Virus record (IMG/VR): IMGVR_UViG_3300022173_000189
Location: 6,829 to 70,828 of that record
Source of the DNA: a virus
Taxonomy: Duplodnaviria > Caudoviricetes
DNA length: 64,000 nt
Direction: 5' to 3' (one strand)
Part shown: positions 1-64,000 of the stretch, one piece after another
How positions within the stretch are numbered: the first letter of the stretch is position 1
Layout: the number at the start of each line of letters is the position of its first letter
The notes under the pieces: generated by a model
The model's database searches: none
What the model saw: the letters and a program-made list of their open reading frames with translations, nothing else
Told to the model about the DNA's origin: nothing
Program-made: the position numbers and the translations under genes

Positions 1-1
1 C

Positions 2-646
2 GACCCGAACCTCGCCGTTTACTGGAACTGGCTCTCCATCTCTGATCCGTTTGAACCGTCCTCGACCAAGCTCGTGCCGCCTACCCTGGGCGCGCTGCGC
101 TGCATGGCGTTCACGTTCAACCGCGACAAGCCCTGGTATGCCGCTGCCGGTGAAATCCGTGGCAACATCCCCGAAGCCCTGGGCGTGCAGTATCCCAAGG
201 TCACCGAGGACGTGAAGTCCGCGATGTATGGCAACGGCCAGTCGGTGAACCCGATTCTGCTCACCCGTGGCCGCATCCTGGTCTATGGCGAGCGCACGAT
301 GCAGATTGCCGAGTCGAAGCTCTCGGTGGTCCACAATGTCGTGCTCATCAACTACACGGTCAGCGGCCTGGCAGACATTGGACGCCGGTTCGTGTTCGAC
401 CCGAACGACCAGGAACTGCTCGTGCAGATCCGCCTGGCCTTCTCGGAGTTCCTGGACAAGATCAAAAACGAGCGCGGCATTGAGGAGTACAACCTCCGCG
501 TGGATGAGTCCAACAACACGGCTGACACCCGCAACCGCCGTGAAGTCATCGTTGACCTCTCTGTCATCCCGACCGATTCCGCAGAGCGCATCTACATCAA
601 TGCGGTGGTGCGCGAGAGCGGTGCTCAACTCAACTCGACAACGTAA
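2..646 (+). CDS. Contractile tail sheath protein, C-terminal part (5' truncated by window)
   Basis: Frame open from base 2 (DPNLAVYWNWLSISDP..LVPPT); sheath C-terminal motifs VYGERT, RRFVFDPND, RVDESNNT..RNRREVIVDLSVIP. Confidence 0.93.
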   Translation, partial: DPNLAVYWNWLSISDPFEPSSTKLVPPTLGALRCMAFTFNRDKPWYAAAGEIRGNIPEALGVQYPKVTEDVKSAMYGNGQSVNPILLTRGRILVYGERTMQIAESKLSVVHNVVLINYTVSGLADIGRRFVFDPNDQELLVQIRLAFSEFLDKIKNERGIEEYNLRVDESNNTADTRNRREVIVDLSVIPTDSAERIYINAVVRESGAQLNSTT

Positions 647-652
647 TCTCTT

Positions 653-1258
653 ATGCCACGCCTAGCGTTCAAAAACACGTTTGGTTCCCAGAACAGCAAG
701 CTCGACTTGCAGCGCGTCGATCTGTTCAAGCTCACCCTCGTGCTGCCCTCGGCACTGGGAATGGACTGGCGCGAAAACGTCGAGTTCGCCATCGAGAAGT
801 TTCCGTTCCCCGACCGCCAGATGGACCTCCATCCGCTGAAGTACATGCAGCACACCAACTGGCTGCTGGGCGGCGACGCGGCCCGTGGTCCGGTCGAGAT
901 TCCGGTGCGCTATGCCTTTGCGCAGCGCACGGCGGAAGCCCTGGAGAAATGGCTGTGGCTCTGCTCCAACCCGCTCACGGGCGGCGTCGGCCTCACCACT
1001 GAGGTCAAGGCCAAGGGTCTGCTCCGCTGGCTCGTGCCCAACATGCAGCGCCAGATCCAGGACATCCGTGGCAACGCGCAGCCGACTGAGAACACGCTCA
1101 ACGAAGGTCTGGCCCTCCAGTTGGAAGGCTGCATGATCAAGGGGCTGAAGTTCCAGGACGCGAGCATGACTGAATCGACGCCGGTCAACCTGACGTTCAC
1201 CCTCTCGGTGGATGACTGGTATCCGGTTGACCTGAACAACATGCAGGTCACGCAGTAA
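653..1258 (+). CDS. Tail tube protein (gp19-like)
   Basis: Follows sheath; QRVDLFKL, LEKWLWL, LEGCMIKGLKF..VNLTFTLSVD tube-fold pattern. Confidence 0.8.
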   Translation: MPRLAFKNTFGSQNSKLDLQRVDLFKLTLVLPSALGMDWRENVEFAIEKFPFPDRQMDLHPLKYMQHTNWLLGGDAARGPVEIPVRYAFAQRTAEALEKWLWLCSNPLTGGVGLTTEVKAKGLLRWLVPNMQRQIQDIRGNAQPTENTLNEGLALQLEGCMIKGLKFQDASMTESTPVNLTFTLSVDDWYPVDLNNMQVTQ

Positions 1259-1515
1259 TGGCTGCCGCCATTCTCATTCTCAAGCTGGACGCCCCGCCTG
1301 CCGACGCAGCCGGGGCGGCTCCGCAATGCCAGGACTGTGGCTGCGGAGAATGCGAGTGCGGCCCCGCAGAGGTAGAGGCGGCTCCAGCGGACTTGGGCCA
1401 GGTCAAGTATTGGTCCGCGAACGCAGGCCAGTCACCGGCCAGAGAGGCAGTGATCGATGCGGTCGAGTCCATCCACCGCCAGAAGAAGAGTGACGTGAAA
1501 CGCGAATTGCTATGA
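1258..1515 (+). CDS. Hypothetical protein with Cys cluster
   Basis: 85 aa, stop/start overlap with tube gene; CQDCGCGECECG. Confidence 0.6.
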   Translation: MAAAILILKLDAPPADAAGAAPQCQDCGCGECECGPAEVEAAPADLGQVKYWSANAGQSPAREAVIDAVESIHRQKKSDVKRELL

Positions 1516-2021
1516 GGCCAAAGGGACAGGTCTTCATCTCCAAAGTTGTTGATGGTGCCGGAAAGCACATCGCGCTCGACCGTGCCATCAAGTATGGCTG
1601 GGTCAAGGGCAAGCTGACCGAGGAGGGCATTGATGTCGGCTCGAATCTCTTCGTCGATAACGGTCGCCAGCTCATCGCCTATGCCTTCGGCTTCCGCAGC
1701 CCCATCCAGGATTACGTCTGCTCCAAGTTCGGCGTGGGTACCGGCACCGTGGCAGCCAAGGTGACTGACGTGGCGCTCCAGTCGCCCGTGACGCTCGCCA
1801 GCGGCCAGACCCTGGCCAACGTGGACACCATCGACTTCCTGACAGCGTTCGTCGTGCGCGTGGCGTTCACCCTGGGCCTTTCGGACGCCAACGGCTACGC
1901 GGTGACCGAGTTCGGCCTCTTCAGCGGCAACAACACGCTCCTGGCGCGCAAGGTGCGCAGCGTGGCCATCAACAAGACTTCTGACTTCAGCCCAACCATA
2001 ACCTGGCGTCTTCGCTTCTAA
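1512..2021 (+). CDS. Tail-collar/fibre-attachment-like structural protein
   Basis: FGVGTG..TDVAL, TEFGLF..LLARKV..INKTSDF..ITWRLRF pattern typical of tail-collar fibre proteins. Confidence 0.7.
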   Translation: MRPKGQVFISKVVDGAGKHIALDRAIKYGWVKGKLTEEGIDVGSNLFVDNGRQLIAYAFGFRSPIQDYVCSKFGVGTGTVAAKVTDVALQSPVTLASGQTLANVDTIDFLTAFVVRVAFTLGLSDANGYAVTEFGLFSGNNTLLARKVRSVAINKTSDFSPTITWRLRF

Positions 2022-2026
2022 CTCCT

Positions 2027-2470
2027 ATGAAACCCCTCTTCCATGTCCAGCCCGTCAACAAGACCATCTGCCAAGCCCTGGGTGAATCCTACGAGGAAGC
2101 GGTGGAGCAGAAGCTCGGTGAGCTGAAGACCAAGTTCATCGCCCGGATGACCCGCGCCGGTAAGCCCGACCCGGAAGGTGACTGGCAGCGCGCCGAGGCG
2201 ACCTACCGCAACATGCTCCAGAACGACCCTGACGTTCGCAGTCAGATGCAGAACGGCCAGCGCAATCAGGGAGGCCAACAGCAGGCTCCGTCAGCGCCTG
2301 CTCCAGCCGCAGGTGGCGGCGGTGGACCTGCCTCCATCGGCAAGGAAATCTACGGCCTGGCGGATCAAGTCCGCAGCTCAGTTGGTCCTGAAGTGGAAGG
2401 GACGATCCACCAGATCATGCAGCTCGCCATGCAACTGACGCAGGGCGCGGGCGCGGCTAGTCAGCCTTGA
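2027..2470 (+). CDS. Hypothetical Q/A/G-rich protein
   Basis: 147-aa ORF with phage-typical codon usage. Confidence 0.7.
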   Translation: MKPLFHVQPVNKTICQALGESYEEAVEQKLGELKTKFIARMTRAGKPDPEGDWQRAEATYRNMLQNDPDVRSQMQNGQRNQGGQQQAPSAPAPAAGGGGGPASIGKEIYGLADQVRSSVGPEVEGTIHQIMQLAMQLTQGAGAASQP

Positions 2471-2792
2471 GCGCCGCGACGAGTTCCTGGAAGCTCCTGT
2501 CTCCAGTGAAGCTCGACGCATTCTCGATGTGGTGGTTCTCGACGTTGTGAACGAAGTCGTTCGCGGCCTGAATCACCCTCTCCGCCCGGCCCGACATCGC
2601 GTGCAGTGACGCGGGCCACTTCAAGGCGTCCTTCATCCTGTTCCCCATCTGTGCGGCCTGGGCACTCTCCAGCGTGGACGTGCCGTAGGTGATTACCTGG
2701 TCGCGCTTGCCATCGTGGGCGAGGATGACGACGTGGGTTAGGCCGAACTCTTTGGCGAGTTCCTTGGCGGTCTCGAATTCAATATCACTCAT
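2457..2792 (-). CDS. Hypothetical protein
   Basis: ORF from internal ATG (MSDIEF), coupled to upstream ORF. Confidence 0.65.
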   Translation of the reverse strand: MSDIEFETAKELAKEFGLTHVVILAHDGKRDQVITYGTSTLESAQAAQMGNRMKDALKWPASLHAMSGRAERVIQAANDFVHNVENHHIENASSFTGDRSFQELVAALKAD

Positions 2793-3144
2793 AGGGGTGG
2801 AATGCGGCCGTACCGGCAGAGCTGCCACGGTGCGTGCAGCAGAGCTGCTGGCCGTTGTGCGTAACGATGTCGCCTACCTCGTAGGCATTGGTGAACACTG
2901 GCTCGAAGGTCAGGATGCCGAGATGCTTGATGACCGGCCAGGTGTCGATGTCACACTGGATGGCTTCGAGGTCCGGCTGCCGGAGACAGTGAAGCTTGAT
3001 GTGAGTCTGGGTGGGAGACCGTTTGACCACTTCAATCGTGCAGTCCTCGACAGCGAAGATGGAGGCCAGGAGGAACTCAGCCTGGAATGCGAGCTGTTCC
3101 CAGTCAGCAGGGACGTGGAGCAGCTCAGTCTTTGCGTCGCCCAT
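2785..3144 (-). CDS. Hypothetical protein
   Basis: ORF from ATG (MGDAKTE) in a run of coupled minus-strand ORFs. Confidence 0.6.
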   Translation of the reverse strand: MGDAKTELLHVPADWEQLAFQAEFLLASIFAVEDCTIEVVKRSPTQTHIKLHCLRQPDLEAIQCDIDTWPVIKHLGILTFEPVFTNAYEVGDIVTHNGQQLCCTHRGSSAGTAAFHPYE

Positions 3145-3334
3145 ACTTCCACTCCAAGAGCCACTGGATGCCAACGACAAGGGTCGTGATGAGGATCAAG
3201 ACTCCTGCCTGTGCCCACCACCAGTAACGGCCTCGCTCAATGCCTGGAGATGACATGGAAATGACGAACGCGATGAGCCAGCCAAGGTAACCGAACTTGG
3301 CCAGCTTCATGTAGCGCCAGAGGCGGGCAATCAT
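3125..3334 (-). CDS. Small membrane protein
   Basis: 69 aa, two hydrophobic stretches. Confidence 0.55.
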   Translation of the reverse strand: MIARLWRYMKLAKFGYLGWLIAFVISMSSPGIERGRYWWWAQAGVLILITTLVVGIQWLLEWKYGRRKD

Positions 3335-3537
3335 GGTTGGTTCGACTTTGAGACTTTGTTAGGGGCCACCGTGCGCGTTGCATTGGTCAACACTGTGACC
3401 ACACCAGCCTGCTGTTCCGGCCAGGTGGCCACAGTGTAGTAGCGGTTATCAGGCACGCGGCAGGTTTGACGAACTTCTCCGTCAGTCTTCAACGGGTCTG
3501 CCAGGTAACGTAATAGTAAATCAGCCGACAATCTCAT
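3331..3537 (-). CDS. Hypothetical protein
   Basis: ATGA overlap with upstream HTH gene. Confidence 0.55.
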   Translation of the reverse strand: MRLSADLLLRYLADPLKTDGEVRQTCRVPDNRYYTVATWPEQQAGVVTVLTNATRTVAPNKVSKSNQP

Positions 3538-4043
3538 GCAGCCTTTGGTCTGGTGCCTTCTACCTTCTCCGCAAAGCACTCCTTGCGGTTCTTGCCGGTC
3601 ATGCGCCAGTGGAAGTTGCGGATGAGCTGGCCACCTGCATTACGAACCACGCCGCTGGTGAGGCCAGCCTCGACCACGATGAAGTACTCGTTGCTCCACT
3701 TGATGAGATCACCTGACTTGAACGGGGGCTTCTTGGTCGGAACCCAGCCAGCCCAACGCTTGCAGACGCGGTGGACGTTCTGTTTGGTCATGCCGCCCAG
3801 GCGACGGCCCACTTCCTTCATCGGCAGGGTCTCAACCAGCTCAAGAATCTTCCGGTGCTCCACGCTGGGCTGGTCGTACGGGCGACGGCCCTTGGCACGT
3901 TTGGAGATGCGCGCCTTGCGCGCCCACACGGACACAGTGGACTTGGACACGCCCTTTTCCTTGGCGATCTGCTTGGTCGTCTTCTTGTTGGCCTTGTAGT
4001 CAGCCAACGCGCTCAACACATCATTCTCAGTTGTATTTGTCAT
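3534..4043 (-). CDS. Helix-turn-helix DNA-binding protein (two HTH-like segments)
   Basis: TKQIAKEKGVSKSTVSVWARK and MKEVGRRLGGMTKQNVHRVCKR. Confidence 0.75.
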   Translation of the reverse strand: MTNTTENDVLSALADYKANKKTTKQIAKEKGVSKSTVSVWARKARISKRAKGRRPYDQPSVEHRKILELVETLPMKEVGRRLGGMTKQNVHRVCKRWAGWVPTKKPPFKSGDLIKWSNEYFIVVEAGLTSGVVRNAGGQLIRNFHWRMTGKNRKECFAEKVEGTRPKAA

Positions 4044-4126
4044 ACGATTTACACTACTTACTCACAAGAAATTCACAACCCATGCAAGTCAACAATTAAG
4101 GATTTTCTGTTGAGGACGGGGTGCCA

Positions 4127-4369
4127 TTACTTGTCTTCCGATGAGCAGGACCGGCTGAAGATTGCCTTGATCAGACTGGTGGCAATGCACAGTGGCAGGG
4201 TCATCGGTAAAGTCAGAACGAGCCACTTCATAAAGAAGAACGCCGTGTAGGCCGCAGCAGGCAGCAGCACCCAGGCGTAGAGCCAACCCTGGCTGTACAC
4301 TTCGATGTCATACTCGAACGCGGCCAGGAGGATCTTCAGGTAGGCGACGAAGATGTCAGAGGCAGTCAT
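4127..4369 (-). CDS. Small membrane protein
   Basis: 80 aa, mostly hydrophobic. Confidence 0.6.
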   Translation of the reverse strand: MTASDIFVAYLKILLAAFEYDIEVYSQGWLYAWVLLPAAAYTAFFFMKWLVLTLPMTLPLCIATSLIKAIFSRSCSSEDK

Positions 4370-4752
4370 GGCTTTTGAGCTAGTTGTTCAGCGATCTCAG
4401 CGTTCAACGTCTTGAGCAGTTCGTTCAGGTCATTGCGAAAGTCCGGGCACGGGAGGATGACCGGCGACTCCGCGATTTTACAGAGAACCGAGAGGTCGTC
4501 CATCGTTAGCCGCCAGGTCGTGAACGCCGGGTTTTCTCTTTCAGCCAGACAGCCGTCAACCGTAAGACACTGGGCCTTTGCGTGGTCGATGCCGAGCTTG
4601 TTCAGCAGGCCAAACAGGAGACCTCCAGGCTTTGACGCCTGCCTGCACTTTCCGTCGTAGTGATGCACGGATGCGACGAACAGCAGGACGGCCTCGCAGT
4701 AGCTGAACTCTACTTCGGTCTCCGGCATGTAAAGTGTGAACAAGGTCTTCAT
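4366..4752 (-). CDS. Hypothetical protein
   Basis: 128-aa ORF, ATGA-coupled. Confidence 0.6.
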   Translation of the reverse strand: MKTLFTLYMPETEVEFSYCEAVLLFVASVHHYDGKCRQASKPGGLLFGLLNKLGIDHAKAQCLTVDGCLAERENPAFTTWRLTMDDLSVLCKIAESPVILPCPDFRNDLNELLKTLNAEIAEQLAQKP

Positions 4753-4883
4753 CGGTTCGACACGAGTAAATCGACGGCTCTAATCTGTTTCCTGACCAGG
4801 CAGTGCTCACGGTTCAGCATCTTCATCCGCCTGCGGAGGCGATCACGCTGACTGGTCAGCTTCCATTTAACTTTCGCGGTCAC
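4749..4883 (-). CDS. Small basic hypothetical protein (44 aa, not in ORF track)
   Basis: GTGA and ATGA overlaps with both neighbours; MTAKVKWKLTSQRDRLRRRMKMLNREH.. Confidence 0.45.
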   Translation of the reverse strand: MTAKVKWKLTSQRDRLRRRMKMLNREHCLVRKQIRAVDLLVSNR

Positions 4884-5533
4884 TTGGTTTTCTTGTCCGC
4901 AATGGGCGTCAAGGTGACGGTGTTTGGCAGCGCCAGGGTCAACGGCACCTGCTGCGCAGCAGTGAAGTCCTTCCAGCGGCGTTCATGGAAGTCAGGCTTG
5001 GGTATGACCACCTTCTCCGTGCTCAACGGGTTTTCCACTTTGAGCGAATCCGCCACCGCCTGGATGGCAGTGAAGAACCGCTCGTAGCGCACACGGCTAA
5101 AGCTTCCGTCATCAGCCAGGAACACCTTGGAATTGAACTTGGCTGCCAAGGTCTCCACCACGTAGTCGTTCACGTCGAGCTTGGCGTTCGCCTCCTCCAG
5201 CATGTCGAACGTCTTCTCCACCAAGGCAGGATCAGTGTTGTTGTACTTGCTGGTAAAAGAGACGCGGATGGACTCACCCCTGTCGTCCACCAGGACAACG
5301 CTGGAGATGGGGCTGGCCGGGTCCGCGCAGTTGCGGGGCAGGATCTCGACCAGGGCTTCCTCTTTGAGCAGGACCGCGAGTTCCTTCATGGTCTCCTCTG
5401 CTGCCTTCTTTTCGGCAGCAGCCTCGTTGTAGTCACGGACATCCGTGCCGGAGATTTCAATGGTGAGGATGTCAGAGGTCCGAGTTGGTTCAGACTTTCG
5501 GACCAGGCGTCTAGGGAGCTTTTTAAGTGGCAT
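4880..5533 (-). CDS. Hypothetical protein
   Basis: ATG 5533 (MPLKKLP) lies just downstream of a sigma70-like promoter. Confidence 0.75.
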   Translation of the reverse strand: MPLKKLPRRLVRKSEPTRTSDILTIEISGTDVRDYNEAAAEKKAAEETMKELAVLLKEEALVEILPRNCADPASPISSVVLVDDRGESIRVSFTSKYNNTDPALVEKTFDMLEEANAKLDVNDYVVETLAAKFNSKVFLADDGSFSRVRYERFFTAIQAVADSLKVENPLSTEKVVIPKPDFHERRWKDFTAAQQVPLTLALPNTVTLTPIADKKTK

Positions 5534-5543
5534 ATCTACAGAG

Positions 5544-5584
5544 AACGTAGCACCACTCTCCAGTGCCGTCAACACTATTGTTTA
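5544..5584 (-). promoter_or_regulatory. Sigma70-like early promoter with conserved 17-mer
   Basis: TAAACAATAGTGTTGACG-N17-TACGTT on minus strand. Confidence 0.7.
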
Positions 5585-6850
5585 CTGTATGATGACTGCG
5601 GGGATGGTGGACTGGAGCTGACCTCCAAAACGGTCGGTTGCGGTGACCACGCCCTGGACGGCACCGCCAGCCGGATAGCCCAGAGTGTCCACCATGACGC
5701 TGCGGCCCCAGAGGACCAAGGTGGAGGGGAGCACACCTGTAGGCTGAAGGAACTGCCAGCGGTAAGTCACGATGTCACCCTGCGGGTCCACGGCGGTGGC
5801 CACGTAGCGCACCTTGGCATCTGCGGCCACGGTGTCAGGATTGGGGTGGGCGTCACTGGCCGAGAGGTCCAGCTCGATCTCCGTCGCGATGGTCTGGCGA
5901 TAGACCTTGAAGGTCATGTCCTCGGCCACCGTGTTGGCGACCAGGAAGACATCCACGGGCACGTCGATGGTCTTGCCGGTCGTGGTGTTGGCCACCGTGA
6001 CGATGGCGCGCTTTGGCCCGCCCGTCTCATTCTCGATGGACTTGACCACGCTGTTCTTGAGCGAGTTGCCCGCCAGCACTTCCGTCACGCCGGTCGAGAA
6101 GGAGTTGCTGGCCCAGCCGTTGGTGCCGTAGAAGCTCCAGAGGAAGTCCAGGGTGTTCACCACGTCGCTGGAGAAGACCACGAAGCTCACCGAGCGGCCT
6201 GTGCCGATGCGATGGTCGGGCAGCGTGGTGGCGTCCGCTGTCAGCGTGTTGACCTCGGTGCTGGCCGTGATGGCCGGTGGTGGAGGGACGCCGCCGCGCA
6301 GGGAGAAGTCGATGACCGTGGTGCCGCCCGCCGTATCGACCAGCTTGGCGAAGATGGTCTGGGTCTCCTCGACCACGCGGGTGAACACGTTGAGCGTGCC
6401 GTTGTACTGCGCCACGGTTCCGGCGTAGGTGCCGTCAATCAGTCCGAGCGTTCCGCTGGTGCCACCGCCCAGCGGCACGTCCTCCGCGTCATACCAGAAG
6501 AAGGAAATCTGCTCGTTCTCCACGTCGTAGGCGCGGATGGCAATCACCGAGGTGAACGGGAAGAAGTTGTCGTTTTGCGAGATGCTCGGACTGGAGGCAA
6601 TGCTCGGCGGGTTGTTGACCTCCAGGCTGCCGCTGCGCACCTGATACTGCCCGTCCTCGGCCACGATGGTCACCGTGAAGCGCAGCAGGTTCCCGTCGTG
6701 CGGGTCGCCGCCCATGTTCAGCTTCTTGGTCGTGTAGGGGATGGCCGTCGCGCTCGTCGTTCCATCCCACCAGTCCCAGACGTAGGCGTAGTTGCCAGCG
6801 GGAACTCCGGTGATGGTGAACTCAGCGGTCGTGCCTACTTGGTGTCTCAT
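5582..6850 (-). CDS. Virion structural protein with PKD/Ig-like domains
   Basis: YVWDWWDGT and DPQGDIVTYRW motifs; beta-rich T/V/S composition; coupled to 1525-aa gene. Confidence 0.7.
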   Translation of the reverse strand: MRHQVGTTAEFTITGVPAGNYAYVWDWWDGTTSATAIPYTTKKLNMGGDPHDGNLLRFTVTIVAEDGQYQVRSGSLEVNNPPSIASSPSISQNDNFFPFTSVIAIRAYDVENEQISFFWYDAEDVPLGGGTSGTLGLIDGTYAGTVAQYNGTLNVFTRVVEETQTIFAKLVDTAGGTTVIDFSLRGGVPPPPAITASTEVNTLTADATTLPDHRIGTGRSVSFVVFSSDVVNTLDFLWSFYGTNGWASNSFSTGVTEVLAGNSLKNSVVKSIENETGGPKRAIVTVANTTTGKTIDVPVDVFLVANTVAEDMTFKVYRQTIATEIELDLSASDAHPNPDTVAADAKVRYVATAVDPQGDIVTYRWQFLQPTGVLPSTLVLWGRSVMVDTLGYPAGGAVQGVVTATDRFGGQLQSTIPAVIIQ

Positions 6851-9800
6851 AGCGTGCCAACGAAAATGGTGCCAAAGGACGGGAACGCCAGCGTGCCTGC
6901 ATCAGCGATCACCACATCGAAGTTGGTGCCGCTGCGGAAGAGCAGGTCGCTGCGCTTGAGCGGCGTGCTGCCGGTGATGATGTCCGAGAGGGGAGCCGTG
7001 CTGACCACCGTGTCGTTCTGCGTGTAGATGGTGGACTCGTGGTCCCAGCGCACCACGGTGCCATAGCTGTTCAAGCTGGCCAGCCAGCCACCTGGGATGG
7101 AGCCGGTCGAGGTGCCGCTGGCCACCGCAGGGTAAAGCACGATGGAGGGACTCGTGCCGCTGCTGCCGATGGTCACCTTGTAAAGCTCCGTGGACATCCG
7201 CCGCAGCCGGTAGCTGTTGATGACGAGCTGGCGCTGGGTGCCGCGCTTGGGTTCGCTGAAGGCGTTGGTCCAGTCGAAGGACAGGAGCCACTCGCCAATC
7301 ACGCCCGAATCCAGCTCGAACTCGAACTCGTCGGTGCCCGTGGCGTTGTAGCCGGTCTTCCCGGAGAGGAGACGCCGCTGGAGGATGGCGGAGTCCACTG
7401 TGATCTCGACCACGAAGCCGTCGAAGTCCTCGTCGAGCTGGCCGATGTTGCTCGACTCCACTTCGAGCCGGTAGGTGCCAGGGACGAGCGTGCCCGTATT
7501 GGTGAACTCCAGGACGCCGTTGTCGTCGAGCGCGGCCACCGCAGGCGTCTGCTCATTGCCAAATGCCGAGTCGTTGTCCGCCTCGGTCCAGCGTGTCCAG
7601 GCATCGGTGACGTTCTCGACCACCTGGCTGTTGAGATACATCCAGAGCGGAGGCCGGGTGAGCGTGCCGCTGTCAGCCTTCTGATAAACGATGCTGCCCG
7701 AAGTCACGGAGAGGATGGTGCCGGGCGCGGCCACAACCACCTCAGCGCCGGTCGGCTGATCCGCATAACGCAGGCTCAGCGGGTGGAGCACCTGCACCTT
7801 CGTTGTGCCGTTGGTCAGCACCTGGACGTGTCCGGTGGCCGAGACCGTGGAGTAGCTGAAGAGCGTGCCTGCCGTGACCTCAAGCTGGCCGGGGTAGATG
7901 GTGCCCTGGGCCGTGAAGACCGACACGCTGCCGGTGCTCGTGACTTCCTGGAAGATCCGGTTCACGGCCAGCTCGTCGTCACTGCGCTCGCGCACGGTGC
8001 GTTCAGCCTGCATGGAGACGGTGCCCGCCAGCGACAGCAGGGTCACCTCATAGACGTAGTTGTCGTCACCACGAATCCAGGCCGCTTCCCGCACCGGGTT
8101 GGTCTCGGTGATGTTGTTGGGCCAGGGGTTGTTGGTGCCGCTGCTGACCATTGTCGCCACCGTGCCGCTGCTCGTGCTGCCGGAGGAGAGGACCAGGTAG
8201 GTGCCTGCGGCGCTGCTGGCGCTCCAGACAGCGTTGACGCCGGGCAGCTCACCGTCGCTCGTGCTGACCACGGTCTGGCCACCGGCAGTGACGTTGTAAA
8301 ACTGCTGGCCCAGCCGATAGACGGCGGGCAACTGACGGCCACCGCCCAGGCCGACTTCCTTGAAGCGCGACTCGCCCTGATAGCGGCCCGTGCTGTCGTA
8401 GCGGCGGACCAGCGCCAGCTTGGGCGTGCGCAGCCAGGCGGGCGGCGCGATGGGCGTGACGAAGCCCGTCTCCTGGACGAAGAAGGTGTAGCGGTCGTGC
8501 CGGTTGAGCGTCTCGAAGAGACCGACCCGGTAGGTGACGGCGGTCTTGACCGGCCCGTGATTGCGGATGCGCGCCAGGTCGAGGGCCGTCTTGGTCATCT
8601 CCCACATGCGCAGGTCGCGCAGCGAGAAGGCCCGTGGACCACCGACAATCTCCAGCATCTCGTCCAGCTCGTTGAACGACCGGATGGAGGTCGATAGCAA
8701 GGTGTAGGTCGGTGCGGTGCCCAGCGTACCCACGCCGTAGAGCAGCTCGGTGTTGGTCAGCGCCAGCGCGATGTAGTTGAAATCGTTGACGGTGATCGGG
8801 ATGGTGACCGCCAGGTAGCGCGTCGCGTCTGCATTCTCCAGATAGACCAGGAGCGAGGACGCCACGTTGTCCAATTCAATTGACAGCGGCCCGTAGGTCA
8901 AGATGGCCTGCTGACCGGCCACGCCAGTGGAATCCTCCGGGCGGACCCAGAAGGTCATGGTGAAGCCGTCGCTCTCGTCACGCGCTGCGGAGCGCCAGAC
9001 CACCGTTCCGGGGCGGAAGCGCGTGGACCATCCGTAGCTGCTGAAGGTGCGGTCGGCGGGCAGCAGGCTGATGTAGCCGATGTCGGCCACCTTGGCGATG
9101 CGGTCCACCGGCATCAGGTCATCCTCGGCGTGCTCGTTGAAGGGCATCCAGCAGGCGAGCATCTCGCGATGGTGGAGCGCATTGAATCCAACGGGGTCGG
9201 CGACCAGGACGCCATTGACCAGGCCGATGTGGAAGAGTTCCGCGCCCGTGTTCAACAGCGTGTCCAGGTCCGTCTTGCTGTTGACCAGCGCAATGTCATC
9301 CGCCGAGAGCGTGGCGAGGTCTTTGAATGTGCCCTTGAAGCCGATGGCCACCTGGCCCGGCTCATAATTCTCGTAGTCGCGGGGGCTGGAGGTGAAGCGC
9401 ACGACGCCGGTCGCAGGCGACTCGATGCCGTACACGTTGTATTCCACGCCGTCATGGCCGGGCACTGCCAGCGCCGTCTGCACCACGTCCGTGGCCACGT
9501 CCTCCACGCTGCTCAGGTAGCTGTCCACCTCGGCGGACTCGCCGCCGATCACGAGGTCACGACGCCAGGGATACTCGTCGGCAAGCTGGTCGAGCGAATC
9601 CACGTCATCTTCAGGCCGGGCCTGGTAGGAGACGGTGCCGTCATACTTCTCCTGCAAGGTCGGCTCTGGTCGGATGACCTCGGTCGAAGTGAGCGTCCAG
9701 CGCGCCACGACGTTGGTGCCCGTGCCTGCTGTGGCCAGGGTGAACCGATACGCGCCGTTGCTGTTGTCCAGCGAGCCGGTCAGGCCCGGTGCCTTGTAGT

Positions 9801-11424
9801 GGAAGATGGATGGGTCGTTGCGGTCGATCTCCGCCACAGCCGTGACGATGGAGTTGCCGGTCACCACGTCGATGGCCGCGATGTATTCAGGCAGCGGTGC
9901 CAGCGCGGTCGTCCCGGAGTAAGCCAGCGCAGTGCCGCTGGAGAAGAGCACGTCCTCGTCGTCGTAGGCCGCGTAGATCGCGCTGTCTTTGACCAGGAAG
10001 CCGGTCAGGATCTTCCGAGGGAACCGTGTCGCTGCCCGCACTTCATCCAGGTTCCGGGCCACCTGGTTTCCTGCGGACAGGAACGAGTCCATGTTGATCT
10101 GCCGGTCGGTGCCACTGGCCTGCACGCGGGTCGTGATGACCGTGCCGGGCACCGTGCCCACGCGCACGAGGAAGTCGCTCGTCGTCGTGCCGGTGCTGAT
10201 GGAGCCGGAGAACCAGGGGCGAAACGGCGTGATGGCCGTCGTGCCGAAGTTGGCCACGTCCGGGTCTGCCGCGAGGTCTTTGTTCCGGCGCATCGACGAC
10301 GTGCCATAGATGTCCTCCACGCGGTCGAAGTCCGCTGCCAGGCCGAGGTCGAAATAGCTGCTCCGATACTTGATGGCCGAGAGCCGGTCGAAGATGTCGA
10401 GCACCTTCAGTGTGCCGGTGCTGTCCGCCGAGAGCGTCGTCACCTGGATGGCCAGGTTGTTGAAGGACGCGCCTTCCGCGATGGCCTGGAAGCGCACGCC
10501 CGCTCCGTCAGGATCGACGTAAGCCTTCTTGTGTGGCCCGCCGATGCTGTTGGTGCCGGAGGAGCCGAGCACGTACTGGCCGTCTGCCGGGTGCTGCACG
10601 GTGCCGTTGGCCACCGACAGAACGGTCACCGTCACGTAGGGGCTGAAGCCGTTCACCGCCTGCGGATAATACTGCGTGCTGCTCGTGCCGTGGTGGACCG
10701 TTCCCGCCCATCCGTAGAACGGGCCGTCGTCCATGATGTGCGGGTTGTAAAACGGGTCGAACGCCTGCTGCGGCTGATACTCCGGGACGGCAGTGAAGTC
10801 CGGGTCGTTGGCAGCGTTGCCGACATCGCTGGGCACGCGAGGCGACAGTCGGCTCCAGAGCGGCGTGACGCGGATGTCGTCGAAGCCGAGGATGCGGCCC
10901 AGGGTCGTGTAGCTCTCGGCTGTACCTTTGACCTTCAGGCGTGGGAAGTAGGTCGAGAGGATGTGACTCTTGGAGTCCTCCGTCGCCGTGCTGCTGTAGA
11001 GGATCGCGCCGATGGTGGCCGCGAGGTAGTCCAGCGTGCTGGCATCAACCAGGCGCAGTGGGTCCAGTCCGTAGCGCACGGGACCGAGCACATCCAGCGG
11101 GAGGTCCAGCTCGACTGCCGCCCATTGTGCCAGCCCTGGCCTGCCTTCAGCCGGAGTGCTGTCGGTGATGTCCAGCGAGCGGGTGAAGATTTTGCCTTGG
11201 GCGCTCTGCAAGTCCACCAGCACCACGTTGTTGCCCAGCTCCGGCAGGCCGGAGGTCTGGAACAGCAGGTCCATCTTGCGCGAGACTGAGCGCAGGTCAC
11301 CGAGACGGTCCTCGAACCCGCCGACCACTGCGGCGATGAGGCCGCGCTCATCCAGCTCGACCAGCCCGGCAGGGAGCCGCTGGTAGAGAAACTGTTCCGG
11401 CAGATTACGAATTGTCGCAGGCAC
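6847..11424 (-). CDS. Large baseplate wedge/tail protein with LamG-like domain
   Basis: N-terminal LDYLAATIG..RLKVKGTAESY..LGF (baseplate wedge/P2 gpI-like); MTFWVRP..NYIAL..LRDLRMW (LamG). Confidence 0.75.
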   Translation of the reverse strand: MPATIRNLPEQFLYQRLPAGLVELDERGLIAAVVGGFEDRLGDLRSVSRKMDLLFQTSGLPELGNNVVLVDLQSAQGKIFTRSLDITDSTPAEGRPGLAQWAAVELDLPLDVLGPVRYGLDPLRLVDASTLDYLAATIGAILYSSTATEDSKSHILSTYFPRLKVKGTAESYTTLGRILGFDDIRVTPLWSRLSPRVPSDVGNAANDPDFTAVPEYQPQQAFDPFYNPHIMDDGPFYGWAGTVHHGTSSTQYYPQAVNGFSPYVTVTVLSVANGTVQHPADGQYVLGSSGTNSIGGPHKKAYVDPDGAGVRFQAIAEGASFNNLAIQVTTLSADSTGTLKVLDIFDRLSAIKYRSSYFDLGLAADFDRVEDIYGTSSMRRNKDLAADPDVANFGTTAITPFRPWFSGSISTGTTTSDFLVRVGTVPGTVITTRVQASGTDRQINMDSFLSAGNQVARNLDEVRAATRFPRKILTGFLVKDSAIYAAYDDEDVLFSSGTALAYSGTTALAPLPEYIAAIDVVTGNSIVTAVAEIDRNDPSIFHYKAPGLTGSLDNSNGAYRFTLATAGTGTNVVARWTLTSTEVIRPEPTLQEKYDGTVSYQARPEDDVDSLDQLADEYPWRRDLVIGGESAEVDSYLSSVEDVATDVVQTALAVPGHDGVEYNVYGIESPATGVVRFTSSPRDYENYEPGQVAIGFKGTFKDLATLSADDIALVNSKTDLDTLLNTGAELFHIGLVNGVLVADPVGFNALHHREMLACWMPFNEHAEDDLMPVDRIAKVADIGYISLLPADRTFSSYGWSTRFRPGTVVWRSAARDESDGFTMTFWVRPEDSTGVAGQQAILTYGPLSIELDNVASSLLVYLENADATRYLAVTIPITVNDFNYIALALTNTELLYGVGTLGTAPTYTLLSTSIRSFNELDEMLEIVGGPRAFSLRDLRMWEMTKTALDLARIRNHGPVKTAVTYRVGLFETLNRHDRYTFFVQETGFVTPIAPPAWLRTPKLALVRRYDSTGRYQGESRFKEVGLGGGRQLPAVYRLGQQFYNVTAGGQTVVSTSDGELPGVNAVWSASSAAGTYLVLSSGSTSSGTVATMVSSGTNNPWPNNITETNPVREAAWIRGDDNYVYEVTLLSLAGTVSMQAERTVRERSDDELAVNRIFQEVTSTGSVSVFTAQGTIYPGQLEVTAGTLFSYSTVSATGHVQVLTNGTTKVQVLHPLSLRYADQPTGAEVVVAAPGTILSVTSGSIVYQKADSGTLTRPPLWMYLNSQVVENVTDAWTRWTEADNDSAFGNEQTPAVAALDDNGVLEFTNTGTLVPGTYRLEVESSNIGQLDEDFDGFVVEITVDSAILQRRLLSGKTGYNATGTDEFEFELDSGVIGEWLLSFDWTNAFSEPKRGTQRQLVINSYRLRRMSTELYKVTIGSSGTSPSIVLYPAVASGTSTGSIPGGWLASLNSYGTVVRWDHESTIYTQNDTVVSTAPLSDIITGSTPLKRSDLLFRSGTNFDVVIADAGTLAFPSFGTIFVGTL

Positions 11425-11470
11425 GTTCTAAATACCGTGTGCAGGGCTGCCCTGCGTGTTACATTTTTCG

Positions 11471-11498
11471 TTGACCTGCATAGTTCGCTGTAAACAAT
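11471..11498 (+). promoter_or_regulatory. Sigma70-like promoter
   Basis: TTGACC-N16-AACAAT, 12 nt upstream of helicase ATG. Confidence 0.5.
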
Positions 11499-11510
11499 AG
11501 AATCACTCGC

Positions 11511-13229
11511 ATGACCACTGATGACCAAGAACCCGTCCAGCAGAAGAAGCTCACGGGCGAACAGCTCGACGTAATCAAGAATCCGGTCAAGCCCGGCCAG
11601 GTGACCAAGATTACGGCCTATGCAGGCACGGGCAAGACCAGCACGCTTTCCGCCTACAGCGAGTTCCACCACCAGGACTCCGCCCTTTACCTGGCCTTCA
11701 ACAAGAGCGTGGCAGAGGAGGCGCGCAACCGCTTCCAGCTCCATGTGACGCCCAGCACGATCCACGGCCTGGCCTACCGCTCGGTCAACGCCCGGAAGTT
11801 TGGCCCCATCGCCTCGCGTCTGCGCTACGGCCTCGTGATGAAGCTATTTGGTCTCAACACGCTTTACAGCGGTGCCGCGCTCATCGCCACGTTGGACAAC
11901 TTCCTAAACAGCGCCGCCGACAAGACCCTGCCGCTGCACATCGTCGATCCGAGAAAGACCTTCAAGCCGGATCAACTGGTGGCGATGTCGGACAAACTTT
12001 GGGAGAAGATGCGCGATGGCAAGGACCAGGTGCCAATGACCCATTCAGGCTACCTGAAGCTCTATCAGCTCTCCAAGCCTTACATCCCGCAGAAGCTCAT
12101 CATGCTGGACGAAGCGCAGGACACCAACCCTGTGACCTTCGACATCGTGATGCGCCAGGTAAACGAGCACAAGGCCAAGCTCATCATGGTCGGCGACCGT
12201 CGTCAGGCCATCTACGGCTGGCGTGGAGCCATCAACGCGATGGACATGGAGACCCAGCAGACCTTCCACCTGACCCAGAGCTTCCGCTTCGGCCCGCAGG
12301 TCGCCCAGCTTGCCAACGGCATCCTGGCCCGTGTGTTCAAGGAGACCGTCATGCTCAAGGGCTACCAGGAGCGTGACACCCGCATCGTCTCGGTCGCACC
12401 GACCAAACACACCTGCGTGTGCCGCACGAATTACGTCCTGGTCACGGACGCCATCGGCCAGGCGATGCTGGGCCGCAAGGTCTGCATCGTGGGTGACTTC
12501 GAGCCGTTCCTGCGCGACCTGCTGGACACCTTCAAACTGTGGGCCGGGCACTACAACGACATCCAGTCCCCGTACATCCGGGCCTTCGGTTCGTTCCACC
12601 GGCTGAAGGATTTCGCGGAGAGTGGATTCGACCAGGAGCTGGCCGCGAAGGTCCAACTGGTCGAGCACTTCCAGGTGAACACGCCGACCGCCATTGAGGT
12701 GCTTCGTCGGAACATGGTGAGTGAGGACGCGGCGGATGTGCTCTACACCACGGTCCACAAGGCTAAGGGCCGGGAGTGGGCCAACGTGCGGCTAATGGAC
12801 GACTTCGTGAAGGACGTGCCCTACCTGAAGCCAGGCGAGGTGATGACGAGAGAAGAGGAGGAGGAGTTCCATGCGCTTTACGTCGCCGTCACCAGGCCGC
12901 TGGATACTGTGGTGCCGACCTCGCTGCTCTACCTGCTGCGGGAATACGTCATGCTCAGAGCACCTGCCGGGTCTGACGCGCAGCACGCCGCTCCGCCCGA
13001 AAGCGTCGCAGCTCCTCTGTTTGAACCGGAAATGGTAGATCAGGAAATGGGTCCACCGTCAGTCGAGACCCCACCACCTCCGCCAGCGCCGACTCCGCAA
13101 CGTGGCAAGAAGGCTTCCGGTTTTCCGCCGAATCTTCTGGAGAATCTTGAGAAGCAGGTGGCTTATCTCCAAAAGGAAAGCGAAGAGTTATCCCGTCGCG
13201 GGAGGAAAATACCAGCTCACGAGGAGTGA
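11511..13229 (+). CDS. UvrD/Rep-family (SF1) DNA helicase
   Basis: AYAGTGKT, LDEAQD, VGDRRQAIYGWRGA, LTQSFRFG, TVHKAKGREW, YVAVTR. Confidence 0.95.
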   Translation: MTTDDQEPVQQKKLTGEQLDVIKNPVKPGQVTKITAYAGTGKTSTLSAYSEFHHQDSALYLAFNKSVAEEARNRFQLHVTPSTIHGLAYRSVNARKFGPIASRLRYGLVMKLFGLNTLYSGAALIATLDNFLNSAADKTLPLHIVDPRKTFKPDQLVAMSDKLWEKMRDGKDQVPMTHSGYLKLYQLSKPYIPQKLIMLDEAQDTNPVTFDIVMRQVNEHKAKLIMVGDRRQAIYGWRGAINAMDMETQQTFHLTQSFRFGPQVAQLANGILARVFKETVMLKGYQERDTRIVSVAPTKHTCVCRTNYVLVTDAIGQAMLGRKVCIVGDFEPFLRDLLDTFKLWAGHYNDIQSPYIRAFGSFHRLKDFAESGFDQELAAKVQLVEHFQVNTPTAIEVLRRNMVSEDAADVLYTTVHKAKGREWANVRLMDDFVKDVPYLKPGEVMTREEEEEFHALYVAVTRPLDTVVPTSLLYLLREYVMLRAPAGSDAQHAAPPESVAAPLFEPEMVDQEMGPPSVETPPPPPAPTPQRGKKASGFPPNLLENLEKQVAYLQKESEELSRRGRKIPAHEE

Positions 13230-13707
13230 AGGTGTCTGAGGGTCCGCCCTCTCCAAAGAGCGTGGTGCCCACCAGCTCGTTCGCACGGCCCTTCTGCACG
13301 TAGGCCAGCGTCGCGTGTGGCTTGTAGGATGGCCAGGTGTCTCCGTGGGGCTGGGAGGCCGCGATGCGTAGATTGAGACGGCGCAGGCCAGGGCTGTACA
13401 CCGGCATGATCACCACGTCGTAATCCGGCTTGTCGTCGAAGAGCCGGATGCGGCCCAGGCGCACGGCAAAGGGCTTGGTCGTCTCGATGATGCGTTTGAA
13501 GCTCTCGGACGCCCCATCAGCAATCAGTCCAAACTTGCAGGTGACGTGAGGCTCATCTTCCCGACCGTCGTCAGCGAGCGCGTCCTCCGGGATGTTCAAC
13601 TCCGACCAGCGCAGCATCGCGTCAGCCTGTTCAGGCGGGATGTCGATCTGGGTCGAGCTGAAGCGATGGGCTTCGCAGATGAGGGAGACAAAGGAACGGG
13701 TCTTCAC
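12955..13707 (-). CDS. 2H phosphoesterase (T4 gp57B/Acb1-like)
   Basis: Two HxT motifs (EPHVTCKFG, YKPHATLAYV); GTG start overlaps stop of upstream gene. Confidence 0.8.
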   Translation of the reverse strand: MKTRSFVSLICEAHRFSSTQIDIPPEQADAMLRWSELNIPEDALADDGREDEPHVTCKFGLIADGASESFKRIIETTKPFAVRLGRIRLFDDKPDYDVVIMPVYSPGLRRLNLRIAASQPHGDTWPSYKPHATLAYVQKGRANELVGTTLFGEGGPSDTFTPRELVFSSRDGITLRFPFGDKPPASQDSPEDSAENRKPSCHVAESALAEVVGSRLTVDPFPDLPFPVQTEELRRFRAERRAARQTRQVL

Positions 13708-14006
13708 GCGGTCGTGCCGAGTTCGCCACCCTGTCCATCCTGGAGCGTGACGTTGTGGTAACCGTCCTCGGACCAGATGCTCAGCATGTGTGGCTGGCCA
13801 CCCATCCACTGCTTGATGCTCTGCCAGATGTCACCCTGCACCGGGATCTGCTGAACCAACCGGCCACGGGAGATGTGGGCGGCGGTGCCGCGCTCCTTGT
13901 CCACGCGGACGTAATCACCTTCCTTGTCCTGCTGCCACAAAGACTGGAGCCGCTGGGCGTCGTAGCTTTCTTCGAGGAGATTGGAAACAACCGAGGCCGC
14001 GTTCAC
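13704..14006 (-). CDS. Hypothetical protein, paralogue of 14003-14359
   Basis: Shared LW..DK.G.YV and IWS..(G)NVTL.DGQG.(D/E)LG; N-terminal VVSNLLE. Confidence 0.8.
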   Translation of the reverse strand: MNAASVVSNLLEESYDAQRLQSLWQQDKEGDYVRVDKERGTAAHISRGRLVQQIPVQGDIWQSIKQWMGGQPHMLSIWSEDGYHNVTLQDGQGGELGTTA

Positions 14007-14359
14007 ACCACACCTCCAAGGTCATTGCCCTGGCCGTCGTGCAACGTGACGTTGCCGTGGTCGTTCACCGACCAAATGTTCGGGAAGAAGCCCTTGGCTT
14101 CCATCCAGGCGTTGATGCCGGGGTAGGGATTCTCAGGCTCAACCGGGATGGTCTCCATCGCACTGCCGTGGGCCACGTACACCACCGAGCCATCGTCATT
14201 GATCTGAACGTACTCGCCGTCCTTGTCCTCGTTCCAGAGATCCGCAACAGACGGCTCCTGGTCACCCCCTTCATCCTGGTCTTGAGGCACGCCAGGATCG
14301 GTGCCCCATCCTTCGTTTTCGAGGAGGCGGTTTACAATGGCTTCGGCAGGTTTGCTCAT
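14003..14359 (-). CDS. Hypothetical protein, paralogue of 13704-14006
   Basis: WMEAKGFFPNIWSVNDHGNVTL; N-terminal AIVNRLLE; TAGTTA 4 nt before ATG. Confidence 0.8.
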   Translation of the reverse strand: MSKPAEAIVNRLLENEGWGTDPGVPQDQDEGGDQEPSVADLWNEDKDGEYVQINDDGSVVYVAHGSAMETIPVEPENPYPGINAWMEAKGFFPNIWSVNDHGNVTLHDGQGNDLGGVV

Positions 14360-14362
14360 AGA

Positions 14363-15517
14363 CTAACTATAGTGGTCGGGCAGGTCGGCTTTGAAGGACT
14401 GTTCCCGTGACGCTTCAAACTGCTGGCGGACCTTCTCCAAGGTCGGCGGTGGAAGCTCCCTGACCTTCCTCATGCGCTCCACCAGCCAGTCAGGTGCCTC
14501 AATGACCTGGGACCGCTCCAGGAGGCTGCTGGCGATGACGTGGGCGCTTTCCCTCACAGGATTGGTCCTGAGCTTCAGCTTGAGCTGTGCAGGGTCTTTG
14601 ACGTGGCTCTGAGCCTGGGTGAGTCGTGAGGGGTCCATATCGTCGAGAGCAGGTTTCAAATCTTCCATGTCAGGGACGATCTTGGTCTCTGAGCTGTTTT
14701 CAGCTCCAGTGTAATCGTCGTTCACGGCCCAGCCGTTCACCTTCTCCAGAAGAGAGTCGGCCAGGTCAAACAACCCAATGTTCTTGGTGATGGCTGCCAT
14801 CGCTCCAGGAGAGTTCCCAAACCGTGCCTCCAGCTCATCTGCAAAGGTGTCGGCAAAGCCTCCGTTCCAGACCTCCTTCTTGGCCTTCCGGTAATCCTTG
14901 GCCATCTTGCCGTCACCAGTGAGTTTTTCGATGGTGACATTCTTGGCCAGCCTATCGACGTTGATGTGGTAGGTGCCACCATCCTGCTCTTCCCACTCTC
15001 CGTTGTCATTGTCCCGAAGAAGCTCATCCAGGTCATCGTTTGGAGCATAGGCTGCGGCGAAGCCGTTGAGTCCATACCCTCCAAACTTGGTCATCAGAGC
15101 CTTCCTGAAGTCCTGACGGTAATTCTCGTCCCAGTCTTTCCACTGAGCGTCATTCTCCATCGTGCTGTGACCTTCTTCATCCAACAACGGGTAGTCCTCC
15201 ACGCTGTCGATGTATTCGATCAGGGACTCGATCTGCTCTGGACTGAGCGTGGCCAGCTTTGCTGGTGTGATCCCAACCCAGGAGCTGCCGTGGCCTCCAG
15301 ACCGCTCTTCAACGTGTTCAGGAAATGTCTCCAGCCAGAACTTCGAGTTGGATCTCTCCACCATGCTGCCTGAGTAGTCACTGTAACTGGACGCAGGCAG
15401 TATCCACATCTCCAGACGTTCGTCCCAGTCCAGCTTGCTGGTCAGAGACTCCTCTTCAGCCTGAGACAACGTAGTCCCCAGGATCTCACCCTTGATGCTG
15501 TCGTCGTCTTCGATCAT
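14363..15517 (-). CDS. Acidic hypothetical phage protein
   Basis: 384-aa ORF; SDYSGSMVERSN and EDYPLLDEE segments. Confidence 0.8.
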   Translation of the reverse strand: MIEDDDSIKGEILGTTLSQAEEESLTSKLDWDERLEMWILPASSYSDYSGSMVERSNSKFWLETFPEHVEERSGGHGSSWVGITPAKLATLSPEQIESLIEYIDSVEDYPLLDEEGHSTMENDAQWKDWDENYRQDFRKALMTKFGGYGLNGFAAAYAPNDDLDELLRDNDNGEWEEQDGGTYHINVDRLAKNVTIEKLTGDGKMAKDYRKAKKEVWNGGFADTFADELEARFGNSPGAMAAITKNIGLFDLADSLLEKVNGWAVNDDYTGAENSSETKIVPDMEDLKPALDDMDPSRLTQAQSHVKDPAQLKLKLRTNPVRESAHVIASSLLERSQVIEAPDWLVERMRKVRELPPPTLEKVRQQFEASREQSFKADLPDHYS

Positions 15518-15518
15518 G

Positions 15519-15857
15519 TCACCAACTAGCTACTCCCAGTTGAACGGCTGCTGAGTCCATGTTCGGGTCTGGGTAGATTGGCTTGTTCACGGTTCCATAG
15601 AAGGACACAAAGCATCTTCGTATCGCAAGGACATCTTCTGCGTCACAGGGCTGCCAACTGGAAGTCCAGGTTCCAACGTCCAAGACGAACCTGGGTCTGG
15701 CATACGTTCCAGAGACGATGGTGTGAACTCTGTCCAGGTCATCCACTCCGTCTCCTGAGTAGATCACCGAGTCCTGCACCCTGATGTCCACATTCAGATC
15801 GAATGCCCATGAGGCTCTCAGAGCAACGTAAGCCTGCTGGTCACTGGTCAGTAGCAT
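15519..15857 (-). CDS. Hypothetical protein
   Basis: 112 aa; TAGTTA 6 nt before ATG. Confidence 0.55.
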   Translation of the reverse strand: MLLTSDQQAYVALRASWAFDLNVDIRVQDSVIYSGDGVDDLDRVHTIVSGTYARPRFVLDVGTWTSSWQPCDAEDVLAIRRCFVSFYGTVNKPIYPDPNMDSAAVQLGVASW

Positions 15858-15866
15858 TCACTCTAA

Positions 15867-17147
15867 CTAGGCTTTCCCTTTCCAGACTGGTCTCAAGATT
15901 GTTCCTGGATGATCTGAAACATGGAAGAGTGCTGCCTCTGCATCCTGTGCCAGTTTCAACAGGAACGGATTGGTTCCCTTGTTGTAGTATTTGCTCCGAT
16001 CCACTCTTCCACTCTTCAGGTCTTCCTCTGTCACCTTCTTTACCTTGGGCCTTTGCCACAAAGTCCGAAGGACAGCACGCTCAGCCACGACAGTGGCTGG
16101 CGTTGTCTTGGAACTATGTTCTTCCACGGGCAAAGCCGGAGGGAGCAAAGCGACCGATGGCTTTGACCTATGTCTTTGAAGGGCTGGCAGGGATGATTGA
16201 ACACCTTCATGTTGAGTGTGTTCTGATGCAGGGCATTTTCCATCCTGGCACTCCATATTCCCGTCTGGCACTCCATTTTCCACATTTGCACGTAAGTCAG
16301 AAAGCTGTTGTGGAGAAGCACTTACAGTTGAGTTTCGCTGATAGGTGTCGTAGCTGACCGGAAGGTAGCCACGGTCAAACTCCTGCATTTCGTAGGGATT
16401 TGGCTGGAAACTGAGAGATTTCGCGGATGCTGGCCGGATGTACACGTCCATTCTCCTTGCACTGATTCTGACCGTGCGAACATTCATGGTCGGATCAGAC
16501 TTGAACGTCTCAATCATCCGGTAAACCGTCCGGCGCTTCTGGTAGGGCTGAACCTTCAGGAGATCACGGATGACGAACTTGTGCTCCACGCAGCCATCAG
16601 GTCCAAGGAGCCTCTGGTCACCAGAGCTGGCAAACCTGTCGTTGGTGCTGCGCCACCAGTGGCGGGCACGGCAGAGCACCGCCGCCACATCGACGCCAAA
16701 CTTCACGGCGTCTTCCACCAGGAAGGAGTGAAGCTTTCGGTCGGCGGGCTTGTTGCGCAGGGCGTAGTAGATCGCCCGGTCACTGCCGACGTTCAGCCCG
16801 GTCTTCTTGCTGCGGATGAAGAAGGAGCGTGGACCACAGCTCAGCTTGCACAAGGCCAGCCAGGCCCGCTTCTCCGTGAGAAGGTACGGGCAGAGCTTCA
16901 AAACCTTGGCTGCCGTCCACCGCTGCCAGAACCGGCCATTGCGTTTGTAGCGTTCCTTGTTGCCATCGGCCTTGCCCACGTTGTTGACGCAAGCCTCCTC
17001 CAGCATGAACGCCACGCAGGCGATGGTCGCCCCATACTTCTTGGCCAGCTTGCTGTCGAACTTGTGATGCTTCTCCCTCTCCGGGGTAAGCCAGATGTCA
17101 GAGACGGGTCGCGAGTCGTCTCCGAGTTGGTCTAGTGTGCTGATCAT
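15867..17147 (-). CDS. Putative replication initiator/winged-helix protein with duplicated N-terminal module
   Basis: KHHKFDSKLAKKYG and KLHSFLVEDAVKFG modules; ERYKRNGRFW..CPYL; internal iteron-like repeats. Confidence 0.55.
   Translation of the reverse strand: MISTLDQLGDDSRPVSDIWLTPEREKHHKFDSKLAKKYGATIACVAFMLEEACVNNVGKADGNKERYKRNGRFWQRWTAAKVLKLCPYLLTEKRAWLALCKLSCGPRSFFIRSKKTGLNVGSDRAIYYALRNKPADRKLHSFLVEDAVKFGVDVAAVLCRARHWWRSTNDRFASSGDQRLLGPDGCVEHKFVIRDLLKVQPYQKRRTVYRMIETFKSDPTMNVRTVRISARRMDVYIRPASAKSLSFQPNPYEMQEFDRGYLPVSYDTYQRNSTVSASPQQLSDLRANVENGVPDGNMECQDGKCPASEHTQHEGVQSSLPALQRHRSKPSVALLPPALPVEEHSSKTTPATVVAERAVLRTLWQRPKVKKVTEEDLKSGRVDRSKYYNKGTNPFLLKLAQDAEAALFHVSDHPGTILRPVWKGKA
16234..16293. 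repeat. Three imperfect 20-bp tandem repeats (iteron-like)
   Basis: cattttccatcctggcactc / catattcccgtctggcactc / cattttccacatttgcacgt. Confidence 0.75.
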
Positions 17148-17180
17148 AACGAAGAGGAAGAACGTGTAGTTCTTAGAGGC

Positions 17181-17483
17181 ATGAATGCACTGCACTTACT
17201 GTCAGTCCTCCACGAAGAGTTCCCGCTGTCCACGATGGGGCCGGACTTCAAGGGGACGCACACACTGGCCCTCCAGGAAGACGGGCTGTACGCCAACATC
17301 TGGTGGAACGGAACCTCCTGGTATGCTCGAATCTCAGGCGAAGCTTTGATGGCGGAGCCGAGGCCGCTGGTCGCCAACTTGAAGGTCAGGCTGGCCGCGC
17401 TTCACGCGGCAGGCCCGCCGCCACCAGCCGCCACTGCTGCACCCTCTTCACCCTCTGACCCATCCGGCTTGAGCGGGTCGTAG
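17181..17483 (+). CDS. Hypothetical protein
   Basis: 100 aa; GTTCTTA 5 nt before ATG. Confidence 0.65.
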   Translation: MNALHLLSVLHEEFPLSTMGPDFKGTHTLALQEDGLYANIWWNGTSWYARISGEALMAEPRPLVANLKVRLAALHAAGPPPPAATAAPSSPSDPSGLSGS

Positions 17484-18130
17484 TCGGAGAGGTAGAGCTT
17501 GAAGTCGATGCTCTTGCAGGTGAAGGATGCGCCATCGCCCTGACTGCTGAAGCCGCTGTAGGAAATCTCCGGCGAGTTGAAGCCTTTCTTCTCCAGCCGT
17601 GCCTTCCAGTCTTCGATGATGAACTCAGAGAAGTAGTTGTCGCCTGCGGACACATGGCGATACCAGTCACGCGCCCGCTCCTTGCTCCGGCCTTCCAACT
17701 CGTCGATCTGGTGACCACCGTCGTCGTCTCGCTTGCCGTCCTCATCGAAGGCGTATTCGTTGGCGCGGATGGTGTCGTCAACCTGTTCATCGGCGTTTTG
17801 GTAGTCGTACTCTGCCTCCAGCTCGCGGTAGATGGCGTTGTTGTACTCGATGACATCTTCGGACAGGTCCGCCGCCAGTGCGTCGCAGTCCTTCTCCACC
17901 GTCTCTTGCCAATACTCGTTCTGTTCTGCGCTCTCGAAGTTCAGGTCGATCTGATCGATGGCCGCATTGGTGGACCGCTGATGGACGTAGTGGTGGTTCC
18001 TGGTGACGGTGCCGGTGAGTTCAACACGCCCGCTTAGGATGAACCGCTTCAGGTCGTTAATGTCCGCGCCAAGGATCTCCGACTTGAAGTCTTCCTCATC
18101 ACTTTCAATCAGTCTGCGCGCTTTGCTCAT
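17402..18130 (-). CDS. Acidic protein with SGFxSQGDGAxF motif (apparently circularly permuted)
   Basis: IYRELEAEYDY..VDDTIRANEYAFDEDG precedes DELEGRSKERARDWYR..SGFSSQGDGASF. Confidence 0.8.
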   Translation of the reverse strand: MSKARRLIESDEEDFKSEILGADINDLKRFILSGRVELTGTVTRNHHYVHQRSTNAAIDQIDLNFESAEQNEYWQETVEKDCDALAADLSEDVIEYNNAIYRELEAEYDYQNADEQVDDTIRANEYAFDEDGKRDDDGGHQIDELEGRSKERARDWYRHVSAGDNYFSEFIIEDWKARLEKKGFNSPEISYSGFSSQGDGASFTCKSIDFKLYLSDYDPLKPDGSEGEEGAAVAAGGGGPAA

Positions 18131-18133
18131 GGC

Positions 18134-18391
18134 TTAACTAGCCAGTTGCTTGCGGAGCTTCCTGAAGATTTTGGGATAGGCGCTCTGATCGGGGAGGTCT
18201 TCGCGCCGTTCGAGGATGACCTTGGTCATAGGCCAGCGGTAGGTCTGGGCCATCGGGAGGTTCTTCTTGCGGAACTCATCTGACTCCTTCTGGGCGTCGG
18301 CCACGAGCTTGGCGTGGGCTTTCGCCGCCGCTTCGTCCACTGGTGGATTCAGCAGTTCGTCTATGCTATCGAGTTCGTCAGCAGAGAGCAT
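18134..18391 (-). CDS. Hypothetical protein
   Basis: 85-aa ORF. Confidence 0.6.
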   Translation of the reverse strand: MLSADELDSIDELLNPPVDEAAAKAHAKLVADAQKESDEFRKKNLPMAQTYRWPMTKVILERREDLPDQSAYPKIFRKLRKQLAS

Positions 18392-18432
18392 GAGGATGTG
18401 TACAACAGTCAGCGGAGAATCGCCATAACCAT

Positions 18433-20151
18433 TTACTTCGGTGGATGGATGATTGGCCGCACGAACTCATAGCCGTCAATGTCATGGAGCTTCCTGAACA
18501 TCGCGTTGCTGTTTCGTCGCATCGTGGGATGCTGGGAGTCAATGAAAAAGGTCACCTCGACCTCATTCGGGGGCACCGGCTTGGGCCGCACGAAGCGTCC
18601 AATCATCTGGTTGGCCACCTCGTAGTCCGCCACGTAGTCCGCGACCACTCCCGCCCGAATCTCATTGATGCTCACGCCCTCCTTGATGAGCGAGCTGATG
18701 AGCACCGGCCCGCCAGGCGCGGTCTTGAACCAGTCAATGGTTTCGTCCCGGTCGGCGGTCGCACCGTAGAGGCACTGGATGTTGTCCTCGGCCATGCCCG
18801 ACTCAATCAACATTGTCTCCAGGATCTCGATGTGGATGTTGCGCGTGCAGATGACCAGCGTTGGCAGCTTGCGATTCGAGTACCAGTTGGTCCACTCGAC
18901 GATGAGTTCGTTGCGCTCCTGGAACCGGACCACGGCCTGGTCGTAGAGCCGGTGGAGCAGGCAGTCCCGCGACTCCACCTTGTATTCCTTGCCGTCGATC
19001 TCGATGCGGTGAAGGCCCATCTCGGTCGCATTCTCCTTGGTGGAGACGACCTCGCCTGCCTCGGCGTCGAACGTGCGCCGGGTCTCCTGGATGATGCGGC
19101 CACGGGAATTCTTTTGGAAGATGGGGCCGAGGTAGATGCCCTTGGACCACTTGTCGCCGATCATGGCCCAGGCTGTGGAGTTTGGCGCGACCACATGGGG
19201 CACACCGTCGAACCTGTTCTTCCACGACTCGCGCTCGATCAAGTAGATGGTCGGGGTGGCCACGCGGCCCATGTCCACCATCGTGCGGAACTTCACTGTC
19301 TTGAGCTGCGGCCCCAGGAGGCCGATGATGGTGTAGTAGGCCGAAGGGTTGTTCTCCTTCAAACTGTCCGAGCAGCCCAGGCGGAAGTAGGCCGGGATGG
19401 CGCGCAGGATGTCCTGGCTGCTGGGCGAGCTGGCGTGATGGCTCTCGTCAAAGAGGATTCCACCAAACGTGTTGAACCACTCATCCTCCTTCAGCTCCTT
19501 GAAGTTGGTGCGGATCATCGAGAGCGTGGCCACCACCATGTCCGTTCCCGTGCAGTCCTTCTTGCCACCGCCGTACTGGGTGATGTCCCACGAAGGCAGG
19601 AACCGCTTCATCTCCTTGGCCGACTGCTTCACCAGCCGCTCGGTGTGTGTCACGTAGAGGAAGCGGCAGGACGGGTCGCCCTTCTTGATCATCGCAGCGG
19701 CTCCAGCCAGGAGCGCGGTCTTGCCGCCTGACACCGTGACCTTGTGAATGCCAATGCCCGCGTGCAACCAGGCCAGAATGCAGCCGCGCTGGTGGTCGTC
19801 CAGGGTGAGGTCGTTCAGCAGGTCCACCGGGATGTCTTCGAGGGTGGCCTCCTTGAAGTGCCGGGGCAGGAGCTTCTGCGTGTCGAACTCGATGTCGTTG
19901 AGGCGGCACATCTGCATCACCTCGTCGCGCCGTCCACGGTCCACGATGGCGCGGTGCGAGCCGATGACCTTCAGCGGTCTGGCCCAGCCATCCCAGCCGC
20001 TCTCGCCCTTGGTGTGCTCCCACTCCTTGAACGACGGGACGAAGAAGTAGCCGTTGGGCCGGTACTTGAACTTCTGCTCCAGCTTGCTCAGCTCGCTGGG
20101 ATAGTCCGAGATGAGCAGGAGCCGTGTGGCGTCTTCAATGAGGCTGATCAC
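18433..20151 (-). CDS. uvsW: UvsW-like SF2 DNA helicase
   Basis: FKYRPNGYFFVPSF..GWDG (UvsW N-terminus), VSGGKT, FDESHH, LIKEGVSI, QMIGRFVR; GTG start overlaps upstream stop. Confidence 0.88.
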   Translation of the reverse strand: MISLIEDATRLLLISDYPSELSKLEQKFKYRPNGYFFVPSFKEWEHTKGESGWDGWARPLKVIGSHRAIVDRGRRDEVMQMCRLNDIEFDTQKLLPRHFKEATLEDIPVDLLNDLTLDDHQRGCILAWLHAGIGIHKVTVSGGKTALLAGAAAMIKKGDPSCRFLYVTHTERLVKQSAKEMKRFLPSWDITQYGGGKKDCTGTDMVVATLSMIRTNFKELKEDEWFNTFGGILFDESHHASSPSSQDILRAIPAYFRLGCSDSLKENNPSAYYTIIGLLGPQLKTVKFRTMVDMGRVATPTIYLIERESWKNRFDGVPHVVAPNSTAWAMIGDKWSKGIYLGPIFQKNSRGRIIQETRRTFDAEAGEVVSTKENATEMGLHRIEIDGKEYKVESRDCLLHRLYDQAVVRFQERNELIVEWTNWYSNRKLPTLVICTRNIHIEILETMLIESGMAEDNIQCLYGATADRDETIDWFKTAPGGPVLISSLIKEGVSINEIRAGVVADYVADYEVANQMIGRFVRPKPVPPNEVEVTFFIDSQHPTMRRNSNAMFRKLHDIDGYEFVRPIIHPPK

Positions 20152-20417
20152 TTGCCTTGCCGGTTGAACTGAAGCTGGGTTCGTCCATAACGGAGCATCT
20201 GCCAGGACATGTTGATGAAGACCCTGAACAGCTTGCGCCGATGTTTCCAGGTGGGAGCCACGAAATCGAATCGGTGCTGGTGGCTGGGGACTGGACGCTG
20301 TGTCTTTCCCTTGGCTGTGCCCATGCTGGCGAACGCCTCGTCCGCTTTGGCAAAGGCTTCGTCTGCCTTCTCGAATGCCTCGTCCATAAGCTTTCGGGTC
20401 TTGTTGCTCATTTTCAT
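20148..20417 (-). CDS. Hypothetical protein
   Basis: 89 aa, DEAF repeats. Confidence 0.65.
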   Translation of the reverse strand: MKMSNKTRKLMDEAFEKADEAFAKADEAFASMGTAKGKTQRPVPSHQHRFDFVAPTWKHRRKLFRVFINMSWQMLRYGRTQLQFNRQGK

Positions 20418-20459
20418 TGACCGGCTTATTTAGATGTAAACAAGCCAAGGCTGCAAGAA

Positions 20460-21605
20460 CTAAGGGCGGCGAATCTCCTTCACCTTCTCAATGACATCGA
20501 AGGGGCTGATGCCTGCGAGCACTTCGCAGATGCTGCGGCCACCGGGACGGGGCGGGCAGTATTTCGGGAACGTGGCCGCGTAGCAGAAGCAGGGCGCGTG
20601 CGGGCAGAACTCCTTCGGCCAGATGGGCGCGTGGTTCGCGTAATACTTCACGCGGTTGACCGGCGAGACTGGACCCCAGAGACCGACGCAGGGCACGCTC
20701 AGGCACCCGGCGACGTGCGACATCATGGAGTCAGGCGCGACTACGACCTTGGCCAGCTCGGTGAGCGCCCACAGCTCGCGCAGGTTCTGCGTGGTGAAGG
20801 GCACCAGGTTGGTCAGCCCCATCTCCTTGATCTTCACTTCGAGCGTGTCCTTGTAGGCCGGAGGCACGAACTCGTCCCACAGTGCGTACCAGTGCAGGTC
20901 CGGGAATGCCTCGGCCAGCTTGATGGCCATGAAGACCGACTCGCTGGGCGGCAGGCACCGCACCGTGTTGGCCGCTGAGAGCTGGTAGATGGCAAAGGGC
21001 TTCTGCGCGTGCGCCTTCACGCTCATCGCCTCGGAGAAGGTGAAGTTCGGACGGACGACCTTCAGCTCGTTGGCGATGCTGGAGGGTTCGATGCCGATCT
21101 TCGTGAGCATCACGTCCAGCGGATGCTCCTGGTCCTGGTGCTCGTCGGTGTTGACGACCGTTTCAAAGCAGATGAAGTCGTCGAACATCTTCACGAACTC
21201 CCACGGGCAGGGCAGCATGTTGACCGTCTTGATCCAGGGAAAATTCCACCAGCACAGGTTGTTGCCGGGGTCGGTCAGGATGTGGATCTCGAAGCCAAAG
21301 GTGTGCAGCAGCCGGGCCAGCGGCCAGGTGACAATCTGGTCGCCGTAACCACCGGAGCCGTTGTAAAGCAGGATGCGGTGAGCCTTGGCCATCTTGCGCG
21401 CCGCGCTGATGTGGAAGTTGGCGATGCGATGCTCCGCCTTGCTCACCTTGTAGAGCCGGTCGTGGACCTGCTTGTCCTGCACGATGCGGTCGAGCTGCGC
21501 GTTGGCGATGAGATACTGTTTGCCCGCCTCGAACGTAATCGTCGCACCTCCAGCGGATTTGCGGAACGAAACTGAGAGCGGCTCAATAAATGTGGCGATG
21601 TTCAC
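20460..21605 (-). CDS. GT9-family (heptosyltransferase-like, GT-B) glycosyltransferase
   Basis: GGYGDQIV, VVAPDSMMSHVAGCLSVPCVGLWGP, Cys-rich C-terminus. Confidence 0.88.
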   Translation of the reverse strand: MNIATFIEPLSVSFRKSAGGATITFEAGKQYLIANAQLDRIVQDKQVHDRLYKVSKAEHRIANFHISAARKMAKAHRILLYNGSGGYGDQIVTWPLARLLHTFGFEIHILTDPGNNLCWWNFPWIKTVNMLPCPWEFVKMFDDFICFETVVNTDEHQDQEHPLDVMLTKIGIEPSSIANELKVVRPNFTFSEAMSVKAHAQKPFAIYQLSAANTVRCLPPSESVFMAIKLAEAFPDLHWYALWDEFVPPAYKDTLEVKIKEMGLTNLVPFTTQNLRELWALTELAKVVVAPDSMMSHVAGCLSVPCVGLWGPVSPVNRVKYYANHAPIWPKEFCPHAPCFCYAATFPKYCPPRPGGRSICEVLAGISPFDVIEKVKEIRRP

Positions 21606-21641
21606 AGCCCTAAGAACAAAGCACTCGCGTAGTTATCTCGA

Positions 21642-22163
21642 ATGAAACGCGATCTTGTGCCTCTGCCTGCGCCACCGCTCACCGAGAGCGAGCTGAAGAA
21701 AAAGAATGGGACGTACAACGCCTACACGTTGAGCCTGTCCTGGGGCCAGCTCCAGGTCATGGTTGCGGCGCTGGAGCGCGAGCATTCAGACCCGGTGTCG
21801 GACGAACTCCTGGCCGAGCTGAAGTGGATGCTCGAAAACGCGGTGCCCGGCCCTGGCGAGAGCGAGCAGGACATGAAGGCCCGCGAACAGGAAGAGGAGA
21901 ATGTCGCCGAGCTGGCCAGCGAAGAAGACAGTGATGACTTCCCCCTGCCCATGCCGCCCAGTCGTGACGACGAGGCGGGTGGTGCTGCGCCCGAAGGCGA
22001 CCTGGATGGGCCTCCAGGAGACGATCTTCCCGGTTCTCAAGGAGATGAGCCAAGTGCTGAAGAAGACACCGCGCCTCCAACTGAAGTCGAGAGCGAGGAG
22101 CCGGTCATGGCCGAATCCGTTCGGCAGAGAGCTGACAAGTGGCTGTCCAGCCCGCCCCGCTAA
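21642..22163 (+). CDS. Acidic low-complexity hypothetical protein
   Basis: 173 aa, D/E/P-rich C-half; TAGTTA 6 nt before ATG. Confidence 0.7.
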   Translation: MKRDLVPLPAPPLTESELKKKNGTYNAYTLSLSWGQLQVMVAALEREHSDPVSDELLAELKWMLENAVPGPGESEQDMKAREQEEENVAELASEEDSDDFPLPMPPSRDDEAGGAAPEGDLDGPPGDDLPGSQGDEPSAEEDTAPPTEVESEEPVMAESVRQRADKWLSSPPR

Positions 22164-22196
22164 CAGAGCCGCAGGGCCGGACCAAGAAAGTCCTGC

Positions 22197-22784
22197 GTGA
22201 GCAACGTCTCTATCATCACCGACACGGCGAAGGACTCGAACCTGAGAACGGTTCAGGACTACAACGCAGGCGTCTATTCCCATCTCGGCAGCGATTTCGA
22301 CGGGCATCGTGATGTCAAGATCCACACCGTCCCGTACACGGACAACCAGGGCGACATCGTGGGTTTGCAGACGCTGCGGCTGACGCTCACCGACACCGCC
22401 GCAGGCGACAGCTCCATCGTGCTGGCGCTGCCGGTCAACTCCACCGGCACCACGGTTGCCACCGCTGTCCCGCCCATCATCACGCGCCAGCCGACTGCGG
22501 CCAACCGCGAGATTGGCGATGCCTTCCAGTTCATCGTCAGTGCCATCTCGGACGTGGCCCTCACCTACCAGTGGCAGAAGAACAGCGTGAGCATCGCCGG
22601 AGCCGCCCAGCAGCGCCTGGTCTTCCCGTCGCTCGTCATCACCGACAGCGGCGCTTATCGCGTGGTGGTCGTCAACAGTAATGGAACGACGATCAGCAAC
22701 TCGGTCGTGCTGACGGTCACCAAGGCGACCAGCCGGGCGCGCACCACCTTGAGCAACCAGGACACGCTGCCCGCCGTGAAGTGA
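22197..22784 (+). CDS. Virion protein with I-set Ig-like domain
   Basis: PPIITRQP..LTYQWQKN..DSGAYRVVVVNSNG..SNSVVLTV. Confidence 0.85.
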   Translation: MSNVSIITDTAKDSNLRTVQDYNAGVYSHLGSDFDGHRDVKIHTVPYTDNQGDIVGLQTLRLTLTDTAAGDSSIVLALPVNSTGTTVATAVPPIITRQPTAANREIGDAFQFIVSAISDVALTYQWQKNSVSIAGAAQQRLVFPSLVITDSGAYRVVVVNSNGTTISNSVVLTVTKATSRARTTLSNQDTLPAVK

Positions 22785-22787
22785 CCT

Positions 22788-23753
22788 ATGGCCGACAAAT
22801 ACATCGTCACCCAGCAGGAGTTGAAGCCGATCAAGTCGGACTTGGCCGACCTCGCCGAGAACCTTGACACGCACGTCAGTGACACGCTCAGCAAGGCGCA
22901 CGGGATAAACCTCTTTCAAGGCCCAGGTCCGCTCGACCCTGGCAGCGGCGGCAACGACTACAGCCAGTATTTCGATTCCAACGGCGACTTGGTGGGCAGC
23001 CGCCAGATCCGCGTCATTGCCAACGGCACCACGGTCTATCTGCCCTGCAACCCGTCCACCCTGGACGGCCAGCCCGCAGGCACCGGAGCCATCGACACCG
23101 GCACGGCGGCTGAGAACGCCGCGCTGGCCGACCCTGGCCCGTCCAACTGGGTCACGGCGTTCGTGGAGGCGGCGGAACAGGAAGTCACCTCAGTCAGCGA
23201 GCTGCTCATCGCCCACAGTGGCGAGAGCCTGGAGAGCGTTCACGGCGGGATGGAGGTTCTGCCAAAGGAGTCGATTGACTCGCGGGGTCACGTCGTCGGC
23301 GACCGCGTGCTGACCATAGCCATTGGTGGTTTCAAGTACGAGATTCCAGCCTCCAGCCGAATTGGTGGTCCGTTGCAGGGGCCGCGTGGTGCGGTGCTCA
23401 GTCCGTCCGTGAAGGTGATCAGCATCGGCTCCGGGGACAGCAACAACACCAACGTGGACCTGACGGTCACGGCGGGTGGCACGGGGCCGCTCACCTACCA
23501 GTTCCAGTATCTCGCGCTGGGCGTCACCTGGACCAACATCACGCCAGGCACCAACGTCTCCGTCTTCTACGCGGGTGGCAACAGCCGCTACGCCATCACC
23601 TGGATCAGCACGGAGGTCAACATTCTGAAGATCGTCTCCATCCATCCGGGAAGCGATGACACGGACGTGACGTATGTGCGCTGCATTGTCTCGAATGACG
23701 GAGGCTCCGTCACCACGAACGAATGCAGGCTGACGCTGCGGGACAGCAGCTAG
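22788..23753 (+). CDS. Virion protein with internal repeat and C-terminal Ig-like domain
   Basis: GTGPLTYQFQ..VRCIVSNDGGSVTT; two H..H/DxxGxxVG repeats. Confidence 0.75.
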   Translation: MADKYIVTQQELKPIKSDLADLAENLDTHVSDTLSKAHGINLFQGPGPLDPGSGGNDYSQYFDSNGDLVGSRQIRVIANGTTVYLPCNPSTLDGQPAGTGAIDTGTAAENAALADPGPSNWVTAFVEAAEQEVTSVSELLIAHSGESLESVHGGMEVLPKESIDSRGHVVGDRVLTIAIGGFKYEIPASSRIGGPLQGPRGAVLSPSVKVISIGSGDSNNTNVDLTVTAGGTGPLTYQFQYLALGVTWTNITPGTNVSVFYAGGNSRYAITWISTEVNILKIVSIHPGSDDTDVTYVRCIVSNDGGSVTTNECRLTLRDSS

Positions 23754-23770
23754 TCAATACCGTTGACTAG
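23750..23770. terminator. Inverted repeat between convergent genes
   Basis: CTAGTCAA-TACCG-TTGACTAG. Confidence 0.45.
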
Positions 23771-23771
23771 G

Positions 23772-25067
23772 TTAAGTTGATTGTGCGCCGTTGAAGTTGA
23801 TGACGGCGCGCTGAGGAGTTCCACCCAGTCCCTTGATGACCCACTTGTCACTGCCGTTGGGCGTGCAGGTGAATCCATTGGTCTGGCTGGCCACGACCGG
23901 CTGGGTGCCGTTGGCTGCCACCGTGACGAAGATGCTCGAAGTGTCGTAGTCCACCCGTGCGCCGCTGGCGATCTTGGGCAGCGTGACGGTGCCGGAGCCG
24001 ACGAAGTTGAGGCGCATCGAACCGAAGAGCCAGGCCATCGTGCCCGTCTGGGAAGCGACCAGGATCTCGTTGAGGCTCGGCTTGTGCGTGCCGCTGGGCG
24101 CAATGGTCGTGGCATAGCCGTCAATGGAGGCCGTCTGCCAGTCACTGCCAGTGGCAATGGTGCCGGTGACGAGGTTGACCACGAAGTTGGCCGGAGTGCC
24201 AGGCGTCCCAGGAACGCCCTGCGTGCCCACGGCGGTGCCAGCAGACCCCTGTGCAACGATGTCCCAGTAGGGAGTGGTCGGCGGAGCGTTGGTGAAGTCA
24301 GCGGTGTGGCCGACCAGCACGATGGCGGACGACGTGACCGAGCCATTGCCCAGGACCGCGCTGGTGTAGCTGGCGACCTCCTTGGGAATATAGCTGCGAC
24401 CGAAAGTCCAGGTGCCCGTCCAGACCATGCCTGGAGAGCCTGCGCCGCCCGTGCCGGGCGTTCCCTGCAAACCGAGGCCACCTGTCATGCCTGGGTCGCC
24501 CCGGTCGCCCTTGACGATGGAACCGACCAGGAGCGTGCCTTCCGCGCCCAAGGGCCGGATGGTGAGCAGCACGCTGGCGGTTACGGTGAGCGTGCTGTCA
24601 CCACGGTTGCGGATGGCGATGATGAACTCACCAGCCTGCTGGAAGCTCACCCCACCGGAGATTTCACCGGAGGTCGAGGCCACCGAGACGCCCGTGGTCC
24701 CGCCGAAGCCTTCGGCGTAGTACACGTTGAGTTCAATGGCCGAGGACTTGGGCGTGGAGCCGATGGCCGCGTTCAACACGCGAGCCTCGAAGCCTGCCGG
24801 GATGCGAAAGTTGGCGACGATCTCCTCCACGCCAGGACCAACCACGGTGGGCTGGACCGGCAGGGGCACGATCTGCTCCTGGTTGTTGACCACCTCGATC
24901 AGCTCGTTGGTCTTGGCCGCGAGCAGATTGTCGCGCTCGGCCAGGTAGCGGGTGGGGTTGGCGAGGCCGGGCACGTTCTGCGCGTCGCCTTCGGAGAAGT
25001 GGCGTACGTCGCCCTGTCCGTAAGCCACGCCCGCTGCGTTTGGAATGTCGATGGGCTTGATTGCCAT
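23772..25067 (-). CDS. Tail fibre protein with collagen-like segment
   Basis: ANPTRYLAERDNLL fibre N-terminus; GDRGDPGMTGGLGLQGTPG; WTGTWTFGRSY..YWDIVAQG module. Confidence 0.8.
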   Translation of the reverse strand: MAIKPIDIPNAAGVAYGQGDVRHFSEGDAQNVPGLANPTRYLAERDNLLAAKTNELIEVVNNQEQIVPLPVQPTVVGPGVEEIVANFRIPAGFEARVLNAAIGSTPKSSAIELNVYYAEGFGGTTGVSVASTSGEISGGVSFQQAGEFIIAIRNRGDSTLTVTASVLLTIRPLGAEGTLLVGSIVKGDRGDPGMTGGLGLQGTPGTGGAGSPGMVWTGTWTFGRSYIPKEVASYTSAVLGNGSVTSSAIVLVGHTADFTNAPPTTPYWDIVAQGSAGTAVGTQGVPGTPGTPANFVVNLVTGTIATGSDWQTASIDGYATTIAPSGTHKPSLNEILVASQTGTMAWLFGSMRLNFVGSGTVTLPKIASGARVDYDTSSIFVTVAANGTQPVVASQTNGFTCTPNGSDKWVIKGLGGTPQRAVINFNGAQST

Positions 25068-25074
25068 AAGCTAA

Positions 25075-25458
25075 CTATGACGGGATGTCTTCTTGTTGGT
25101 CGAACCAGTGAAGCGACCGTGACTCGATGAACTTTTTGTACACCTTAAACTTGAAGTCCAGTCGGCTGTCCAGGTTGTAGATGCGGGTCGTTTTCTTGAC
25201 CTTCGACCCCTTGCCTTTGACGAAGCCCATGCGGATTTCCCGTGGTGGACGGCGCACAGGGACGATGACTCCGACGTGTCCCACCTTGATCTTTGCACCA
25301 GTGATGATGGCGTCTTCAAAGACCCGGACCATCACGTCGTAGAACTTGTCCGCCTGGGCGAATGGCACCCCAAGCTCCCGCTGAAACCGGGTGATGAAGT
25401 CTGGCTTGTTGATCGATTCGAGTTTTGGCACGGCGTCACCCGCGTCATGCGGATGCAA
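25075..25458 (-). CDS. HU/IHF-like DNA-binding protein
   Basis: ADKFYDVMVRVFEDAIITGAKIKVGHVGVIVPVRRPPR..FKFKV. Confidence 0.75.
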   Translation of the reverse strand: MHPHDAGDAVPKLESINKPDFITRFQRELGVPFAQADKFYDVMVRVFEDAIITGAKIKVGHVGVIVPVRRPPREIRMGFVKGKGSKVKKTTRIYNLDSRLDFKFKVYKKFIESRSLHWFDQQEDIPS

Positions 25459-26182
25459 AGCTAAGAACCGACTCGAAAGTCCTGCGGCTCAACTTTGATA
25501 CGAGAACCATCGAGACGATGACGGAGCGGTCCTCACCACGGATGATGCTGAGTCCCTGCACATCCACACGCGGCTCCCAGCGGCTGAGCGCCGCCGACAG
25601 CTCCTCTTCGATGATGCTCTCGATGGAGGCCGAGCTGTTCTCGAAGATCAGCTTGCGGATGTTGGTGCCGTACTCCGGTTCCATGAGGCGCTCGCCCTTG
25701 GCCGTGGTCAACAGCATCTTCACGCTGGACTCCAGGATGCGGATGTCCTCGCCGCTGTCGAAGGACCAGGTGGCCGCGTTGGGCGTTCCAGTGTCACGCG
25801 GCAGGATGGGGCCGTAGATGAGCGGCACCGTCTTGGCAGGCACCGGCACCGTGTCACGCACCGTCACCTGAAAGCGGGTCTGCGTCGTCTCCGGCTGCGG
25901 CCCGCGAAAGTTCTCGCCGTTGAGCGTGATGTAGTAACTGCCAGGCCGCAGCACGCGCTCACTGCTCACCGCCAGGGTGCCGCTGCCGGTGAACTCTTCC
26001 GGCACAGTGCCATCGTCCCAGTCCAGCGTGGCCTTCACGTTGGCCAGCGGCAGGTCCGCGTCGTCCTCGATCAGCCGTGCGCTCACGCCGACGACCGCGC
26101 CGACTCCGGTGGACGTGAGGATGCGCGGCCTTGGCACGGTGACCGCGATGTCCTGACCGTCAGAATCAAGCAGGAGGAGCAT
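25445..26182 (-). CDS. gp25-like baseplate wedge protein with N-terminal PKD-like domain
   Basis: SVKMLLTTAKGERLMEPEYGTNI..LIFE..ALSRWEPRV; N-terminal LDWDDG..PGSYYITL. Confidence 0.9.
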   Translation of the reverse strand: MLLLLDSDGQDIAVTVPRPRILTSTGVGAVVGVSARLIEDDADLPLANVKATLDWDDGTVPEEFTGSGTLAVSSERVLRPGSYYITLNGENFRGPQPETTQTRFQVTVRDTVPVPAKTVPLIYGPILPRDTGTPNAATWSFDSGEDIRILESSVKMLLTTAKGERLMEPEYGTNIRKLIFENSSASIESIIEEELSAALSRWEPRVDVQGLSIIRGEDRSVIVSMVLVSKLSRRTFESVLSFASA

Positions 26183-28152
26183 TAGCGTTTGGGGAACCAG
26201 CGACGATACACGGCTGGAGAAGGTTTGGGCGCGTTGCCGTTGGAAGCTGGCGCGGCTGGAGCGGGAGTCTCGGCGGCAGGTGCCGAAGTCTCGTTATCGT
26301 CGAAACCCTTGCGCGATTCGCCGAGGAAGGTGACGAGCGTGCGGCGCTTTTTACCAGGCTTCTCCTCGGTGAGCGTGCCGGGCTTGAGCAACGGGTTTTT
26401 GCCGAAGCTGGAGACCACCACGTCGTTGTCCTTGAGCTTCGGAACATCCGCCACGTCCTCGTTCGTCCATTTGCGCGTGATGCGTTTGATGCGCGCTGGG
26501 TCTTCCGACTGGATGACCTCGTTGAGCTGGTTCACCAGCTTCTGGCCTTCCGCAGTGCCACTGAGTTTGCTCCTGACCTCTTCCATCAGCTTGGCCTGGG
26601 ACGGCGCGGGCTTGCGGTTCTTGCGGCTCTCCTCCATGCCTGGACTCTCTTCCGGCAGCGCGGTCATAAAGACGTTCACGACCTCATCGGGAAGGTGCAT
26701 GTAGCGTTTGAAGACGGTCTCAACCCAGGCTTCCTTCGGGAGCTGGTACTTCTCCATCACGTCGGCCAGGATGTCGAGGACTTCGGCCTGGCTCTTGAGC
26801 ATCTCCATCTTCATCTGGTCTTCGAGCGACCCGATGGGTGGCATCATCGCCTTGATGTCGAGCTGCTTCAGGTCGTGCTTGCCCTTGAGCAGTGCGTGGA
26901 AGTAGCCCAGCCATTGATAGCCCGCCACGATGGGCTTGCGGATGGATTTGATCTTCCGCAGGAACCGGATGTCCTGGGCGAGCAGCGCCTTGCCGGAAGG
27001 CGAGTCCTGGCCGTCCTTCTTGCTGCCCAGCCAGGAGCGCGGCATACCAATGATGGAGAAGAAGAGGTCGGTCAGCAGCTCGATGTCGTAAACGTCAGGC
27101 ACCTGGGTTGTACCGGCGATCTTGTTGATCGCATGGGTGAAGCCCTTGGGCTGCGCCAGGTAGAGCACCGTGTCCAGCGCCAGCGCGTTGTAGAAGCTAT
27201 TGAACTCGGTCGGCGTGTTGAGCGCGTCCTGCGCGCCCTGGTTGCCGAAGGAGAGCTTGGCGCGGAGCTGCTGCTTCCAGCGTTGCACCGTCTTCATCTG
27301 CTCGATGGGCGGCTGCTCCTGCACGTCGATGTTGATCGCGTAACGGTCAGGCTGGACCTGGGCACGGTGAACGACCATCTGGTCCACGGCCATCTTGAGC
27401 TTCTTGTATATGCCCTCGGCCTCGGCGAAGACCGGCTCGCCGTGCTCGCTGATGCGCAGGCGGTACATGCGGCGGAAGTGGAGGAAGTCCCAAGGATACC
27501 AGAGGTCTTCCACGTCGCGGCCCGTGTTGATGCCAACGCGCTGCACGGGCGTCTTGTTGTCCGGCATGACGAAGGCGTCGTCTTTGTTCGGACGGTGACC
27601 GGCCCAGCGGAAGCCGATGCACTTGCGATTGCGTTCCAACCAGTAGCGGCGGATGTCCATCGGATAGACGAAGGACAGGCCCATGACGCCCTCCTCCGGG
27701 GCATACTCGATCTTCTCGAAATGGTTGCCGAGCGAGGCGGTGTACCAGACCTGCGACTGGATGATGTCCTCCGCGCCGACCTTCACGAGCATCTCGTTCA
27801 GCTCTTCCTCGAAGTGCTTGTCGTTGCACTGATACCAGACGGTGCCGGGAACGCTGGCGTCCGCCTGGGTCGCCTCGTCCACGATCTCGACGAGCGCCGC
27901 CGCCATCAGATCCCACATGGACATCTCGTCCCACAACTGCATCATCTGCGCGAACGTCGTGGGACGCCGCATGACCGTGTTGTAGCGCGTCCACAGATCC
28001 GCATCAGCGACTGCGCCTGCGTCCTGGAACTCCCTGAAGAGCTGCTCGTCAGACTGGGGTGTCGCCGAGCGAGGCACCAGCGAGCCGGTGCGGAGGCCGG
28101 AGCTGCCCACCAAGCCCATGTGTTTAAGGATGCCAGTAGAATCGACGTTCAC
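26182..28152 (-). CDS. Portal protein (T4 gp20-like)
   Basis: ALVEIVDEA, FLHFRR..HGEPVF, LKMAVDQMVVHRAQVQPDRYAINIDV, IIGMPRSWL. Confidence 0.88.
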   Translation of the reverse strand: MNVDSTGILKHMGLVGSSGLRTGSLVPRSATPQSDEQLFREFQDAGAVADADLWTRYNTVMRRPTTFAQMMQLWDEMSMWDLMAAALVEIVDEATQADASVPGTVWYQCNDKHFEEELNEMLVKVGAEDIIQSQVWYTASLGNHFEKIEYAPEEGVMGLSFVYPMDIRRYWLERNRKCIGFRWAGHRPNKDDAFVMPDNKTPVQRVGINTGRDVEDLWYPWDFLHFRRMYRLRISEHGEPVFAEAEGIYKKLKMAVDQMVVHRAQVQPDRYAINIDVQEQPPIEQMKTVQRWKQQLRAKLSFGNQGAQDALNTPTEFNSFYNALALDTVLYLAQPKGFTHAINKIAGTTQVPDVYDIELLTDLFFSIIGMPRSWLGSKKDGQDSPSGKALLAQDIRFLRKIKSIRKPIVAGYQWLGYFHALLKGKHDLKQLDIKAMMPPIGSLEDQMKMEMLKSQAEVLDILADVMEKYQLPKEAWVETVFKRYMHLPDEVVNVFMTALPEESPGMEESRKNRKPAPSQAKLMEEVRSKLSGTAEGQKLVNQLNEVIQSEDPARIKRITRKWTNEDVADVPKLKDNDVVVSSFGKNPLLKPGTLTEEKPGKKRRTLVTFLGESRKGFDDNETSAPAAETPAPAAPASNGNAPKPSPAVYRRWFPKR

Positions 28153-28215
28153 AGTTTTAACTATCGTTGGTTTACCTGGTGATAAGAACGGCAGATGCTT
28201 CTGGTTCTTTAGGGC

Positions 28216-28452
28216 ATGGGCAAAAAGAAAAAGACCGTCGATTCAAACGTCATCTGCTTCCGGTTGGAACCGGACCAGCTCAAGACCGTCAAGGACCAGT
28301 TCACCAACTATCCAGTCGTCGGCGCGCAGTCCCTGAACCAGTACGTGCGCAAGCAGTATGTGGACATCCTGGAAGGCCGGGCGGAGCTGGTTTATCTCAA
28401 CGAGGCGGACAGGCTGGTGGACTGCGAACGGTACCCTCAGCCGGTTAGCTGA
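28216..28452 (+). CDS. Small putative ribbon-helix-helix DNA-binding protein
   Basis: NVICFRLEPDQLKTV..SLNQYVRKQY. Confidence 0.55.
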   Translation: MGKKKKTVDSNVICFRLEPDQLKTVKDQFTNYPVVGAQSLNQYVRKQYVDILEGRAELVYLNEADRLVDCERYPQPVS

Positions 28453-28741
28453 TCAGGCGCTCAGTCTCGCCCGTCTCAGGATTCAGTTTGAACCGCACGT
28501 CGGTCTGGAAGGTGTGTGGTGACTCCGAATCCGGCATCCGGCAGGGAATGCAGCAGACCAGCCGCTCGTTCTCAATCTTCTCCACCAGGACCAGTTCAGG
28601 CCGCAGCCACTCAGCCTGCGATTCAGCAAAAGTGTTGACGGCCATCTGCAAGGAACCGCTTCGACACTCCTTCAATGCCCAGCGGAGCACCGGGCACTTC
28701 ACCTCGTCTGCAAGGTCCGGGACGTGAGTCCCTGCGGCCAT
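28445..28741 (-). CDS. Hypothetical protein
   Basis: ORF from MAAGTHVP. Confidence 0.55.
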   Translation of the reverse strand: MAAGTHVPDLADEVKCPVLRWALKECRSGSLQMAVNTFAESQAEWLRPELVLVEKIENERLVCCIPCRMPDSESPHTFQTDVRFKLNPETGETERLIS

Positions 28742-28760
28742 TCGCGCCGCTTCGCTGACG

Positions 28761-29120
28761 CTAACCCGCATACTCGTAGTCCTTGCCGGGGAAGTCATCC
28801 TCACAGACCTCCAGTTCAACGCCTGTGCGCGCCGCGCCATCCTTGATGTAGCGGTAGAACGTCGGAGCACGCGGCGCGGCAATGAGACGCACGAGCTGAG
28901 TGACAACCTCCTTGGGAAGCTTCTGGAAATCGAGCTGGACCTTCCACGTCTTGGGCTTGGTGGTGTCCTTCACCGTCTGCGTGTCGGCCAGGAAGTTCAT
29001 CAAGGACGGCGTGGAGAAGAGCCGCATGAGCAGGCGGTTCACGAACACGGAAATCTTGCGAGGCAGTTGGGCCTCACCTTCCTGCTCGATCAGAATTCTG
29101 GCGAGTTGGCTCTTCGTCAT
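28761..29120 (-). CDS. Hypothetical protein with N-terminal LARILIE motif
   Basis: 119 aa; TAGTTA 5 nt before ATG. Confidence 0.75.
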   Translation of the reverse strand: MTKSQLARILIEQEGEAQLPRKISVFVNRLLMRLFSTPSLMNFLADTQTVKDTTKPKTWKVQLDFQKLPKEVVTQLVRLIAAPRAPTFYRYIKDGAARTGVELEVCEDDFPGKDYEYAG

Positions 29121-29124
29121 CGCA

Positions 29125-29280
29125 TTAACTACGCTGCCGCATGTAGTCCCGCAGTGCCGTGCTGACGAAGCTCCGCAGCCAGCGGATGTTCAGGCGTGGG
29201 CGCACAGGCATCCATGCAGGGGTCTCAACATCGACCTTGCAAATCTCAGTCCCGTTCGCGTTCAGTGAATACGCAGTCAT
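29125..29280 (-). CDS. Small hypothetical protein (51 aa, not in ORF track)
   Basis: MTAYSLNANGTEICKVDVETP..; AAGTTA 6 nt before ATG. Confidence 0.4.
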   Translation of the reverse strand: MTAYSLNANGTEICKVDVETPAWMPVRPRLNIRWLRSFVSTALRDYMRQRS

Positions 29281-29368
29281 CTGTCTTAACTTCTGTGCCT
29301 ACAAGAACAGAAACGGTGGAATTGAAGTTTGGGTCAAAGAACATTGGAGTTCAATAGTTCTTCAGGAT

Positions 29369-30412
29369 GTGAAACTCCTGATTTTCTCCGATCTCCAAGC
29401 GACCAGCGGCCATGAACGCTGCCGCAACAACCCCAACGTGGCGCTCCAGCACTGGCGCGTGACAAAGTTTTTCAAGGACGCCCTGGCCATCTACAAGGAG
29501 CACGAATGTGATGGCGTGATTGACCTGGGGGACACTACCGACGACCGCAGCAGCATCCCGGTCCCGACTCTGGATGCACTGATGACGGGCATCGGGTCAT
29601 TCCCGGACTCCCCTTGGAACATCAAGATCGTCGGCAACCACGAGCAGTACGTCCGCGATGGCAGCGTGAACACCGGGCGGCTCTTCGAGCACAAGTTCAC
29701 CGTGGTGGAGGGGATGAAGGTCTTCAAATACAACAGCACGCACAAGCTGGTCTTCGTGTCGTTCGGCGTGGAGTCAGCCATCGCAGAGTTCCTCCAGGCC
29801 ACCACGCAGAAATACGCCGAGACTCATGCCCTGGCGCTCTTCGGCCACTTCCAGGTCCAAGGCAGCATGATGACAGGCGGTGCGTCGCCGTCCGGCATTG
29901 CGCCCGCGCTGCTCAAGCCCTTTGATATGGCGCTCCTGGGCCACGTCCACAAGCCGCAGTCGCTCCTGCCCACCGCTCACTACGTCGGCTCACCGTTCCA
30001 GCAGAACTATGGCGAGAGCGGCGAGGACAAGCGCGTCGGCATCTTTGACTTGGATACGCTCACGATGACCTGGGTGCCGCTCACAGGCTACCCACGCTAC
30101 CGCGTCATCAACTGGGAAGAGTGGGAGGGGCTGGACTTTACGTCCGAGGATCGCGTGAAGGTCATCCTGCGCACCCAGGAACAGGCCGCAGCTTTCTACG
30201 CCCATCCGCAGTGCGCCTGGGCTGATGAGGCCATCTACGAGTTCGAGCGTCCGGCTGACTCCGGGGCCGTCGTGAAAGTGGAGGAAGGCGGCTGGAGCCA
30301 GAAGAACGTGTTGGGGCGCTACGTTGACCTTAACGCTCCCGCTTTCAAGCTGCCAGTGCCCCTGGGTGAGTTCATCGAAATCGGCAAGGGTGTTGGAGGC
30401 ATCACGGACTAA
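29369..30412 (+). CDS. Mre11/SbcD/gp47-like metallophosphoesterase nuclease
   Basis: FSDLQ, DLGD, VGNHE, LGHVHKPQ, YVGSPFQQNYGE; GTG start after GTTCTTC motif. Confidence 0.9.
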   Translation: MKLLIFSDLQATSGHERCRNNPNVALQHWRVTKFFKDALAIYKEHECDGVIDLGDTTDDRSSIPVPTLDALMTGIGSFPDSPWNIKIVGNHEQYVRDGSVNTGRLFEHKFTVVEGMKVFKYNSTHKLVFVSFGVESAIAEFLQATTQKYAETHALALFGHFQVQGSMMTGGASPSGIAPALLKPFDMALLGHVHKPQSLLPTAHYVGSPFQQNYGESGEDKRVGIFDLDTLTMTWVPLTGYPRYRVINWEEWEGLDFTSEDRVKVILRTQEQAAAFYAHPQCAWADEAIYEFERPADSGAVVKVEEGGWSQKNVLGRYVDLNAPAFKLPVPLGEFIEIGKGVGGITD

Positions 30413-30511
30413 AAGTGCCAAGAGACAATTGGGATTCAATCGTCTTTCAGGTGCCAAGGTGAAGATCGCTAGTTATTCGCGAACAGTAAAACTTAACCAA
30501 CAGGCACTACA

Positions 30512-31009
30512 ATGAATCAACTATCGGCAATCGGGTTCAGCACGGACGCAAACGTCCTGGCTGGCTACGCGCAATCCTGCGGTGACCGTCTGGGCAACAT
30601 CGACTTCATCTTCGAGAACCGTGGCAACGTCGCCGCGTTCATCAAGGTGAGCCAGTTCGATGGTGTGACCTCTCCGTCCGGCTACGCGCAGATCGGCGCT
30701 GGCAGCACGGTGGCGGCTGGCGGCTCGCTCACTCGAAGCTTCAATCTGCTCTCCAAGCGCATTGGCTTCTTCGGCTCCGGCGTCGGCGGCTCGACCAGCG
30801 TGAACATCTCGGCTGTCATCCGCAACAAGGGTGACCTCCGTGGCGCGCAGATCGACATCGTGGCCACTGGACGCAAGGGCTGGGGCTATGACTCTGCCTT
30901 CAATCGTCCTGACCTCACCAAGAAGTGGGGATCTGTCGTGGGTGTCACCACGTCCGGTGGCGTCATCGACGCTGGCCAGGGCAACTTCCGCACCGACGAA
31001 GGCGTGTAA
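30512..31009 (+). CDS. Hypothetical G/S-rich, probably structural protein
   Basis: 165 aa, strong codon bias, followed by terminator. Confidence 0.7.
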   Translation: MNQLSAIGFSTDANVLAGYAQSCGDRLGNIDFIFENRGNVAAFIKVSQFDGVTSPSGYAQIGAGSTVAAGGSLTRSFNLLSKRIGFFGSGVGGSTSVNISAVIRNKGDLRGAQIDIVATGRKGWGYDSAFNRPDLTKKWGSVVGVTTSGGVIDAGQGNFRTDEGV

Positions 31010-31032
31010 GCGCACCGTCAGGAATCGAATCA

Positions 31033-31263
31033 TCAAGCCGCTCCAGGTGGGGCGGCTTTTTCTTTGGCGAAGATGATCCGGCCAAGGTCGGCGTAGAATT
31101 CCTTGGTGTCGCGGGCGCAGGAGTCAATCCACTGGCGTTTCTGTTCGACGGTGGTACAGAGCCGCAGCCCTGCATCAAGGAAGTGGACTAGCACCGTCCG
31201 GTGGGACAGCAGCAGTGCTTCCAGATTCCTCAGCGGGAGGCTCAACTCGGAGACGGGAGTCAT
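31033..31263 (-). CDS. Hypothetical protein
   Basis: 76-aa ORF. Confidence 0.5.
   Translation of the reverse strand: MTPVSELSLPLRNLEALLLSHRTVLVHFLDAGLRLCTTVEQKRQWIDSCARDTKEFYADLGRIIFAKEKAAPPGAA
31035..31065 (+). terminator. Rho-independent terminator
   Basis: AAGCCGCTCC-AGGT-GGGGCGGCTT then TTTCTTT. Confidence 0.85.
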
Positions 31264-31459
31264 TGAGGTTTTTGCCGGGCGTGGGGTTGGGTTTAAGGTC
31301 GTGCCAGCCCGCAGTATTCTTGACCTTCATCACCATCTGTCTGGCCCCACAGAGCGGGCACTCACGGCGCAGGTCTGGATGGCGCGTGGTGCCCGCATTC
31401 TCCCAAATGAACATGCCGTTGCAGGGTTCACTGGTAACGGGAGAATTGTGAGTGGCCAT
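31175..31459 (-). CDS. Hypothetical protein, possible Zn ribbon
   Basis: ECPLCG. Confidence 0.45.
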   Translation of the reverse strand: MATHNSPVTSEPCNGMFIWENAGTTRHPDLRRECPLCGARQMVMKVKNTAGWHDLKPNPTPGKNLNDSRLRVEPPAEESGSTAAVPPDGASPLP

Positions 31460-31466
31460 GATAAAA

Positions 31467-32090
31467 TTACCCGACCACTCCGGTGATATACTGCTCGTCG
31501 ATGTAGGCGTACTCCACCTTGTTCAGCACAATCAGGTTGCAACGGTCCAGGCGCAGCGAGACCTCGTTGCCGGGTTCAATCGGCAGCGTGACCAGCGGTC
31601 CTTTCTTGACCACATGGAACTTGAAGGAGGCTCCGCTCTTGGCGTTCTCCGGGATGATGATCTTTCCCTGCTCGTTGAGCTTGGGCTGGAGGAGGCACCA
31701 CTTTCCGATGGGGTCGAAAGTGTCCGCCGTCACGTTGTCAGCGTCGGTCACCTTGGCGATGAGGTCGCCCTGGAGCATGACCAGGTAGATGGTCTCCTTG
31801 CCGTCCGCGCCCACCCAGTTGATGCCGTTGCTGGCCGCAATCAGCTCGTTGGTCTGGAAGTAAACGAGATCGCCGTCCTTGACCACCATCGGGATGGGAG
31901 CCTTGCCGTTCCATTGGCCGTCGCCCACGGAGATGACTTTGCCGAGCCGGTGGATGTCGCGGTTGCGGGCGCGATCCGGGATGTAGATGCTGCCGGGCTT
32001 CGTTGGAACGTGGTCGAGCAGAACGCGGTCGCCAAAGAGGCGGACTTTGATGTCAGTGGCCGGAGTTTCAGTTGCTTCAGATTTCTTCAT
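31467..32090 (-). CDS. groES: Co-chaperonin with two tandem GroES domains
   Basis: Domain 1 RLFGDRVLL..GSIYIPD..GKVISVGDG..VKDGDLVYF; domain 2 DPIGKWCLL..GKIIIPENA..EYAYIDEQYITGVV; ATGA-coupled to primase. Confidence 0.88.
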   Translation of the reverse strand: MKKSEATETPATDIKVRLFGDRVLLDHVPTKPGSIYIPDRARNRDIHRLGKVISVGDGQWNGKAPIPMVVKDGDLVYFQTNELIAASNGINWVGADGKETIYLVMLQGDLIAKVTDADNVTADTFDPIGKWCLLQPKLNEQGKIIIPENAKSGASFKFHVVKKGPLVTLPIEPGNEVSLRLDRCNLIVLNKVEYAYIDEQYITGVVG

Positions 32091-33148
32091 TTCTGATAAA
32101 GAACCCGAACGTCCTTCCCTCCGACGTTCAAACCGAGATTTTTTATGGCGTGGGCCGAGGAGGACGACATGTCGATGGACCGGCGCTTCTCGAACGCCTC
32201 CCAGGCCAGGTCCACGTCGTCGTTGGGGTCCAGGCGGCTGTTGCCCTCGCCCGCAGGCATCTCGGCCACGGACACGCGCACCCGCGAAATGCGCGGGCCG
32301 GACTTCCAGGAGGAGTCGATGGCGTCGTGGTCGTAGAGCAGGCAAATCTCCTTGAGATGCTTGCAGCGGACCAGCTTGATGATCTGCTCCTTGGAGAGAC
32401 TGTGCTTGAACGCCGCCACCGGGACAATACCGTTGACTCCCATTTCGGCGATCTTCTTGCGCAGCGAGAGCACGTTCAGGATGGACTCCACCACGATGAC
32501 GCACTGCGCCTTGGTCTCCATCAGCTCGTCGATGTTGTAGAGCCAGTAGCGCGAGCCGTAGGGCACCTTCTCCCGGAAGGGGAACCGCTTGGTCTTCTCG
32601 CCCGGCTCCTCCGAATAGGTGCGGCCTTGGTAGTAAACGACCGTGCCGTATTCGCGCACCGGGAAGATGCAGAACGGCTCCCACTCTGGATCGTCCCGCG
32701 TGAAGCCCGCGCCCACGTCCACGAAAGACTGAAGGTCCAGGTTTTTGCGCTTGGCCATGTTGCCGATGAAGCGCGTGTAGCAGGACTTCGGCTCAGATTC
32801 GAGCGTGGTGAACCCTGGAGGCAGCGCCAGCGTCCGCACGGGCGGCAGGAACAGCTTGGGCTTCACGTTTAGGTCCGGGAGCATGTCGGCCAGCATGGTG
32901 CCCATCCCAGCGCCCCCGCTGCTGCTGAAATGGTAGCCGAGCCTGCTGGCCCAGGCCGTGAAGTCACCGGCCACGTTGCAGCGCCAGCAGTTGGTCTTGG
33001 CGGTGCGGATGTTGACCGAGCGGTTCCCTGATTTGTCGCCACAGCCGGGCTGGGGACAGATGAACACGATCTCATGCGCGGTCGAGCGAGTCCTGATGAC
33101 CTCGAACGCTCCCTCAATTTCCTGGCGTAAGACGGGGGAGATGGGCAT
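32087..33148 (-). CDS. DNA primase (Zn-finger + Toprim)
   Basis: CPQPGCGD..NCWRC; GTVVYYQGR; VVES..; YDHD. Confidence 0.88.
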   Translation of the reverse strand: MPISPVLRQEIEGAFEVIRTRSTAHEIVFICPQPGCGDKSGNRSVNIRTAKTNCWRCNVAGDFTAWASRLGYHFSSSGGAGMGTMLADMLPDLNVKPKLFLPPVRTLALPPGFTTLESEPKSCYTRFIGNMAKRKNLDLQSFVDVGAGFTRDDPEWEPFCIFPVREYGTVVYYQGRTYSEEPGEKTKRFPFREKVPYGSRYWLYNIDELMETKAQCVIVVESILNVLSLRKKIAEMGVNGIVPVAAFKHSLSKEQIIKLVRCKHLKEICLLYDHDAIDSSWKSGPRISRVRVSVAEMPAGEGNSRLDPNDDVDLAWEAFEKRRSIDMSSSSAHAIKNLGLNVGGKDVRVLYQK

Positions 33149-33159
33149 GTATCTAAATT

Positions 33160-33345
33160 GTGAACTTGAATCAGTACATCGACAAAGCCAGCGCGTTTAG
33201 TGCGCCCACTCCAGAACCCGGTCACCCGGTCATTGATCGCTCGGCGCAGTCCTCCACGGCGTTTGAGTTTGCGCGGCGTGCAGCGGCACGGCCCGCCCCG
33301 GAGCCGGTCAAGCAGTTGGAGAAGATTATTCCGGTGGCCAGTTAA
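33160..33345 (+). CDS. Small hypothetical protein
   Basis: 61 aa; TATCTA 4 nt before GTG. Confidence 0.5.
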   Translation: MNLNQYIDKASAFSAPTPEPGHPVIDRSAQSSTAFEFARRAAARPAPEPVKQLEKIIPVAS

Positions 33346-34250
33346 GGCGCAGGCGAGAGGTTGCTCTCAACGAGGCTGTTGACGAGCGCATAGTCGAGGA
33401 TGTTCTCGACGTAGAAGGTTGCCTCCAGCGTGAGGAATGTACCGGCGTCGCTGTAGTCGAGGTCTCCCATCTTGAATCCGCCCAGCCAGGCGTTCTCCAG
33501 GATGTAGAGGCCGGAGTACTGGAGGTCGTTCGCAATGATGATCTTCTTCAGGTCCGTCGAGCCGGTTGTGGACAGGCGGTCGGACTGCTGCTGCAAATTG
33601 GCCTTCGCCGCCATGAGCTGCTGCTGCTGGCGCTGGCGAGCCTGGAACTGTTCGTCGCTCTCTCCCGGAAACCGTTTCACGGCCTGGCCGTTGAAGAGGT
33701 TCACCGTGTTAAACAATCCTGATGACAGCGTTGATTGCAGCGCCGTGCCGACCAGGACCGAGGAGTTGCGCGCCACGTCCAGGTCCACCGTGCGGACGTT
33801 GCCGCCTTTGAGCGTGATGAGCGTCAAGTTGAAGGCGTACTCGATCCGGTAGTCGCGGTTGAGCGCGATGCTAGGCTCCTCGCCCATTCCACCACGGCCT
33901 GCACGGATCAATTGCCGCCAGGAGTCCAGGAAGCGGTAGATGTGGGAGCTTTCCTTGTCGGAGCGGCAGTCGATGACAAAGGTCATCTTCACCGGGTCCA
34001 TCGGCTCGTCCCACGACGGCATGTGATAGGGCTTGGAGTCGCGACGGAACACATCGGACTTGATGCGCAGCTCTGGCAGCGACACGGAGCGGACGAAGTA
34101 GGGCGGGACCGGCGAGAGGCGCGAGTCCATCTGCGCGCTGACGAAGGCCACCGCGTCGCGGAAATCGACCATCCACAGGTCTTTTCGTTGAGCTTCCAGG
34201 CCCGCCTGCGCTCCCCACATGTTCTTCTGGTTAGTAACGACTCTCGGCAT
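33342..34250 (-). CDS. Second tail-tube-fold protein (gp48/gp54-like tube initiator)
   Basis: QRKDLWMVDF, VRSVSLPE, IYRFLDSWRQLI, ILENAWL..GDLDYS..LEATFYVE. Confidence 0.7.
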   Translation of the reverse strand: MPRVVTNQKNMWGAQAGLEAQRKDLWMVDFRDAVAFVSAQMDSRLSPVPPYFVRSVSLPELRIKSDVFRRDSKPYHMPSWDEPMDPVKMTFVIDCRSDKESSHIYRFLDSWRQLIRAGRGGMGEEPSIALNRDYRIEYAFNLTLITLKGGNVRTVDLDVARNSSVLVGTALQSTLSSGLFNTVNLFNGQAVKRFPGESDEQFQARQRQQQQLMAAKANLQQQSDRLSTTGSTDLKKIIIANDLQYSGLYILENAWLGGFKMGDLDYSDAGTFLTLEATFYVENILDYALVNSLVESNLSPAP

Positions 34251-34264
34251 ACCCTATTTACCTC

Positions 34265-35257
34265 ATGGACCTCTACGGCACTTACGCAGGCATTGTTGAA
34301 GCAGTGAAAGACCCGGAACGCCTCGGTCGCGTGAAGGTCCGCGTGCCTCACGTTTACGGTGGCACGGTCAAGGCCGGGGCCATCGGAACCAACGAGCTGC
34401 CCTGGGCGCTGCCTGCCGGAATGCCCGCTGGAGGCACGCCCGCCAGCGGTGGCTTCTCCATGCTGCCGGAGGTCGGGGACAAAGTATGGGTTCGCTTCCT
34501 GGATGGCGAGCCGGAGAAGCCCATCTGGGAGTGGGCCAACCAGACCATCGGCGACGTAAAAAACTTCTCCTTCCACAAATACGCCGACGAGAACGGTGCG
34601 GTCGGCAGCCCGGAAGCCACGCGCTGGACGCGCTACAGCCACGCCTTTGAGATCAACCCGGACGCGGCCCTTGCCACTACCAAGGGCGGCTACCGGCTCG
34701 TCCTGACGGACGGCGGCACCGACCAGAGCGGCAGCGCACTGCTCTCCACGGCCAAGGGCAACTTCCTGCTCCTGGACGACTCCTCGGACATCGCGGCGCT
34801 CAACACCAACGAGGACTGCTACCTCAACATCGGGGACTCACTCATCTCCCTGGCCCGGTCGTACGACTTCACGGCCACGACCGACAGCTTCACGTTCACA
34901 GCGGGCGAAGCCTTCGACGTGACGGCGGGCACGTCCTCCGCCATCAGCCTCGGCACCAGCCTCGACCTGACGGTCGGCACCACGGCGCTGTTGTCGGCGG
35001 GCACGAACATGACTCTCGCCGCCGAGGCGATCATGCAGGCGAACTTTGCCACGCTGCGCCTGGGTGCCGGTGCCGCGCAGCCATTCGTGCTGGGGACGCA
35101 GTTGGTGACCTTCCTGACTTCGCTCCTGTCCTACCTGGCGCTGCACACGCACGTCAGCGGCACGCCCGGCTCGCCCACGTCGCCGCCCACCGTGCCGATT
35201 GTTGCTGTCCAGCCACTGCCATCCCTCCTCATCTCGCAGACGATCTTCGGGCAGTGA
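34265..35257 (+). CDS. Baseplate central spike (gp5/gpV-like OB fold + beta-helix + HxH tip)
   Basis: GIVEAVKDPERLGRVKVRVP, LPEVGDKVWVRFLDGEPEKPIW, 8-aa xGT repeats, LHTH. Confidence 0.92.
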   Translation: MDLYGTYAGIVEAVKDPERLGRVKVRVPHVYGGTVKAGAIGTNELPWALPAGMPAGGTPASGGFSMLPEVGDKVWVRFLDGEPEKPIWEWANQTIGDVKNFSFHKYADENGAVGSPEATRWTRYSHAFEINPDAALATTKGGYRLVLTDGGTDQSGSALLSTAKGNFLLLDDSSDIAALNTNEDCYLNIGDSLISLARSYDFTATTDSFTFTAGEAFDVTAGTSSAISLGTSLDLTVGTTALLSAGTNMTLAAEAIMQANFATLRLGAGAAQPFVLGTQLVTFLTSLLSYLALHTHVSGTPGSPTSPPTVPIVAVQPLPSLLISQTIFGQ

Positions 35258-35283
35258 CGGGAAGTTCTCCGGTTCTTTGAGAC

Positions 35284-36075
35284 GTGCCTATAAAGACAAA
35301 TCTCAAAGACCTGCAACCCCGCCGCGAGAAATACAAGCAGGTCATCACACTTCTTTCTCGTGGTTTCACCGATCCTAAAGCGTGGCCTGGCGGCAAGCTG
35401 ACAGTCTATCCTTGGGATTCTCAGGTCGATACCTGGCTCATGGAGGAATATCGGCGATCATCAGACAGCAAGGCTGGACTGCTCCACCGTGCCCTGACCA
35501 AAGTCTGCGACCTCAACGGAGGCTCCTCTGACAACTTTGTCGCGAGCGAAGTAGAAACTGTTCTGCTCGTCTCCCGTGCCATTCGTAACGCCAACGTCGT
35601 CGAATACACCAGCCCCTGCCCCGCCTGCCGTTGGGAGAACATCTCGACCATCAGCATCCCGGACGAACTCGAAAAGGTCGGCACCAAGTCCAGTGACTAT
35701 CCCGGTTACGACATCATCACCCTGCCTGACTCCAAAGATGAAGTCGCCATGCGGCCACTGCTCATCAAGGACGAGAAGTTCATCGAAACCCGCACCGTGG
35801 AAGACCGCGAAGCTGTTTCCGACGACGTTCTCTACACCATTCTGCCCATCATCACTGTTGGCGGCGGAAAGCCTGAAACCAAAGAGGAGATTGTTCAATG
35901 GTACCTCGCCCTGTCCCCTGACGACGCCAAATATCTGGAGGAACAGCAGAAGCAACTGACTCCCCACCTCAACACCCTCATCCCGCATGAATGCGACAAG
36001 TGCAAGCACCCCTACAAGCATAAGCTGAGCTTTGATCAGGAGTTTTTTCGTCCGAGAGGCGATGTCAGACAGTGA
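35284..36075 (+). CDS. Baseplate hub assembly protein (gp26-like)
   Basis: LLVSRAIR..EYTSPCPAC, VAMRPL, HECDKCKH..LSFDQEFFRP. Confidence 0.75.
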   Translation: MPIKTNLKDLQPRREKYKQVITLLSRGFTDPKAWPGGKLTVYPWDSQVDTWLMEEYRRSSDSKAGLLHRALTKVCDLNGGSSDNFVASEVETVLLVSRAIRNANVVEYTSPCPACRWENISTISIPDELEKVGTKSSDYPGYDIITLPDSKDEVAMRPLLIKDEKFIETRTVEDREAVSDDVLYTILPIITVGGGKPETKEEIVQWYLALSPDDAKYLEEQQKQLTPHLNTLIPHECDKCKHPYKHKLSFDQEFFRPRGDVRQ

Positions 36076-36214
36076 ACATCGTTGGAAACTCATATTCAAC
36101 CTGGCCTGGGATCAGACTGGTTTGACTATTGACCTCCAAAAATTGCCCGACGTGATACTTGAGAGATTCTTAACCTGGCGGAACGAGAAAGTTGAAGCAG
36201 AGAAGACCAAATGA
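36062..36214 (+). CDS. Small protein, possible gp51-like hub assembly partner
   Basis: 50 aa, directly after gp26-like gene. Confidence 0.45.
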   Translation: MSDSEHRWKLIFNLAWDQTGLTIDLQKLPDVILERFLTWRNEKVEAEKTK

Positions 36215-37041
36215 TAGACGGTATTTTCGATACACCGAGCATCTTTGCGCGTGCGTGGTACGCCGCGATGCGAGTAGAGCCTGACCCAGCGGCGGCGGTG
36301 GAAGCCGCCCTGGTGTCAGTCGCTGCGCTCATCTCACCCCAGAGCAGGCGCATCGAAGACAAGATGGACCGGCTGCTATTCTGCTGGGATGGAGAGAATG
36401 CGCGGGACAAGGGCCGGGCGGAGAAACCGGAGCACTTCAAGGCTTCGATGGTCGTGTTCCGTGAGATGCTCACGGAAATCTTCGGCGCAGTCCACGCAGA
36501 GCATCCTGATTTTGAAGCTGACGACGCCGTGGCCACAGCAGCCCGGCACAGCGACGCCGACGAGGTGTATGTCATCTCCGGCGACAAGGACTTGACCCAG
36601 CTCCAGGGCAGCAACATCCACTACTACTGCCTCAACACGAAGGCAGTCCTCTCCACGTCGTTCATCTGCCGCAAGTGGGGCGTGAAGCATCCCAGCCAGG
36701 TGGCCATCGCGCTTGCGATCATCGGGGACCGCGTGGATGGTATTCCTGGGATTCCAAAGTGGGGTCCGGTGAAAGCCAAGTCGTTGTTCAGTTCCGTGAA
36801 GCCTCACATGGACTTCATGCAGGCGTTCCGCGTGATCGAGGCCCAGGTGCCTGTGGAGCTTCGAGAAGCCTTCTACTCGTCGCTGGAGCTGACGCTCCTC
36901 GAACGAGACCTGCCTGGTCTGCCTCCCGCGTCTGAACTGACGCTCATGCCCATCAAAGAGGCCCGTAATCTGGAGATGCCGGACTTCTTCCAATTCTACG
37001 TTTCCGTCCACTCGCGCTACGCGCCTGTGGATGTCAATTAG
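36211..37041 (+). CDS. 5'-3' exonuclease / T4 RNase H-like (FEN family)
   Basis: FCWDG, FEADDAVA, SGDKDLTQL, IGDRVDGIPGIPKWGPVKA. Confidence 0.93.
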   Translation: MIDGIFDTPSIFARAWYAAMRVEPDPAAAVEAALVSVAALISPQSRRIEDKMDRLLFCWDGENARDKGRAEKPEHFKASMVVFREMLTEIFGAVHAEHPDFEADDAVATAARHSDADEVYVISGDKDLTQLQGSNIHYYCLNTKAVLSTSFICRKWGVKHPSQVAIALAIIGDRVDGIPGIPKWGPVKAKSLFSSVKPHMDFMQAFRVIEAQVPVELREAFYSSLELTLLERDLPGLPPASELTLMPIKEARNLEMPDFFQFYVSVHSRYAPVDVN

Positions 37042-37097
37042 TGCTGTCTTCAGTTTTCTCTTGTTTACAAACAACTGTATGGTTACTGTCCATACAA

Positions 37098-37307
37098 ATG
37101 GACACTCGCTTCATAAATGTGAACGCGCAGTCCAACGCGGTTCCTTGCCTCCCTTGTTGTGGCACTGGCCGGAACTTCAACGTGGATTGCGGATCAAATC
37201 ATGCCTGTGAACCCTGCAAGGGCCGTGGGTGGATGGTGAAGACCGTCATCTTCGCGCTGTCGCCTCCGCCACCGTCGTCGAACACGACGGTCGCCCATGC
37301 CGCGTAG
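37098..37307 (+). CDS. Small DnaJ-type Zn-finger protein
   Basis: CLPCCGTG and CEPCKGRG. Confidence 0.65.
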   Translation: MDTRFINVNAQSNAVPCLPCCGTGRNFNVDCGSNHACEPCKGRGWMVKTVIFALSPPPPSSNTTVAHAA

Positions 37308-37308
37308 T

Positions 37309-37471
37309 CCTTGGATGGTTCCTTGAGCGACGCCTGCGTGCCTAGCTGTTTAGACACGGCAGAGGGCAAGGCGCACCGAAGGCTCAGATACAGGCGTTGG
37401 GACGCTGGCGCAATGGCTGAGACGCAGTAGGGCGCGTATCATGCAGGCGTCGCTCAGGGAATCAGCCCAGG
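37309..37471 (+). ncRNA. Candidate structured non-coding RNA
   Basis: 24-bp stem 37317-37340/37440-37463 with three G-U pairs on the + strand, plus internal stems; fills the intergenic gap. Confidence 0.55.
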
Positions 37472-37481
37472 TAGTTAAGGC

Positions 37482-38045
37482 GTGAAGCTCAACCTCGTCG
37501 TGCTGTTGTTGGCCGCGACGGTCTGGGCTGGATGTCAACTGCCGCCAGCTAGTCCAGCCCGTCTGTCTCCGCCTGTTGTCTCTCCTGCGGTTGCACCTGT
37601 CGCGCCGACTCCCATTGTCGCGGCAGCGGCTGCTCCTGCCCCGGTGGCTCGCCGGGCGCGCACTGCGGCAGTCCTTCCGCCTGCTCCTGGCATTCGTGCC
37701 GCTGCGGCTCCAGAGGCGGTGTTCTCTGCCGCAGGCGGTCCTCTCTTCCCGACTGTGACCAACCGCTGGCACGCACTGACCAACCGCTACCCACGTCTTG
37801 GCACCAACAGTCCCACACTCTTTACCAAGCATCCGATTCAGATGCTCAGCGACGGCACCAACTGCGTCGTGGTCTGGTGGACCTCCTACACCAACTGGAC
37901 AGCCCAGTATTCCACGGACCTGATGACCTGGGCCACCATATCCAAAGGCACGACCCTGCTCACCAATGCCCCGGTCGTGGTCGTTGAATACGGATCTGGC
38001 CGCATCTTCGACAAGAAATTTTATCGCCTCATCCCCACCCCATGA
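37482..38045 (+). CDS. Putative lipoprotein with P/A-rich linker and C-terminal ..YSTDLxxW..FYRL domain
   Basis: Signal peptide with lipobox-like VWAGC; WTAQYSTDLMTW..KFYRL. Confidence 0.75.
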   Translation: MKLNLVVLLLAATVWAGCQLPPASPARLSPPVVSPAVAPVAPTPIVAAAAAPAPVARRARTAAVLPPAPGIRAAAAPEAVFSAAGGPLFPTVTNRWHALTNRYPRLGTNSPTLFTKHPIQMLSDGTNCVVVWWTSYTNWTAQYSTDLMTWATISKGTTLLTNAPVVVVEYGSGRIFDKKFYRLIPTP

Positions 38046-38413
38046 AAGCCGACGCCATTGTTAAAAGACTGGTCGAAGAAACGAACAACTACCGCACGCT
38101 GGTCGCCGTGGACGTGTACGGCCTGGACGAAGGCTGGCACGCAGAGGGCAAGGTCACGATCAACTGGTCGCTCGAAATGGATGCCCGTGCCTGGGGCATC
38201 AAGGAGATGACGCCCGTAATCCTCTCCATCGAAGGCAGCGCGGAGATGACGCTCATGGCTGACACCGAAGACCAGACCAGAGAGCTGCCGCTCACCTGGC
38301 GCGCAGGCGATCCTGCCTTCACGGTCGATACTGATTTCAAAGGTGGCACGAGCATCCTCCCGAAGACTGTGGAAGTGGACCTGAAGCGTAAGCGCATGAT
38401 TGTCCAGTTCTAG
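38042..38413 (+). CDS. Hypothetical protein with N-terminal AIVKRLVE motif
   Basis: 123 aa, ATGA-coupled. Confidence 0.75.
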   Translation: MKADAIVKRLVEETNNYRTLVAVDVYGLDEGWHAEGKVTINWSLEMDARAWGIKEMTPVILSIEGSAEMTLMADTEDQTRELPLTWRAGDPAFTVDTDFKGGTSILPKTVEVDLKRKRMIVQF

Positions 38414-38418
38414 GGAGC

Positions 38419-38763
38419 ATGTACGAGCTTCGTGGTCCATGCAGTGAGCGTCGGCTTCGGCACGATGTAGAGCACTCAATCGAGTCGCTCCGTCTGTTTG
38501 CCAAGAAAAACGGCTTGAAACTCGTCAATGGTTATGGAAACTCCCGTGTTAATGACCAGACCAGACGTGTCAAGATGTACCAGGGCACCAAGCTGGTCGC
38601 CAGGTTTGAACTCAAGGAAGCTCCCCGCCGCGAACAGAATCCCGTGGTGGATGATGGTGGCGGCAATGTTGATGACGGCTCCCGCAGCGATACGCGCACA
38701 GTCGTACGAAGAGAAAGCCGTGGCAGCCGTCCTGATGGCGGAAGCATGGAACCAAGGCTCTAA
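38419..38763 (+). CDS. Hypothetical protein
   Basis: 114 aa; 3' end overlaps hydrolase gene in another frame. Confidence 0.5.
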   Translation: MYELRGPCSERRLRHDVEHSIESLRLFAKKNGLKLVNGYGNSRVNDQTRRVKMYQGTKLVARFELKEAPRREQNPVVDDGGGNVDDGSRSDTRTVVRRESRGSRPDGGSMEPRL

Positions 38764-39088
38764 AGGAATGCTGGGCGTGGGCGAGGTCATCGCCACCCGC
38801 GCCCATGACAACCGTCAGACGCCGTGGGGCGTCATTACTGCCGAAGGAGCCTTCTCCTGCCTGCGCCGCCGCTCCATCGACCAGTGGATTCGCCACTTCC
38901 AGACCACCAAGGACTGGCCATCGGTCCTGGCCATCGCCCAGCGCGTCGTGCAAAAGCCCGGCAGCCTTCCCGGATTGACCAAAGGAGCCAACCACTTTAC
39001 CCGCCGCGAGGAGAAGCCTCGCTGGGCCAGGGGCCATCGCCCCGTGCTCGTCCTCAAAGACCACGCCTTCTACAAGCTGCCAACTTAG
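38651..39088 (+). CDS. Cell-wall hydrolase (SleB/Hydrolase_2-like) with signal peptide
   Basis: VLMAEAWNQG..GVGEVIATR, GAFSC, TKGANHF..PRWA..KDHAFY; hydrophobic N-terminus with AIRA|Q. Confidence 0.88.
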   Translation: MMVAAMLMTAPAAIRAQSYEEKAVAAVLMAEAWNQGSKGMLGVGEVIATRAHDNRQTPWGVITAEGAFSCLRRRSIDQWIRHFQTTKDWPSVLAIAQRVVQKPGSLPGLTKGANHFTRREEKPRWARGHRPVLVLKDHAFYKLPT

Positions 39089-39096
39089 TTGTCTCT

Positions 39097-39136
39097 TAGA
39101 CAATATAGTTGACTTCAATAGTTCCTGTTATACATT
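39097..39136 (+). promoter_or_regulatory. Sigma70-like early promoter with conserved 17-mer
   Basis: TAGACAATATAGTTGACT-N16-TACATT. Confidence 0.7.
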
Positions 39137-39141
39137 GCCGG

Positions 39142-39732
39142 ATGACAGTAGTCGAACATCCGGCGTCAGTACGCATCTCAATCTGCAATGGCCTCAGCTT
39201 TCCCATGTTTCCCATGCGACCGACTGAGGGCCGGATGCTTCGTGCCCGCAACCAGGTGACCCAGTTGCTGCGCGAGGTCGCCAAGTTTAGCTGGGTCATG
39301 CAACCAAAGCTGGTGGGCGACCGGGCCTGCCTGGCCGTGGTCAACCGCAGGGTCTATGTGCAGACCCGCCACGGCGGATGGTACAAGCACCCCATCACCA
39401 ACCGGCACGATTTTGTCAGCCTGGAAGACCACACGGCCCTGGATGGCGTCATCTTCGAGAAACACTTTTATCCGTTCGAGGCGCTGGCGGTTGAAGGCCA
39501 CTCGTTCCTGGAGTCCACGACTCTGGAGCGAGTGGCTGCCGCCCGCAATCTGTCGAACGTGCTCGGACATGAATGGATGTTCGAGACGCCGAACGAAGAG
39601 TGGCTCATGGACCTGTCGGCCAACTCGCCCAAGTGGGCCGGTGTGGTTCTCAAGCGGGCGGATGCGCCTTACGTCATCCAGGCTGACTCACGAACGGCGA
39701 GCCTGACCTGGATCAAGAAGCGTTGGATTTAA
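39142..39732 (+). CDS. Stand-alone ATP-dependent ligase-like nucleotidyltransferase domain (degenerate motifs)
   Basis: QPKLVGDR, LDGV, FYPFEAL, AGVVLKR..PY, WIKKRW; no OB domain. Confidence 0.75.
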   Translation: MTVVEHPASVRISICNGLSFPMFPMRPTEGRMLRARNQVTQLLREVAKFSWVMQPKLVGDRACLAVVNRRVYVQTRHGGWYKHPITNRHDFVSLEDHTALDGVIFEKHFYPFEALAVEGHSFLESTTLERVAAARNLSNVLGHEWMFETPNEEWLMDLSANSPKWAGVVLKRADAPYVIQADSRTASLTWIKKRWI

Positions 39733-39736
39733 GACT

Positions 39737-40033
39737 ATGAGCAAAGCAGCAATCGGAGCACGAGTGGCCTACTGTGGCCACAACGGGTGGTTCGTGGCGG
39801 ACATCCACCTGATCAATGGTGTGAACGTCGTCAAGGCCAACGGACCAGTCAATGGCGGCAACCTGGAGCGTGACATGGACGAGGTGACCCACCATCTCAG
39901 CGACATGCCACGGGCCGGTTATTGGAACCCGAACATCGGCGTCTTCGTCGTGCCTGCATCCCAGGTCACACTGATTACCGAGCGTCCGATCAAGCCAGCA
40001 ACCCGCAAGCTGAAGGGAAGCAAAAAGTCGTGA
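39737..40033 (+). CDS. Hypothetical protein
   Basis: 98-aa ORF. Confidence 0.65.
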   Translation: MSKAAIGARVAYCGHNGWFVADIHLINGVNVVKANGPVNGGNLERDMDEVTHHLSDMPRAGYWNPNIGVFVVPASQVTLITERPIKPATRKLKGSKKS

Positions 40034-40449
40034 GCGTCACCATGTACCCGTTGCCCGTTGAATCCAGCGTGGCGGGCGGATGTTCCTCGTGCAGCTCTCG
40101 TGACCCGGTGTGGCAGATTTATTTCGGCACCTTGCAGGTGAGGGTCTGCATCGAATGCCGGACAGCCCTAGCAACGCTTCTCAAAGTGAAGCCGGTGAAG
40201 ATCACACCTGTGACGCTGGACTTCAAGGAGGTCAAGGTTCCTACGGACCCGCCGCTATCGGCGTTCTCACTGCGCGGGACGAGCGACTCGCAGGTGTGGT
40301 TCGCCTCGTTCCGCGATGAACACGAGATAAGCCAGTTCCTGGACGGCTTTCGATTCGCGTCTCACATGCTCTACAATGACATCGCGCCCAATGTTAAATT
40401 TGCACCGGACAGCTTTGTGAAAAAGCTGCGAATAACTTCCAAGGGCTGA
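40030..40449 (+). CDS. Hypothetical Zn-finger protein
   Basis: CSSC..CIEC; GTGA-coupled. Confidence 0.6.
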   Translation: MSVTMYPLPVESSVAGGCSSCSSRDPVWQIYFGTLQVRVCIECRTALATLLKVKPVKITPVTLDFKEVKVPTDPPLSAFSLRGTSDSQVWFASFRDEHEISQFLDGFRFASHMLYNDIAPNVKFAPDSFVKKLRITSKG

Positions 40450-40499
40450 TTGAACTAAACACTTGACGGCAGTATGTGGTTGTTGACAACATGGCGCAC

Positions 40500-41312
40500 A
40501 TGTCGAAGAACACGCACCTACTAACCATCGATCCACAGTTCGATTTCTGTAACCCCAAGGGCACGCTTTTTGTGCCCGGCGCTGACAAGGATTCTGAACG
40601 GCTCGCCAAGTTCATCAACGACCGTGGCGACCGCTTCGCGGACATCCACACGACCGTGGACTCCCACCAGATCATCCACATCGCGCACCCCATCTTCTGG
40701 AAAGACCCCAAAGGCAATCACCCGAAGCCGTTCACTCAGATCACGGCGGACGACGTTGCCAACGGCAGGTGGAACACGACCAACCCGGCCTGGCAGTCGC
40801 GTGGCCTGGCCTACGTGCGGCAGTTGGAGTTGGACACCCCTGACCATCCGGCGCGCTACAAGCTCTTCATCTGGCCCCCGCACTGCCTGATTGGCACTGT
40901 AGGCCATGCGCTCGTGCCTGCGGTCAGCGATGCGCTCATCGCATGGGAGACACGCAACTTCGGACAGGTGAACTTTGTGGCCAAGGGCAGCAACCTCTTC
41001 ACCGAGCACTACTCTGCCGTCCAGGCCGACGTGCCGGACGACAAAGACCCGTCCACGCGCCTCAACACAGACCTCATCACTCTCTTGAGCCAGGTCGATG
41101 AGATCCTCATCACCGGCCAGGCGCTCAGCCACTGCGTCGCCAACACCATCCGCGACATTGCCGCGAACTTTGGCGATGACAACGTGAAGAAATTTACCCT
41201 GATTCGTGACACCACGAGCAGCGTGCCCACACTGGAGTTTCTCGGCGATGCGTTCATCGCGGACATGACTGCAAAGGGCATGAAAGTAACCACCACCAAC
41301 GACTGGAACTGA
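40500..41312 (+). CDS. pncA: Nicotinamidase/isochorismatase-family cysteine hydrolase
   Basis: IDPQFDF, DSH..H, WPPHC, KGSN, SHCV catalytic and metal-binding residues. Confidence 0.88.
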   Translation: MSKNTHLLTIDPQFDFCNPKGTLFVPGADKDSERLAKFINDRGDRFADIHTTVDSHQIIHIAHPIFWKDPKGNHPKPFTQITADDVANGRWNTTNPAWQSRGLAYVRQLELDTPDHPARYKLFIWPPHCLIGTVGHALVPAVSDALIAWETRNFGQVNFVAKGSNLFTEHYSAVQADVPDDKDPSTRLNTDLITLLSQVDEILITGQALSHCVANTIRDIAANFGDDNVKKFTLIRDTTSSVPTLEFLGDAFIADMTAKGMKVTTTNDWN

Positions 41313-41317
41313 TACCT

Positions 41318-42058
41318 ATGGCCCGTTTACTAGACACCAACCTCGAAGACCTGAATGCCGCTTCTGGCTACAAGTTCAGCGGCACAAAGATTGAGAAGCT
41401 AGGTGCCTCAAAATACACCCTCGTCAGCATCGTGTGCGATGTCTCCGGCAGCGTCGAGAAGTTCATCCGGCAGATAGAGATGATGCTCGGCACCATTGTG
41501 AAGAGCTGCGATAAGTCTGCCTTCCGCGACAACCTGATGGTTCGATTGACCACCTTCGACAGCAACCTGAATGAAGTTCACGGATTTAAGCTGCTCTCCA
41601 CCATCAAGCCGACTGACTACGAAAATTCGCTGGTGTCCGGTGGCAGCACGGCGCTGTTCAACGCAGCACATGAGGCGGTGTCCGTCATGGCTGATTACGG
41701 CAAGACGCTGACTTCCCAGGACTTCCTGGCCAACGGCATCGTGTTTGTCCTCACTGACGGGCAGGATAACATTGGCGGGTGCCGTCCGTCCGATGTGGCC
41801 ATGTCTGTAAAGAATGCGAAGTCGGCTGAAAACCTGGAGTCTATCCGCACCATTCTGATTGGCGTGACCGGCGATGATACGGATCTCGACTCCTACCTGC
41901 GACGGTTCAACGACGAAGCAGGCATGGACCAGTACATCGGCATCGGCGTCGCTACTCCAGGAAAGCTTGGCAAGCTCGCGGAGTTCGTCAGCCAGAGCGT
42001 GTCCAGCACGTCGCAGGCACTTGGGACTGGTGGTCCTAGCCAGCCTCTAACATTCTGA
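41318..42058 (+). CDS. vWA-domain protein (TerY-like)
   Basis: MIDAS DVSGS, GGSTALF, LTDGQDN. Confidence 0.92.
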   Translation: MARLLDTNLEDLNAASGYKFSGTKIEKLGASKYTLVSIVCDVSGSVEKFIRQIEMMLGTIVKSCDKSAFRDNLMVRLTTFDSNLNEVHGFKLLSTIKPTDYENSLVSGGSTALFNAAHEAVSVMADYGKTLTSQDFLANGIVFVLTDGQDNIGGCRPSDVAMSVKNAKSAENLESIRTILIGVTGDDTDLDSYLRRFNDEAGMDQYIGIGVATPGKLGKLAEFVSQSVSSTSQALGTGGPSQPLTF

Positions 42059-42062
42059 TTTT

Positions 42063-42150
42063 GCGGTGGGCCTCACCGGAGAGTAGGCCAGAGAAACCGC
42101 TGCGCGGGTAGGCCAGGAGAGAAAACCTGTTCGCCCGCGCATTTTCTTTT
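42063..42150 (+). terminator. Tandem hairpins ending in U-rich tract (attenuator/terminator-like)
   Basis: GCGGT/ACCGC and GGCCT/AGGCC stems; TGCGCGGG/CCCGCGCA stem followed by TTTTCTTTT. Confidence 0.5.
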
Positions 42151-42315
42151 ATGAGCAACGAAAGAGCCACGCCCCGGCAGGTCGCCTACATGCAGGAGCG
42201 CGGCATAGATCATCCTCCGAACGTGACGAAGGCTGAAGCGACCGAAATCATCACGGAATATCAGGCGCGTCACAGTTCTGAGGGCGAACGACATTTGATG
42301 GATTTGGAAGATTGA
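42151..42315 (+). CDS. Small protein with ATPRQ..TKxEA..II motif (54 aa, not in ORF track)
   Basis: MSNERATPRQVAYMQERGIDHPPNVTKAEATEIITEY. Confidence 0.65.
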   Translation: MSNERATPRQVAYMQERGIDHPPNVTKAEATEIITEYQARHSSEGERHLMDLED

Positions 42316-42317
42316 CC

Positions 42318-43154
42318 ATGAATACTGACCACTGTTTCCGCATTGGCTCCACGCACGCCGTCTGCCAGGACTACGCCATCTCCGGCATCATTAGGTTGAA
42401 GACTGTCCCCGGAGCCACGGAAGACATCGGTTACGCCATCGTCAGCGACGGCTGTTCCGGTGCCGCGTTTACGGACATCGGGTCCAGGTGCCTGACGCAC
42501 GCCGCCCGTCACATGCTGATGGTGGCTCCGAGCGCGGTCTTCAACCTTGATGCTGAAACCATCGGTCGCGTGATCATCGACAAGGCTGCCAGTGCTGTGG
42601 ACCGGCTTGGGCTGACTCGTGGCTGCCTGCAAGCCACGCTGCTGATGGCGGTGGTGCGAGGCTCGAAAGCCCGCGTGCTGATGTTCGGTGACGGTGGCAT
42701 TGTCAGGCAAACTCATGGCTGCCGAGAAGTTCAATGCGTCAGCTACGATGCGTCCAAGCCAGGGGTCCAAGCCAATGCGCCTTACTACCTGGCCCACCGC
42801 CTGTCGGTGCAGGACACCACGGACTACTTCTCAGAGTTTTCGCAGTTCAGGCGGACCACCATCATCGACTCATCCGGTAGCCGGACACAGGACGAGGATG
42901 CAGGCGCAGTGACGGACCTGAAGTTCGACGTGGTGGAGGGCGACCAGATTGTCCTGCTCTCGGACGGCATCGATCAGTTTTACGACGGCAAGTTTGAGAA
43001 CATCCACTGGTCGATTGAGGCCGATGCGTTGACGAAGTTCAAGAGCACGCACGGAGAGTTCGTGACCCGGCGCGTGCAGGCCCACGAGCGCGTCTGCCGC
43101 GAGAACCAGGTTTCCCACCACGACGACCTCAGTGTCGCCGCCATCATCGTATGA
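42318..43154 (+). CDS. PP2C-family protein phosphatase
   Basis: CQDY, VSDGCSG, LLSDGI, HDDLS. Confidence 0.9.
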   Translation: MNTDHCFRIGSTHAVCQDYAISGIIRLKTVPGATEDIGYAIVSDGCSGAAFTDIGSRCLTHAARHMLMVAPSAVFNLDAETIGRVIIDKAASAVDRLGLTRGCLQATLLMAVVRGSKARVLMFGDGGIVRQTHGCREVQCVSYDASKPGVQANAPYYLAHRLSVQDTTDYFSEFSQFRRTTIIDSSGSRTQDEDAGAVTDLKFDVVEGDQIVLLSDGIDQFYDGKFENIHWSIEADALTKFKSTHGEFVTRRVQAHERVCRENQVSHHDDLSVAAIIV

Positions 43155-44845
43155 AGACGACGCTGCGAATTGGCCAGGCCGCAGTCACGCTCTCGGATGC
43201 CAACTACCTGGCGGCTGGTGGTGAGGCGGCGGTGTACAAGAATGGTGCGGAGGCCATCAAGCTTTACCACGACCCCAAGCGCGCCATGTCCCTGGGCAAG
43301 ATCAAGGAGCTGGCGCTCATCAACGCGCACAACGTCATCCGCCCACTTGAACCGGCCTATGATGCCAGCGGCAACTGCGTTGGCTACTCGATGAAGTACC
43401 TGGCTGGCACCGAGCCTCTCTGCAAATTCTTCACCAAGTCGTTCAAGGTGGAGCGCAGCGTCACACCAGCCCAGCTCGACGCGCTGCTCAAGGCCATGCA
43501 GCTCACGCTGTCGGAGGTCCACCGAGCCAAGTGCCTGGTGGTGGACCTGAACGAGCTGAACATTCTCGTTGACGCCAATAGTCTCTCCGCTCCTTTCTTC
43601 ATCGACACTGACAGCTATCAGACGCCCTCGTTCAAGGCCACGGCGATCATGGCCAGCGTGCGCGACCACAATGTTCCACATGGAACATTCACGGAACTGA
43701 CCGACTGGTACTCGTGGGGCGTGCTCGCATTCCAGATTTACATCAACATCCACCCCTATCAGGGCAAGCACCCGAACTACCGTCCGAACGAGTGGGAGAA
43801 ACGGATGGAGAAAGGCGTCAGCGTCTTCGACAAGGCTGTGCGACTGCCGCCCGTCTGTAATCCGTTTAGCGTCATCCCAAAACGGCACCTCGACTGGTTC
43901 GAGGCAGTGTTCGCACGCAATGAGCGGAGCGTTCCACCGCTGGCGGATTCCATTGCCCCGCTCGCAGTGCCCAAGGCCATCGTCACCATCCGGGCGCACG
44001 AGAAGCTCTCCGTGACTGAGCTGCGCAGCATCGGCGCAGAGATCATCGACGTGTTCGTGCTGCGCGGCATCACGCACTGCGTCACCAAGTCGTTTGTCAA
44101 AGTCGGGTCGGCCAAGATGCAGATTGACGTGACAGGAGCACGCAAGGTGGTCGTCGGTGCGTCCAGTGCCAGGGCCATTGTTGGACTATGGAATGGAAAC
44201 AGCATCACGTTCAAAACCTTGGATGGAACGATGGTTGGCACCGGCAGCGGCTCCGCCATCTTCGCTCGCAACGAAGTCATCTATGCTCAGGTTGGCGGGC
44301 GGTTGATGCAGTACAGCTTCATCGAGATGGGCACCCGCACGATCATCCAGATGAAGGAGGTCGAGAACATCTCCGCGCTGGCGACCAAAGTGTTCGACGG
44401 CGCGCTAATCCAGGACTTGCTCGGACGTGCCTACGTGACGGTGCCGTACGCCGTGTCGCGCTGCGCGACCAAGCCATGCCCGGCGCTGAACGGCTGGCGC
44501 GTGATCGAAGCAGCCGGTGTGCGCAACTGGGTTGTCGTGCTGGCCGAGCAGAAGGGCCGCTACGACCGCTTCATCCTGAAGTTCGCGGATGACTGGCAGT
44601 CCCTCGCCGTTCACATGCGTGACGAGGATGTCGCGTACGAGGCCGTCAACTTCACAACGACTTCATCAGGCACCTGCCTGCTGCTGACCGAAGACACGCT
44701 GCGAGTTTGGAACGTCGCCTGGAGTGGCCGAGTGCGCGTGTTCGACAATCCTCCAGTCGAGGCAGGCATGAAGCTCTTCAGCATCGACAACAGTGTGGCC
44801 TTTATACATGACGACGTTATCTGCCAGTTGACACTGCATCCGTGA
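43151..44845 (+). CDS. Ser/Thr protein kinase with beta-rich C-terminal domain
   Basis: LAAGGEAAVY, AIKLY, VDLNELNILV, FIDTDS, DWYSWGVL..HPY. Confidence 0.9.
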   Translation: MKTTLRIGQAAVTLSDANYLAAGGEAAVYKNGAEAIKLYHDPKRAMSLGKIKELALINAHNVIRPLEPAYDASGNCVGYSMKYLAGTEPLCKFFTKSFKVERSVTPAQLDALLKAMQLTLSEVHRAKCLVVDLNELNILVDANSLSAPFFIDTDSYQTPSFKATAIMASVRDHNVPHGTFTELTDWYSWGVLAFQIYINIHPYQGKHPNYRPNEWEKRMEKGVSVFDKAVRLPPVCNPFSVIPKRHLDWFEAVFARNERSVPPLADSIAPLAVPKAIVTIRAHEKLSVTELRSIGAEIIDVFVLRGITHCVTKSFVKVGSAKMQIDVTGARKVVVGASSARAIVGLWNGNSITFKTLDGTMVGTGSGSAIFARNEVIYAQVGGRLMQYSFIEMGTRTIIQMKEVENISALATKVFDGALIQDLLGRAYVTVPYAVSRCATKPCPALNGWRVIEAAGVRNWVVVLAEQKGRYDRFILKFADDWQSLAVHMRDEDVAYEAVNFTTTSSGTCLLLTEDTLRVWNVAWSGRVRVFDNPPVEAGMKLFSIDNSVAFIHDDVICQLTLHP

Positions 44846-44863
44846 CCCGGTTCTTACGTGCTG

Positions 44864-46573
44864 ATGAACGCCATCAGCATGGGAATCGACCGGACGGGCC
44901 AGGACGTACGACTGGACATCGACGTGTTGCTCAAGACACGCCTGCTGATTCAATCGAACAGCGGGGGAGGAAAGTCCTGGCTGCTCCGGCGCATGGCTGA
45001 GCAGCTCTACGGCAAGGTGCCGGTCATCATCATCGACCCTGAAGGAGAGTTCGCCACGCTGCGCGAGAAGTTCGGCTACGTGCTGGTCGGCAAAGGCGGC
45101 GACACTCCAGCCGACACGCGCAGCGCCGCCCTGGTCGCTCACAAGCTTCTTGAACTCCGGGCGTCTGCCGTCTGTGACCTTTACGAGATGCGAGACAGCG
45201 ACCGGCATCTCTGGGTCCGGCTCTTCACCGATGCACTGCTCAATGCGCCAAAGCATCTGTGGAAGCCGACGATCATCATCGTGGACGAGGCTCACATCTT
45301 CATCCCGGAGAAAGGCTGCGGCGAGTCTGAGGCTTCTGAGTCCGTGGTCGCGCTCTCCACCCGTGGCCGCAAGCGTCAGTTCTGCGCCGTCTTCGCCACG
45401 CAGTCCCTGGCCAGCCTGCGCAAGACCGCCTCGCGCAATCTGCTCAACAGGATGATCGGCCCGACCTTTGAGGACATCGACCTGGTGCGCGCTGCCGAGC
45501 TGCTCAGCGTCCCCAACGATGAACGCAAGGCGTTCAACCTGGAGATGCGCGTGGCTGACGCAGGAAAGTTCTACGCCCTGGGCCGCGCCATCTCCAAGAC
45601 CCGCGTGATGCTCACGGTTGGCAAGGTGGAGACCAGCCACGAGATCCAGAATTCCAAGTACGGCTCTGAGCCACCACCGCCACCGGAGAAGATCAAGGCG
45701 CTGCTGCCAAAGCTCGCCGACCTTCCCCGCCTGGCGGAAGAGAAGGTGCGAACCGAGGCGGAGCTGAAGAATGAAATCGCTGCGCTGAAGCGAACGCTGG
45801 CTGCAACGCCGAAGCCTGTCTCTCAGCGCATTGATGTGCCGGTGATGACAGAGGCGGACTTGGCCAAGCTTGAGGCCGTCGAAGCGTCGCTTTCAAAATT
45901 ACTTGAAACGACCAACTTCATCCTGAATGGCGTGAACAGGATGTCGAAGGAGGTGTTTGACCTGCGCACCGCAGTCACAGCCCGGCTGAAGGACCAGGCA
46001 CTGGTGAATGCCATCCAGCGCGCCACCGCGCCGACTCCAGACCGAATCAAGGTGGTGCCTGCTCCGAAGCAGCCCGTGCAGAACATTGTCGTGTCCGGCG
46101 ACCAGGAACTTAACGTCGCGCAGACGAAGATGATGAGCGTCCTGGCTCGGCGTCAGGGAAAGACCACGACCCGCAACCAGCTCGCGGTGATGGCAGGCTA
46201 CTCGTCGAAGTCAAAGCATGTGGACAACATCCTCAGCACACTGCGCAGCCTCGGCTTCATCGGAGGCACCCGCCAGAGCTTGTCGGCGACGCCAGCGGGC
46301 CTGAGCCATCGCGAGTGGCCGCAGTTGCCGACAGGCCCGGACCTGCTGGCCTACTGGGTGACCCAGGGCGACCTGTCCACCAAGGCCGCAGAGATGCTCA
46401 AGGCCGTGGCCAGCGTTCATCCCAACAGCATCAGCCGCGACGACCTCGCTGTCTCAGTCGGCCTGAGCGTCACCAGCAAGCATGTGGACAACGAGCTGTC
46501 CACGCTGCGCACGCGGGAGCTGGTGTTCGGCTCGCGCCAGGAGCTGCGCGCCAGCGAAGACTTCTTTGAATGA
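44864..46573 (+). CDS. HerA/FtsK-like ATPase with two C-terminal winged-helix repeats
   Basis: SNSGGGKS, IIDPEGEF, IVDEAH, RGRKR..ATQ; repeats R..LAV..G.S..SKHVDN.LSTLR. Confidence 0.85.
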   Translation: MNAISMGIDRTGQDVRLDIDVLLKTRLLIQSNSGGGKSWLLRRMAEQLYGKVPVIIIDPEGEFATLREKFGYVLVGKGGDTPADTRSAALVAHKLLELRASAVCDLYEMRDSDRHLWVRLFTDALLNAPKHLWKPTIIIVDEAHIFIPEKGCGESEASESVVALSTRGRKRQFCAVFATQSLASLRKTASRNLLNRMIGPTFEDIDLVRAAELLSVPNDERKAFNLEMRVADAGKFYALGRAISKTRVMLTVGKVETSHEIQNSKYGSEPPPPPEKIKALLPKLADLPRLAEEKVRTEAELKNEIAALKRTLAATPKPVSQRIDVPVMTEADLAKLEAVEASLSKLLETTNFILNGVNRMSKEVFDLRTAVTARLKDQALVNAIQRATAPTPDRIKVVPAPKQPVQNIVVSGDQELNVAQTKMMSVLARRQGKTTTRNQLAVMAGYSSKSKHVDNILSTLRSLGFIGGTRQSLSATPAGLSHREWPQLPTGPDLLAYWVTQGDLSTKAAEMLKAVASVHPNSISRDDLAVSVGLSVTSKHVDNELSTLRTRELVFGSRQELRASEDFFE

Positions 46574-46576
46574 CCT

Positions 46577-46906
46577 ATGCCCTCGAAAAAGAAACGTAAG
46601 AAGCAGAAGGCTCCGGTCTTCGCGAAATGTGATGAAGCGGGTTCGGACGGCGAGATGACCGCGCTGGACTTGATCGAGGAGCAGAACCCGGAGGCGCTGA
46701 AGGCGGAGGGATTCGACGACTGCATTCTCGGCGTGGCCTATCGCTGCGGCAAGCTGGCCATCCTGGCCTACGACCGGCGCAAGTGCGTCGAGAAGCTGAT
46801 GAAGGACGGCATGGACCATGACGAGGCGGAGGAGTTCATGGGCGTGAACGTCGAAGGAAGCTGGCTCGGCGAAGGCACTCCAATTTTTATCGAAGTTGTT
46901 CCCTGA
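46577..46906 (+). CDS. Conserved phage hypothetical protein
   Basis: GFDDCILG..YD..M..DEAEEF..N..G..GEGTPIF. Confidence 0.75.
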   Translation: MPSKKKRKKQKAPVFAKCDEAGSDGEMTALDLIEEQNPEALKAEGFDDCILGVAYRCGKLAILAYDRRKCVEKLMKDGMDHDEAEEFMGVNVEGSWLGEGTPIFIEVVP

Positions 46907-46924
46907 TACCGTTCTTTTAACAAT

Positions 46925-47965
46925 ATGGCTCAACCTACTGCTCCGACGACAACGCTGACCGTGGGATATTTCAACGGTCACAAGTTTCCGATCCACCTCT
47001 CCATCTCCAACCTGAACATCACGCTTCGGCTGAACCCAGGCGAGTTCATCGTGGACCGCGAACAACGCAAGATTAACGACCCCTACTTGGACCGCTACGC
47101 CGGGAAGAACCAGCTCTCCAAGGAGACGACCAAAACGCCGGTACCGCTGCTGCTCATGCCGACGTTCACGAATGCGCGCCCGGCGACCGGCGAAAGCTCC
47201 GTGCGTGAGGTCACCGAATTTGTGCAGGACGGGAAGTTTGTGCGGAGACCCGTGCTCCCCGCGCCTGCCAACATTTCTATTCCGCAGGAGAACGCGTCGT
47301 CGTACCGCGCCATGTCGATGGACGAGGCACGCAGGCTCGGCTTGATTCACAAGACCCGCGAGGTGCCAGAGAACTTCGGCGCTGAGGAGACTGTGAACGG
47401 GCCGAAGGGTGCCATCCCGGAAATCAAGTATGCCACGGACATGGGACCGAGCAGCCGCACCAAGGCACTGCCAGCCGCCGTCGTCCAGCCGCCGTTGAAG
47501 GCTACCGTCCCGGTGAAGAAGGCGCTTCCGGCTCCGAAGCCTGTAGTGCAGGCTCCTGCTCCGGTCGTGGTCGAGTCCGCGCCCGCTCCGGCTCCGAAGG
47601 CCCGTGCAGTGGCAGCTCGTCCGTCTGTCCGCCGTGTCGCTGCCGCCGTCACGCCTGCCCCGGAAAGCGCGTTCGGAAACACTGTGGTGTCCAACGTGCC
47701 GCCGCCCGTGTCCGAGAACGATGAGCCGGTCCTGGATGATGTCGAGGAGGCCCAGGAGGACTCGGAAGCCGCAGAGGAAGCTGTCGCCCAGTCTGACGAG
47801 CAGCCCGAAGGCGAATCTGACGAGCAGGCGACTGGAGCCGAGGTGCCGACCTTTGCCTGTCTCAAGGACGGCAGGGTCTTCGGCAGCCGGGCCGAGCTGG
47901 CAGCCCACATCCAGGCCAATTACCCGCGTCAGATGAAAGCTTTGATGAGCGGGTACCCGGAATGA
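46925..47965 (+). CDS. Hypothetical protein with P/A- and E-rich linker and degenerate C2H2-like C-terminus
   Basis: 346 aa; CLKDGRVFGSRAELAAHI. Confidence 0.75.
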   Translation: MAQPTAPTTTLTVGYFNGHKFPIHLSISNLNITLRLNPGEFIVDREQRKINDPYLDRYAGKNQLSKETTKTPVPLLLMPTFTNARPATGESSVREVTEFVQDGKFVRRPVLPAPANISIPQENASSYRAMSMDEARRLGLIHKTREVPENFGAEETVNGPKGAIPEIKYATDMGPSSRTKALPAAVVQPPLKATVPVKKALPAPKPVVQAPAPVVVESAPAPAPKARAVAARPSVRRVAAAVTPAPESAFGNTVVSNVPPPVSENDEPVLDDVEEAQEDSEAAEEAVAQSDEQPEGESDEQATGAEVPTFACLKDGRVFGSRAELAAHIQANYPRQMKALMSGYPE

Positions 47966-47975
47966 TAGTTAGGGC

Positions 47976-48761
47976 GTGGCAGATACATCCGCAGTAACAG
48001 GCCCGACCAGCAACGCCAGCCAACCCGTCAGGACTTCATCGGGTTCGCCTGACACGCTGCCCTTGCAGGGCTATACCATCGATCAGCTCGCGGACTACGT
48101 GGAGCGCCAGCTTGGCAAGCCCACCTGGATCGTCGAGCTGACCCGGCAGCAGGTGCTGGACTGCTGCCAGGACGCATTGAATCTCGCCTCCGTCTGGATG
48201 CCGCTCCGGCGCTACCAGTCGCTGGTGCTCGCCAAGGGGAAGTTCCGTTACATCGAAGGCGTGGACGTTGGCCAGGGAGTGGCTGACGTGACCTTCGTCG
48301 AGCCTAACCCGGTGCCGACCGAAATCTTCTACGGCAACCTCATCGAACCGGCTCCGCTCTTCCGCCTGGGCCTGGACGAATACGACACCTTCCTGCGCTG
48401 GCGCAAAACCTGGATGCGCGTCACCTCGGTACGGCCGGACTGGCTCTACGACGAGTACGAACAGTGCCTCTACATCCACAACCCCATTGAGCGGTATCAC
48501 GCAGGCGTGATGACGTTCAACAGCTACACCGACACGAAGCAGTTGCGCGGTGCGGTGGCGCTCTGGGTGAAACGCTATGCCGAGGCCAAGGGCAACAAGA
48601 AGCTCGGCGATGTCTGGATGAAATACAGCGGGGCCATCCCAGGACCGGCCCAGAACCTCCAGCTCGACGCCGCCCGGCGCGACCAGGCTCAGACGGAGAT
48701 GACCAAGCTCGAAGAAGAGCTGAAGGGAATGCAGCAGGGCGCTGGCATCTCCATCGACTGA
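47976..48761 (+). CDS. Neck/head-completion protein (T4 gp13-like)
   Basis: DYVERQLGKP..VELT..QVLDCCQDAL; WVKRYA..KYSGAIPG. Confidence 0.82.
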   Translation: MADTSAVTGPTSNASQPVRTSSGSPDTLPLQGYTIDQLADYVERQLGKPTWIVELTRQQVLDCCQDALNLASVWMPLRRYQSLVLAKGKFRYIEGVDVGQGVADVTFVEPNPVPTEIFYGNLIEPAPLFRLGLDEYDTFLRWRKTWMRVTSVRPDWLYDEYEQCLYIHNPIERYHAGVMTFNSYTDTKQLRGAVALWVKRYAEAKGNKKLGDVWMKYSGAIPGPAQNLQLDAARRDQAQTEMTKLEEELKGMQQGAGISID

Positions 48762-48763
48762 TC

Positions 48764-48979
48764 ATGCACCCGGCTAAAATCGTCAGCCTGCTCCTGGAGG
48801 ACGACAAGTCCGAGCTGCTGGCCAGCCCAGATCCCGACCACACTCCCTGCCTCCAGAAGTGCGACATCTGCGGCACCAGTCCCTGCACGCTGGTCCACCG
48901 GCAGTCTGACCGCGTGGTCAGGCATTTGTGCCAGCCCTGCGACATCGAGCAGTTCAACGCTCTGCTCGACCGGCGCTGA
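48764..48979 (+). CDS. Small Zn-finger protein with N-terminal IVSLLLE motif
   Basis: CDIC..C..H..LCQPC. Confidence 0.7.
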   Translation: MHPAKIVSLLLEDDKSELLASPDPDHTPCLQKCDICGTSPCTLVHRQSDRVVRHLCQPCDIEQFNALLDRR

Positions 48980-48980
48980 T

Positions 48981-49020
48981 TAAACAATACAGTTGACGGC
49001 CATCGTGGACATGCTACAGT
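48981..49020 (+). promoter_or_regulatory. Sigma70-like early promoter with conserved 17-mer
   Basis: TAAACAATACAGTTGACG-N16-TACAGT, TG immediately upstream of the -10. Confidence 0.75.
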
Positions 49021-49026
49021 GGTGGC

Positions 49027-49911
49027 ATGAAGACGACGTTAATCGGACAAGCTAACCGGGAACTCAGCAAGGCCAAGCGCGAGCTGGACCGGGCCAAGGA
49101 CTCTATCAATGACGAGCTGCGCCGCATCAACAAGGGCGACGCCTTCGCCCAGTGCCAGCTCTGGAGTGACCTCTATTACGCCTTCCCCAACAGCAAGCAG
49201 ATCAAGGGCTACCTGGTAAAGCTTGCGAAGTTTACGGCCAAATACCCGCAGCACGAGGCCACCCTGTCTGCCTGGGCGGCAGTGATCACTGCCAAAGCCC
49301 AGGCCACCGAAGAATGCCAGGCGGGCGTGGAAAAAGCGAGGGTTGAGACCCTTCAAAAGCGCGAGGCCAAGGCCGCTGACAAAGGCGACCAGAACCTCAT
49401 CGCGGCGCTGGCTGGTCCTCGTGAAGATTACCGTGTCCGTTGCGTTGATCTTCTCCGCAAGGACATTGAAACGGCGGAAGCCAAGCTGGCCAAGAACGGC
49501 CATGACCTGAATGCAGCGTATCCGTCTCCGGTTCGCGGGGAGGAGCCGCTGACTGCGCGATTTAAGGTCGAAGCCAGGAGATTCGTCGGGCAGTTCTTCC
49601 GGTCCACGGGCCAGGGCAGCTATACGGCTGGCCCTTATATCGTGGTTCGTCGGGACGACAACGAAGCCGTCATCAGCGCCCTGGCCGACAAGATGGTGTC
49701 AGCCCACTTCGACGGCTACATCTACAAGCTCTCCCACAAGATTGGCAAGCCGGTCGCCACCGCCACCCACACCGGGTCCATCTGGACCAACTGCGTGCTG
49801 GTTGTGACATGCCAGGACGGTGAGACGCAGACCTGGCATACGCAGTGCATCTTCAACACCTCCGTGCTCGGTCGGGTGTTCAACCAGTGGCCGACGCGCC
49901 GCCAATCGTAA
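49027..49911 (+). CDS. Hypothetical early protein
   Basis: 294-aa ORF behind promoter. Confidence 0.8.
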   Translation: MKTTLIGQANRELSKAKRELDRAKDSINDELRRINKGDAFAQCQLWSDLYYAFPNSKQIKGYLVKLAKFTAKYPQHEATLSAWAAVITAKAQATEECQAGVEKARVETLQKREAKAADKGDQNLIAALAGPREDYRVRCVDLLRKDIETAEAKLAKNGHDLNAAYPSPVRGEEPLTARFKVEARRFVGQFFRSTGQGSYTAGPYIVVRRDDNEAVISALADKMVSAHFDGYIYKLSHKIGKPVATATHTGSIWTNCVLVVTCQDGETQTWHTQCIFNTSVLGRVFNQWPTRRQS

Positions 49912-49918
49912 CCAGCTT

Positions 49919-50092
49919 ATGGACGCACATTTGAAAGTGTTTTGCATCAGGGCCAGCGGCAAGATTAAGCCCAACATGATCCTGGCCTACGACATCGCCG
50001 AGGCGATTGTCCTGTTCGCCGAGCGTTATCCAAAGTTCGTGCGGCACAAGAAGACGATCACCCAGATCGACAAGCCCTGCATCTTATATTAA
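49919..50092 (+). CDS. Small hypothetical protein
   Basis: 57 aa from MDAHLKV. Confidence 0.5.
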   Translation: MDAHLKVFCIRASGKIKPNMILAYDIAEAIVLFAERYPKFVRHKKTITQIDKPCILY

Positions 50093-50129
50093 ACAATAGT
50101 GTTGACGGCTATCTAATCCGTGCAACATT
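50090..50129 (+). promoter_or_regulatory. Sigma70-like early promoter with conserved 17-mer
   Basis: TAAACAATAGTGTTGACG-N16-AACATT; first 20 nt identical to the 5565-5584 copy. Confidence 0.75.
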
Positions 50130-50134
50130 GAGGC

Positions 50135-51412
50135 ATGACTTACAACATTCACGAACGAAACCTGGACCAGCTCAAGCAGCAGGTCGCCAAGCTGGCCCGT
50201 CGTGCCGAGCGCCTCAAGCTCCCTTCCATCACCCTGACGGTCGGCACCTGGACCAACGTCGCCAACCCCGACAATGCCAATGACCTGACGCGGGTGTACT
50301 CGGTTGAAGTGACCGGCGAGGCTCCGCGCATCAATGGCTGGAAGTTCGTCGCAAGCATCTTCCACGATGAAGCAGGCAATGTGGTGCGCCACGCCTGCGA
50401 TGAGGCGGCGGTGCCGGAAGCGTTTACGATGAAGCCCGGCTGTGACCACTGCAAATCCAGGCGCAACCGCAGCGCGACGTTTCTTCTGCGTCACGAGGAC
50501 GCCCGCGTCATGCAGGTCGGCAGCACCTGCCTGCGCGATTTCCTCGGCCACGACTGCCCGCATAACGTGGCATCCTGGGCTGAACAGATGCTCGGAGTCT
50601 CTGAGCTGTGCAGCGCGGCGGAGAACATCACCTGGCTCGGCGGTCACATCGGCAACCACCAGCGGTTCGTCCGCCTGTCGCTGGCCGTCTATCTCAACCA
50701 CGTCGCAGAGCTGGCGTTGCAGTTCGTCTTCACGGGCCGCAAAGATGTCGATTCCAGCAAGGGCCAGAAGACCACGGCGCAACTGGCCTTCGACGCCATG
50801 TTCCCTTACAAGGGCACCTGCGAGCACAGCGTTGTGATTCCCACGGCTGTCATGCCCAGCGCCGCTGCGGTGAAGCTCGCCGAAGAGGCTCATACCTGGG
50901 TGCTGCGCCGGTTCCGCGCCGATGGCGACCTGGCCGAGACGGGCGATTACGACGACATCAAGCTGGAGATGCTGACCGAGCCAAACGACGGCCTGTCCGA
51001 GTTCCAGCTCAGCCTCCTGTCCGTGGCCCGTCACGAAGTCATCTCGACCGGCGCGGTCGGCCTGGCAGCCTGGATCGTGGGTGCCTATGTCCGGCACCAG
51101 GAGAAGCTCCGCATCGCCGCCGAAGAGGCCAAGACCAGCAACCACGTCGGCAAGGTCGGCGAGCGGCTGCGTGGCCTGGTGCTTCACTGCTACGACTTCA
51201 AGGAGTGGGAAACGTCCTTCGGCTGGCAGACGCTCTACAAGTTCAAGGATGCGACAGGCAATCAGTTCACCTGGAAAACCAACAGCTCAGTGCCAGACTT
51301 GGAGGTGGGCAAGACCTTCACGGTCACGGCTACAGTGAAGGAACACAGCAATTACAACGGCGTACCTCAAACCTCTCTCACACGATGCAAGACGACCCTA
51401 ATCCCGAAGTAA
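50135..51412 (+). CDS. Conserved phage protein with Zn ribbon and C-terminal OB-like domain
   Basis: CDHC..R.R..QVGSTCLRDFLG; HVGKVGER..FG..YKFKD..GN..WKT..TVKEH..Y. Confidence 0.8.
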   Translation: MTYNIHERNLDQLKQQVAKLARRAERLKLPSITLTVGTWTNVANPDNANDLTRVYSVEVTGEAPRINGWKFVASIFHDEAGNVVRHACDEAAVPEAFTMKPGCDHCKSRRNRSATFLLRHEDARVMQVGSTCLRDFLGHDCPHNVASWAEQMLGVSELCSAAENITWLGGHIGNHQRFVRLSLAVYLNHVAELALQFVFTGRKDVDSSKGQKTTAQLAFDAMFPYKGTCEHSVVIPTAVMPSAAAVKLAEEAHTWVLRRFRADGDLAETGDYDDIKLEMLTEPNDGLSEFQLSLLSVARHEVISTGAVGLAAWIVGAYVRHQEKLRIAAEEAKTSNHVGKVGERLRGLVLHCYDFKEWETSFGWQTLYKFKDATGNQFTWKTNSSVPDLEVGKTFTVTATVKEHSNYNGVPQTSLTRCKTTLIPK

Positions 51413-51654
51413 AGACGGTCTCCCTACAGGAGATCCTGACTCCAGCTCAGATGGAGCACGCGTGCAACCTGATGAACCAGTATCCCGACGACGGTGAGCT
51501 GGCTGCTGCGCTCAAGGCTTACCTAGAGCAGTTCAAGGACGAGCTGCTGGCCAAGGGGCTGGTGGTGGACTACCTCGCCTACATGCTGGTCGCGGCAAAA
51601 TACAAGGCCATGAACAATACTGTTGACTTCCGTGGAGAGTTCGGGAAGAACTAA
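51385..51654 (+). CDS. Hypothetical protein
   Basis: 89 aa from MQDDPNP. Confidence 0.55.
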   Translation: MQDDPNPEVKTVSLQEILTPAQMEHACNLMNQYPDDGELAAALKAYLEQFKDELLAKGLVVDYLAYMLVAAKYKAMNNTVDFRGEFGKN

Positions 51655-51658
51655 TGGC

Positions 51659-52075
51659 GTGATACCCCTAATCATCGACACGGCGGTGCGTGAGAGGATC
51701 GCAGCGGTTAAACAGCACGCTTCCTGGAACATCTTTACCAGGGATGAGCTGAAGAAGATGATAGAGACAGGTTACGCTCCTGGCAGTGAAGGCGAGTTCG
51801 TGGTGATGATACACGTCGGGTTCAAGGTCGTTTATTCACAAGAGGAGCACCCCATCGGGCTTTGTCACCATCTCTCCGTCTCACTGAACGCAGCGCACCG
51901 GGCACCATCCATCCCTGCGGTGGAGATGATCATGGAGGAGTTTGGTTTTGCGCGGCCCCTGAAGGACTGCGTGGTCTGGCTGGACCAGGGCGTCATCGTG
52001 AACGTCGTCGCCCCCATCAATTCTGAATCACACTTCCCGCCTGCTTCCAACGCACCCAAAGACGTGTCGCCATGA
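51659..52075 (+). CDS. Hypothetical protein
   Basis: GFKVVYSQEEHP..CHHLSVS. Confidence 0.65.
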   Translation: MIPLIIDTAVRERIAAVKQHASWNIFTRDELKKMIETGYAPGSEGEFVVMIHVGFKVVYSQEEHPIGLCHHLSVSLNAAHRAPSIPAVEMIMEEFGFARPLKDCVVWLDQGVIVNVVAPINSESHFPPASNAPKDVSP

Positions 52076-52259
52076 TGTAGCAGAGCCTCCGTTTGTAGTC
52101 GTGGTGGATGCCGTCGTCGGTCAGCACGCGGTCGTAAATCTCACACAGTTGGGCGTCGGTCAGTTGGGACATCTCGCCGAACTCGGCCTCCATTTGCTGG
52201 ATCTTGCCCCAGGACGTATTAGCCCAGAGTCTCGATAAGAGTGCGCGCACGGCTTTCAC
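52017..52259 (-). CDS. Hypothetical protein
   Basis: Short ORF downstream of HAD gene; start uncertain. Confidence 0.4.
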   Translation of the reverse strand: MKAVRALLSRLWANTSWGKIQQMEAEFGEMSQLTDAQLCEIYDRVLTDDGIHHDYKRRLCYIMATRLWVRWKQAGSVIQN

Positions 52260-52575
52260 GGATTCGTTCTCCTGTGTTTTTGCGCACCTGCCGGGCGCGG
52301 TCATCCCACACTGCAATGGCCGATGGGGTCTTCTCGTTGGTCACTTCCAGCCCCTCCAGGTCGTGGTCCTTCAACCACTGCTGAATCAAGGGAAGCTGCT
52401 TCTCCCGGCTCTCGTCGGCGACGCGGGCCGTGAAGATTTTCACCTTCTTGCCTTCGCGGTGCCAGCGACGCACCCGGTCCATCATGGCCTGAATCGGCGC
52501 TCCAATGGTTTCGATGTCGCCATTGTACTTCGCCAGGGTTCCGTCCAGATCAACCAGGATGTGTTCGTCAGTCAT
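52219..52575 (-). CDS. HAD-family phosphatase (PNKP-phosphatase-like)
   Basis: VDLDGTL, IFTAR, TNEK, WDDRA. Confidence 0.85.
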   Translation of the reverse strand: MTDEHILVDLDGTLAKYNGDIETIGAPIQAMMDRVRRWHREGKKVKIFTARVADESREKQLPLIQQWLKDHDLEGLEVTNEKTPSAIAVWDDRARQVRKNTGERIRESRARTLIETLG

Positions 52576-52811
52576 TTTATGTCGAAACTAACTAGCTGAG
52601 AGCCATCGAAGTCGATGCCCAGGGACGGCCCGGACTTCACAATGTCCTCGTTGGACAGCTCGCGGCACTCCACCGGCACACCGTTCCAAAGCGGCGCTGC
52701 GGTGCGCTTAACGGCCATCCCCACCATCGCGAGCGGCGTCATCACGATTTTCTTGGGGAGGCATTTGTGGCGCTTCTGGTACTGCTCCACCATCTGGCTT
52801 AGTAGTTTCAT
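52572..52811 (-). CDS. Hypothetical protein
   Basis: 79 aa, ATGA-coupled. Confidence 0.6.
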   Translation of the reverse strand: MKLLSQMVEQYQKRHKCLPKKIVMTPLAMVGMAVKRTAAPLWNGVPVECRELSNEDIVKSGPSLGIDFDGSQLVSFDIK

Positions 52812-52971
52812 TCGTGTTCATCAAGTTCGAGGCATGTTCCTGCCAGCTTTCAATGAGCTGGCCCTGTTCCTGTAACAACCCGCACAGGATCATGATCGGG
52901 GCTACCCGGTTGGCTGCCTGCTGGCTGCGAAGTTTCAATACCAGGTGCTGCTTATCCAGTTCTTTGTTCAC
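52708..52971 (-). CDS. Hypothetical protein
   Basis: GTTCTTTA 4 nt before GTG; 3' end overlaps next ORF. Confidence 0.45.
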   Translation of the reverse strand: MNKELDKQHLVLKLRSQQAANRVAPIMILCGLLQEQGQLIESWQEHASNLMNTNETTKPDGGAVPEAPQMPPQENRDDAARDGGDGR

Positions 52972-52988
52972 GTTCTAAAGAACACATT

Positions 52989-54584
52989 ATGACGCCAGAC
53001 TTTTCTCTCGCCTACACAACCTGCCGCCCTCACCTCATCAAGCACGTCACCGACCTGTGGAACAGCCGTGGCCTGCGCCAGAGCCATGAGTTCATCATCG
53101 CCGTGGACAACGTGCCGGAGCTGGTCGCGGCAGCCATGACGGCAGCGCAGGGCGTGCCCAACGCCAAGGTGGTGATTCAGGACAGCCAGCCCTACGACTG
53201 CGTGAAGGGCTGGAACCTCGCCGCCGCGAACGCCACCGGCAAGGTCATCATCGCCGTGGCTGACGACTTTGTGCCACCGATGAACTGGGACCAGGGGCTG
53301 CTCGACCTTGAACCCAAGGGCTGGCAGGACGGCGAGTGGGTCGTTCACACCGAAGACGGCTACGTCCACGACATCTTCGTCCTGGGCATCATCACCCGCA
53401 AACGCTACGAGAAGTTCGGATACTTCTTCTACCCCGGCTACGAGTCGATGTTCTCCGACACCGAGCTGACGGTCACCGCCCAGCGCGACGGCGTGGTCAT
53501 CGAAGCCCGGCACCTGCTCTTCGAGCACATGCACCCGGATGCGGGCAAGCGCCAGCGCGACAGCGCCGACGTGCGCCATGCGTCCTCCGACCGCTGGAAC
53601 CGGGGCGAGATGCTCTTCAAATGGCGGCAGGCGCGTGGCTTCAAGGTGGACATGGGGCCGAAGGCCGCTCCTGAAGTGGCCGCTCCGCCAGCGCCGGTCA
53701 ATCAGCCCAGCGCCTCCGGCTACTCTGGGCTTGCTCCCGTACAGTCAGGCCGAAAGTGGGCAGCCTACATCCAGGTGACCAAGGACGAGTTCTTCCTGTT
53801 CGACATCTGTCAGCGGCTCTTCGAGGAGGGCGTGAAAGACTTCTTCTTCTGCATCCCCGACGAGTACTGGGCGGGCAATCCGACGCCGGAAGCTGACATC
53901 AAGGAGCTGATGAACATCGCAGCCCAGCTCGGCAACATCGGTGCCCGCGCCTGGACCAAAATCTTCGACGTGTCGGTCTATCGCTACCCTGGTGATACGC
54001 GCCTGCGCACCGAGACTCGCGTCCGCAACGACAGCCTGTGCTGGATTCGCTCACAAGGCTTCCGTGACATCCTGATTGTGGATAGCGACGAACTCTGGAT
54101 GCGCGGCACGCTCCAGGTCATCGAAGAGGCCGTGGCCCGTGGCGCAGTCGCCATCAGCTCGCCCATGATTCCGGTCATTGGCACGCCCGGCTACCCAGTT
54201 GAGCGCGCCACCGACGTGGCCATCGTTTACATCGGTGGCAATGCGGTGTTCCAGGAGTGCCGCTCGCCCATGATCAAGCCGGTCCAGCTTCAGATCCCCT
54301 ACGTCATCCACTTCACCGCCACGCGCCGCACCCTGGAAGAGACCATCATCAAGCTGCGCTCCTCCGGCCACTACGATGACCCGCAGTATGCCTTCGAGCT
54401 GTTCATCGAGAAGGTGCTGCCGAACATCAAGCCAGGCTTCACCTACACCTGGCCCACCGGCCACACCGGCCTGCATTTCTACCTGCCGTACCAAATCTGG
54501 CCTTCGGTGCGCAACTGGCGTGCTGAGGAGCGGAATCAGATCCCCAAGGCGCTCTGGCCGCACCTCGGTCAGATGCCCGAATAA
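52989..54584 (+). CDS. Two-domain GT-A (GT2-like) glycosyltransferase
   Basis: WNLAAANATGKVIIAVADDF, FSDTELT, FEHMHP; second domain ILIVDSDE. Confidence 0.82.
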   Translation: MTPDFSLAYTTCRPHLIKHVTDLWNSRGLRQSHEFIIAVDNVPELVAAAMTAAQGVPNAKVVIQDSQPYDCVKGWNLAAANATGKVIIAVADDFVPPMNWDQGLLDLEPKGWQDGEWVVHTEDGYVHDIFVLGIITRKRYEKFGYFFYPGYESMFSDTELTVTAQRDGVVIEARHLLFEHMHPDAGKRQRDSADVRHASSDRWNRGEMLFKWRQARGFKVDMGPKAAPEVAAPPAPVNQPSASGYSGLAPVQSGRKWAAYIQVTKDEFFLFDICQRLFEEGVKDFFFCIPDEYWAGNPTPEADIKELMNIAAQLGNIGARAWTKIFDVSVYRYPGDTRLRTETRVRNDSLCWIRSQGFRDILIVDSDELWMRGTLQVIEEAVARGAVAISSPMIPVIGTPGYPVERATDVAIVYIGGNAVFQECRSPMIKPVQLQIPYVIHFTATRRTLEETIIKLRSSGHYDDPQYAFELFIEKVLPNIKPGFTYTWPTGHTGLHFYLPYQIWPSVRNWRAEERNQIPKALWPHLGQMPE

Positions 54585-54613
54585 ATCCACGTTAAACAAT
54601 ACTGTTGACACCC

Positions 54614-55849
54614 ATGCAACCGAACAAATCACCGCATCATTCCACCTGGCACGTCGTCACGGTCAACTCCCCCGTGATGTGGCAGCGCAACGAGGACGAG
54701 ACCTGGCTGCTCAACCCCAAGCGCCGCTACATCCTCAACTCGGACCACATCGCGCATCTGAGCCAGTGGATTGAGTCGGTGTCGGACCTCGAAGGGATCG
54801 ACTGCTACCGCAAGCTCCAGGCCGGGCAGAACATCTCCAACGCCAACATCCTGGTGGAACGCTACCGCGACCGTGGCATCGGCGACCTGCTCTTTATGAC
54901 GGGGCCGCTCAACTACATCCACCACGTCAGCGGCGGCATGGCCAAGATCGACATGTATTCGCTCTCCGACCGTGGAGCCATCCTGACCGGCCACCCGGCC
55001 CTGCATCTGAAGACCACGCTGGCAGGCCCGCTCCAGCTTGAGGACTTCCAGCACTACCACTACCAGTGGATGGTCAATACTGTGACGGAGTGCAACGAGG
55101 AGGCCGACCAGTTGAACGTGTACGACGCGCTCTACCGCAACCTGGGCTTCGATCCGGCCAGTGTGCCCGCCGACTTCAAGCGGCCCAGCGCCGTCCTCAC
55201 GCCCGACGACGGCAAGCTGCTCGACCAGTTCCTCTATTTCATCTGGAACGAAAAGCAGTTGGACCTGCGCCGTACCGGCTACTACGTGGTCGCGCCGCTG
55301 GCCAATAGCAGCCTGCGTGGCAAGCCCTACAACGACTGGCTCGTGCTCATCAAGGAGCTATCAGCGCGCCGCCCCGTCATTGTGGTCGGAAGCCTGCATC
55401 AGCGCCTGCCTCAGATGGGCATCAGCGTGGGTGAGTTCAGTGCCCAGGTCGGACGCGTTAGCAACACGGTCATCAACGCGCTGGGAGCCACATCGCTGCG
55501 CATGTTGATGGCGGTGATCAACAAGGCCACCTGCGTCTTCTCCCTCGACAGCGCCTGCCTCTACATCGCCCAGTCGTTCCGCGTTCCGGCCATCTCCTAC
55601 TGGGGTCCGCACGACCCCGGCGTCCGCATCGGCTACGACAGGCAATACATGGACCTGGCGGTCTGGAACCACGAAGCCTGCGCGTCCTCGCCCTGCTTCG
55701 CCTACTCCGCGTTCCCGGCCCACAAGTGCCCGCTGGGCGACCGCCAGGTTGCCTGCGAATGCCTGTGCGGCATCCCGATGGAAAGCACGGTCCAGCGCCT
55801 GGACTTTGTGGAGAAGCAGCACGCGGTTCTTGAGTTCAAGAAATCGTGA
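54614..55849 (+). CDS. GT9-family glycosyltransferase (paralogue of 20460-21605)
   Basis: RGIGDLLF, FSLDSACLYIAQSFRVPAISYWGP, Cys-rich C-terminus. Confidence 0.88.
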   Translation: MQPNKSPHHSTWHVVTVNSPVMWQRNEDETWLLNPKRRYILNSDHIAHLSQWIESVSDLEGIDCYRKLQAGQNISNANILVERYRDRGIGDLLFMTGPLNYIHHVSGGMAKIDMYSLSDRGAILTGHPALHLKTTLAGPLQLEDFQHYHYQWMVNTVTECNEEADQLNVYDALYRNLGFDPASVPADFKRPSAVLTPDDGKLLDQFLYFIWNEKQLDLRRTGYYVVAPLANSSLRGKPYNDWLVLIKELSARRPVIVVGSLHQRLPQMGISVGEFSAQVGRVSNTVINALGATSLRMLMAVINKATCVFSLDSACLYIAQSFRVPAISYWGPHDPGVRIGYDRQYMDLAVWNHEACASSPCFAYSAFPAHKCPLGDRQVACECLCGIPMESTVQRLDFVEKQHAVLEFKKS

Positions 55850-56322
55850 AACCAAAGCTCCCAAGTGTCGGCAAGCTTCGTCTCGGCGAAGACGATGATG
55901 TCATCGACCTGGACTACTACTTGTCCCAGGACTACGAGGACATCGTGGCTGCCAGCCAGGAGCTGCCTGCGCTCATCGAGTGGATCAACGCCCGCCTGCA
56001 AGAAAACATCGAGCTGAAGATCATCACCAAGCAGAAGATCCGCAACGTGGAGGCGAAGGTCTTTTTCAACCTGAAGAATGGCGATTTCATCGAGAAGGGC
56101 TACGGCCCGAAGATGACGGACAAGGCGCTCGAACGCGCCATCGCCCTCGATCCAAAAGTTGAAAGAGTGTGGGAAGACTTCGCCGTTCTTAGCGGGTGGG
56201 TCAGCCGGTTGCAAAACCTGCTGAGTAGCTTTCAGGCCAAGCTCGATCTCGTCCGCAGCAGTGAAGCGACACGCAGAAAACTTGAGCCTGATGAAAACAA
56301 TGATGATGACGACCGTTCTTAA
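55846..56322 (+). CDS. UvsY-like recombination mediator
   Basis: Helical 158-aa protein directly upstream of gp32 and RecA; MTDKALERAIALD. Confidence 0.55.
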   Translation: MKPKLPSVGKLRLGEDDDVIDLDYYLSQDYEDIVAASQELPALIEWINARLQENIELKIITKQKIRNVEAKVFFNLKNGDFIEKGYGPKMTDKALERAIALDPKVERVWEDFAVLSGWVSRLQNLLSSFQAKLDLVRSSEATRRKLEPDENNDDDDRS

Positions 56323-56346
56323 CAGTAAACAAACACAAACCCAGTT

Positions 56347-57951
56347 ATGCTGACAACCCTACCCTCCAATATCATGGCCAACATCGCGAAGGAGACGCGA
56401 TACATCGACACCACCGGCCATAAGACCCGTTCGATCAAGCTCAACAAGGGCGACTCCTGGTTGATCCGCTTCATCCCGAAACTGATGGGCAAAGCGCCTG
56501 ACCAGATGTTCTACGCCCGCGTCGCCAAGCACTGGATGAACAAGAAGCCCGTCACCTGCCCGCGTCATACGGACGTGGCCTTCGGTGGCGACCCCCACGC
56601 CTACTGCCCGGTCTGCGAAGTGGCGGAGAAGCTGATGGACAGCTCGAACAAGGCCGAGGCGGACTACGCCTACTCCTGTCGCGCCTCCAGCCAGTGGCTC
56701 CTGTGGTGCATTGTGCTGGAGAAGGGCAAGGGCGAGGCCGAACCGCTCTCCGAGGTGCTCGCACCGTACGAGTTCTGGATGTACAAGCCCATCTACGAGG
56801 AGTTCATTGGCTACTTCAAAAACAATCTGCGCCGCACGCCGATGTCGATCTTCGACTACAAGCTGGGCAACGACTTCGCGGTGACCAAGACGGCCAAGGG
56901 CACGCGCCTGGACAAGCAGGACAGCGGTCCAATCTTCGACCTGGACGACAAGAAGTTCGAGGCCAACATCGACAAGATTGAGGCGGCGTGCAAGGAACCC
57001 AAGCCGCCCAAGGCGACGGAGAAGGCGCTCGAAGAGTTTGCAGACAAGCTCGAAGAGAACGCGAACAAGGCCCGCAATGGCCGCTCCACTGATGAAGGTG
57101 ACGAGCGTGGCAGCCGCCGTGGTGGCGGTGGTGAAAGCCGTCGCAATGCCGACGTGGAAGAACAGGACGAGCAGCCGGTGGCCCGTGGTCGTCGTGCCGC
57201 TCCTGCGGATGAACCGGATGAACCGGAAACCGAGACCGAAGTGGAAGCGGAAGCTGAACCTGAAGAACAGGCTCCTCCGCGCCGCCAGGCCCGCGCCGCC
57301 GCTCCCGCTGAGCAGGAAGACACCGCGCCGCCTCAGCCGCGCCGCGCCCGTCCGGCTGCCACTGAAGAGCCAGCCGAACAGCCGGTCAGTCGTCGGCGTG
57401 CTGCTCCCGTGGAAGCTGAACCCGAACACGAGCAGGACGCGGATGCAGAGTCAGACGCCGACGCTGAAGCAGACGCTGGCGTAGCCCCGGCCCGCGCCGC
57501 CGCTCCGACCAAGACACCGCCTCCGGTCAGCCGCCGCACTCCGCCGCCCGCTGCCTCGCGTGCTCCCGTGGAAGCGTCGGACGACGACGCCAACCAGCAG
57601 GCTGACGAGACACCGGCTGCTCCGCGCCGTACTGCCGCCGCTGCCCCGCCGCAACGCCGCGCAGCTCCCGCTGCCGCTGCCGACGAAGCTGAAGCTGAGC
57701 AGCCGGTTGCACGCCGACCGATGGCCCGCACATCAGCCGCCGAGCCGGTGGACGAAGACGAAAACGTGCCGGAAGAAGCCACCGACGCTGCGCCTCCTAC
57801 CAAGGAAGACGCTGACGTGGACGAAACGCCGGTACCTCGGCGCACAGCCGCCGCTCCTGCACGCCCAGCCGTGGCAGGTGCCCGGTCGGCTGCTCCTACG
57901 GGCGCGGCCAGCAGCCGCCTGATGAGCCGCATCACCTCCGCAGCCAAATAG
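56347..57951 (+). CDS. gp32-like single-stranded DNA-binding protein with very long disordered tail
   Basis: LIRFIP..FY..V..HW..VTCP..CPVCE..FD..GNDF.V.K. Confidence 0.8.
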   Translation: MLTTLPSNIMANIAKETRYIDTTGHKTRSIKLNKGDSWLIRFIPKLMGKAPDQMFYARVAKHWMNKKPVTCPRHTDVAFGGDPHAYCPVCEVAEKLMDSSNKAEADYAYSCRASSQWLLWCIVLEKGKGEAEPLSEVLAPYEFWMYKPIYEEFIGYFKNNLRRTPMSIFDYKLGNDFAVTKTAKGTRLDKQDSGPIFDLDDKKFEANIDKIEAACKEPKPPKATEKALEEFADKLEENANKARNGRSTDEGDERGSRRGGGGESRRNADVEEQDEQPVARGRRAAPADEPDEPETETEVEAEAEPEEQAPPRRQARAAAPAEQEDTAPPQPRRARPAATEEPAEQPVSRRRAAPVEAEPEHEQDADAESDADAEADAGVAPARAAAPTKTPPPVSRRTPPPAASRAPVEASDDDANQQADETPAAPRRTAAAAPPQRRAAPAAAADEAEAEQPVARRPMARTSAAEPVDEDENVPEEATDAAPPTKEDADVDETPVPRRTAAAPARPAVAGARSAAPTGAASSRLMSRITSAAK

Positions 57952-57954
57952 CTT

Positions 57955-59274
57955 ATGGCCAAGGCGAAAACCAAAGATGATCTGACGAGCAGCATCATTG
58001 CTGGCATCCGGTCAGTGTCTCCAAAGAAAGACGGTGCCAACGGGTTGGTGGACATCGGTCGCAGCACTGACAAGATCCTCAATCGGGTTTCGCATGTCCT
58101 GAAAACGGGGATCGCCGCCTTCGATGAACTCACGGGCGGCATCCCTTTCGGGAAGATTGTTGAAGTTTACGGCCTAGAGTCCTGTGGCAAGACCAACCTT
58201 GCCCTGCGCCTGGCCTACAACGCACAGATCAAAAACATCCACACCATCACCCGCGAGGACGATGGCTCCAAGTCAGAGACGGTCGTTGACCCGAAGACCT
58301 GTGACGTGGCCGTGCTCTACATCGACAACGAGCAGAGCCTGGACGACGACGAGAAGCAGGTGGTCAACGGCGTGACCCTGGACCTGGCCATCGCGTCCTG
58401 CGACACGGTGGACATCATGTTCAAGATCATCGAGAACGCCGTGAGCAAGACGGAGGAGCGCGAGCTAAAGACGGGACGCCCACAGTTCCTGGTCGTGGTC
58501 GTGGACACCATTGCCTCCACGTCGAGCAAGGAGGAGCTGTCAGCGGAGTGGGGCAAGGACGACTACTCGCGCCAGGCCAAGCAGCTCCGCAAGGGATTCC
58601 GCATCCTCAATCGCCGGTTTAGCCGGGCCAACGTCTGCGCGGTCTTCACCAACCAGGTGAGCGACAAGTTCGGGGACGCGGGCGCGAAGGGACGGCCCAA
58701 GTCCATCAACCCGGCAGAGCTGGACTTCACCAGCTTCGGCGGGAAGGCGCTGCGCTACTACAGCACCCACCGGATTTTCATGTTCCGGCTGATGAGCAAG
58801 TACCGCATCCACGAGAAGCATCAGTTCGCCGATGGCTTCCTGGTCGGCTTCTACACGACGAAGAATCGTCTGCGCAAGCCCTGCCGCGAGGGCCGCATGG
58901 CGCTGCTCTTCGACACGAAAAACGGAGGTCTCAACGACCTCTACTCCAAGCTGGAGACGATGACCTACCTCAAGGCCATTGAATACGACGACGGCGAACT
59001 GAAGTTCAAGTTCAAGAGCCTTGGGATCAAGACCACGACGTTCGCGGCCAAGGTCACAACGCTGGAGGAGGACGACAGGACGGTGAGCAACCGGCGCGAC
59101 CCGTCCATCAAGAGGGCCGAGTGGCCGCAATTTTACCAAGACCACAAGGCTGACTGTGATCTGCTCTGGACCAAGGCGATTAGCATGGCCTTTGCAGACC
59201 GCCCTGACGCCGACGTGGAAATTAACGACGACACCGACATCGACGACGACAACGACCCCGAAGACAAGGACTAA
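57955..59274 (+). CDS. recA: RecA/UvsX-like recombinase
   Basis: TG..FDEL.GGIPFGKIVEVYGLESCGKT, YIDNE, VVDTIA, FTNQV, GGKALRYYS. Confidence 0.95.
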   Translation: MAKAKTKDDLTSSIIAGIRSVSPKKDGANGLVDIGRSTDKILNRVSHVLKTGIAAFDELTGGIPFGKIVEVYGLESCGKTNLALRLAYNAQIKNIHTITREDDGSKSETVVDPKTCDVAVLYIDNEQSLDDDEKQVVNGVTLDLAIASCDTVDIMFKIIENAVSKTEERELKTGRPQFLVVVVDTIASTSSKEELSAEWGKDDYSRQAKQLRKGFRILNRRFSRANVCAVFTNQVSDKFGDAGAKGRPKSINPAELDFTSFGGKALRYYSTHRIFMFRLMSKYRIHEKHQFADGFLVGFYTTKNRLRKPCREGRMALLFDTKNGGLNDLYSKLETMTYLKAIEYDDGELKFKFKSLGIKTTTFAAKVTTLEEDDRTVSNRRDPSIKRAEWPQFYQDHKADCDLLWTKAISMAFADRPDADVEINDDTDIDDDNDPEDKD

Positions 59275-59276
59275 CC

Positions 59277-59759
59277 ATGCCCATCGAATACTACGCAGAC
59301 CCTGCACTGACCGAGCTGGTGAACAGCGTGCTCGAAGACAAGGCGCACACTGAGTTCAAGCCGATCCTGGAACACAGCATCTCCATCGGGAGCTGCTTCA
59401 AACTGAGCACCGACAAAGAAGGCGAACCGAAGGCAGGCACTGGCCCGACCGTGGTCGTGCAGAAAGTCTCACCGACCAACCGTATCTTCTCGGAAGCTGA
59501 CTACCTGCTCGTCATGGACGCGCACGCCTACAACGGCGCAACGCCTCACCAGCAGCGGGCGATGATCCATCATGGCCTGATGAAAATCTCCGTGGAGGAG
59601 AAGAACGGTCATGTGAAGAAGGGAATGCGCAAGCCGGACATCGTGGAGTTCAACACCACGGTCACGCGCTTCGGAACGTACACCGAGGATCTGCTCGGAC
59701 TCAAAGGCGTATTCGACGAGGTGCTGGGGAACATCAGCACGCTGCCCAAGAAAAAGTGA
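59277..59759 (+). CDS. Phage metallopeptidase-like protein (degenerate HExxH)
   Basis: DYLLVMD..QQRAMIHHGL..KPDIVEF..V.RFG. Confidence 0.65.
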   Translation: MPIEYYADPALTELVNSVLEDKAHTEFKPILEHSISIGSCFKLSTDKEGEPKAGTGPTVVVQKVSPTNRIFSEADYLLVMDAHAYNGATPHQQRAMIHHGLMKISVEEKNGHVKKGMRKPDIVEFNTTVTRFGTYTEDLLGLKGVFDEVLGNISTLPKKK

Positions 59760-59867
59760 ACAGACTGTTAGCATCTTGTGCGCAGTTTTATCTCGCCCTT
59801 GATGCGGCAGACCTATAGCAAAGTAGCCGAGCATCGAACCGCACCAACAAACCAAAGAAATATCGCT

Positions 59868-60461
59868 ATGTCATTGGACGAGAGCACGAAGCATCCTTCC
59901 TTCATTCGCTACCAGCGGGTGGAGACGATCCTCAAGACAGAGCCTGCATTCAGGGCAAAAGTCGCCATAAAGACCGAGATTGTGATGAAGCCAGACGGCA
60001 AGCAGCACAAGTTCTCGGAAGGCGTCGTGAAGACGACCGAAGCCATCCACGCGGCTGGCCTGGACCCTTACAGCATTGCGCGTGGTGAAGTCATCAAGTA
60101 TGCCATGAAAGTCATTGGCATCGGAGCAGTCAATAACAATGGACAAGCAGAAGTGCAGGCTTCACCTTTGTCCCCACCGAGACCAGCAGCCAAGACTAAA
60201 CCGAAGCCCGCAGCCAAGGTTGTCGCCAAGCCCGCAGTCAAAGCAAAGCCTGAGAAGTCTGTGCCAGCCGCCGAAACAAAACTGCCCGCAGCGCCGAGTG
60301 AACCGAAGGACGACATGCTCTGTCCTGAAGTGGCCGTTTACAGCATGTTGATGGGGGCACGCACGCTGGCCGAGAAGCACGACAAGAAGGCAGGCTTCGA
60401 GAAGCGCATGAAGGCTCTCGAAACGCTGGCCAAGGAGTTCCGGGATCTGGCCAAGATTTGA
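59868..60461 (+). CDS. Hypothetical protein with K/P/A-rich linker
   Basis: ORF from MSLDESTK. Confidence 0.7.
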   Translation: MSLDESTKHPSFIRYQRVETILKTEPAFRAKVAIKTEIVMKPDGKQHKFSEGVVKTTEAIHAAGLDPYSIARGEVIKYAMKVIGIGAVNNNGQAEVQASPLSPPRPAAKTKPKPAAKVVAKPAVKAKPEKSVPAAETKLPAAPSEPKDDMLCPEVAVYSMLMGARTLAEKHDKKAGFEKRMKALETLAKEFRDLAKI

Positions 60462-61471
60462 TGCGCAAAAAGACCACCAAATCCACGAAGCCCGCCAAGC
60501 CCCAGAGCGAGCACATCTTCGCTGCCTCCCAGCTCACGCCGCTGGCCGTCCGTTGGAAGGAACTCAACGCGGCCAAGCGGCACAAGGAGGCAATGGAGGT
60601 GCTGGAGCAGATCGTCATTGGCAGCACGGCGATGTTCGAGCGGCTGGCCCAGTACGAGGACTACCACTACACGGTGGACCTCCCGATGCTGGTGTCAGCC
60701 GCGCAGGAGAAGGTGGTGAAGTGGCTGCTGCGCTGGCAGCCGCGCAAGGGCCGGTTGTTCTCATGGTTCAGCAAGTGCGCCAAGAACGCGTTCCGCTCGG
60801 AGGTGGTCAAGGTCAGCCAGTATCGCAAGCGTTTCCACGTCACCAGCGACAACCTGGAAAAGTTCTACGGGATGGACGACCACGAGGTCAACAAGCTCGA
60901 CCTCGCCAGGGATGTCCGCAGCCGCATCGACGCCATGACCTGCCGGTGGGGCGACCCGCAGGAGATTGGAGCCGTCCGTTTCCTGATCGAGTCCATCATA
61001 ATGGACGATCACGACAAGCACGCAGCGGTCAAGAGCGCGGCCTGCGCCTGGGGCATCAGCCTCGAACTCTCCCGCTTCTTCTACAACTGGTCGCTCGTCG
61101 CCCTGCGCCAGCAGCTCTATGAGAAGGCCCGCGTCCCGTTCACGGAGCAAGACCTCATCCGGGCCGCGCACAGCTACACCTTCCTGCCTGATCTGATCGA
61201 CATCATCGGCGTGGACCAGACCAGGAAGCTCATCGCCATCATGGGCGGAAGCCGCTTCCGTCTCCCCACGATGGCGTCCATCACCAAGCTCAAGGACGAT
61301 CATCAGCTTCACCACGAGCTGGCGATCAGTGACCAAGATCCTGATTCCTTTGCTGGCGTTGCTCGCAAACGCAAGCGAACTCTGCGGACAGCAGAGCAGA
61401 TATTCCACGAAATGACCGATACCATTGACCCTCGCCGGTCTGGAGAGCACGAGATATATGGCAACGACTGA
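60461..61471 (+). CDS. Sigma-factor-like protein (region 2) fused to Mor-like domain
   Basis: DLPMLVSAAQEKVVKWLLRWQPRKGRLFSWFSKCAKNAF; DIIGVDQTRKLIAIMGGSRFRLP. Confidence 0.65.
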   Translation: MRKKTTKSTKPAKPQSEHIFAASQLTPLAVRWKELNAAKRHKEAMEVLEQIVIGSTAMFERLAQYEDYHYTVDLPMLVSAAQEKVVKWLLRWQPRKGRLFSWFSKCAKNAFRSEVVKVSQYRKRFHVTSDNLEKFYGMDDHEVNKLDLARDVRSRIDAMTCRWGDPQEIGAVRFLIESIIMDDHDKHAAVKSAACAWGISLELSRFFYNWSLVALRQQLYEKARVPFTEQDLIRAAHSYTFLPDLIDIIGVDQTRKLIAIMGGSRFRLPTMASITKLKDDHQLHHELAISDQDPDSFAGVARKRKRTLRTAEQIFHEMTDTIDPRRSGEHEIYGND

Positions 61472-62882
61472 TGTATGGGAAGACACGACGCCACCGGCTG
61501 AACAGTTGGGGCTGGTGTTTCAGAATCCGCGCTGGCGTCCGCCTGTACTGGAGGAGATGAAGCCAGACCTGGACCGGCTCATTGCCTCCATCGCACAGGG
61601 CTATGTGGACGGCACCTGCCAGTCGCTCCACTTCGACGAGCTGGTCAGCGAGGGCAACTCCAAGCTGGCGATCCTCATCAGCAAAAACTACCTCGTCAAA
61701 GCACCGAGCCGGTCGAAATTCTTCGGCCTGTTCAAGATGTCCTACACCAACCACGTCCGCTCGCTCGTGCAGAAGCATCGCTTCACGCAGAAGCGCACGG
61801 GCGTGAAGCCGCCTCCGCGTGACGCGCTCTTCACCGGCCAGGAGCACGTCAAGAACGTCGAGGTGTCGCTCAACGACCCGGACGCTGGATTGCAGGTGGC
61901 CGACGCTGCCGCTCCTTCGCCCGACACTGATGAGGCGGATCTGGTCAACGAGTATCGCTCGCTGCTCACGCCGCTGGAGGGACTGGTCTTCGACCAGATG
62001 ACCAACCCGAACAACCTGGCTCTCCTGGACGCCCAGATGGAGTCATGGCTTGGCCAGCGCCGTGGACGCGCCGTGAAGGTCCGTCACAAAAATATGGCGT
62101 ATGGGATCGGAATCGACGTGGAGTCGTTCGACCAGGCGGTTCTTTCAATACAGCAGAAGATACTTTCCCATCGATCTATGGACGACAACGCGCAACTGGA
62201 AGAGAGCCGCCGCAACGCCGCAGTGGTGACGCTCTGTCACGTCTTCGGGTTGCAAATCCCGCCCAACACTGACGAGAGCCTGGTCCGACGAATGTTCACC
62301 GTCGCTGCGCGCTACGAGCACGACAAGGTGGACACCCAGGTCACCGAACTCCTTCGCATGGTCGGGGCCAAGGTGCCGGAGATGCGGACGGACGGCACGA
62401 TGGGCTGCCACGGCGTCCTCTTCAAAAAGAACCATCCCATCTGCAATGCGTGCGACCTGCGCAAATCCTGCGAGGTCGAGGCCGCAGCGTTCGGCCTGGA
62501 CAAGATCGTGCCCAGTCCAAAGCTTCTCGGTGTGAACCAAGTCCGGGTTCCCTTCATCTCCGACCACGCCACCGCCACCAAGTCCACCGTCCCGGCCATC
62601 AGCAAGCGCGACAGCGAGATCCTCAGCTTCCTCCAGGCCAACTACAAGAAGGCCGTCTTCCGTGGCGAGACCTTCTTCGAGCATGGTGCTGCGCCCAACG
62701 CGAAATACCTTTTCTGCATCACCAACCAGACGCCGCTGGCGCTGCGCTTCTGCACTCCCGGCAAGAAGATGCAGGCCAAGCTCCGCGTCGAACAGCAGCG
62801 CGGCCGTACCGCCTGGATGGTGCCGTCCGACCTTCCGACTGACCAGGTGCTGGAGCTGATGAAGGAGCACCAAGGCGCATGA
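61458..62882 (+). CDS. Sigma-factor-like protein (regions 2 and 4) with Cys/His Zn-finger
   Basis: FDELVSEGNSKL..FFGLFKMSYTNHVRSL; YRSLLTPLEGLVF; GCHGVLF..ICNACDLRKSC. Confidence 0.65.
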   Translation: MATTDVWEDTTPPAEQLGLVFQNPRWRPPVLEEMKPDLDRLIASIAQGYVDGTCQSLHFDELVSEGNSKLAILISKNYLVKAPSRSKFFGLFKMSYTNHVRSLVQKHRFTQKRTGVKPPPRDALFTGQEHVKNVEVSLNDPDAGLQVADAAAPSPDTDEADLVNEYRSLLTPLEGLVFDQMTNPNNLALLDAQMESWLGQRRGRAVKVRHKNMAYGIGIDVESFDQAVLSIQQKILSHRSMDDNAQLEESRRNAAVVTLCHVFGLQIPPNTDESLVRRMFTVAARYEHDKVDTQVTELLRMVGAKVPEMRTDGTMGCHGVLFKKNHPICNACDLRKSCEVEAAAFGLDKIVPSPKLLGVNQVRVPFISDHATATKSTVPAISKRDSEILSFLQANYKKAVFRGETFFEHGAAPNAKYLFCITNQTPLALRFCTPGKKMQAKLRVEQQRGRTAWMVPSDLPTDQVLELMKEHQGA

Positions 62883-63202
62883 ATCCTCCCGTCCCGCCGC
62901 CAGAGCCGCCGATGTCACGTCGTCAGGCGCTGCTCAAGCTCGGCTTCTTCCAGGTCATCGACGCCATTTACCTGGTCGTCATCCTTGGCTTGATCATCAC
63001 CGCAGGTGTGCGCGGTGGCCTCCTTGGCGGCACGCCCGTGGAGTTTCTGTCCTGGCTCGTCGTCGCGCTGGTCGTCGGTCAGCTATGGATCATCACGCTC
63101 TGCTTCCGCGTCTCCTGGTTCATCCTCGCGGCACAGGCCGACATCAACCTGCTGCCTGAAGCAGCGGCGCGCATCGTCCTCGGCTACCAGCAGAAGCAAT
63201 GA
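62879..63202 (+). CDS. Small membrane protein (2 TM)
   Basis: Two long hydrophobic segments. Confidence 0.7.
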   Translation: MNPPVPPPEPPMSRRQALLKLGFFQVIDAIYLVVILGLIITAGVRGGLLGGTPVEFLSWLVVALVVGQLWIITLCFRVSWFILAAQADINLLPEAAARIVLGYQQKQ

Positions 63203-63360
63203 AGCCGCAACCAGTGCTGTCCCGCAGGGTGCGCTGGAGCCTCTGGTGGCATGAGCTGACCACCGGCCACCGCGTCAAACGCATTCACCGTGGCGGCAAG
63301 CTCATCTTTATCAACTGTGAGAAGTGCAACAGAACCTTTTGGTGGAATCGGATGTGGTGA
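63199..63360 (+). CDS. Small Trp-rich Zn-ribbon-like protein (53 aa, not in ORF track)
   Basis: MKPQPVLSRRVRWSLWWHELTTGH..CEKCNRTFWW. Confidence 0.5.
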   Translation: MKPQPVLSRRVRWSLWWHELTTGHRVKRIHRGGKLIFINCEKCNRTFWWNRMW

Positions 63361-63363
63361 CCT

Positions 63364-64000
63364 ATGAAGACAGCAATCGCCGTACTAACTTTTCGTCGTC
63401 ACTACGTCCTGCGTGAGACTCTCGATGGTCTCCGAAAGCATTGTGGCCAGTATCCACTGGCGGTGTTCGAGGATCTCGGTCAGCGCGACGGCACCGAAGA
63501 CTGGCTCTGTCCTTCTGGCACCTTCCGTCTGCACCGAAAGGATCTGGAGGCCGAGCAGTCGCGGATGCCTGAAGAATTGCAAGGCAGCAACGGCAACTGG
63601 CAGGTGTTCCTGGCGACGCGCAACCTCGGCGTGTCCGGCCAGTCGAACCGGGCGATCAAGTGGTTCATGGAGGAGACAGACTGCGACCATCTCTGCCTGC
63701 TCAACGACGACCTCCACGTCCTCGGCAACTTCGCGGACTTCTACGCCCGTGGTCATGCGGACCTGGGCATTGGCTTCTTCTGCTTCTGCGACTTCACGCG
63801 TGAGGACTACCGCTGGGTCACGGTGCGCCAGCGCGGCTACGGTGTGAAGCTCCTGCCACGGCTCACCGGCATCATGTGCAGCATGACGCGGCAGCTCGTC
63901 AACAAGATTGGTTACTTTGACATGCGCTTCGGCAAATGGGGCCAGGAGCACTGCGACTACACCTACCGAGCACGCTTCGTCGGTGAAGTCAGCCTGGACT
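63364..64000 (+). CDS. GT2-family glycosyltransferase (3' truncated by window; absent from ORF track)
   Basis: MKTAIAVLTFRR..VFED..NLGVSGQSN..LLNDD..IGYFD.RFGKWGQEHCDYTYRA. Confidence 0.88.
   Translation, partial: MKTAIAVLTFRRHYVLRETLDGLRKHCGQYPLAVFEDLGQRDGTEDWLCPSGTFRLHRKDLEAEQSRMPEELQGSNGNWQVFLATRNLGVSGQSNRAIKWFMEETDCDHLCLLNDDLHVLGNFADFYARGHADLGIGFFCFCDFTREDYRWVTVRQRGYGVKLLPRLTGIMCSMTRQLVNKIGYFDMRFGKWGQEHCDYTYRARFVGEVSLD

Follow-up and report, generated by a model that had tools for sequence, protein, structure and literature searches.

The capsid targeting sequence (CTS) of phage T4 was reportedly described on internal proteins by Mullaney and Black in 1996. It heads IPI, IPII, IPIII and Alt, and is removed by the prohead protease gp21 (PMC9026906, PMC3012670). 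In the T4 record, the leaders of ipII and ipIII are the same 10 amino acids, identical even in their DNA. A second kind of head processing is employed by phiKZ, 201phi2-1 and SPN3US, in which the propeptides of head and ejection proteins are cut by gp175/gp245-type proteases (PMC5694885).

We analyzed a window of 64 kb, to which all positions below refer, out of a 70.8-kb record (G0; 31% complete by CheckV) of an uncultured T4-related giant phage with a genome of ~220 kb. At the DNA level, the window matched none of 50,697 phage records, a search with the portal protein gave a best match below 26% identity and no cultured relative, and a search at the TerL locus found no relatives. Comparisons were made with three related phage records (G1, G2 and G3) and with further loci, including L002, L055 and L057. 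G3 is collinear with G0; 48 of 90 proteins are common to both and the portal proteins are 68% identical. We propose, with a probability of about 0.6, that the 9-14-residue peptides at the start of several genes in the window are T4-type capsid-targeting propeptides, carried by a cargo set larger than that of T4. By analogy with T4, which treats a few of its own proteins in this way, the tagged proteins probably enter the capsid and are delivered together with the DNA, since their tags are of one kind and end at a site suited to cleavage by a T4-type head protease.

Like the T4 CTS (about 10-19 aa), the tags are short N-terminal peptides that end in [L/I]-x-Glu and head otherwise unrelated proteins; the clade has an S77 protease with conserved catalytic motifs; the capsid protein, protease and prohead-core ORFs of the relatives have the same type of site; and the tagged genes are partly clustered, like the ip loci of T-even phages. 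The tags nevertheless have no sequence similarity to the T4 leader, and what is common to both is length, amphipathic pattern and site rule. A typical tag is 12 aa long here and 10 aa in T4, and the tags differ among themselves, unlike those of ipII and ipIII. The set is also larger than in T4, with 7-8 tagged genes in the 64 kb of the window and over 20 in G3; some tags are followed by a second conserved element after the Glu, and a 2H phosphoesterase is among the putative cargo. The phiKZ-type phages resemble this one in being giant phages that package many proteins and cleave after Glu, and the diverged SPN3US paralogues gp53 and gp54 have identical N-termini (PMC5694885). However, their rule is [S/A/G]-x-Glu, whereas [AG]xE is not enriched here, their propeptides often exceed 100 aa, and the protease, capsid protein and portal of the present clade are of the T4 type proper.

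Tagged genes in the window

The tags, the portal gene and the last gene of the contig are as follows.

13672..13707, minus strand: 12-aa tag with GTG start, ending I-C-E; heads the 2H-phosphoesterase gene 12955-13707
13971..14006, minus strand: 12-aa tag with GTG start, ending L-L-E; heads gene 13704-14006 (100 aa)
14318..14359, minus strand: 14-aa tag ending L-L-E, then an acidic linker; heads gene 14003-14359 (118 aa)
15476..15517, minus strand: weak case, M-I-E start; of the two elements just the second, KGEILG (residues 9-14), is present; gene 14363-15517
17181..17216, plus strand: 12-aa tag ending L-H-E; heads the probable gene 17181-17483 (100 aa)
18071..18130, minus strand: 9-aa tag ending L-I-E, with KSEILG at residues 15-20; heads gene 17402-18130 (242 aa)
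26182..28152, minus strand: T4-type portal gene (Portal_T4, Pfam), with TAGTTA at its head (28158-28163)
29085..29120, minus strand: 12-aa tag ending L-I-E; heads the conserved gene 28761-29120 (119 aa)
38042..38077, plus strand: 12-aa tag ending L-V-E; heads the ORFan gene 38042-38413 (123 aa)
48764..48823, plus strand: 12-aa tag ending L-L-E, with KSELLA at residues 15-20; heads gene 48764-48979 (71 aa, Cys-rich)
63463..63999, plus strand: last gene of the contig, truncated; orthologue of G3 14928-15821

All nine N-termini named in the initial annotation lie where it had placed them, two of them, at 13707 and 14006, beginning with GTG and not ATG. Its description of the carriers as unrelated holds for most, in that similarity vanishes past residue 25, save for cross-genome orthologues and one pair: 13704-14006 and 14003-14359 are paralogues (36% identity over 73 aa) and thus not unrelated. 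Two genes had been listed as weaker cases. At 17181 the tag fits, and a near-identical one heads a G1 gene (19250) that has no similarity to it past residue 25; the gene itself is only probable (where it is free of overlap, its coding score is +10 and its GC3 0.82). The M-I-E start at 15517 has no tag, and an in-frame TAG stop lies 5 codons upstream. An internal repeat was looked for in the 384-aa protein and not found. Three further candidates were left out of the carriers: 59277+, since its N-terminus belongs to a PhageMetallopep domain, and 1512+ and 52811-, which match a loose regular expression, since their orthologues lack the pattern.

The product of 12955-13707 matches Pfam 2_5_RNA_ligase2 over residues 48-171. 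A 12-14-aa tag ending L-L-E is also present on its orthologues from G2 and G3 and on three from the databases, and three distant homologues are without one. The gene 28761-29120 and the portal gene are on one strand, the former ~0.6 kb upstream. In 12 orthologues, at ~40% identity, M1, A7 and E12 are invariant and a linker of variable length (0-42 aa) follows the tag. In the AF2 model of this product, the tag is a low-pLDDT helix (residues 3-15) detached from the confident domain; a fold search with the model gave zero matches at E<=0.001. The tag of 17402-18130 is of the same class as those that start MSRAR, end ILE and head at least 12 genes of G3; an Atlas search with its product returned leads only, every score being below 0.9. 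A homologue search with the 38042-38413 product found only itself, and PHROGs and Pfam searches on the carriers and ten large G1 proteins yielded almost nothing informative. Nearly all carriers, which reach 700 aa in size, are without an assigned function, a point against the T4-type reading. The 431-aa protein encoded at 23772-25067 was searched against PDB sequences to no useful result.

The initial annotation had also pointed to a TAGTTA motif near the carrier starts, and this is borne out. The motif directly precedes 14003-14359 (14364-14369, 4 nt before the ATG), 17402-18130 (18135-18140) and 28761-29120 (29126-29131), and the remaining strong carriers are found further along TAGTTA-headed units: the start of 13704-14006 overlaps the stop of the gene upstream by 4 nt, the ATG of 38042-38413 overlaps the stop of 37482-38045, itself headed by TAGTTA at 37472-37477, and 48764-48979 is the second gene of a unit with TAGTTA at its head (47966-47971). 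The portal gene is headed by the same motif. In G1, 9 of 11 carriers are in TAGTTA-headed units, compared to 33 of 171 other genes (Fisher 3e-5).

Enrichment and conservation of the tag

The pattern hydrophobic-x-x-hydrophobic-hydrophobic-Glu, written as [ILVFM][ILVA]..[LIV][LIVCH]E, has 33 six-frame matches in the 70.8-kb record, of which six lie exactly 5 codons past the start of an ORF and one lies 7 codons past it. Among the called genes of G0, the motif is found in 7, compared to 0.19 expected from shuffled N-termini, and none of 5000 shuffles reached 7. The same test gave 4 versus 0.39 in G1 and 6 versus 0.48 in G3; when interior rates served as the baseline and the Glu could be preceded by one additional residue, the counts were 9 versus 0.85 and 7 versus 1.0, respectively. 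An a-priori T4 rule, [LI]xE ending at residues 8-16, matched 18 genes of G0 versus 6.8 expected (P=1e-4), 27 versus 13.9 in G1 and 34 versus 20.1 in G3. In this interval, the enrichment at P3 is confined to L and I, and VxE is at background level; [AG]xE, the phiKZ-type variant, showed no enrichment (8 versus 5.9 in G0, 9 versus 14.7 in G1 and 26 versus 22.7 in G3). P3 is L or I and P1 is Glu in all eight tags, which are 9-14 aa long and whose helices are only moderately amphipathic (61st-99th percentile).

Sequence comparison indicates that the tag acts at the peptide level, is modular and is under selection. Its codons differ synonymously while the amino-acid pattern stays. The alternative that the L-L-E codons are an internal Shine-Dalgarno sequence serving a start further downstream was rejected, since no start codon is within reach and the codons vary. 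In a few relatives the Glu is replaced by Asp (G1 134456, G1 143316 and the L002 orthologue of 28761-29120, whose start codon is presumed), each time with another [LI]xE nearby. A second element, K[SG]E[IL]L[GA], is common to the genes starting at 15517, 18130 and 48764. In G3, the putative cut site is followed by a conserved [ST]P[RK]-x-h-h-[KR], and conservation there extends ~10 residues beyond the Glu. This element also recurs inside proteins, which is more than a simple clipped leader explains; like the Asp replacements, it counts against the T4-type reading.

Head protease and capsid genes in related phages

No protease or capsid gene is present in the 70.8-kb, 31% complete G0 record. 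The orthologue of its truncated last gene in G3, L055 and L057 is the gene before a module of tagged ORFs, a gp21-type protease and a capsid gene. Synteny with G3 thus suggests that this phage would encode both, the contig ending one gene before the module. The G3 protease matches Peptidase_S77 at 73.8 bits, is 34% identical to T4 gp21 and keeps the His (LEHP) and Ser (SSRG) motifs; a gp21-type protease with its catalytic motifs kept is also found at 12 other loci. G3 also encodes a Gp23 capsid protein, for the first 320 aa of which a PDB sequence search gave nothing useful.

The sites at which such a protease would act resemble the tag ends. The protease N-termini in 12 relatives end in [LI][LI]E, as in T4 gp21, and the small ORFs directly upstream of the protease have tags of 12-13 aa ending L-L-G-E or I-K-E. 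When putative capsid cleavage sites were compared, in the relatives, twelve capsid proteins proved to have an invariant [LM]-D-E right before the mature core, aligned on the L-R-E of T4 gp24. In G3, the protease, the small ORFs preceding it and the capsid protein all have [LI]-x-Glu sites at the T4 cut positions. The T4-type reading put forward in the initial annotation came through all sequence tests that we ran; our endorsement is only partial, since the record of the window is without protease and capsid genes, which are placed here by synteny, and since two entries of its list are weak or mistaken (15517 and the pair 14006/14359).

Capsid targeting and its alternatives

By analogy with T4, we propose that core binding, cleavage, packaging and injection would follow one another. 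The tag might fold as a short amphipathic helix and bind the assembling prohead core, so that the protein behind it is trapped inside the prohead. A gp21-type serine protease could then cut after the Glu of [L/I]-x-Glu and free the cargo inside the head, from which it would exit with the DNA at infection.

It is conceivable, though unlikely, that the tag is instead an unclipped docking helix for a shared partner, such as the prohead core, DNA, a chaperone or a membrane complex, with the terminal Glu as part of the binding surface. The conserved region in G3 that runs past the Glu and recurs internally would fit such a helix, as would the Asp seen at the site in some relatives, since Asp at this position in T4 blocks processing and permits targeting (PMC9026906). 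The modest amphipathicity of the tag helices points the same way. A docking surface does not readily account for a P3 enrichment specific to L and I with none for V, for the same type of site at the capsid propeptide boundary and the protease N-terminus of relatives, or for a Glu that is invariant in 12 orthologues at ~40% identity.

We attach very little weight to the idea that a modifying enzyme recognizes the tag as its leader, as happens in RiPP systems. Systems in which one enzyme serves many substrates typically show a shared leader on unrelated proteins, but the tagged genes are dispersed without a co-occurring candidate enzyme and the size of the largest carriers is at odds with this idea. 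Radical_SAM matches number zero in G0 and G1, and G3 has a single one, which belongs to a sugar-modification cluster and is separated from the closest tagged gene by over 8 kb. Equally improbable is that the peptide has no function and reflects chance, duplicated 5' gene ends or a nucleotide-level signal of the start region. The start-proximal DNA motif common to several carriers and the paralogy of 13704-14006 and 14003-14359 speak for it; the shuffle result, its recurrence in two other genomes, the conservation of the amino-acid pattern across synonymous codons and the retention of the tag in orthologues at ~40% identity disfavor it.

A bolder extension of capsid targeting is possible, and we offer it tentatively. 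The clade may use a bipartite address, an amphipathic helix ending in [LI]-x-Glu and then a short basic/hydrophobic element, that would load dozens of unrelated proteins into the capsid and, in some members of the clade, multi-module chains punctuated by it. The prohead protease would then be a general cargo-release enzyme, and the capsid would be stocked with many ready-made, exchangeable enzymes; one of these, a 2H phosphoesterase, could break down cyclic-nucleotide defense signals on entry.

The advance over prior knowledge is one of extent, not of principle. If the tags work as in T4, N-terminal sequence alone would cheaply predict which proteins enter the cell with an uncultured giant phage, and the tagged ORFans would be candidate counter-defense proteins of the first minute of infection. 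Such capsids could also be loaded with foreign proteins by means of the 12-residue tags. On the same condition, the capsid-targeting device of T4 would be old and widespread in the T4 superfamily, with cargo sets far above that of T4 itself.

Tagged N-termini and their enrichment

The nine N-termini that the initial annotation had read as putative capsid-targeting, prohead-protease tags were all found at their places; 13707- and 14006- (genes are named by start coordinate and strand) begin with GTG. A six-frame scan of the entire 70.8-kb record with the pattern [ILVFM][ILVA]..[LIV][LIVCH]E returned 33 matches, six of which lie exactly five codons past a start codon in an ORF that continues beyond the match (13707-, 14006-, 17181+, 29120-, 38042+ and 48764+) and one seven codons past (14359-). 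This fixed distance implies that the unit is a 12-residue, fixed-length peptide with a terminal Glu. Enrichment over shuffled N-termini was borne out, with seven called genes against 0.19 expected (0 of 5000 shuffles). Since this pattern was derived from the same cases that it counts, we separately tested the T4 rule, [LI]-x-E, fixed in advance: it ends at residues 8-16 in 18 of 85 genes of the record, where interior windows predict 6.8 (P=1e-4). In the same N-terminal test V-x-E and [AG]-x-E stayed at background. The tag observation is real.

A residue-6 peak in the position profile comes from a helicase of 570-600 aa (18433-20151, minus strand) and its orthologues in the related phages G1 (37675), G2 (13156) and G3 (76265), all four of which start M-I-x-L-x-E. 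This conserved six-residue [LI]-x-E N-terminus on a replication-type enzyme is at most a candidate tag. The 384-aa protein of gene 14363-15517 (minus strand) contains the heptads LADSLLE and IASSLLE, 76 residues apart (14536-14556 and 14764-14784); BLAST found no internal repeat in it. Gene 37482-38045 (plus strand), upstream of 38042+, starts with a lipoprotein-type signal, a hydrophobic run ending A-G-C.

Three relatives were retrieved through portal and sheath proteins.

Related phage records
G1, 160 kb, 51% G+C
G2, 37 kb
G3, 203 kb, 89% complete

The pattern recurred at their N-termini in the shuffle test (4 against 0.39 in G1, 6 against 0.48 in G3) and, when one more residue was permitted before Glu, relative to interior rates (9 against 0.85 and 7 against 1.0), while the T4 rule was observed 27 times against 13.9 expected in G1 and 34 against 20.1 in G3. 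At least 12 G3 genes, partly adjacent in runs, have an MSRAR start continuing to I-L-E, a class that includes 18130- of the window. The 13 tandem paralogous genes at G1 74813-81816 (L019-L020; ~170-225 aa) all start with a conserved D-P-A-E-F-V-x-S-[YF]-T; unlike the tags, these common N-termini reflect plain paralogy.

The tag is a modular feature at the peptide level. With their first 25 residues cut off, 43 candidate carriers (genes starting with a tag) from four genomes showed no BLASTP similarity at E<1e-3 outside cross-genome orthologues and one paralogue pair in the record, 14006-/14359-; the claim that the carriers are unrelated thus holds beyond residue 25, except for this pair. The 119-aa protein 29120-, encoded beside the portal gene, has orthologues in 12 relatives at ~40% identity; none varies at M1, A7 or E12, and between tag and conserved domain lies a linker that ranges from 0 to 42 residues. 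In its AlphaFold model the tag is a low-confidence helix (residues 3-15, pLDDT ~50) apart from the confident domain (pLDDT 85-90). For the 2H phosphoesterase 13707-, three database homologues carry a 12-aa tag ending L-L-E, and three more distant ones (183-202 aa) lack it and start a few residues ahead of the catalytic domain.

Head-maturation genes

The window spans bases 6829-70828 of an IMG/VR virus record that CheckV scores as 31% complete, implying a phage genome of roughly 220 kb. G+C is ~60%, GC3 is near 0.8 in real genes, and a self-trained codon model built on this bias called about 90 genes. These include a T4-type portal (Portal_T4), the large terminase, a gp25-like baseplate protein, a gp5-like hub and UvsX-, Dda-, SbcD- and primase-like replication genes; a tail sheath gene lies just upstream of the window. 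No close cultured phage was found among 50,697 records, the top portal match being <26% identical. The convergent Dda-like helicase (11511-13229, plus strand) and 2H phosphoesterase (12955-13707, minus strand) overlap at their 3' ends by 275 nt (12955-13229), where neither frame has a coding signal, so one stop codon may have been displaced by assembly error.

Peptidase_S77, the gp21-type protease family, and Gp23 had no match in the 70.8-kb record or in G1; G3 encodes both. The G3 protease shows 34% identity to T4 gp21 from residue 3 onward, with both the His and the Ser motif conserved, and starts M-Q-Q-L-L-E at the place of L-I-E (residues 7-9) in T4 gp21; [LI][LI]E occupies the same place in the proteases of 12 relatives. 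Comparison with capsid-protein cleavage sites agrees: in 12 relatives an invariant [LM]-D-E, directly ahead of the conserved mature core, aligns with T4 gp24 at its L-R-E site. Small ORFs immediately upstream of the protease (G3, L055, L057, L063) carry N-terminal peptides of 12-13 residues whose last residues are L-L-G-E or I-K-E, at the position held in T4 by the cleaved core proteins gp67 and gp68.

The record and G3 have 48 of 90 proteins in common and are collinear over 52989-63999. The contig ends inside gene 63463-63999, which in G3, L055 and L057 immediately precedes the module of tagged ORF, protease and capsid gene. From this collinearity, and a contig end one gene short of the module, we infer that the protease very probably lies just beyond the end of the record, where the head genes should be as well.

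Start-proximal motifs

As initially annotated, several carriers have TAGTTA near their start: it lies 3-6 nt before 14359-, 18130- and 29120-. It also precedes the portal gene, a 431-aa gene at 25067- and, in the two-gene units that hold 38042+ and 48764+, the leading gene of each.

TAGTTA motifs in the window
14364-14369, minus strand
18135-18140, minus strand
25072-25077, minus strand
28158-28163, minus strand
29126-29131, minus strand
21630-21635, plus strand
37472-37477, plus strand
47966-47971, plus strand

Carriers were over-represented in TAGTTA-headed units in G1 (9/11 against 33/171 other genes; Fisher 3e-5) and G3 (8/21 against 41/237; P=0.04). Carriers and the portal gene have this motif in common, as a putative late promoter only. 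GTTCTT(T/A) is a further motif, found 6-8 nt ahead of several genes that include SbcD, TerL and a GT9 gene. G1 and G3 have both motifs as well, with the consensus GTAGTTAAGGC before ATG, and the distance to start codons points to two classes of promoter whose leaders are very short or absent.

Proposed capsid targeting and its alternatives

Synonymous codon differences between the tags of different genes rule out both an RNA or DNA signal and spread by recent recombination. A radical-SAM recognition tag is countered by gene content: no radical-SAM gene was found in the record or G1, and the single G3 copy lies in a distant sugar cluster. The proteases of phiKZ and SPN3US follow the site rule [S/A/G]-x-E (PMC5694885), which differs from the present tags, [AG]-x-E not being enriched in the record.

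Some features fit less well. After the Glu, G3 (L043-L046) has 21 copies of another element, [ST]-P-[RK]-x-h-h-[KR], against 0-3 of E-[ST]-P-[RK]-x-h-h-[KR] in the record, G1 and G2. Nine of the 21 lie inside longer proteins (250-713 aa), each behind an h-h-E-like stretch, and these proteins resemble strings of modules with tag-like joints in between.

Examples of G3 loci with E-[ST]-P-[RK]-x-h-h-[KR]
L043:14514-16625
L044:9306-10061

The element may point to chains cleaved into their modules, or to a more extended address. Its counterpart in the record, K[SG]E[IL]L[GA], has just three copies across the entire proteome, each close behind the N-terminus (18130-, 15517-, 48764+). In a few relatives Asp replaces Glu, with another [LI]-x-E close by.

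T4 internal proteins carry 10-19-residue propeptides that direct them to the core of the prohead and that gp21 cleaves off; the proteins are otherwise diverse, the leader alone being conserved among them (PMC9026906, PMC3012670). In the T4 record, ipII and ipIII have an identical 10-aa leader, and [LI]-x-E falls within the first 10 residues of gp21, gp22 and gp24. The T4-style interpretation first proposed for the tags is the best-supported reading, given the enrichment in the record, G1 and G3, the peptide-level modularity and the head-module sites, although the record itself holds neither protease nor capsid gene. We put its probability at roughly 60%, with cleavage, packaging and injection of the carriers putative. 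The kind of system is already known: these phages would address a set of otherwise unrelated proteins to the capsid by T4-type propeptides.

Follow-up and report, generated by a model that had tools for sequence, protein, structure and literature searches.

A candidate structured RNA with a long closing helix and an invariant arm ahead of the lysis-type genes of an uncultured giant T4-like phage

Introduction

Among the long RNA helices known as RNase III sites are the stems flanking 16S and 23S rRNA in the rrn operons, the R0.3-R1.3 sites of the T7 early mRNA, the lambda N leader and sib. Phage T4 produces two stable small RNAs, species 1 and 2 (rnaC/rnaD), which are cut from a longer phage transcript and are located in its tRNA cluster. 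Y RNA/YrlA and retron msr-msd RNAs are two further classes, both found in phages or mobile elements, and the sarcin-ricin/loop-E bulged-G motif, with its AGUA/GAA consensus, is a common docking module for protein or RNA. The promoter-early stem-loops (PeSLs) of T4-type phages are short, multi-copy elements with a strong sigma-70 promoter and a terminator hairpin (Arbiol et al. 2010, PMC2839356).

Structured RNAs in large environmental phages are almost unexplored. We analysed a 64-kb stretch of DNA, hereafter the window, which is part of a 70.8-kb IMG/VR viral contig, 31% complete according to CheckV. T4-type genes in the window include those for the tail sheath, the portal, gp25, gp5-like and gp53-like baseplate proteins and UvsX/RecA, and near-complete relatives of the phage have genomes of 225-238 kb; the source is an uncultured giant T4-like phage. 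An earlier note on this DNA had proposed a structured non-coding RNA in one of its intergenic gaps, and we followed up this proposal.

The element in this gap resembles RNase III helices in that long double-stranded RNA flanks an RNA domain or stands between cistrons of a phage polycistronic transcript, and in that its helix exceeds 20 bp, has wobbles without mismatches and changes in a compensatory way while its sequence drifts. Unlike the T7 and lambda sites, which are hairpins of ~50-60 nt, simple or bulged, that carry no conserved cargo, it encloses a 100-nt three-way junction, and with its frozen 69-nt arm it comes closer to an rRNA precursor stem around a functional RNA, the cleavage being putative here. 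Like rnaC/rnaD, it would be a small structured RNA of a T4-type phage with no promoter to itself, and it would presumably arise by maturation of a polycistronic precursor; unlike them, it stands between protein genes in a window with no tRNA cluster, a comparison made by description, the T4 RNAs being absent from Rfam. It shares with PeSLs the nature of an intergenic stem-loop in a T4-type genome, at a place where cassettes come, go and are swapped among relatives (loci L004 and L007, below), but it is single copy, has a large conserved interior and carries no promoter- or terminator-like site.

Two other likenesses concern architecture. As in 5S rRNA (RF00001), a three-way junction is closed by a helix of both ends, and one arm has a predicted loop-E-type loop beside the junction (AGUAGGG, 3' strand), with a helix and an apical loop further out. 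The first arm of the element is, however, much shorter and its closing helix twice as long, no covariance match was obtained at E≤10, and the resemblance is an analogy, not membership. As in Y RNAs/YrlA (RF02553) and retron msr-msd RNAs, a long basal stem of the RNA ends holds a structured module. In Y RNAs it is the stem that is conserved and binds Ro; here the module is the frozen part and the stem drifts. No Rfam match to YrlA or to retrons was found, and the 64-kb window yielded no gene for Ro/TROVE, RtcB or a reverse transcriptase.

Results

Location of the element

All genes from 34265 to ~52000 are on the + strand. In the order around the element, the gene for a 5'-3' exonuclease of the FEN/RNase H type (36211-37041, +) comes first, followed by that for a 69-aa protein with two CxxCxGxG(W) zinc-finger motifs (37098-37307, +; stop codon TAG at 37305-37307) and by a lipoprotein gene (37482-38045, +), which has a GTG start at 37482, a Shine-Dalgarno sequence AAGG at 37476-37479 and a signal peptide ending in ...VWAGC. 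The lipoprotein gene heads a block with a 123-aa protein and an endolysin (38528-39088), the latter matching Pfam Hydrolase_2 and PHROG 938. The gap between the zinc-finger and lipoprotein genes measures 150-174 nt. The intergenic placement of the element and its position directly 5' of the lipoprotein/hydrolase genes, as first described, are therefore correct.

Upstream of the zinc-finger gene, an A+T-rich block (37058-37107, +; 36% G+C) is almost invariant in the window and in two related loci (L004 and L005, below). It holds CTCTTGTTTACAAACA and carries a perfect palindrome, TGTCCAT-ACAA-ATGGACA, with the ATG of the zinc-finger gene in its 3' half; CTCTTGTTTACAAACA and the palindrome are each single copy in the window. 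This block is likely to be the promoter/operator of the transcript that contains the element; alternatively, it could form a hairpin hiding the zinc-finger start codon. A sigma-70 promoter scan of 36500-38500, this block included, gave 0 promoter-like sites.

A 24-bp closing helix and its interior

The segment 37317-37340 (5' strand of the closing helix, +) pairs with 37440-37463 (3' strand, +) at 24 of 24 positions, base i pairing with base 74780-i. The letters were as previously noted, including three G-U pairs on the + strand (G37318-U37462, U37323-G37457 and G37338-U37442), which become A.C mismatches on the - strand. An inverted repeat search extended the arms to 32 nt (37309-37340 and 37440-37471; 84% complementary, 99 nt apart), and these are the longest inverted repeat within 250 nt in the window. 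The RNA fold of the + strand reached -90 kcal/mol (z = -5.7, 0 of 200 shuffles as good), and that of the - strand -70.4 kcal/mol (z = -3.45). The window has 24 gene-free gaps that are 80 nt or longer, and among these the gap with the element had a z of about -7, against no better than -3 in the others. The element is confirmed as real, with a fold far beyond chance.

Most pairs of the closing helix have a predicted probability of at least 0.98 in both sequence variants that we found (see below), and the helix forms with a probability of ~1.0 in both competing folds of the interior. The imperfect outer extension (37309-37316 on the 5' side, 37464-37471 on the 3' side, both +) appears in the inverted repeat and in the minimum free energy fold. 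Its 5' side starts 1 nt past the upstream stop codon, in a register that is not conserved in the second variant, and its 3' side ends 10 nt before the lipoprotein GTG. The outward pairing to 37309/37471 proposed earlier is present but weak, and its 3' half (37455-37471) occurs in L004 as well, where the element is absent, and so is not peculiar to it.

The consensus fold is a three-way junction formed by the closing helix, a short hairpin (hairpin 1) and an invariant arm. Some of the inner pairings of the earlier note, CTCAG/CTGAG and GCGT-TGGG-ACGC, belong to this predicted fold, but CCTA.CTG/CAGTAGG is part of an alternative, rod-like fold. The alternative pairing of TGCGTGCCT with AGGGCGCGTA, from which a switch had been suggested, can indeed form, again as part of the rod-like fold. 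By inspection, no conserved loop-loop pseudoknot was seen between hairpin 1 and the invariant arm.

Comparison with catalogued RNAs and repeats

Rfam 15, with 4227 models including riboswitches, ribozymes, 5S, 6S, SRP, YrlA and tmRNA, gave no match overlapping the element at E≤5 when 3 kb were searched and none at E≤10 with the 181 nt alone, and a gathering score was reached nowhere in the window. The novelty claimed for the element thus held against covariance models, and the element belongs to no catalogued RNA family. It had also been described as neither tRNA-like nor a simple terminator, and both statements stood: ARAGORN found no tRNA or tmRNA at 37300-37480, and a terminator scan of the + strand from 36500 to 38500 found no intrinsic terminator, the stem being followed by AAUCAGCCCAGGUAGUUAAGG, with no U-tract.

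A match to a known DNA-level repeat had been named as evidence that would count against the proposal; the defining features of PeSLs and of miniature inverted-repeat elements (MITEs) were looked for and were absent. A PeSL cassette was rejected on the lack of a promoter-like site (36500-38500) and of a terminator and on the single copy in the 70.8-kb contig. One hexamer alone is -10-like, TATCAT (37437-37442), and it reads CATCAC in L005. A MITE or other interspersed palindromic repeat was rejected on the single copy, on collection scans that returned only locus L009 and on the lack of a direct repeat at the borders. A retron msr-msd was rejected as well, the downstream genes being those of the lipoprotein, the 123-aa protein and the endolysin, with no RVT among the 61 scanned ORFs. 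As for possible partner genes, Pfam found none for RNase III, Ro, RtcB, reverse transcriptase or Cas in the 61 window ORFs. Of RNase III sites, at least about 20 bp of uninterrupted double-stranded RNA is expected, and the closing helix has 24 contiguous pairs in the window and 23 in L005.

Related loci and a second variant

A search with the FEN protein among 5.8 billion proteins retrieved three close lineages, whose FEN proteins are 87% (L004), 78% (L005) and 66% (L007) identical to that of the window. A pattern scan of JGI metagenomes added L009, which is 98.7% identical to L005 and has an identical element. The element of L005, shared with L009, is the only other sequence variant found and occupies the same genomic place as that of the window; next to the FEN protein, the flanking zinc-finger and lipoprotein sequences of this lineage are 55% and 50% identical to their window counterparts.

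Other searches returned little. Single-protein scans of IMG/VR with the FEN protein and the lipoprotein found no close relatives, a blastn search of 601 nt against GenBank phages found no match, and exact or degenerate core patterns found no copy in 2.9 million viral contigs. In 241 million metagenome records the core pattern had one match, L009, and the apical core pattern had none in 185,579 species genomes; five genome matches of the basal pattern were discarded as chance (10-14 bits with the covariance model, fold z of -1.5 to +1.4). The covariance model R1, which was built from the two variants, is mainly sequence-driven and may miss distant homologues; it found a single copy and no second one in the 70.8-kb contig itself and in the fetched loci, and no copy in 47 IMG/VR records of related T4-like phages, which were searched in full and include three near-complete ones. 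Lipoprotein and endolysin searches for more lineages brought no new element-bearing contigs, and in the more distant FEN relatives L010 and L011 (~50% identity) the gene order differs after FEN. No specific description of such a motif came up in a search of the literature.

The zinc-finger protein (68-70 aa), whose CxxCxGxG motifs are of the DnaJ type with a W after the second one, occurs in four of four lineages. It is kept with or without the RNA element, with an identity to the window's protein of 74% in L004, 55% in L009 and 39% in L007. The gene callers of the public assemblies missed it in L004, L005 and L007, and its single family match, a weak one, is PHROG 22955 (unknown function). 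In L005 the frame is shifted, with AAAA at 4919-4923 vs AAA at 523-526 of L009, which is either a homopolymer assembly error or a recent pseudogene.

Three modes of evolution within the element

The three compartments of the element, i.e. the closing helix, hairpin 1 and the 69-nt arm, follow three different evolutionary modes. In L005, 9 of the 46 nt of the closing helix are substituted, each by a transition, at a rate close to that of the background. Two pairs have changed on both sides (A-U to G-C and C-G to U-A) and five on one side via G-U, so the pairing is kept. On the + strand 23 of 23 pairs are held in the window and in L005, vs 20 of 23 and 19 of 23, respectively, on the - strand, where the rest are A.C mismatches. 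Nine random transitions would keep all helix pairs with a chance of 0.018, 3.3 broken pairs being expected. The two strands differ in folding energy by 20 kcal/mol (window) and 25 kcal/mol (L005), the + strand being the more stable in both.

Hairpin 1 (37340-37367, +), the variable arm of the junction, consists of a 4-bp base, a bulge, an upper stem of 5-6 bp and a 3-nt bulge on the 3' side. Between the window and L005 it differs by ~40% substitutions and a 4-nt indel, yet its shape is unchanged (-9.6 and -11.5 kcal/mol, respectively) and every variable pair is kept; its - strand versions fold poorly.

The third compartment (37368-37436, +) is 100% identical between the window and L005/L009. 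These 69 nt are the longest run of identity in an alignment of 4.5 kb with 76% identity overall, ahead of a run of 47 nt in second place. Across the core, 23 codons show no synonymous changes, third positions being invariant too. Recent gene conversion instead of selection could in principle produce this perfect identity.

The earlier claim of RNA-level selection with + polarity agrees with these comparisons, the nine stem substitutions of L005 keeping the pairing on the + strand only. A test for covariation had been suggested, and it was answered in part: the stem changes preserve pairs, but 130 of 500 shuffles reached the observed value. Since two variants make this shuffle control weak, the case is built on four lines together, namely the direction of the wobble pairs, the transition test, the conserved shape of the hairpin and the frozen core. 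As read from these substitution patterns, the element is shown to be selected at the RNA level with + polarity. For an element of this size the evidence is unusually clean, with a helix that drifts by pair-preserving changes and a core that outconserves the adjoining baseplate and replication genes.

Predicted structure of the invariant arm

Because the arm shows no variation between the variants, its internal fold is predicted from thermodynamics alone. The predicted helices, on the + strand, are P2 (37371-37377/37430-37435), P3 (37382-37387/37417-37423) and an apical hairpin (37394-37400/37405-37411). Taken alone, the 69 nt are of unremarkable stability (z = -1.6). Between P2 and P3, the strand C-GAA-G (37377-37381, +) stands opposite the strand C-AGUA-G (37425-37430, +) in an internal loop of the sarcin-ricin/loop-E type. 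In the consensus fold AGUA faces GAA between Watson-Crick flanks, and the loop may adopt the S-turn of the bulged-G motif.

The rod-like fold lies 3.4 kcal/mol above the three-way-junction minimum in the window; in L005 it is itself the minimum, by 4.8 kcal/mol. Its pairs join invariant sequence to the fast-evolving segment of hairpin 1, and one of them is broken in L005, so that the comparative evidence favours the three-way junction, which appears better supported by evolution. A conformational switch would be possible energetically.

Occupancy of the site in relatives

In the outgroup L007, the zinc-finger gene ends with a stop codon at 2515-2517 and the lipoprotein homologue starts with GTG at 2540, which leaves a spacer of 22 nt (2518-2539). 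This spacer, TCGTTCCTGCGCTACTTAAAGG, resembles the first bases of the 5' arm of the element joined to the last bases before the start codon. The lipoprotein homologue of L007 has a signal peptide with no lipobox cysteine (VKLSLLLVFLLAGSIQA), and its public call is 41 codons too short. A terminator-like hairpin in the apparent L007 'gap' was dismissed, this stretch encoding the signal peptide of the lipoprotein homologue according to tblastn and translation.

In the closest relative, L004, homology to the window breaks off at 37307 and is found again from 37455 onwards. In place of the interior of the element, L004 has (5098-5318) a strong, G+C-rich hairpin of 14 bp followed by UUAUUUUU, which is terminator-like, and an ORF of 43 codons (MKVSDPFPPLFVAGFLVFSAFMHNRSLLMVSFILLAAYGGWVI) with two hydrophobic segments. 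Judged by its place before the lipoprotein and endolysin genes, this ORF could code for a holin- or antiholin-like protein. In L004 the 3' arm still has its outermost bases (AAGGAATCA), so this lineage probably goes back to an ancestor with the element, the interior of which was replaced later.

L004 and L007 dispense with the element, and it is shown to be accessory, being present, absent or replaced among close relatives. The site is a hot spot of insertion and replacement at the head of a lysis-type block.

Discussion

We tentatively propose, with a confidence a little short of even, that the element is an intercistronic RNA domain of the + strand whose helix is processed by a ribonuclease of the RNase III type and whose frozen arm binds a protein. 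As the element has no promoter or terminator of its own, it would at least initially be part of a polycistronic mRNA, running from the zinc-finger gene into the lipoprotein/endolysin block. The closing helix of 23-24 bp, a length within the size range of RNase III substrates, would be the substrate of a double-strand-specific RNase; its design is that of rRNA precursor stems and of the T7 and lambda sites, and a processing site is proposed for this reason. Cutting might uncouple the upstream and downstream cistrons, and the inner domain might be released or framed by it as a stable RNA of ~100-140 nt, in which the invariant arm would serve as a sequence-specific binding site for a phage or host protein. 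Several observations count against this explanation: Pfam found no gene for RNase III or an RNA-binding partner among the 61 ORFs of the window, the fold of the interior is ambiguous, with its rod-like minimum in L005, the covariation statistics from two variants are thin, the invariant arm has no unusual stability when folded alone, its perfect identity might stem from gene conversion, and L004 and L007 do without the element. A bolder version, which we regard as distinctly unlikely, makes the frozen arm a new class of phage small RNA, excised by RNase III and acting in trans on a host factor via the sarcin-ricin-type loop. Its targets might be a ribosomal or translation protein, an RNase or an immune sensor, and it might act as a decoy or timer heading the lysis genes, swapped for a small membrane protein in the sister phage.

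Several features of the locus could be read in another way. A cis-regulatory leader, riboswitch-like or bistable, would set the expression of the lipoprotein and endolysin genes with the arm as sensor of a ligand or protein and the two folds as on and off states, with neither processing nor an RNA acting in trans. It would fit the place of the element, which heads the lysis-type block and precedes the lipoprotein start by 10 nt, the conserved core with two near-isoenergetic interior folds, of which the junction prevails in the window and the rod in L005, and the L004 locus, where a terminator and a small membrane ORF would be another way to gate the downstream genes. We nevertheless consider it unlikely. 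The AAGG and the GTG of the lipoprotein gene lie outside the structure in both folds, and the closing helix persists in both, so nothing that touches the expression signals switches. The locus shows no terminator/anti-terminator arrangement, no U-tract and no Rfam aptamer match, and the pairs of the rod-like fold draw on the segment that evolves fast. The hot spot, which is empty in L007, filled in the window and in L005 and exchanged inside in L004, would also suit an element acting as DNA, whether as a PeSL-like recombination site or cassette boundary, as an origin-type cruciform or as a site bound by a protein. The + strand folded as DNA is also significant (z = -4.8), and the invariant 69 nt could as well be a DNA binding site. 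Against this, all six of six independent wobbles are G.T on the + strand, and a cruciform would carry 3-4 mismatches in one of its hairpins; the element is, moreover, single copy in the contig and absent from the 47 related records and from three public collections save for L009, of the L005 lineage, and the promoter and terminator that define PeSLs are missing. An action as DNA is very unlikely in our view.

The form of the element, with terminal inverted repeats of 24-32 nt around ~100 nt and with its presence or absence among relatives, also recalls a miniature transposable or interspersed repeat (MITE, REP, ERIC or Correia type) that landed between two genes. Such repeats would be expected in several copies; one copy was found per genome fragment, none in the 47 related records, and L009 only in the collection scans. 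No target-site duplication is visible at the borders, and arms that change in a compensatory way around a frozen interior are the reverse of a decaying MITE, which leaves this origin extremely improbable. Hardly more credible is a small peptide encoded by the core, either by a + strand ORF of 34-39 aa ending in ...GKAHRRLRYRRWDAGAMAETQ or by a - strand ORF with RALLRLSHCASVPTPVSEPSVRL. Both frames are open across the core in both variants, but long antisense ORFs are common in DNA of 60% G+C. The + strand ORFs start with TTG or GTG inside the 24-bp stem with no ribosome-binding site, and their frames differ upstream of the hairpin-1 indel. The - strand ORF, antisense through the lipoprotein gene, has 160 aa in the window vs 59 aa in L005. 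Coding was accordingly rejected as the cause of the core conservation, the frames either shifting at the indel, starting inside the stem or differing threefold in length; the 0 substitutions in 69 nt, third positions included, are unlike every real gene nearby.

Returning to the processed intercistronic domain, an optional element with a frozen core speaks for an accessory RNA that stands where the lysis genes begin and has a sequence-specific partner. Should it be processed and have a host factor as its target, jumbo T4-like phages would gain an accessory function based on RNA, and biochemistry a compact module made of a long stem and an S-turn arm. If it is a processing or stability element only, it would be an ordinary type of feature with a new shape. 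The element, known in two variants, is real, RNA-level and specific to its lineage, and the evidence that it is functional is good.

Three other places in the window were seen during the analysis. ARAGORN called a 'tRNA-???' with a two-base anticodon at 11295-11371 (-), at the 5' end of an ORF of 1525 aa (6847-11424, -); Rfam finds no tRNA there and the call is probably a false positive. The stretch 13230-13545, left uncalled by simple ORF picking, folds at -146 kcal/mol on the + strand (z = -2.4) and at -114 kcal/mol on the - strand (z = +0.8); it overlaps a - strand ORF (12955-13809) annotated as Acb1-like and may simply be coding. The gap at 42059-42311, in a vWA/PP2C/kinase block, has the second-best z of the gap folds, with -2.4 on the + strand and -3.0 on the - strand.

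What the first reader, a model, noticed from the sequence alone, without database searches (positions are those of the whole stretch)
40500..44845. Phage-borne nicotinamidase + vWA + PP2C + kinase operon (TerY-P-like triad linked to NAD metabolism)
Four enzymes with intact catalytic motifs are co-oriented and tightly spaced, with a 54-aa ORF between vWA and PP2C. The vWA-PP2C-kinase trio is the TerY-P triad, known from bacterial stress and anti-phage loci. Here it is on a phage and headed by a PncA-like enzyme. Inference: a phosphorylation switch used against competing phages or to counter host defence, coupled to nicotinamide released by NAD-depleting defences (Thoeris, SIR2, TIR). This would differ from the described NARS1/NARS2 NAD-rebuilding routes, which do not use nicotinamidase.
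Basis: partly seen in the sequence, partly recalled or inferred. Interest (0 to 1): 0.85.

Follow-up and report, generated by a model that had tools for sequence, protein, structure and literature searches.

The report
Kinase-switched nicotinamidase cassette in jumbo phage
A large T4-like phage carries a four-gene unit (a vitamin-B3-recycling nicotinamidase, a metal-binding vWA protein, a PP2C phosphatase and a sensor kinase) that recurs in hundreds of huge phages and inside bacterial NAD+-salvage operons, which suggests NAD+ recycling there is under a phosphorylation switch I found described in no paper.

Summary
On the + strand, 40476-44845 encodes a long-form PncA-type nicotinamidase, a TerY-like vWA/MIDAS protein, a 54-aa ORF, a PP2C phosphatase and a Hanks-type Ser/Thr kinase fused to a C-terminal beta-propeller. 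Catalytic and metal-binding residues are invariant across diverged relatives.

The four genes co-occur, mostly in the same order, in about 90% of kinase-seeded and nicotinamidase-seeded IMG/VR loci. They also occur tightly packed in bacterial chromosomes (Armatimonadota, Acidobacteriota, Myxococcota, Spirochaetota). There they sit inside Preiss-Handler NAD+ salvage operons, for example pncB-nadE-pncA-vWA-PP2C-kinase-nrtR. Some Armatimonadota have the same long pncA directly beside pncB with no trio, so the trio looks like an optional insert.

The cassette is therefore not phage-specific. Its best reading is a phospho-switched nicotinamidase step of NAD+ recycling; a defence or counter-defence role is plausible in phages but untested.

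This 70.8-kb contig (31% complete) carries no other NAD gene. I found no paper describing the cassette. This scan has noted it before on other DNA (212 notes in at least 149 genomes), and my independent analysis agrees with those.

The parts
40476..41312 (+). Long-form PncA-type nicotinamidase (isochorismatase fold). 278 aa from the GTG at 40476; the gene caller's 273-aa form starts at the ATG at 40491.
   Evidence: Pfam PF00857 scores 28 bits against a cut-off of 27. The best NCBIfam hit is nicotinamidase/pyrazinamidase, below its cut-off. A profile of 51 relatives puts nicotinamidases at six of its seven best PDB matches, with yeast Pnc1 best at E 4.4e-17. The D-K-C triad and the D/H/H metal site are invariant. 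In relatives the gene sits beside pncB.
41318..42058 (+). TerY-like vWA protein with an intact MIDAS site and a conserved Ser-rich C-terminal helix and tail.
   Evidence: AlphaFold2 model with mean pLDDT 92.7. Foldseek probability 1.0 to integrin I domains and other vWA domains. D41, S45, T111, D147, S227 and S232 are invariant; S225, S229, G238 and S241 are nearly so. hhalign to E. coli YegL gives E 2e-4 and 46% probability.
42059..42150 (+). Intergenic spacer with two conserved hairpins. The second is followed by a T-rich run just before the small ORF.
   Evidence: RNAalifold on the window, L242 and L243 predicts 25 pairs, 5 of them with compensatory changes, at -34.3 kcal/mol. The simple terminator scan does not call it, because the loop is too long.
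42151..42315 (+). 54-aa ORF specific to this phage sub-lineage.
   Evidence: 69% identical over 51 aa to a 55-aa ORF at the same place in L242, and a similar ORF in L243. No match in the other loci searched (L001-L090). No Pfam, PHROG or PADLOC hit.
42312..43154 (+). PP2C-family Ser/Thr phosphatase. The start is the TTG at 42312 or, more likely, the ATG at 42318.
   Evidence: Pfam PF13672 scores 36.5 bits against a cut-off of 24. Metal-binding Asp residues are invariant in 46 relatives. hhalign to E. coli PphC gives 82% probability and E 1e-5.
43151..43945 (+). Hanks-type Ser/Thr kinase domain (residues 1-265 of the 564-aa protein).
   Evidence: VIA-align Z 18-19 to Csk, PknB and other protein kinases. 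Catalytic residues are invariant. hhalign to E. coli YegI gives 97.3% probability and E 1.9e-11. Pfam Pkinase scores only 17 bits, below its cut-off.
44006..44845 (+). C-terminal all-beta domain of the kinase (residues 286-564), most likely a beta-propeller and the presumed sensor or docking domain.
   Evidence: The AlphaFold2 model is all-beta with pLDDT mostly 80-96. The top Foldseek matches are LRRK2 kinase-plus-WD40 chains aligned over about 650 columns. ESM Atlas structural neighbours are 7-bladed propellers with TM 0.64-0.75.
44858..46573 (+). Adjacent HerA/FtsK-like ATPase. It is a neighbour only and not part of the conserved cassette.
   Evidence: Pfam DUF87 scores 47.7 bits. It is adjacent only in the two closest relatives, L242 and L243, and is found in no other of the L001-L090 loci searched.

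Best explanation
The region is a phage copy of a mobile four-gene cassette. Its genes are a long-form PncA-type nicotinamidase, a TerY-like vWA/MIDAS protein, a PP2C phosphatase, and a Hanks-type Ser/Thr kinase with a C-terminal beta-propeller.

The nicotinamidase most likely deamidates nicotinamide to nicotinate. That is the entry step of the Preiss-Handler route (PncB, NadD, NadE) back to NAD+.

The kinase, phosphatase and vWA protein most likely form a reversible phospho-switch that gates, scaffolds or localises that step. The propeller would act as the sensing or docking domain. The Ser-rich C-terminal helix and tail of the vWA protein is a candidate phospho-target.

In the phage, the cassette would keep nicotinamide low and NAD+ supplied during infection. 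Nicotinamide could come from host NADase defences or from the phage's own NAD+-consuming enzymes.

Shown here: the gene identities, the conserved active sites, the two-way co-occurrence, the bacterial operon context and en-bloc inheritance. Inferred: nicotinamidase activity, who is phosphorylated, what is sensed, and any benefit to the phage.
For: ISO is nicotinamidase-like. The triad and the metal site are invariant in 51 relatives. Nicotinamidases take six of the seven best PDB profile matches, Pnc1 best at 4.4e-17.

The partner genes are pncB-type. They pass NCBI's curated nicotinate phosphoribosyltransferase cut-offs: 435-575 bits against 379 for NF003704, and also over the TIGR01514 equivalog cut-off.

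Bacterial operons:
- L176: pncB-nadE-ISO-vWA-PP2C-kinase-NrtR.
- L204: ISO-vWA-PP2C-kinase-pncB, flanked by leuA/leuB, a histidine kinase and an MFS transporter, so not a prophage.
- Armatimonadota L244-L246 have the long ISO directly beside pncB with no trio, so the trio is an insert in a pncA-pncB unit.

Co-occurrence:
- The 91 sources searched (L001-L090 plus the window; 80 were kinase-seeded IMG/VR loci): ISO in 85, vWA in 87, PP2C in 90, kinase in 90. 68 share the order ISO>vWA>PP2C>kinase.
- ISO-seeded loci: kinase in 71 of 79.
- Bacterial loci: ISO in 57 of 71. Twelve of the other 14 are cut by a contig end.
- Flanking genes differ between lineages, and rearranged orders occur (L033, L066, L086).

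Inheritance: the distance matrices of the four proteins correlate (r 0.64-0.83; Mantel 0 of 500), and they share nearest neighbours across the phage-bacterium divide.

Active-site and fold evidence for vWA, PP2C and the kinase.

Whole genomes: five huge phage genomes with the cassette (four CheckV 100% complete, one 76%) encode NadE in 5 of 5 and PncB above the cut-off in 3 of 5.
Against: - No biochemical evidence exists for any step.
- ISO does not reach NCBIfam's PncA equivalog cut-off (32 against 174 bits). It carries an extra segment of roughly 30-45 residues between the metal site and the WPxHC motif, so its substrate could differ.
- This contig (31% complete) has no PncB, NadE, NMNAT or Nudix gene.
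- In this sub-lineage the cassette lies among baseplate and other virion-associated genes, not NAD genes.
- In phages, unrelated genes are often inserted between the four genes, which is not what strict translational coupling predicts.
- Long ISO works beside pncB without the trio in some genomes, so the trio is dispensable for the enzyme.
- Conserved order within a phage clade can partly reflect descent rather than function.
Confidence: 0.55

Rival explanations
1. Neighbours without a shared job. The vWA-PP2C-kinase trio is a general signalling or host-takeover phospho-system that acts on host or phage proteins. The nicotinamidase is an independent auxiliary metabolic gene that stays next to it by descent.
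For: - Phage loci tolerate kilobases of inserted genes between the four genes.
- Long ISO occurs with pncB and without the trio (also phage loci L102 and L137).
- A few loci have PP2C plus kinase, or the kinase alone, with no ISO within about 9-10 kb (L044 and L088; L198).
- TerY-P trios elsewhere associate with quite different partners, such as the CoCoNuT systems (PMC11090510).
Against: - Co-occurrence is about 90% in both directions across phages and four or more bacterial phyla, with unrelated flanks.
- In bacteria the trio is wedged between pncA and pncB or nrtR.
- All four proteins share nearest neighbours across phage-bacterium transfers.
- Rearranged loci still keep all four genes together (L033, L066, L086).
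Confidence: 0.17
2. A conflict system. The trio senses infection or a competitor and switches on ISO as an effector that removes nicotinamide. That would starve a rival's nicotinamide-dependent NAD+ rebuilding (NARP1 and NARP2 both need nicotinamide), or it would act as superinfection exclusion in the phage.
For: - TerY-P-like trios have been reported as stand-alone anti-phage systems (Gao et al. 2020, as summarised in PMC11090510).
- NARP1 and NARP2 use nicotinamide directly (abstracts).
- The cassette has moved repeatedly between phages and bacteria.
Against: - No PADLOC defence model matches any of the four proteins.
- The two bacterial loci whose flanks were annotated (L204, L176) lie in housekeeping contexts with pncB, nadE and nrtR rather than in defence islands.
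- Pairing with pncB and nadE implies the nicotinate is recycled to NAD+, not thrown away.
Confidence: 0.12
3. ISO is not a nicotinamidase. It would be a cysteine amidohydrolase for another amide, such as a modified pyridine, a nucleotide amide or a protein or peptide amide, made or sensed by the trio.
For: - ISO is well below the PncA equivalog cut-off.
- It has an extra conserved segment absent from solved nicotinamidases.
- ESM Atlas neighbours are variously auto-named isochorismatase, cysteine hydrolase or nicotinamidase.
Against: - The metal-binding Asp/His/His site that marks nicotinamidases within the superfamily is invariant.
- Nicotinamidases dominate the profile's PDB matches, taking six of the seven best.
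- The gene is recurrently adjacent to genes scoring over the nicotinate phosphoribosyltransferase cut-offs, including directly adjacent in L244-L246.
- Four of five cassette-bearing bacterial genomes showed no match over the cut-off of the PncA equivalog model. That model is strict: only one of 14 control genomes scored over its cut-off.
Confidence: 0.1

Closest known systems
TerY-P triad: TerY-like vWA + PP2C + Ser/Thr kinase (Anantharaman, Iyer and Aravind 2012, and the anti-phage TerY-P-like modules of Gao et al. 2020, both as summarised in PMC11090510). The E. coli example is yegL-pphC-yegI.
   Same: It has the same three domain types, in the same order (vWA, PP2C, kinase) on one strand, and the PP2C and kinase genes overlap by ATGA as reported for pphC/yegI. 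Profile homology to YegL, PphC and YegI is 46%, 82% and 97%. Both vWA proteins have a Ser-rich C-terminal helix.
   Different: Here the kinase ends in a beta-propeller. The described forms end in a zinc ribbon (CoCoNuT-linked), an OB fold (Gao) or a membrane hairpin (YegI). The PADLOC TerY model does not match. The partner is a metabolic enzyme in an NAD+ salvage operon, not restriction or DNA-processing genes.
PncA/Pnc1 nicotinamidases and the pncA-pncB Preiss-Handler salvage pair, often under the regulator NrtR (Rodionov et al. 2008, PMC2330246)
   Same: The Asp-Lys-Cys triad and the metal site are present. The best sequence matches among solved structures are Pnc1 and PncA. Relatives sit beside pncB, nadE and nrtR.
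   Different: The protein is about 265-275 aa, against about 180-215 aa for the solved enzymes, with an extra conserved segment. It scores below the PncA equivalog cut-off. It is usually separated from pncB by three signalling genes.
Phage NAD+ reconstitution pathways NARP1, NARP2 and NARP3, and the 'NAD-jumbo phages' (bioRxiv 10.1101/2024.02.11.579819; PMC13464706; PMC11662467)
   Same: A phage-borne enzyme acts on a product of NAD+ cleavage. Relatives among huge phages also encode PncB and NadE. Preiss-Handler gene sets in jumbo phages have been reported computationally.
   Different: NARP1 recycles ADP-ribose together with nicotinamide, NARP2 converts nicotinamide to NAD+ via NMN, and NARP3 pairs PnuC with a NadR-like enzyme. 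None uses a nicotinamidase or a kinase/phosphatase/vWA trio. This contig carries none of their genes.

Membership tests
TerY-P triad | TerY-like vWA domain with a MIDAS metal site | tested here: met
   Model pLDDT 92.7. Foldseek probability 1.0 to vWA and integrin I domains. MIDAS residues D41, S45, T111 and D147 are invariant. Homology to YegL itself is weak (46%).
TerY-P triad | PP2C-type phosphatase encoded beside the vWA gene | tested here: met
   PF13672 scores 36.5 bits against a cut-off of 24. Metal-binding Asp residues are invariant. hhalign gives 82% probability to PphC.
TerY-P triad | Hanks-type Ser/Thr kinase encoded beside the phosphatase | tested here: met
   VIA Z 18-19 to protein kinases. 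Catalytic residues are invariant. hhalign gives 97.3% probability to YegI. Pfam Pkinase is below its cut-off.
TerY-P triad | Kinase fused at its C-terminus to a zinc ribbon (CoCoNuT-linked form) or an OB fold (anti-phage form of Gao et al.) | tested here: not met
   The C-terminal 280 residues are an all-beta, propeller-like domain. The defining forms are described in PMC11090510.
TerY-P triad | Match to the defence-system HMMs (PADLOC TerY and partners) | tested here: not met
   No PADLOC hit even at E up to 10. The test is narrow: E. coli YegL reaches only E 0.032 and PphC has no hit.
Nicotinamidase (PncA/Pnc1) | Catalytic Asp-Lys-Cys triad of the isochorismatase-fold cysteine hydrolases | tested here: met
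   D5, K156 and C206 (numbering from window:40518) are invariant in 51 sequences. They align to Pnc1.
Nicotinamidase (PncA/Pnc1) | Metal-binding Asp plus two or three His residues, which set nicotinamidases apart within the superfamily | tested here: met
   D48, H50, H57 and H122 are invariant.
Nicotinamidase (PncA/Pnc1) | Score above the curated family cut-offs | tested here: inconclusive
   PF00857 scores 28 bits against 27, which is just met. NCBIfam NF008623 scores 32 bits against 174, which is not met.
Nicotinamidase (PncA/Pnc1) | Genomic coupling to nicotinate phosphoribosyltransferase (pncB) | tested here: inconclusive
   Met in relatives. Not met on this 31%-complete contig.
Nicotinamidase (PncA/Pnc1) | Hydrolysis of nicotinamide to nicotinate and ammonia | not testable with these tools
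   This needs an enzyme assay or genetic complementation.
Phage NARP1 / NARP2 / NARP3 | Adps + Namat, or Nampt + Nmnat, or PnuC + NadR-like enzyme | tested here: not met
   The contig has no PF04095 (Nampt/NAPRT family) or PF01467 (NMNAT family) match. The contig is a fragment, so the whole phage may still carry them. Adps, Namat and PnuC were not searched by name.

The most novel reading that the evidence does not exclude
The cassette is a signal-gated nicotinamide sink used by both sides of the phage-host conflict. The propeller-kinase would detect a cue of NAD+ breakdown or infection and, through the vWA protein, switch the nicotinamidase on. In bacteria this would deny nicotinamide to phage NARP1/NARP2 rebuilding while routing it into the cell's own NadE-dependent path. 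In huge phages the captured cassette, together with phage pncB and nadE, would form a fourth, regulated NAD+ reconstitution route.
Probability: 0.1. Interest if true: 0.85.

Novelty: new variant of a known kind. Interest (0 to 1): 0.6.

Why it matters
NAD+ depletion is a major theme of anti-phage immunity, and phage NAD+ rebuilding is a recent discovery. The described routes all bypass nicotinamidase.

TerY-P-type trios are widespread, yet the papers I could search give them no established mechanism or target. Here a TerY-P-like trio is tied to one identifiable enzyme of a well-understood pathway, across hundreds of phages and several bacterial phyla. That gives the trio a concrete, assayable output: nicotinamide-to-nicotinate flux.

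If the switch is real, it would be an undescribed post-translational layer of control on bacterial NAD+ salvage. It would also be a candidate regulated Preiss-Handler-type NAD+ route in jumbo phages.

Tried and rejected
- Megablast of the region against GenBank phages found no match. Only protein-level relatives exist.
- The search for related loci with the single kinase sequence found nothing in IMG/VR. An alignment was needed.
- PADLOC gave no hit for the four proteins. I do not read this as evidence against a TerY-P-like nature, because the E. coli trio fails as well.
- The HerA-like ATPase downstream is not part of the unit. It is adjacent only in the two closest relatives.
- Prophage origin of the bacterial copies is rejected for L204 and L176, whose flanks are housekeeping genes. 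It was not checked for the many short MAG contigs, some of which may be mis-binned phage DNA; L173 looks phage-like.
- The sigma-70 promoter and simple terminator scans found nothing on the + strand.
- I looked for gene fusions joining ISO to a trio protein. None was seen; only vWA-PP2C share one open frame, in L174 and L210.
- Direction of transfer cannot be inferred. The kinase tree is unrooted, built with FastTree, and many rows have odd composition.

Full report
**What is in the window**

The + strand between 40476 and 44845 carries five co-oriented ORFs:
- ISO, 40476-41312.
- vWA, 41318-42058.
- A 54-aa ORF, 42151-42315.
- PP2C, 42312-43154.
- A 564-aa kinase, 43151-44845.

The gaps are 5 nt and 92 nt, followed by two 4-nt overlaps. 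The window is bases 6829-70828 of a 70.8-kb IMG/VR virus record that CheckV rates 31% complete. Nearby genes include a T4-type baseplate protein, a 5'-3' exonuclease and a cell-wall hydrolase. The two closest relatives, L242 (a 163-kb contig) and L243, are syntenic and add Phage_base_V and T4 gp13 hits. This is a large T4-like phage.

**Identity of the four proteins**

ISO:
- It barely passes Pfam Isochorismatase (28 bits against 27).
- Its best NCBIfam hit is nicotinamidase/pyrazinamidase, far below the cut-off.
- Its PDB sequence matches are nicotinamidases. With a profile of 51 relatives, nicotinamidases take six of the seven best matches and Pnc1 reaches E 4.4e-17.
- In that alignment the Asp-Lys-Cys triad, the Asp/His/His metal site and the WPxHC histidine are invariant.
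- The family is a long form of about 265-275 aa, with an extra conserved segment.

vWA:
- It has no Pfam hit.
- It folds with pLDDT 92.7 into a vWA domain.
- The MIDAS residues are invariant, and there is a conserved Ser-rich C-terminal helix and tail.

PP2C:
- It passes PF13672.
- Its metal-binding aspartates are invariant.

Kinase:
- The N-terminal 265 residues are a Hanks-type kinase, with Z 18-19 to Csk and PknB and invariant catalytic residues.
- Residues 286-564 form an all-beta, propeller-like domain.

Profile comparison with the E. coli trio YegL, PphC and YegI gives probabilities of 46%, 82% and 97%. The trio is therefore TerY-P-like in architecture and distantly homologous. It differs in the kinase's C-terminal domain and does not match the PADLOC models.

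**Is the nicotinamidase conserved with the trio?**

Yes, in both directions.
- All four GenBank phage records that match the kinase also match ISO nearby, in the same order. Three are uncultured phages of 462-595 kb.
- A kinase alignment found 141 IMG/VR contigs. Across the 91 sources scanned (the 80 kept loci, ten loci fetched earlier and the window), ISO was found in 85, vWA in 87, PP2C in 90 and the kinase in 90. Sixty-eight share the order ISO>vWA>PP2C>kinase on one strand.
- An ISO alignment found 290 contigs. Of 79 new loci, 71 carry the kinase, 72 PP2C and 74 vWA. Several of the exceptions are cut by contig ends or are spread beyond the 10-kb flank.
- Flanking genes differ between lineages. 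Unrelated genes are often inserted between the four. Rearranged orders still keep the set together (L033, L066, L086).

**The cassette is also bacterial, and sits in NAD+ salvage operons**

- A scan of one genome per species found 71 loci in MAGs. These include complete Capsulimonadaceae and Myxococcota chromosomes and megabase contigs of Chthonomonadaceae, Acidobacteriota and Spirochaetota.
- Fifty-seven loci carry ISO, tightly packed with the others. Twelve of the remaining 14 are truncated.
- L204 reads ISO-vWA-PP2C-kinase-pncB between leuA/leuB, a serpin, a histidine kinase, a sugar kinase and an MFS transporter.
- L176 reads pncB-nadE-ISO-vWA-PP2C-kinase-NrtR.
- The PRTases pass NCBI's curated nicotinate phosphoribosyltransferase cut-offs, in bacteria and in phage L005.
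- In a sample of 101 genomes drawn from the phylum of G001 (the L204 genome, Armatimonadota by its record title), the highest-scoring ISO genes always lie 2.7 kb upstream of the kinase. A lower-scoring long-ISO group lacks the kinase in the same genome; in three of its six members (L244-L246) ISO stands directly beside pncB with no trio. The trio therefore looks like an optional insert in a pncA-pncB unit.
- Four of five cassette-bearing bacterial genomes show no match over the cut-off of the PncA equivalog model. That model is strict: only one of 14 control genomes scored over its cut-off.

**Inheritance**

- In a kinase tree of 131 distinct sequences, phage and bacterial rows interleave, with at least seven label changes. 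The window groups with L242, L243 and L009.
- The distance matrices of the four proteins correlate (r 0.64-0.83; Mantel 0 of 500).
- Bacterial outliers have the same phage nearest neighbours in all four proteins. For example, L201 and the 479-kb phage L064 are 55-80% identical in each.
- The cassette therefore moves as a block between phages and bacteria. The direction cannot be told.

**NAD genes elsewhere in the phages**

- Within about 9 kb of the cassette, pncB-like genes occur in 39 of the 91 scanned sources and Nudix genes in 36, sometimes inside the cassette.
- Five huge phage genomes with the cassette, four of them CheckV 100% complete and one 76%, encode NadE in 5 of 5 and PncB above the cut-off in 3 of 5.
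- Three of four other huge records have a PF04095 gene.
- NadE is only needed on the deamidated (nicotinate) route, which fits a nicotinamidase entry step. This last point rests on established knowledge of the Preiss-Handler pathway.
- This contig has none of these genes, but about two thirds of the genome is missing.

**Literature**

- No paper in the searchable library combines nicotinamidase with vWA, PP2C and a kinase.
- TerY-P is described as a vWA/PP2C/kinase trio with a zinc-ribbon or OB-fold kinase, linked to tellurite resistance, restriction systems and anti-phage defence (PMC11090510).
- YegI and PphC are characterised biochemically, but their substrates are unknown.
- Jumbo-phage NAD+ synthesis, including pncB-nadD-nadE clusters, has been reported computationally (PMC11662467; PMC7824862).
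- NARP1, NARP2 and NARP3 do not use nicotinamidase.

**Mechanism and rivals**

The best-supported reading is a phospho-switched nicotinamidase step of Preiss-Handler NAD+ recycling, captured by or shared with jumbo phages (confidence 0.55).

The rivals are:
- Mere neighbourhood without a shared job (0.17).
- A conflict system that uses ISO as a nicotinamide-removing effector (0.12).
- A different amide substrate for ISO (0.10).

What is phosphorylated, what the propeller senses and whether the phage gains protection from NADase defences are all inferences. The complex predictor was not available for this window.

**Earlier notes of this scan**

After finishing my own survey I looked up earlier notes. 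The same cassette has been noted 212 times in at least 149 genomes. Earlier follow-ups reached the same description: recurrence in huge phages and in bacteria, NrtR control, a propeller-bearing kinase, and no literature. My results agree with them and were obtained independently on this window.

Noticed in passing
window 42059-42150: The spacer between vWA and the small ORF holds two hairpins conserved in the two closest relatives, with a few compensatory changes. The second hairpin is followed by a T-rich run right before the ATG. It could be an internal terminator or attenuator that splits ISO-vWA from PP2C-kinase expression.
   Followed up: partly
window 44858-46573: This is a HerA/FtsK-like ATPase (DUF87). 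Its C-terminal third contains two copies of a roughly 35-aa segment with the motif SKHVDNxLSTLR, perhaps tandem winged-helix modules. It is adjacent to the cassette only in L242 and L243, and L243 has an HNH endonuclease inserted before it.
   Followed up: no
L201 (Armatimonadota MAG, 1.36-Mb contig) and L064 (IMG/VR phage of 479 kb with terminal repeats): All four cassette proteins are each other's nearest relatives at 55-80% identity. This suggests a fairly recent phage-bacterium exchange and possibly a host link for that huge phage.
   Followed up: no
L174:8026-9918 and L210:7783-9951: vWA and PP2C hits fall in one stop-free frame, so these Armatimonadota copies may encode a fused vWA-PP2C protein.
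   Followed up: no
L211, L216, L221-L223, L236, L239 (Myxococcota, Bradymonadia and related MAG loci; L222 is titled only 'proteobacterium'): This variant cassette lacks PP2C. It reads ISO-vWA-kinase, mostly followed or flanked by an NrtR-like Nudix gene.
   Followed up: no
L244, L245, L246 (Armatimonadota); L102, L137 (phage contigs): Here the long-form ISO lies next to pncB (directly adjacent in L244-L246, 0.7-1.6 kb away in L102 and L137), with no vWA, PP2C or kinase within reach. This is the presumed basal pncA-pncB arrangement.
   Followed up: partly
L005:5587-6513: A 308-aa protein upstream of the cassette in a 267-kb phage contig combines weak NMN-adenylyltransferase-like and Nudix matches. 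Two further Nudix genes and a cytidylyltransferase-family gene lie beside it, so that phage has a dense NAD-related block around the cassette.
   Followed up: partly
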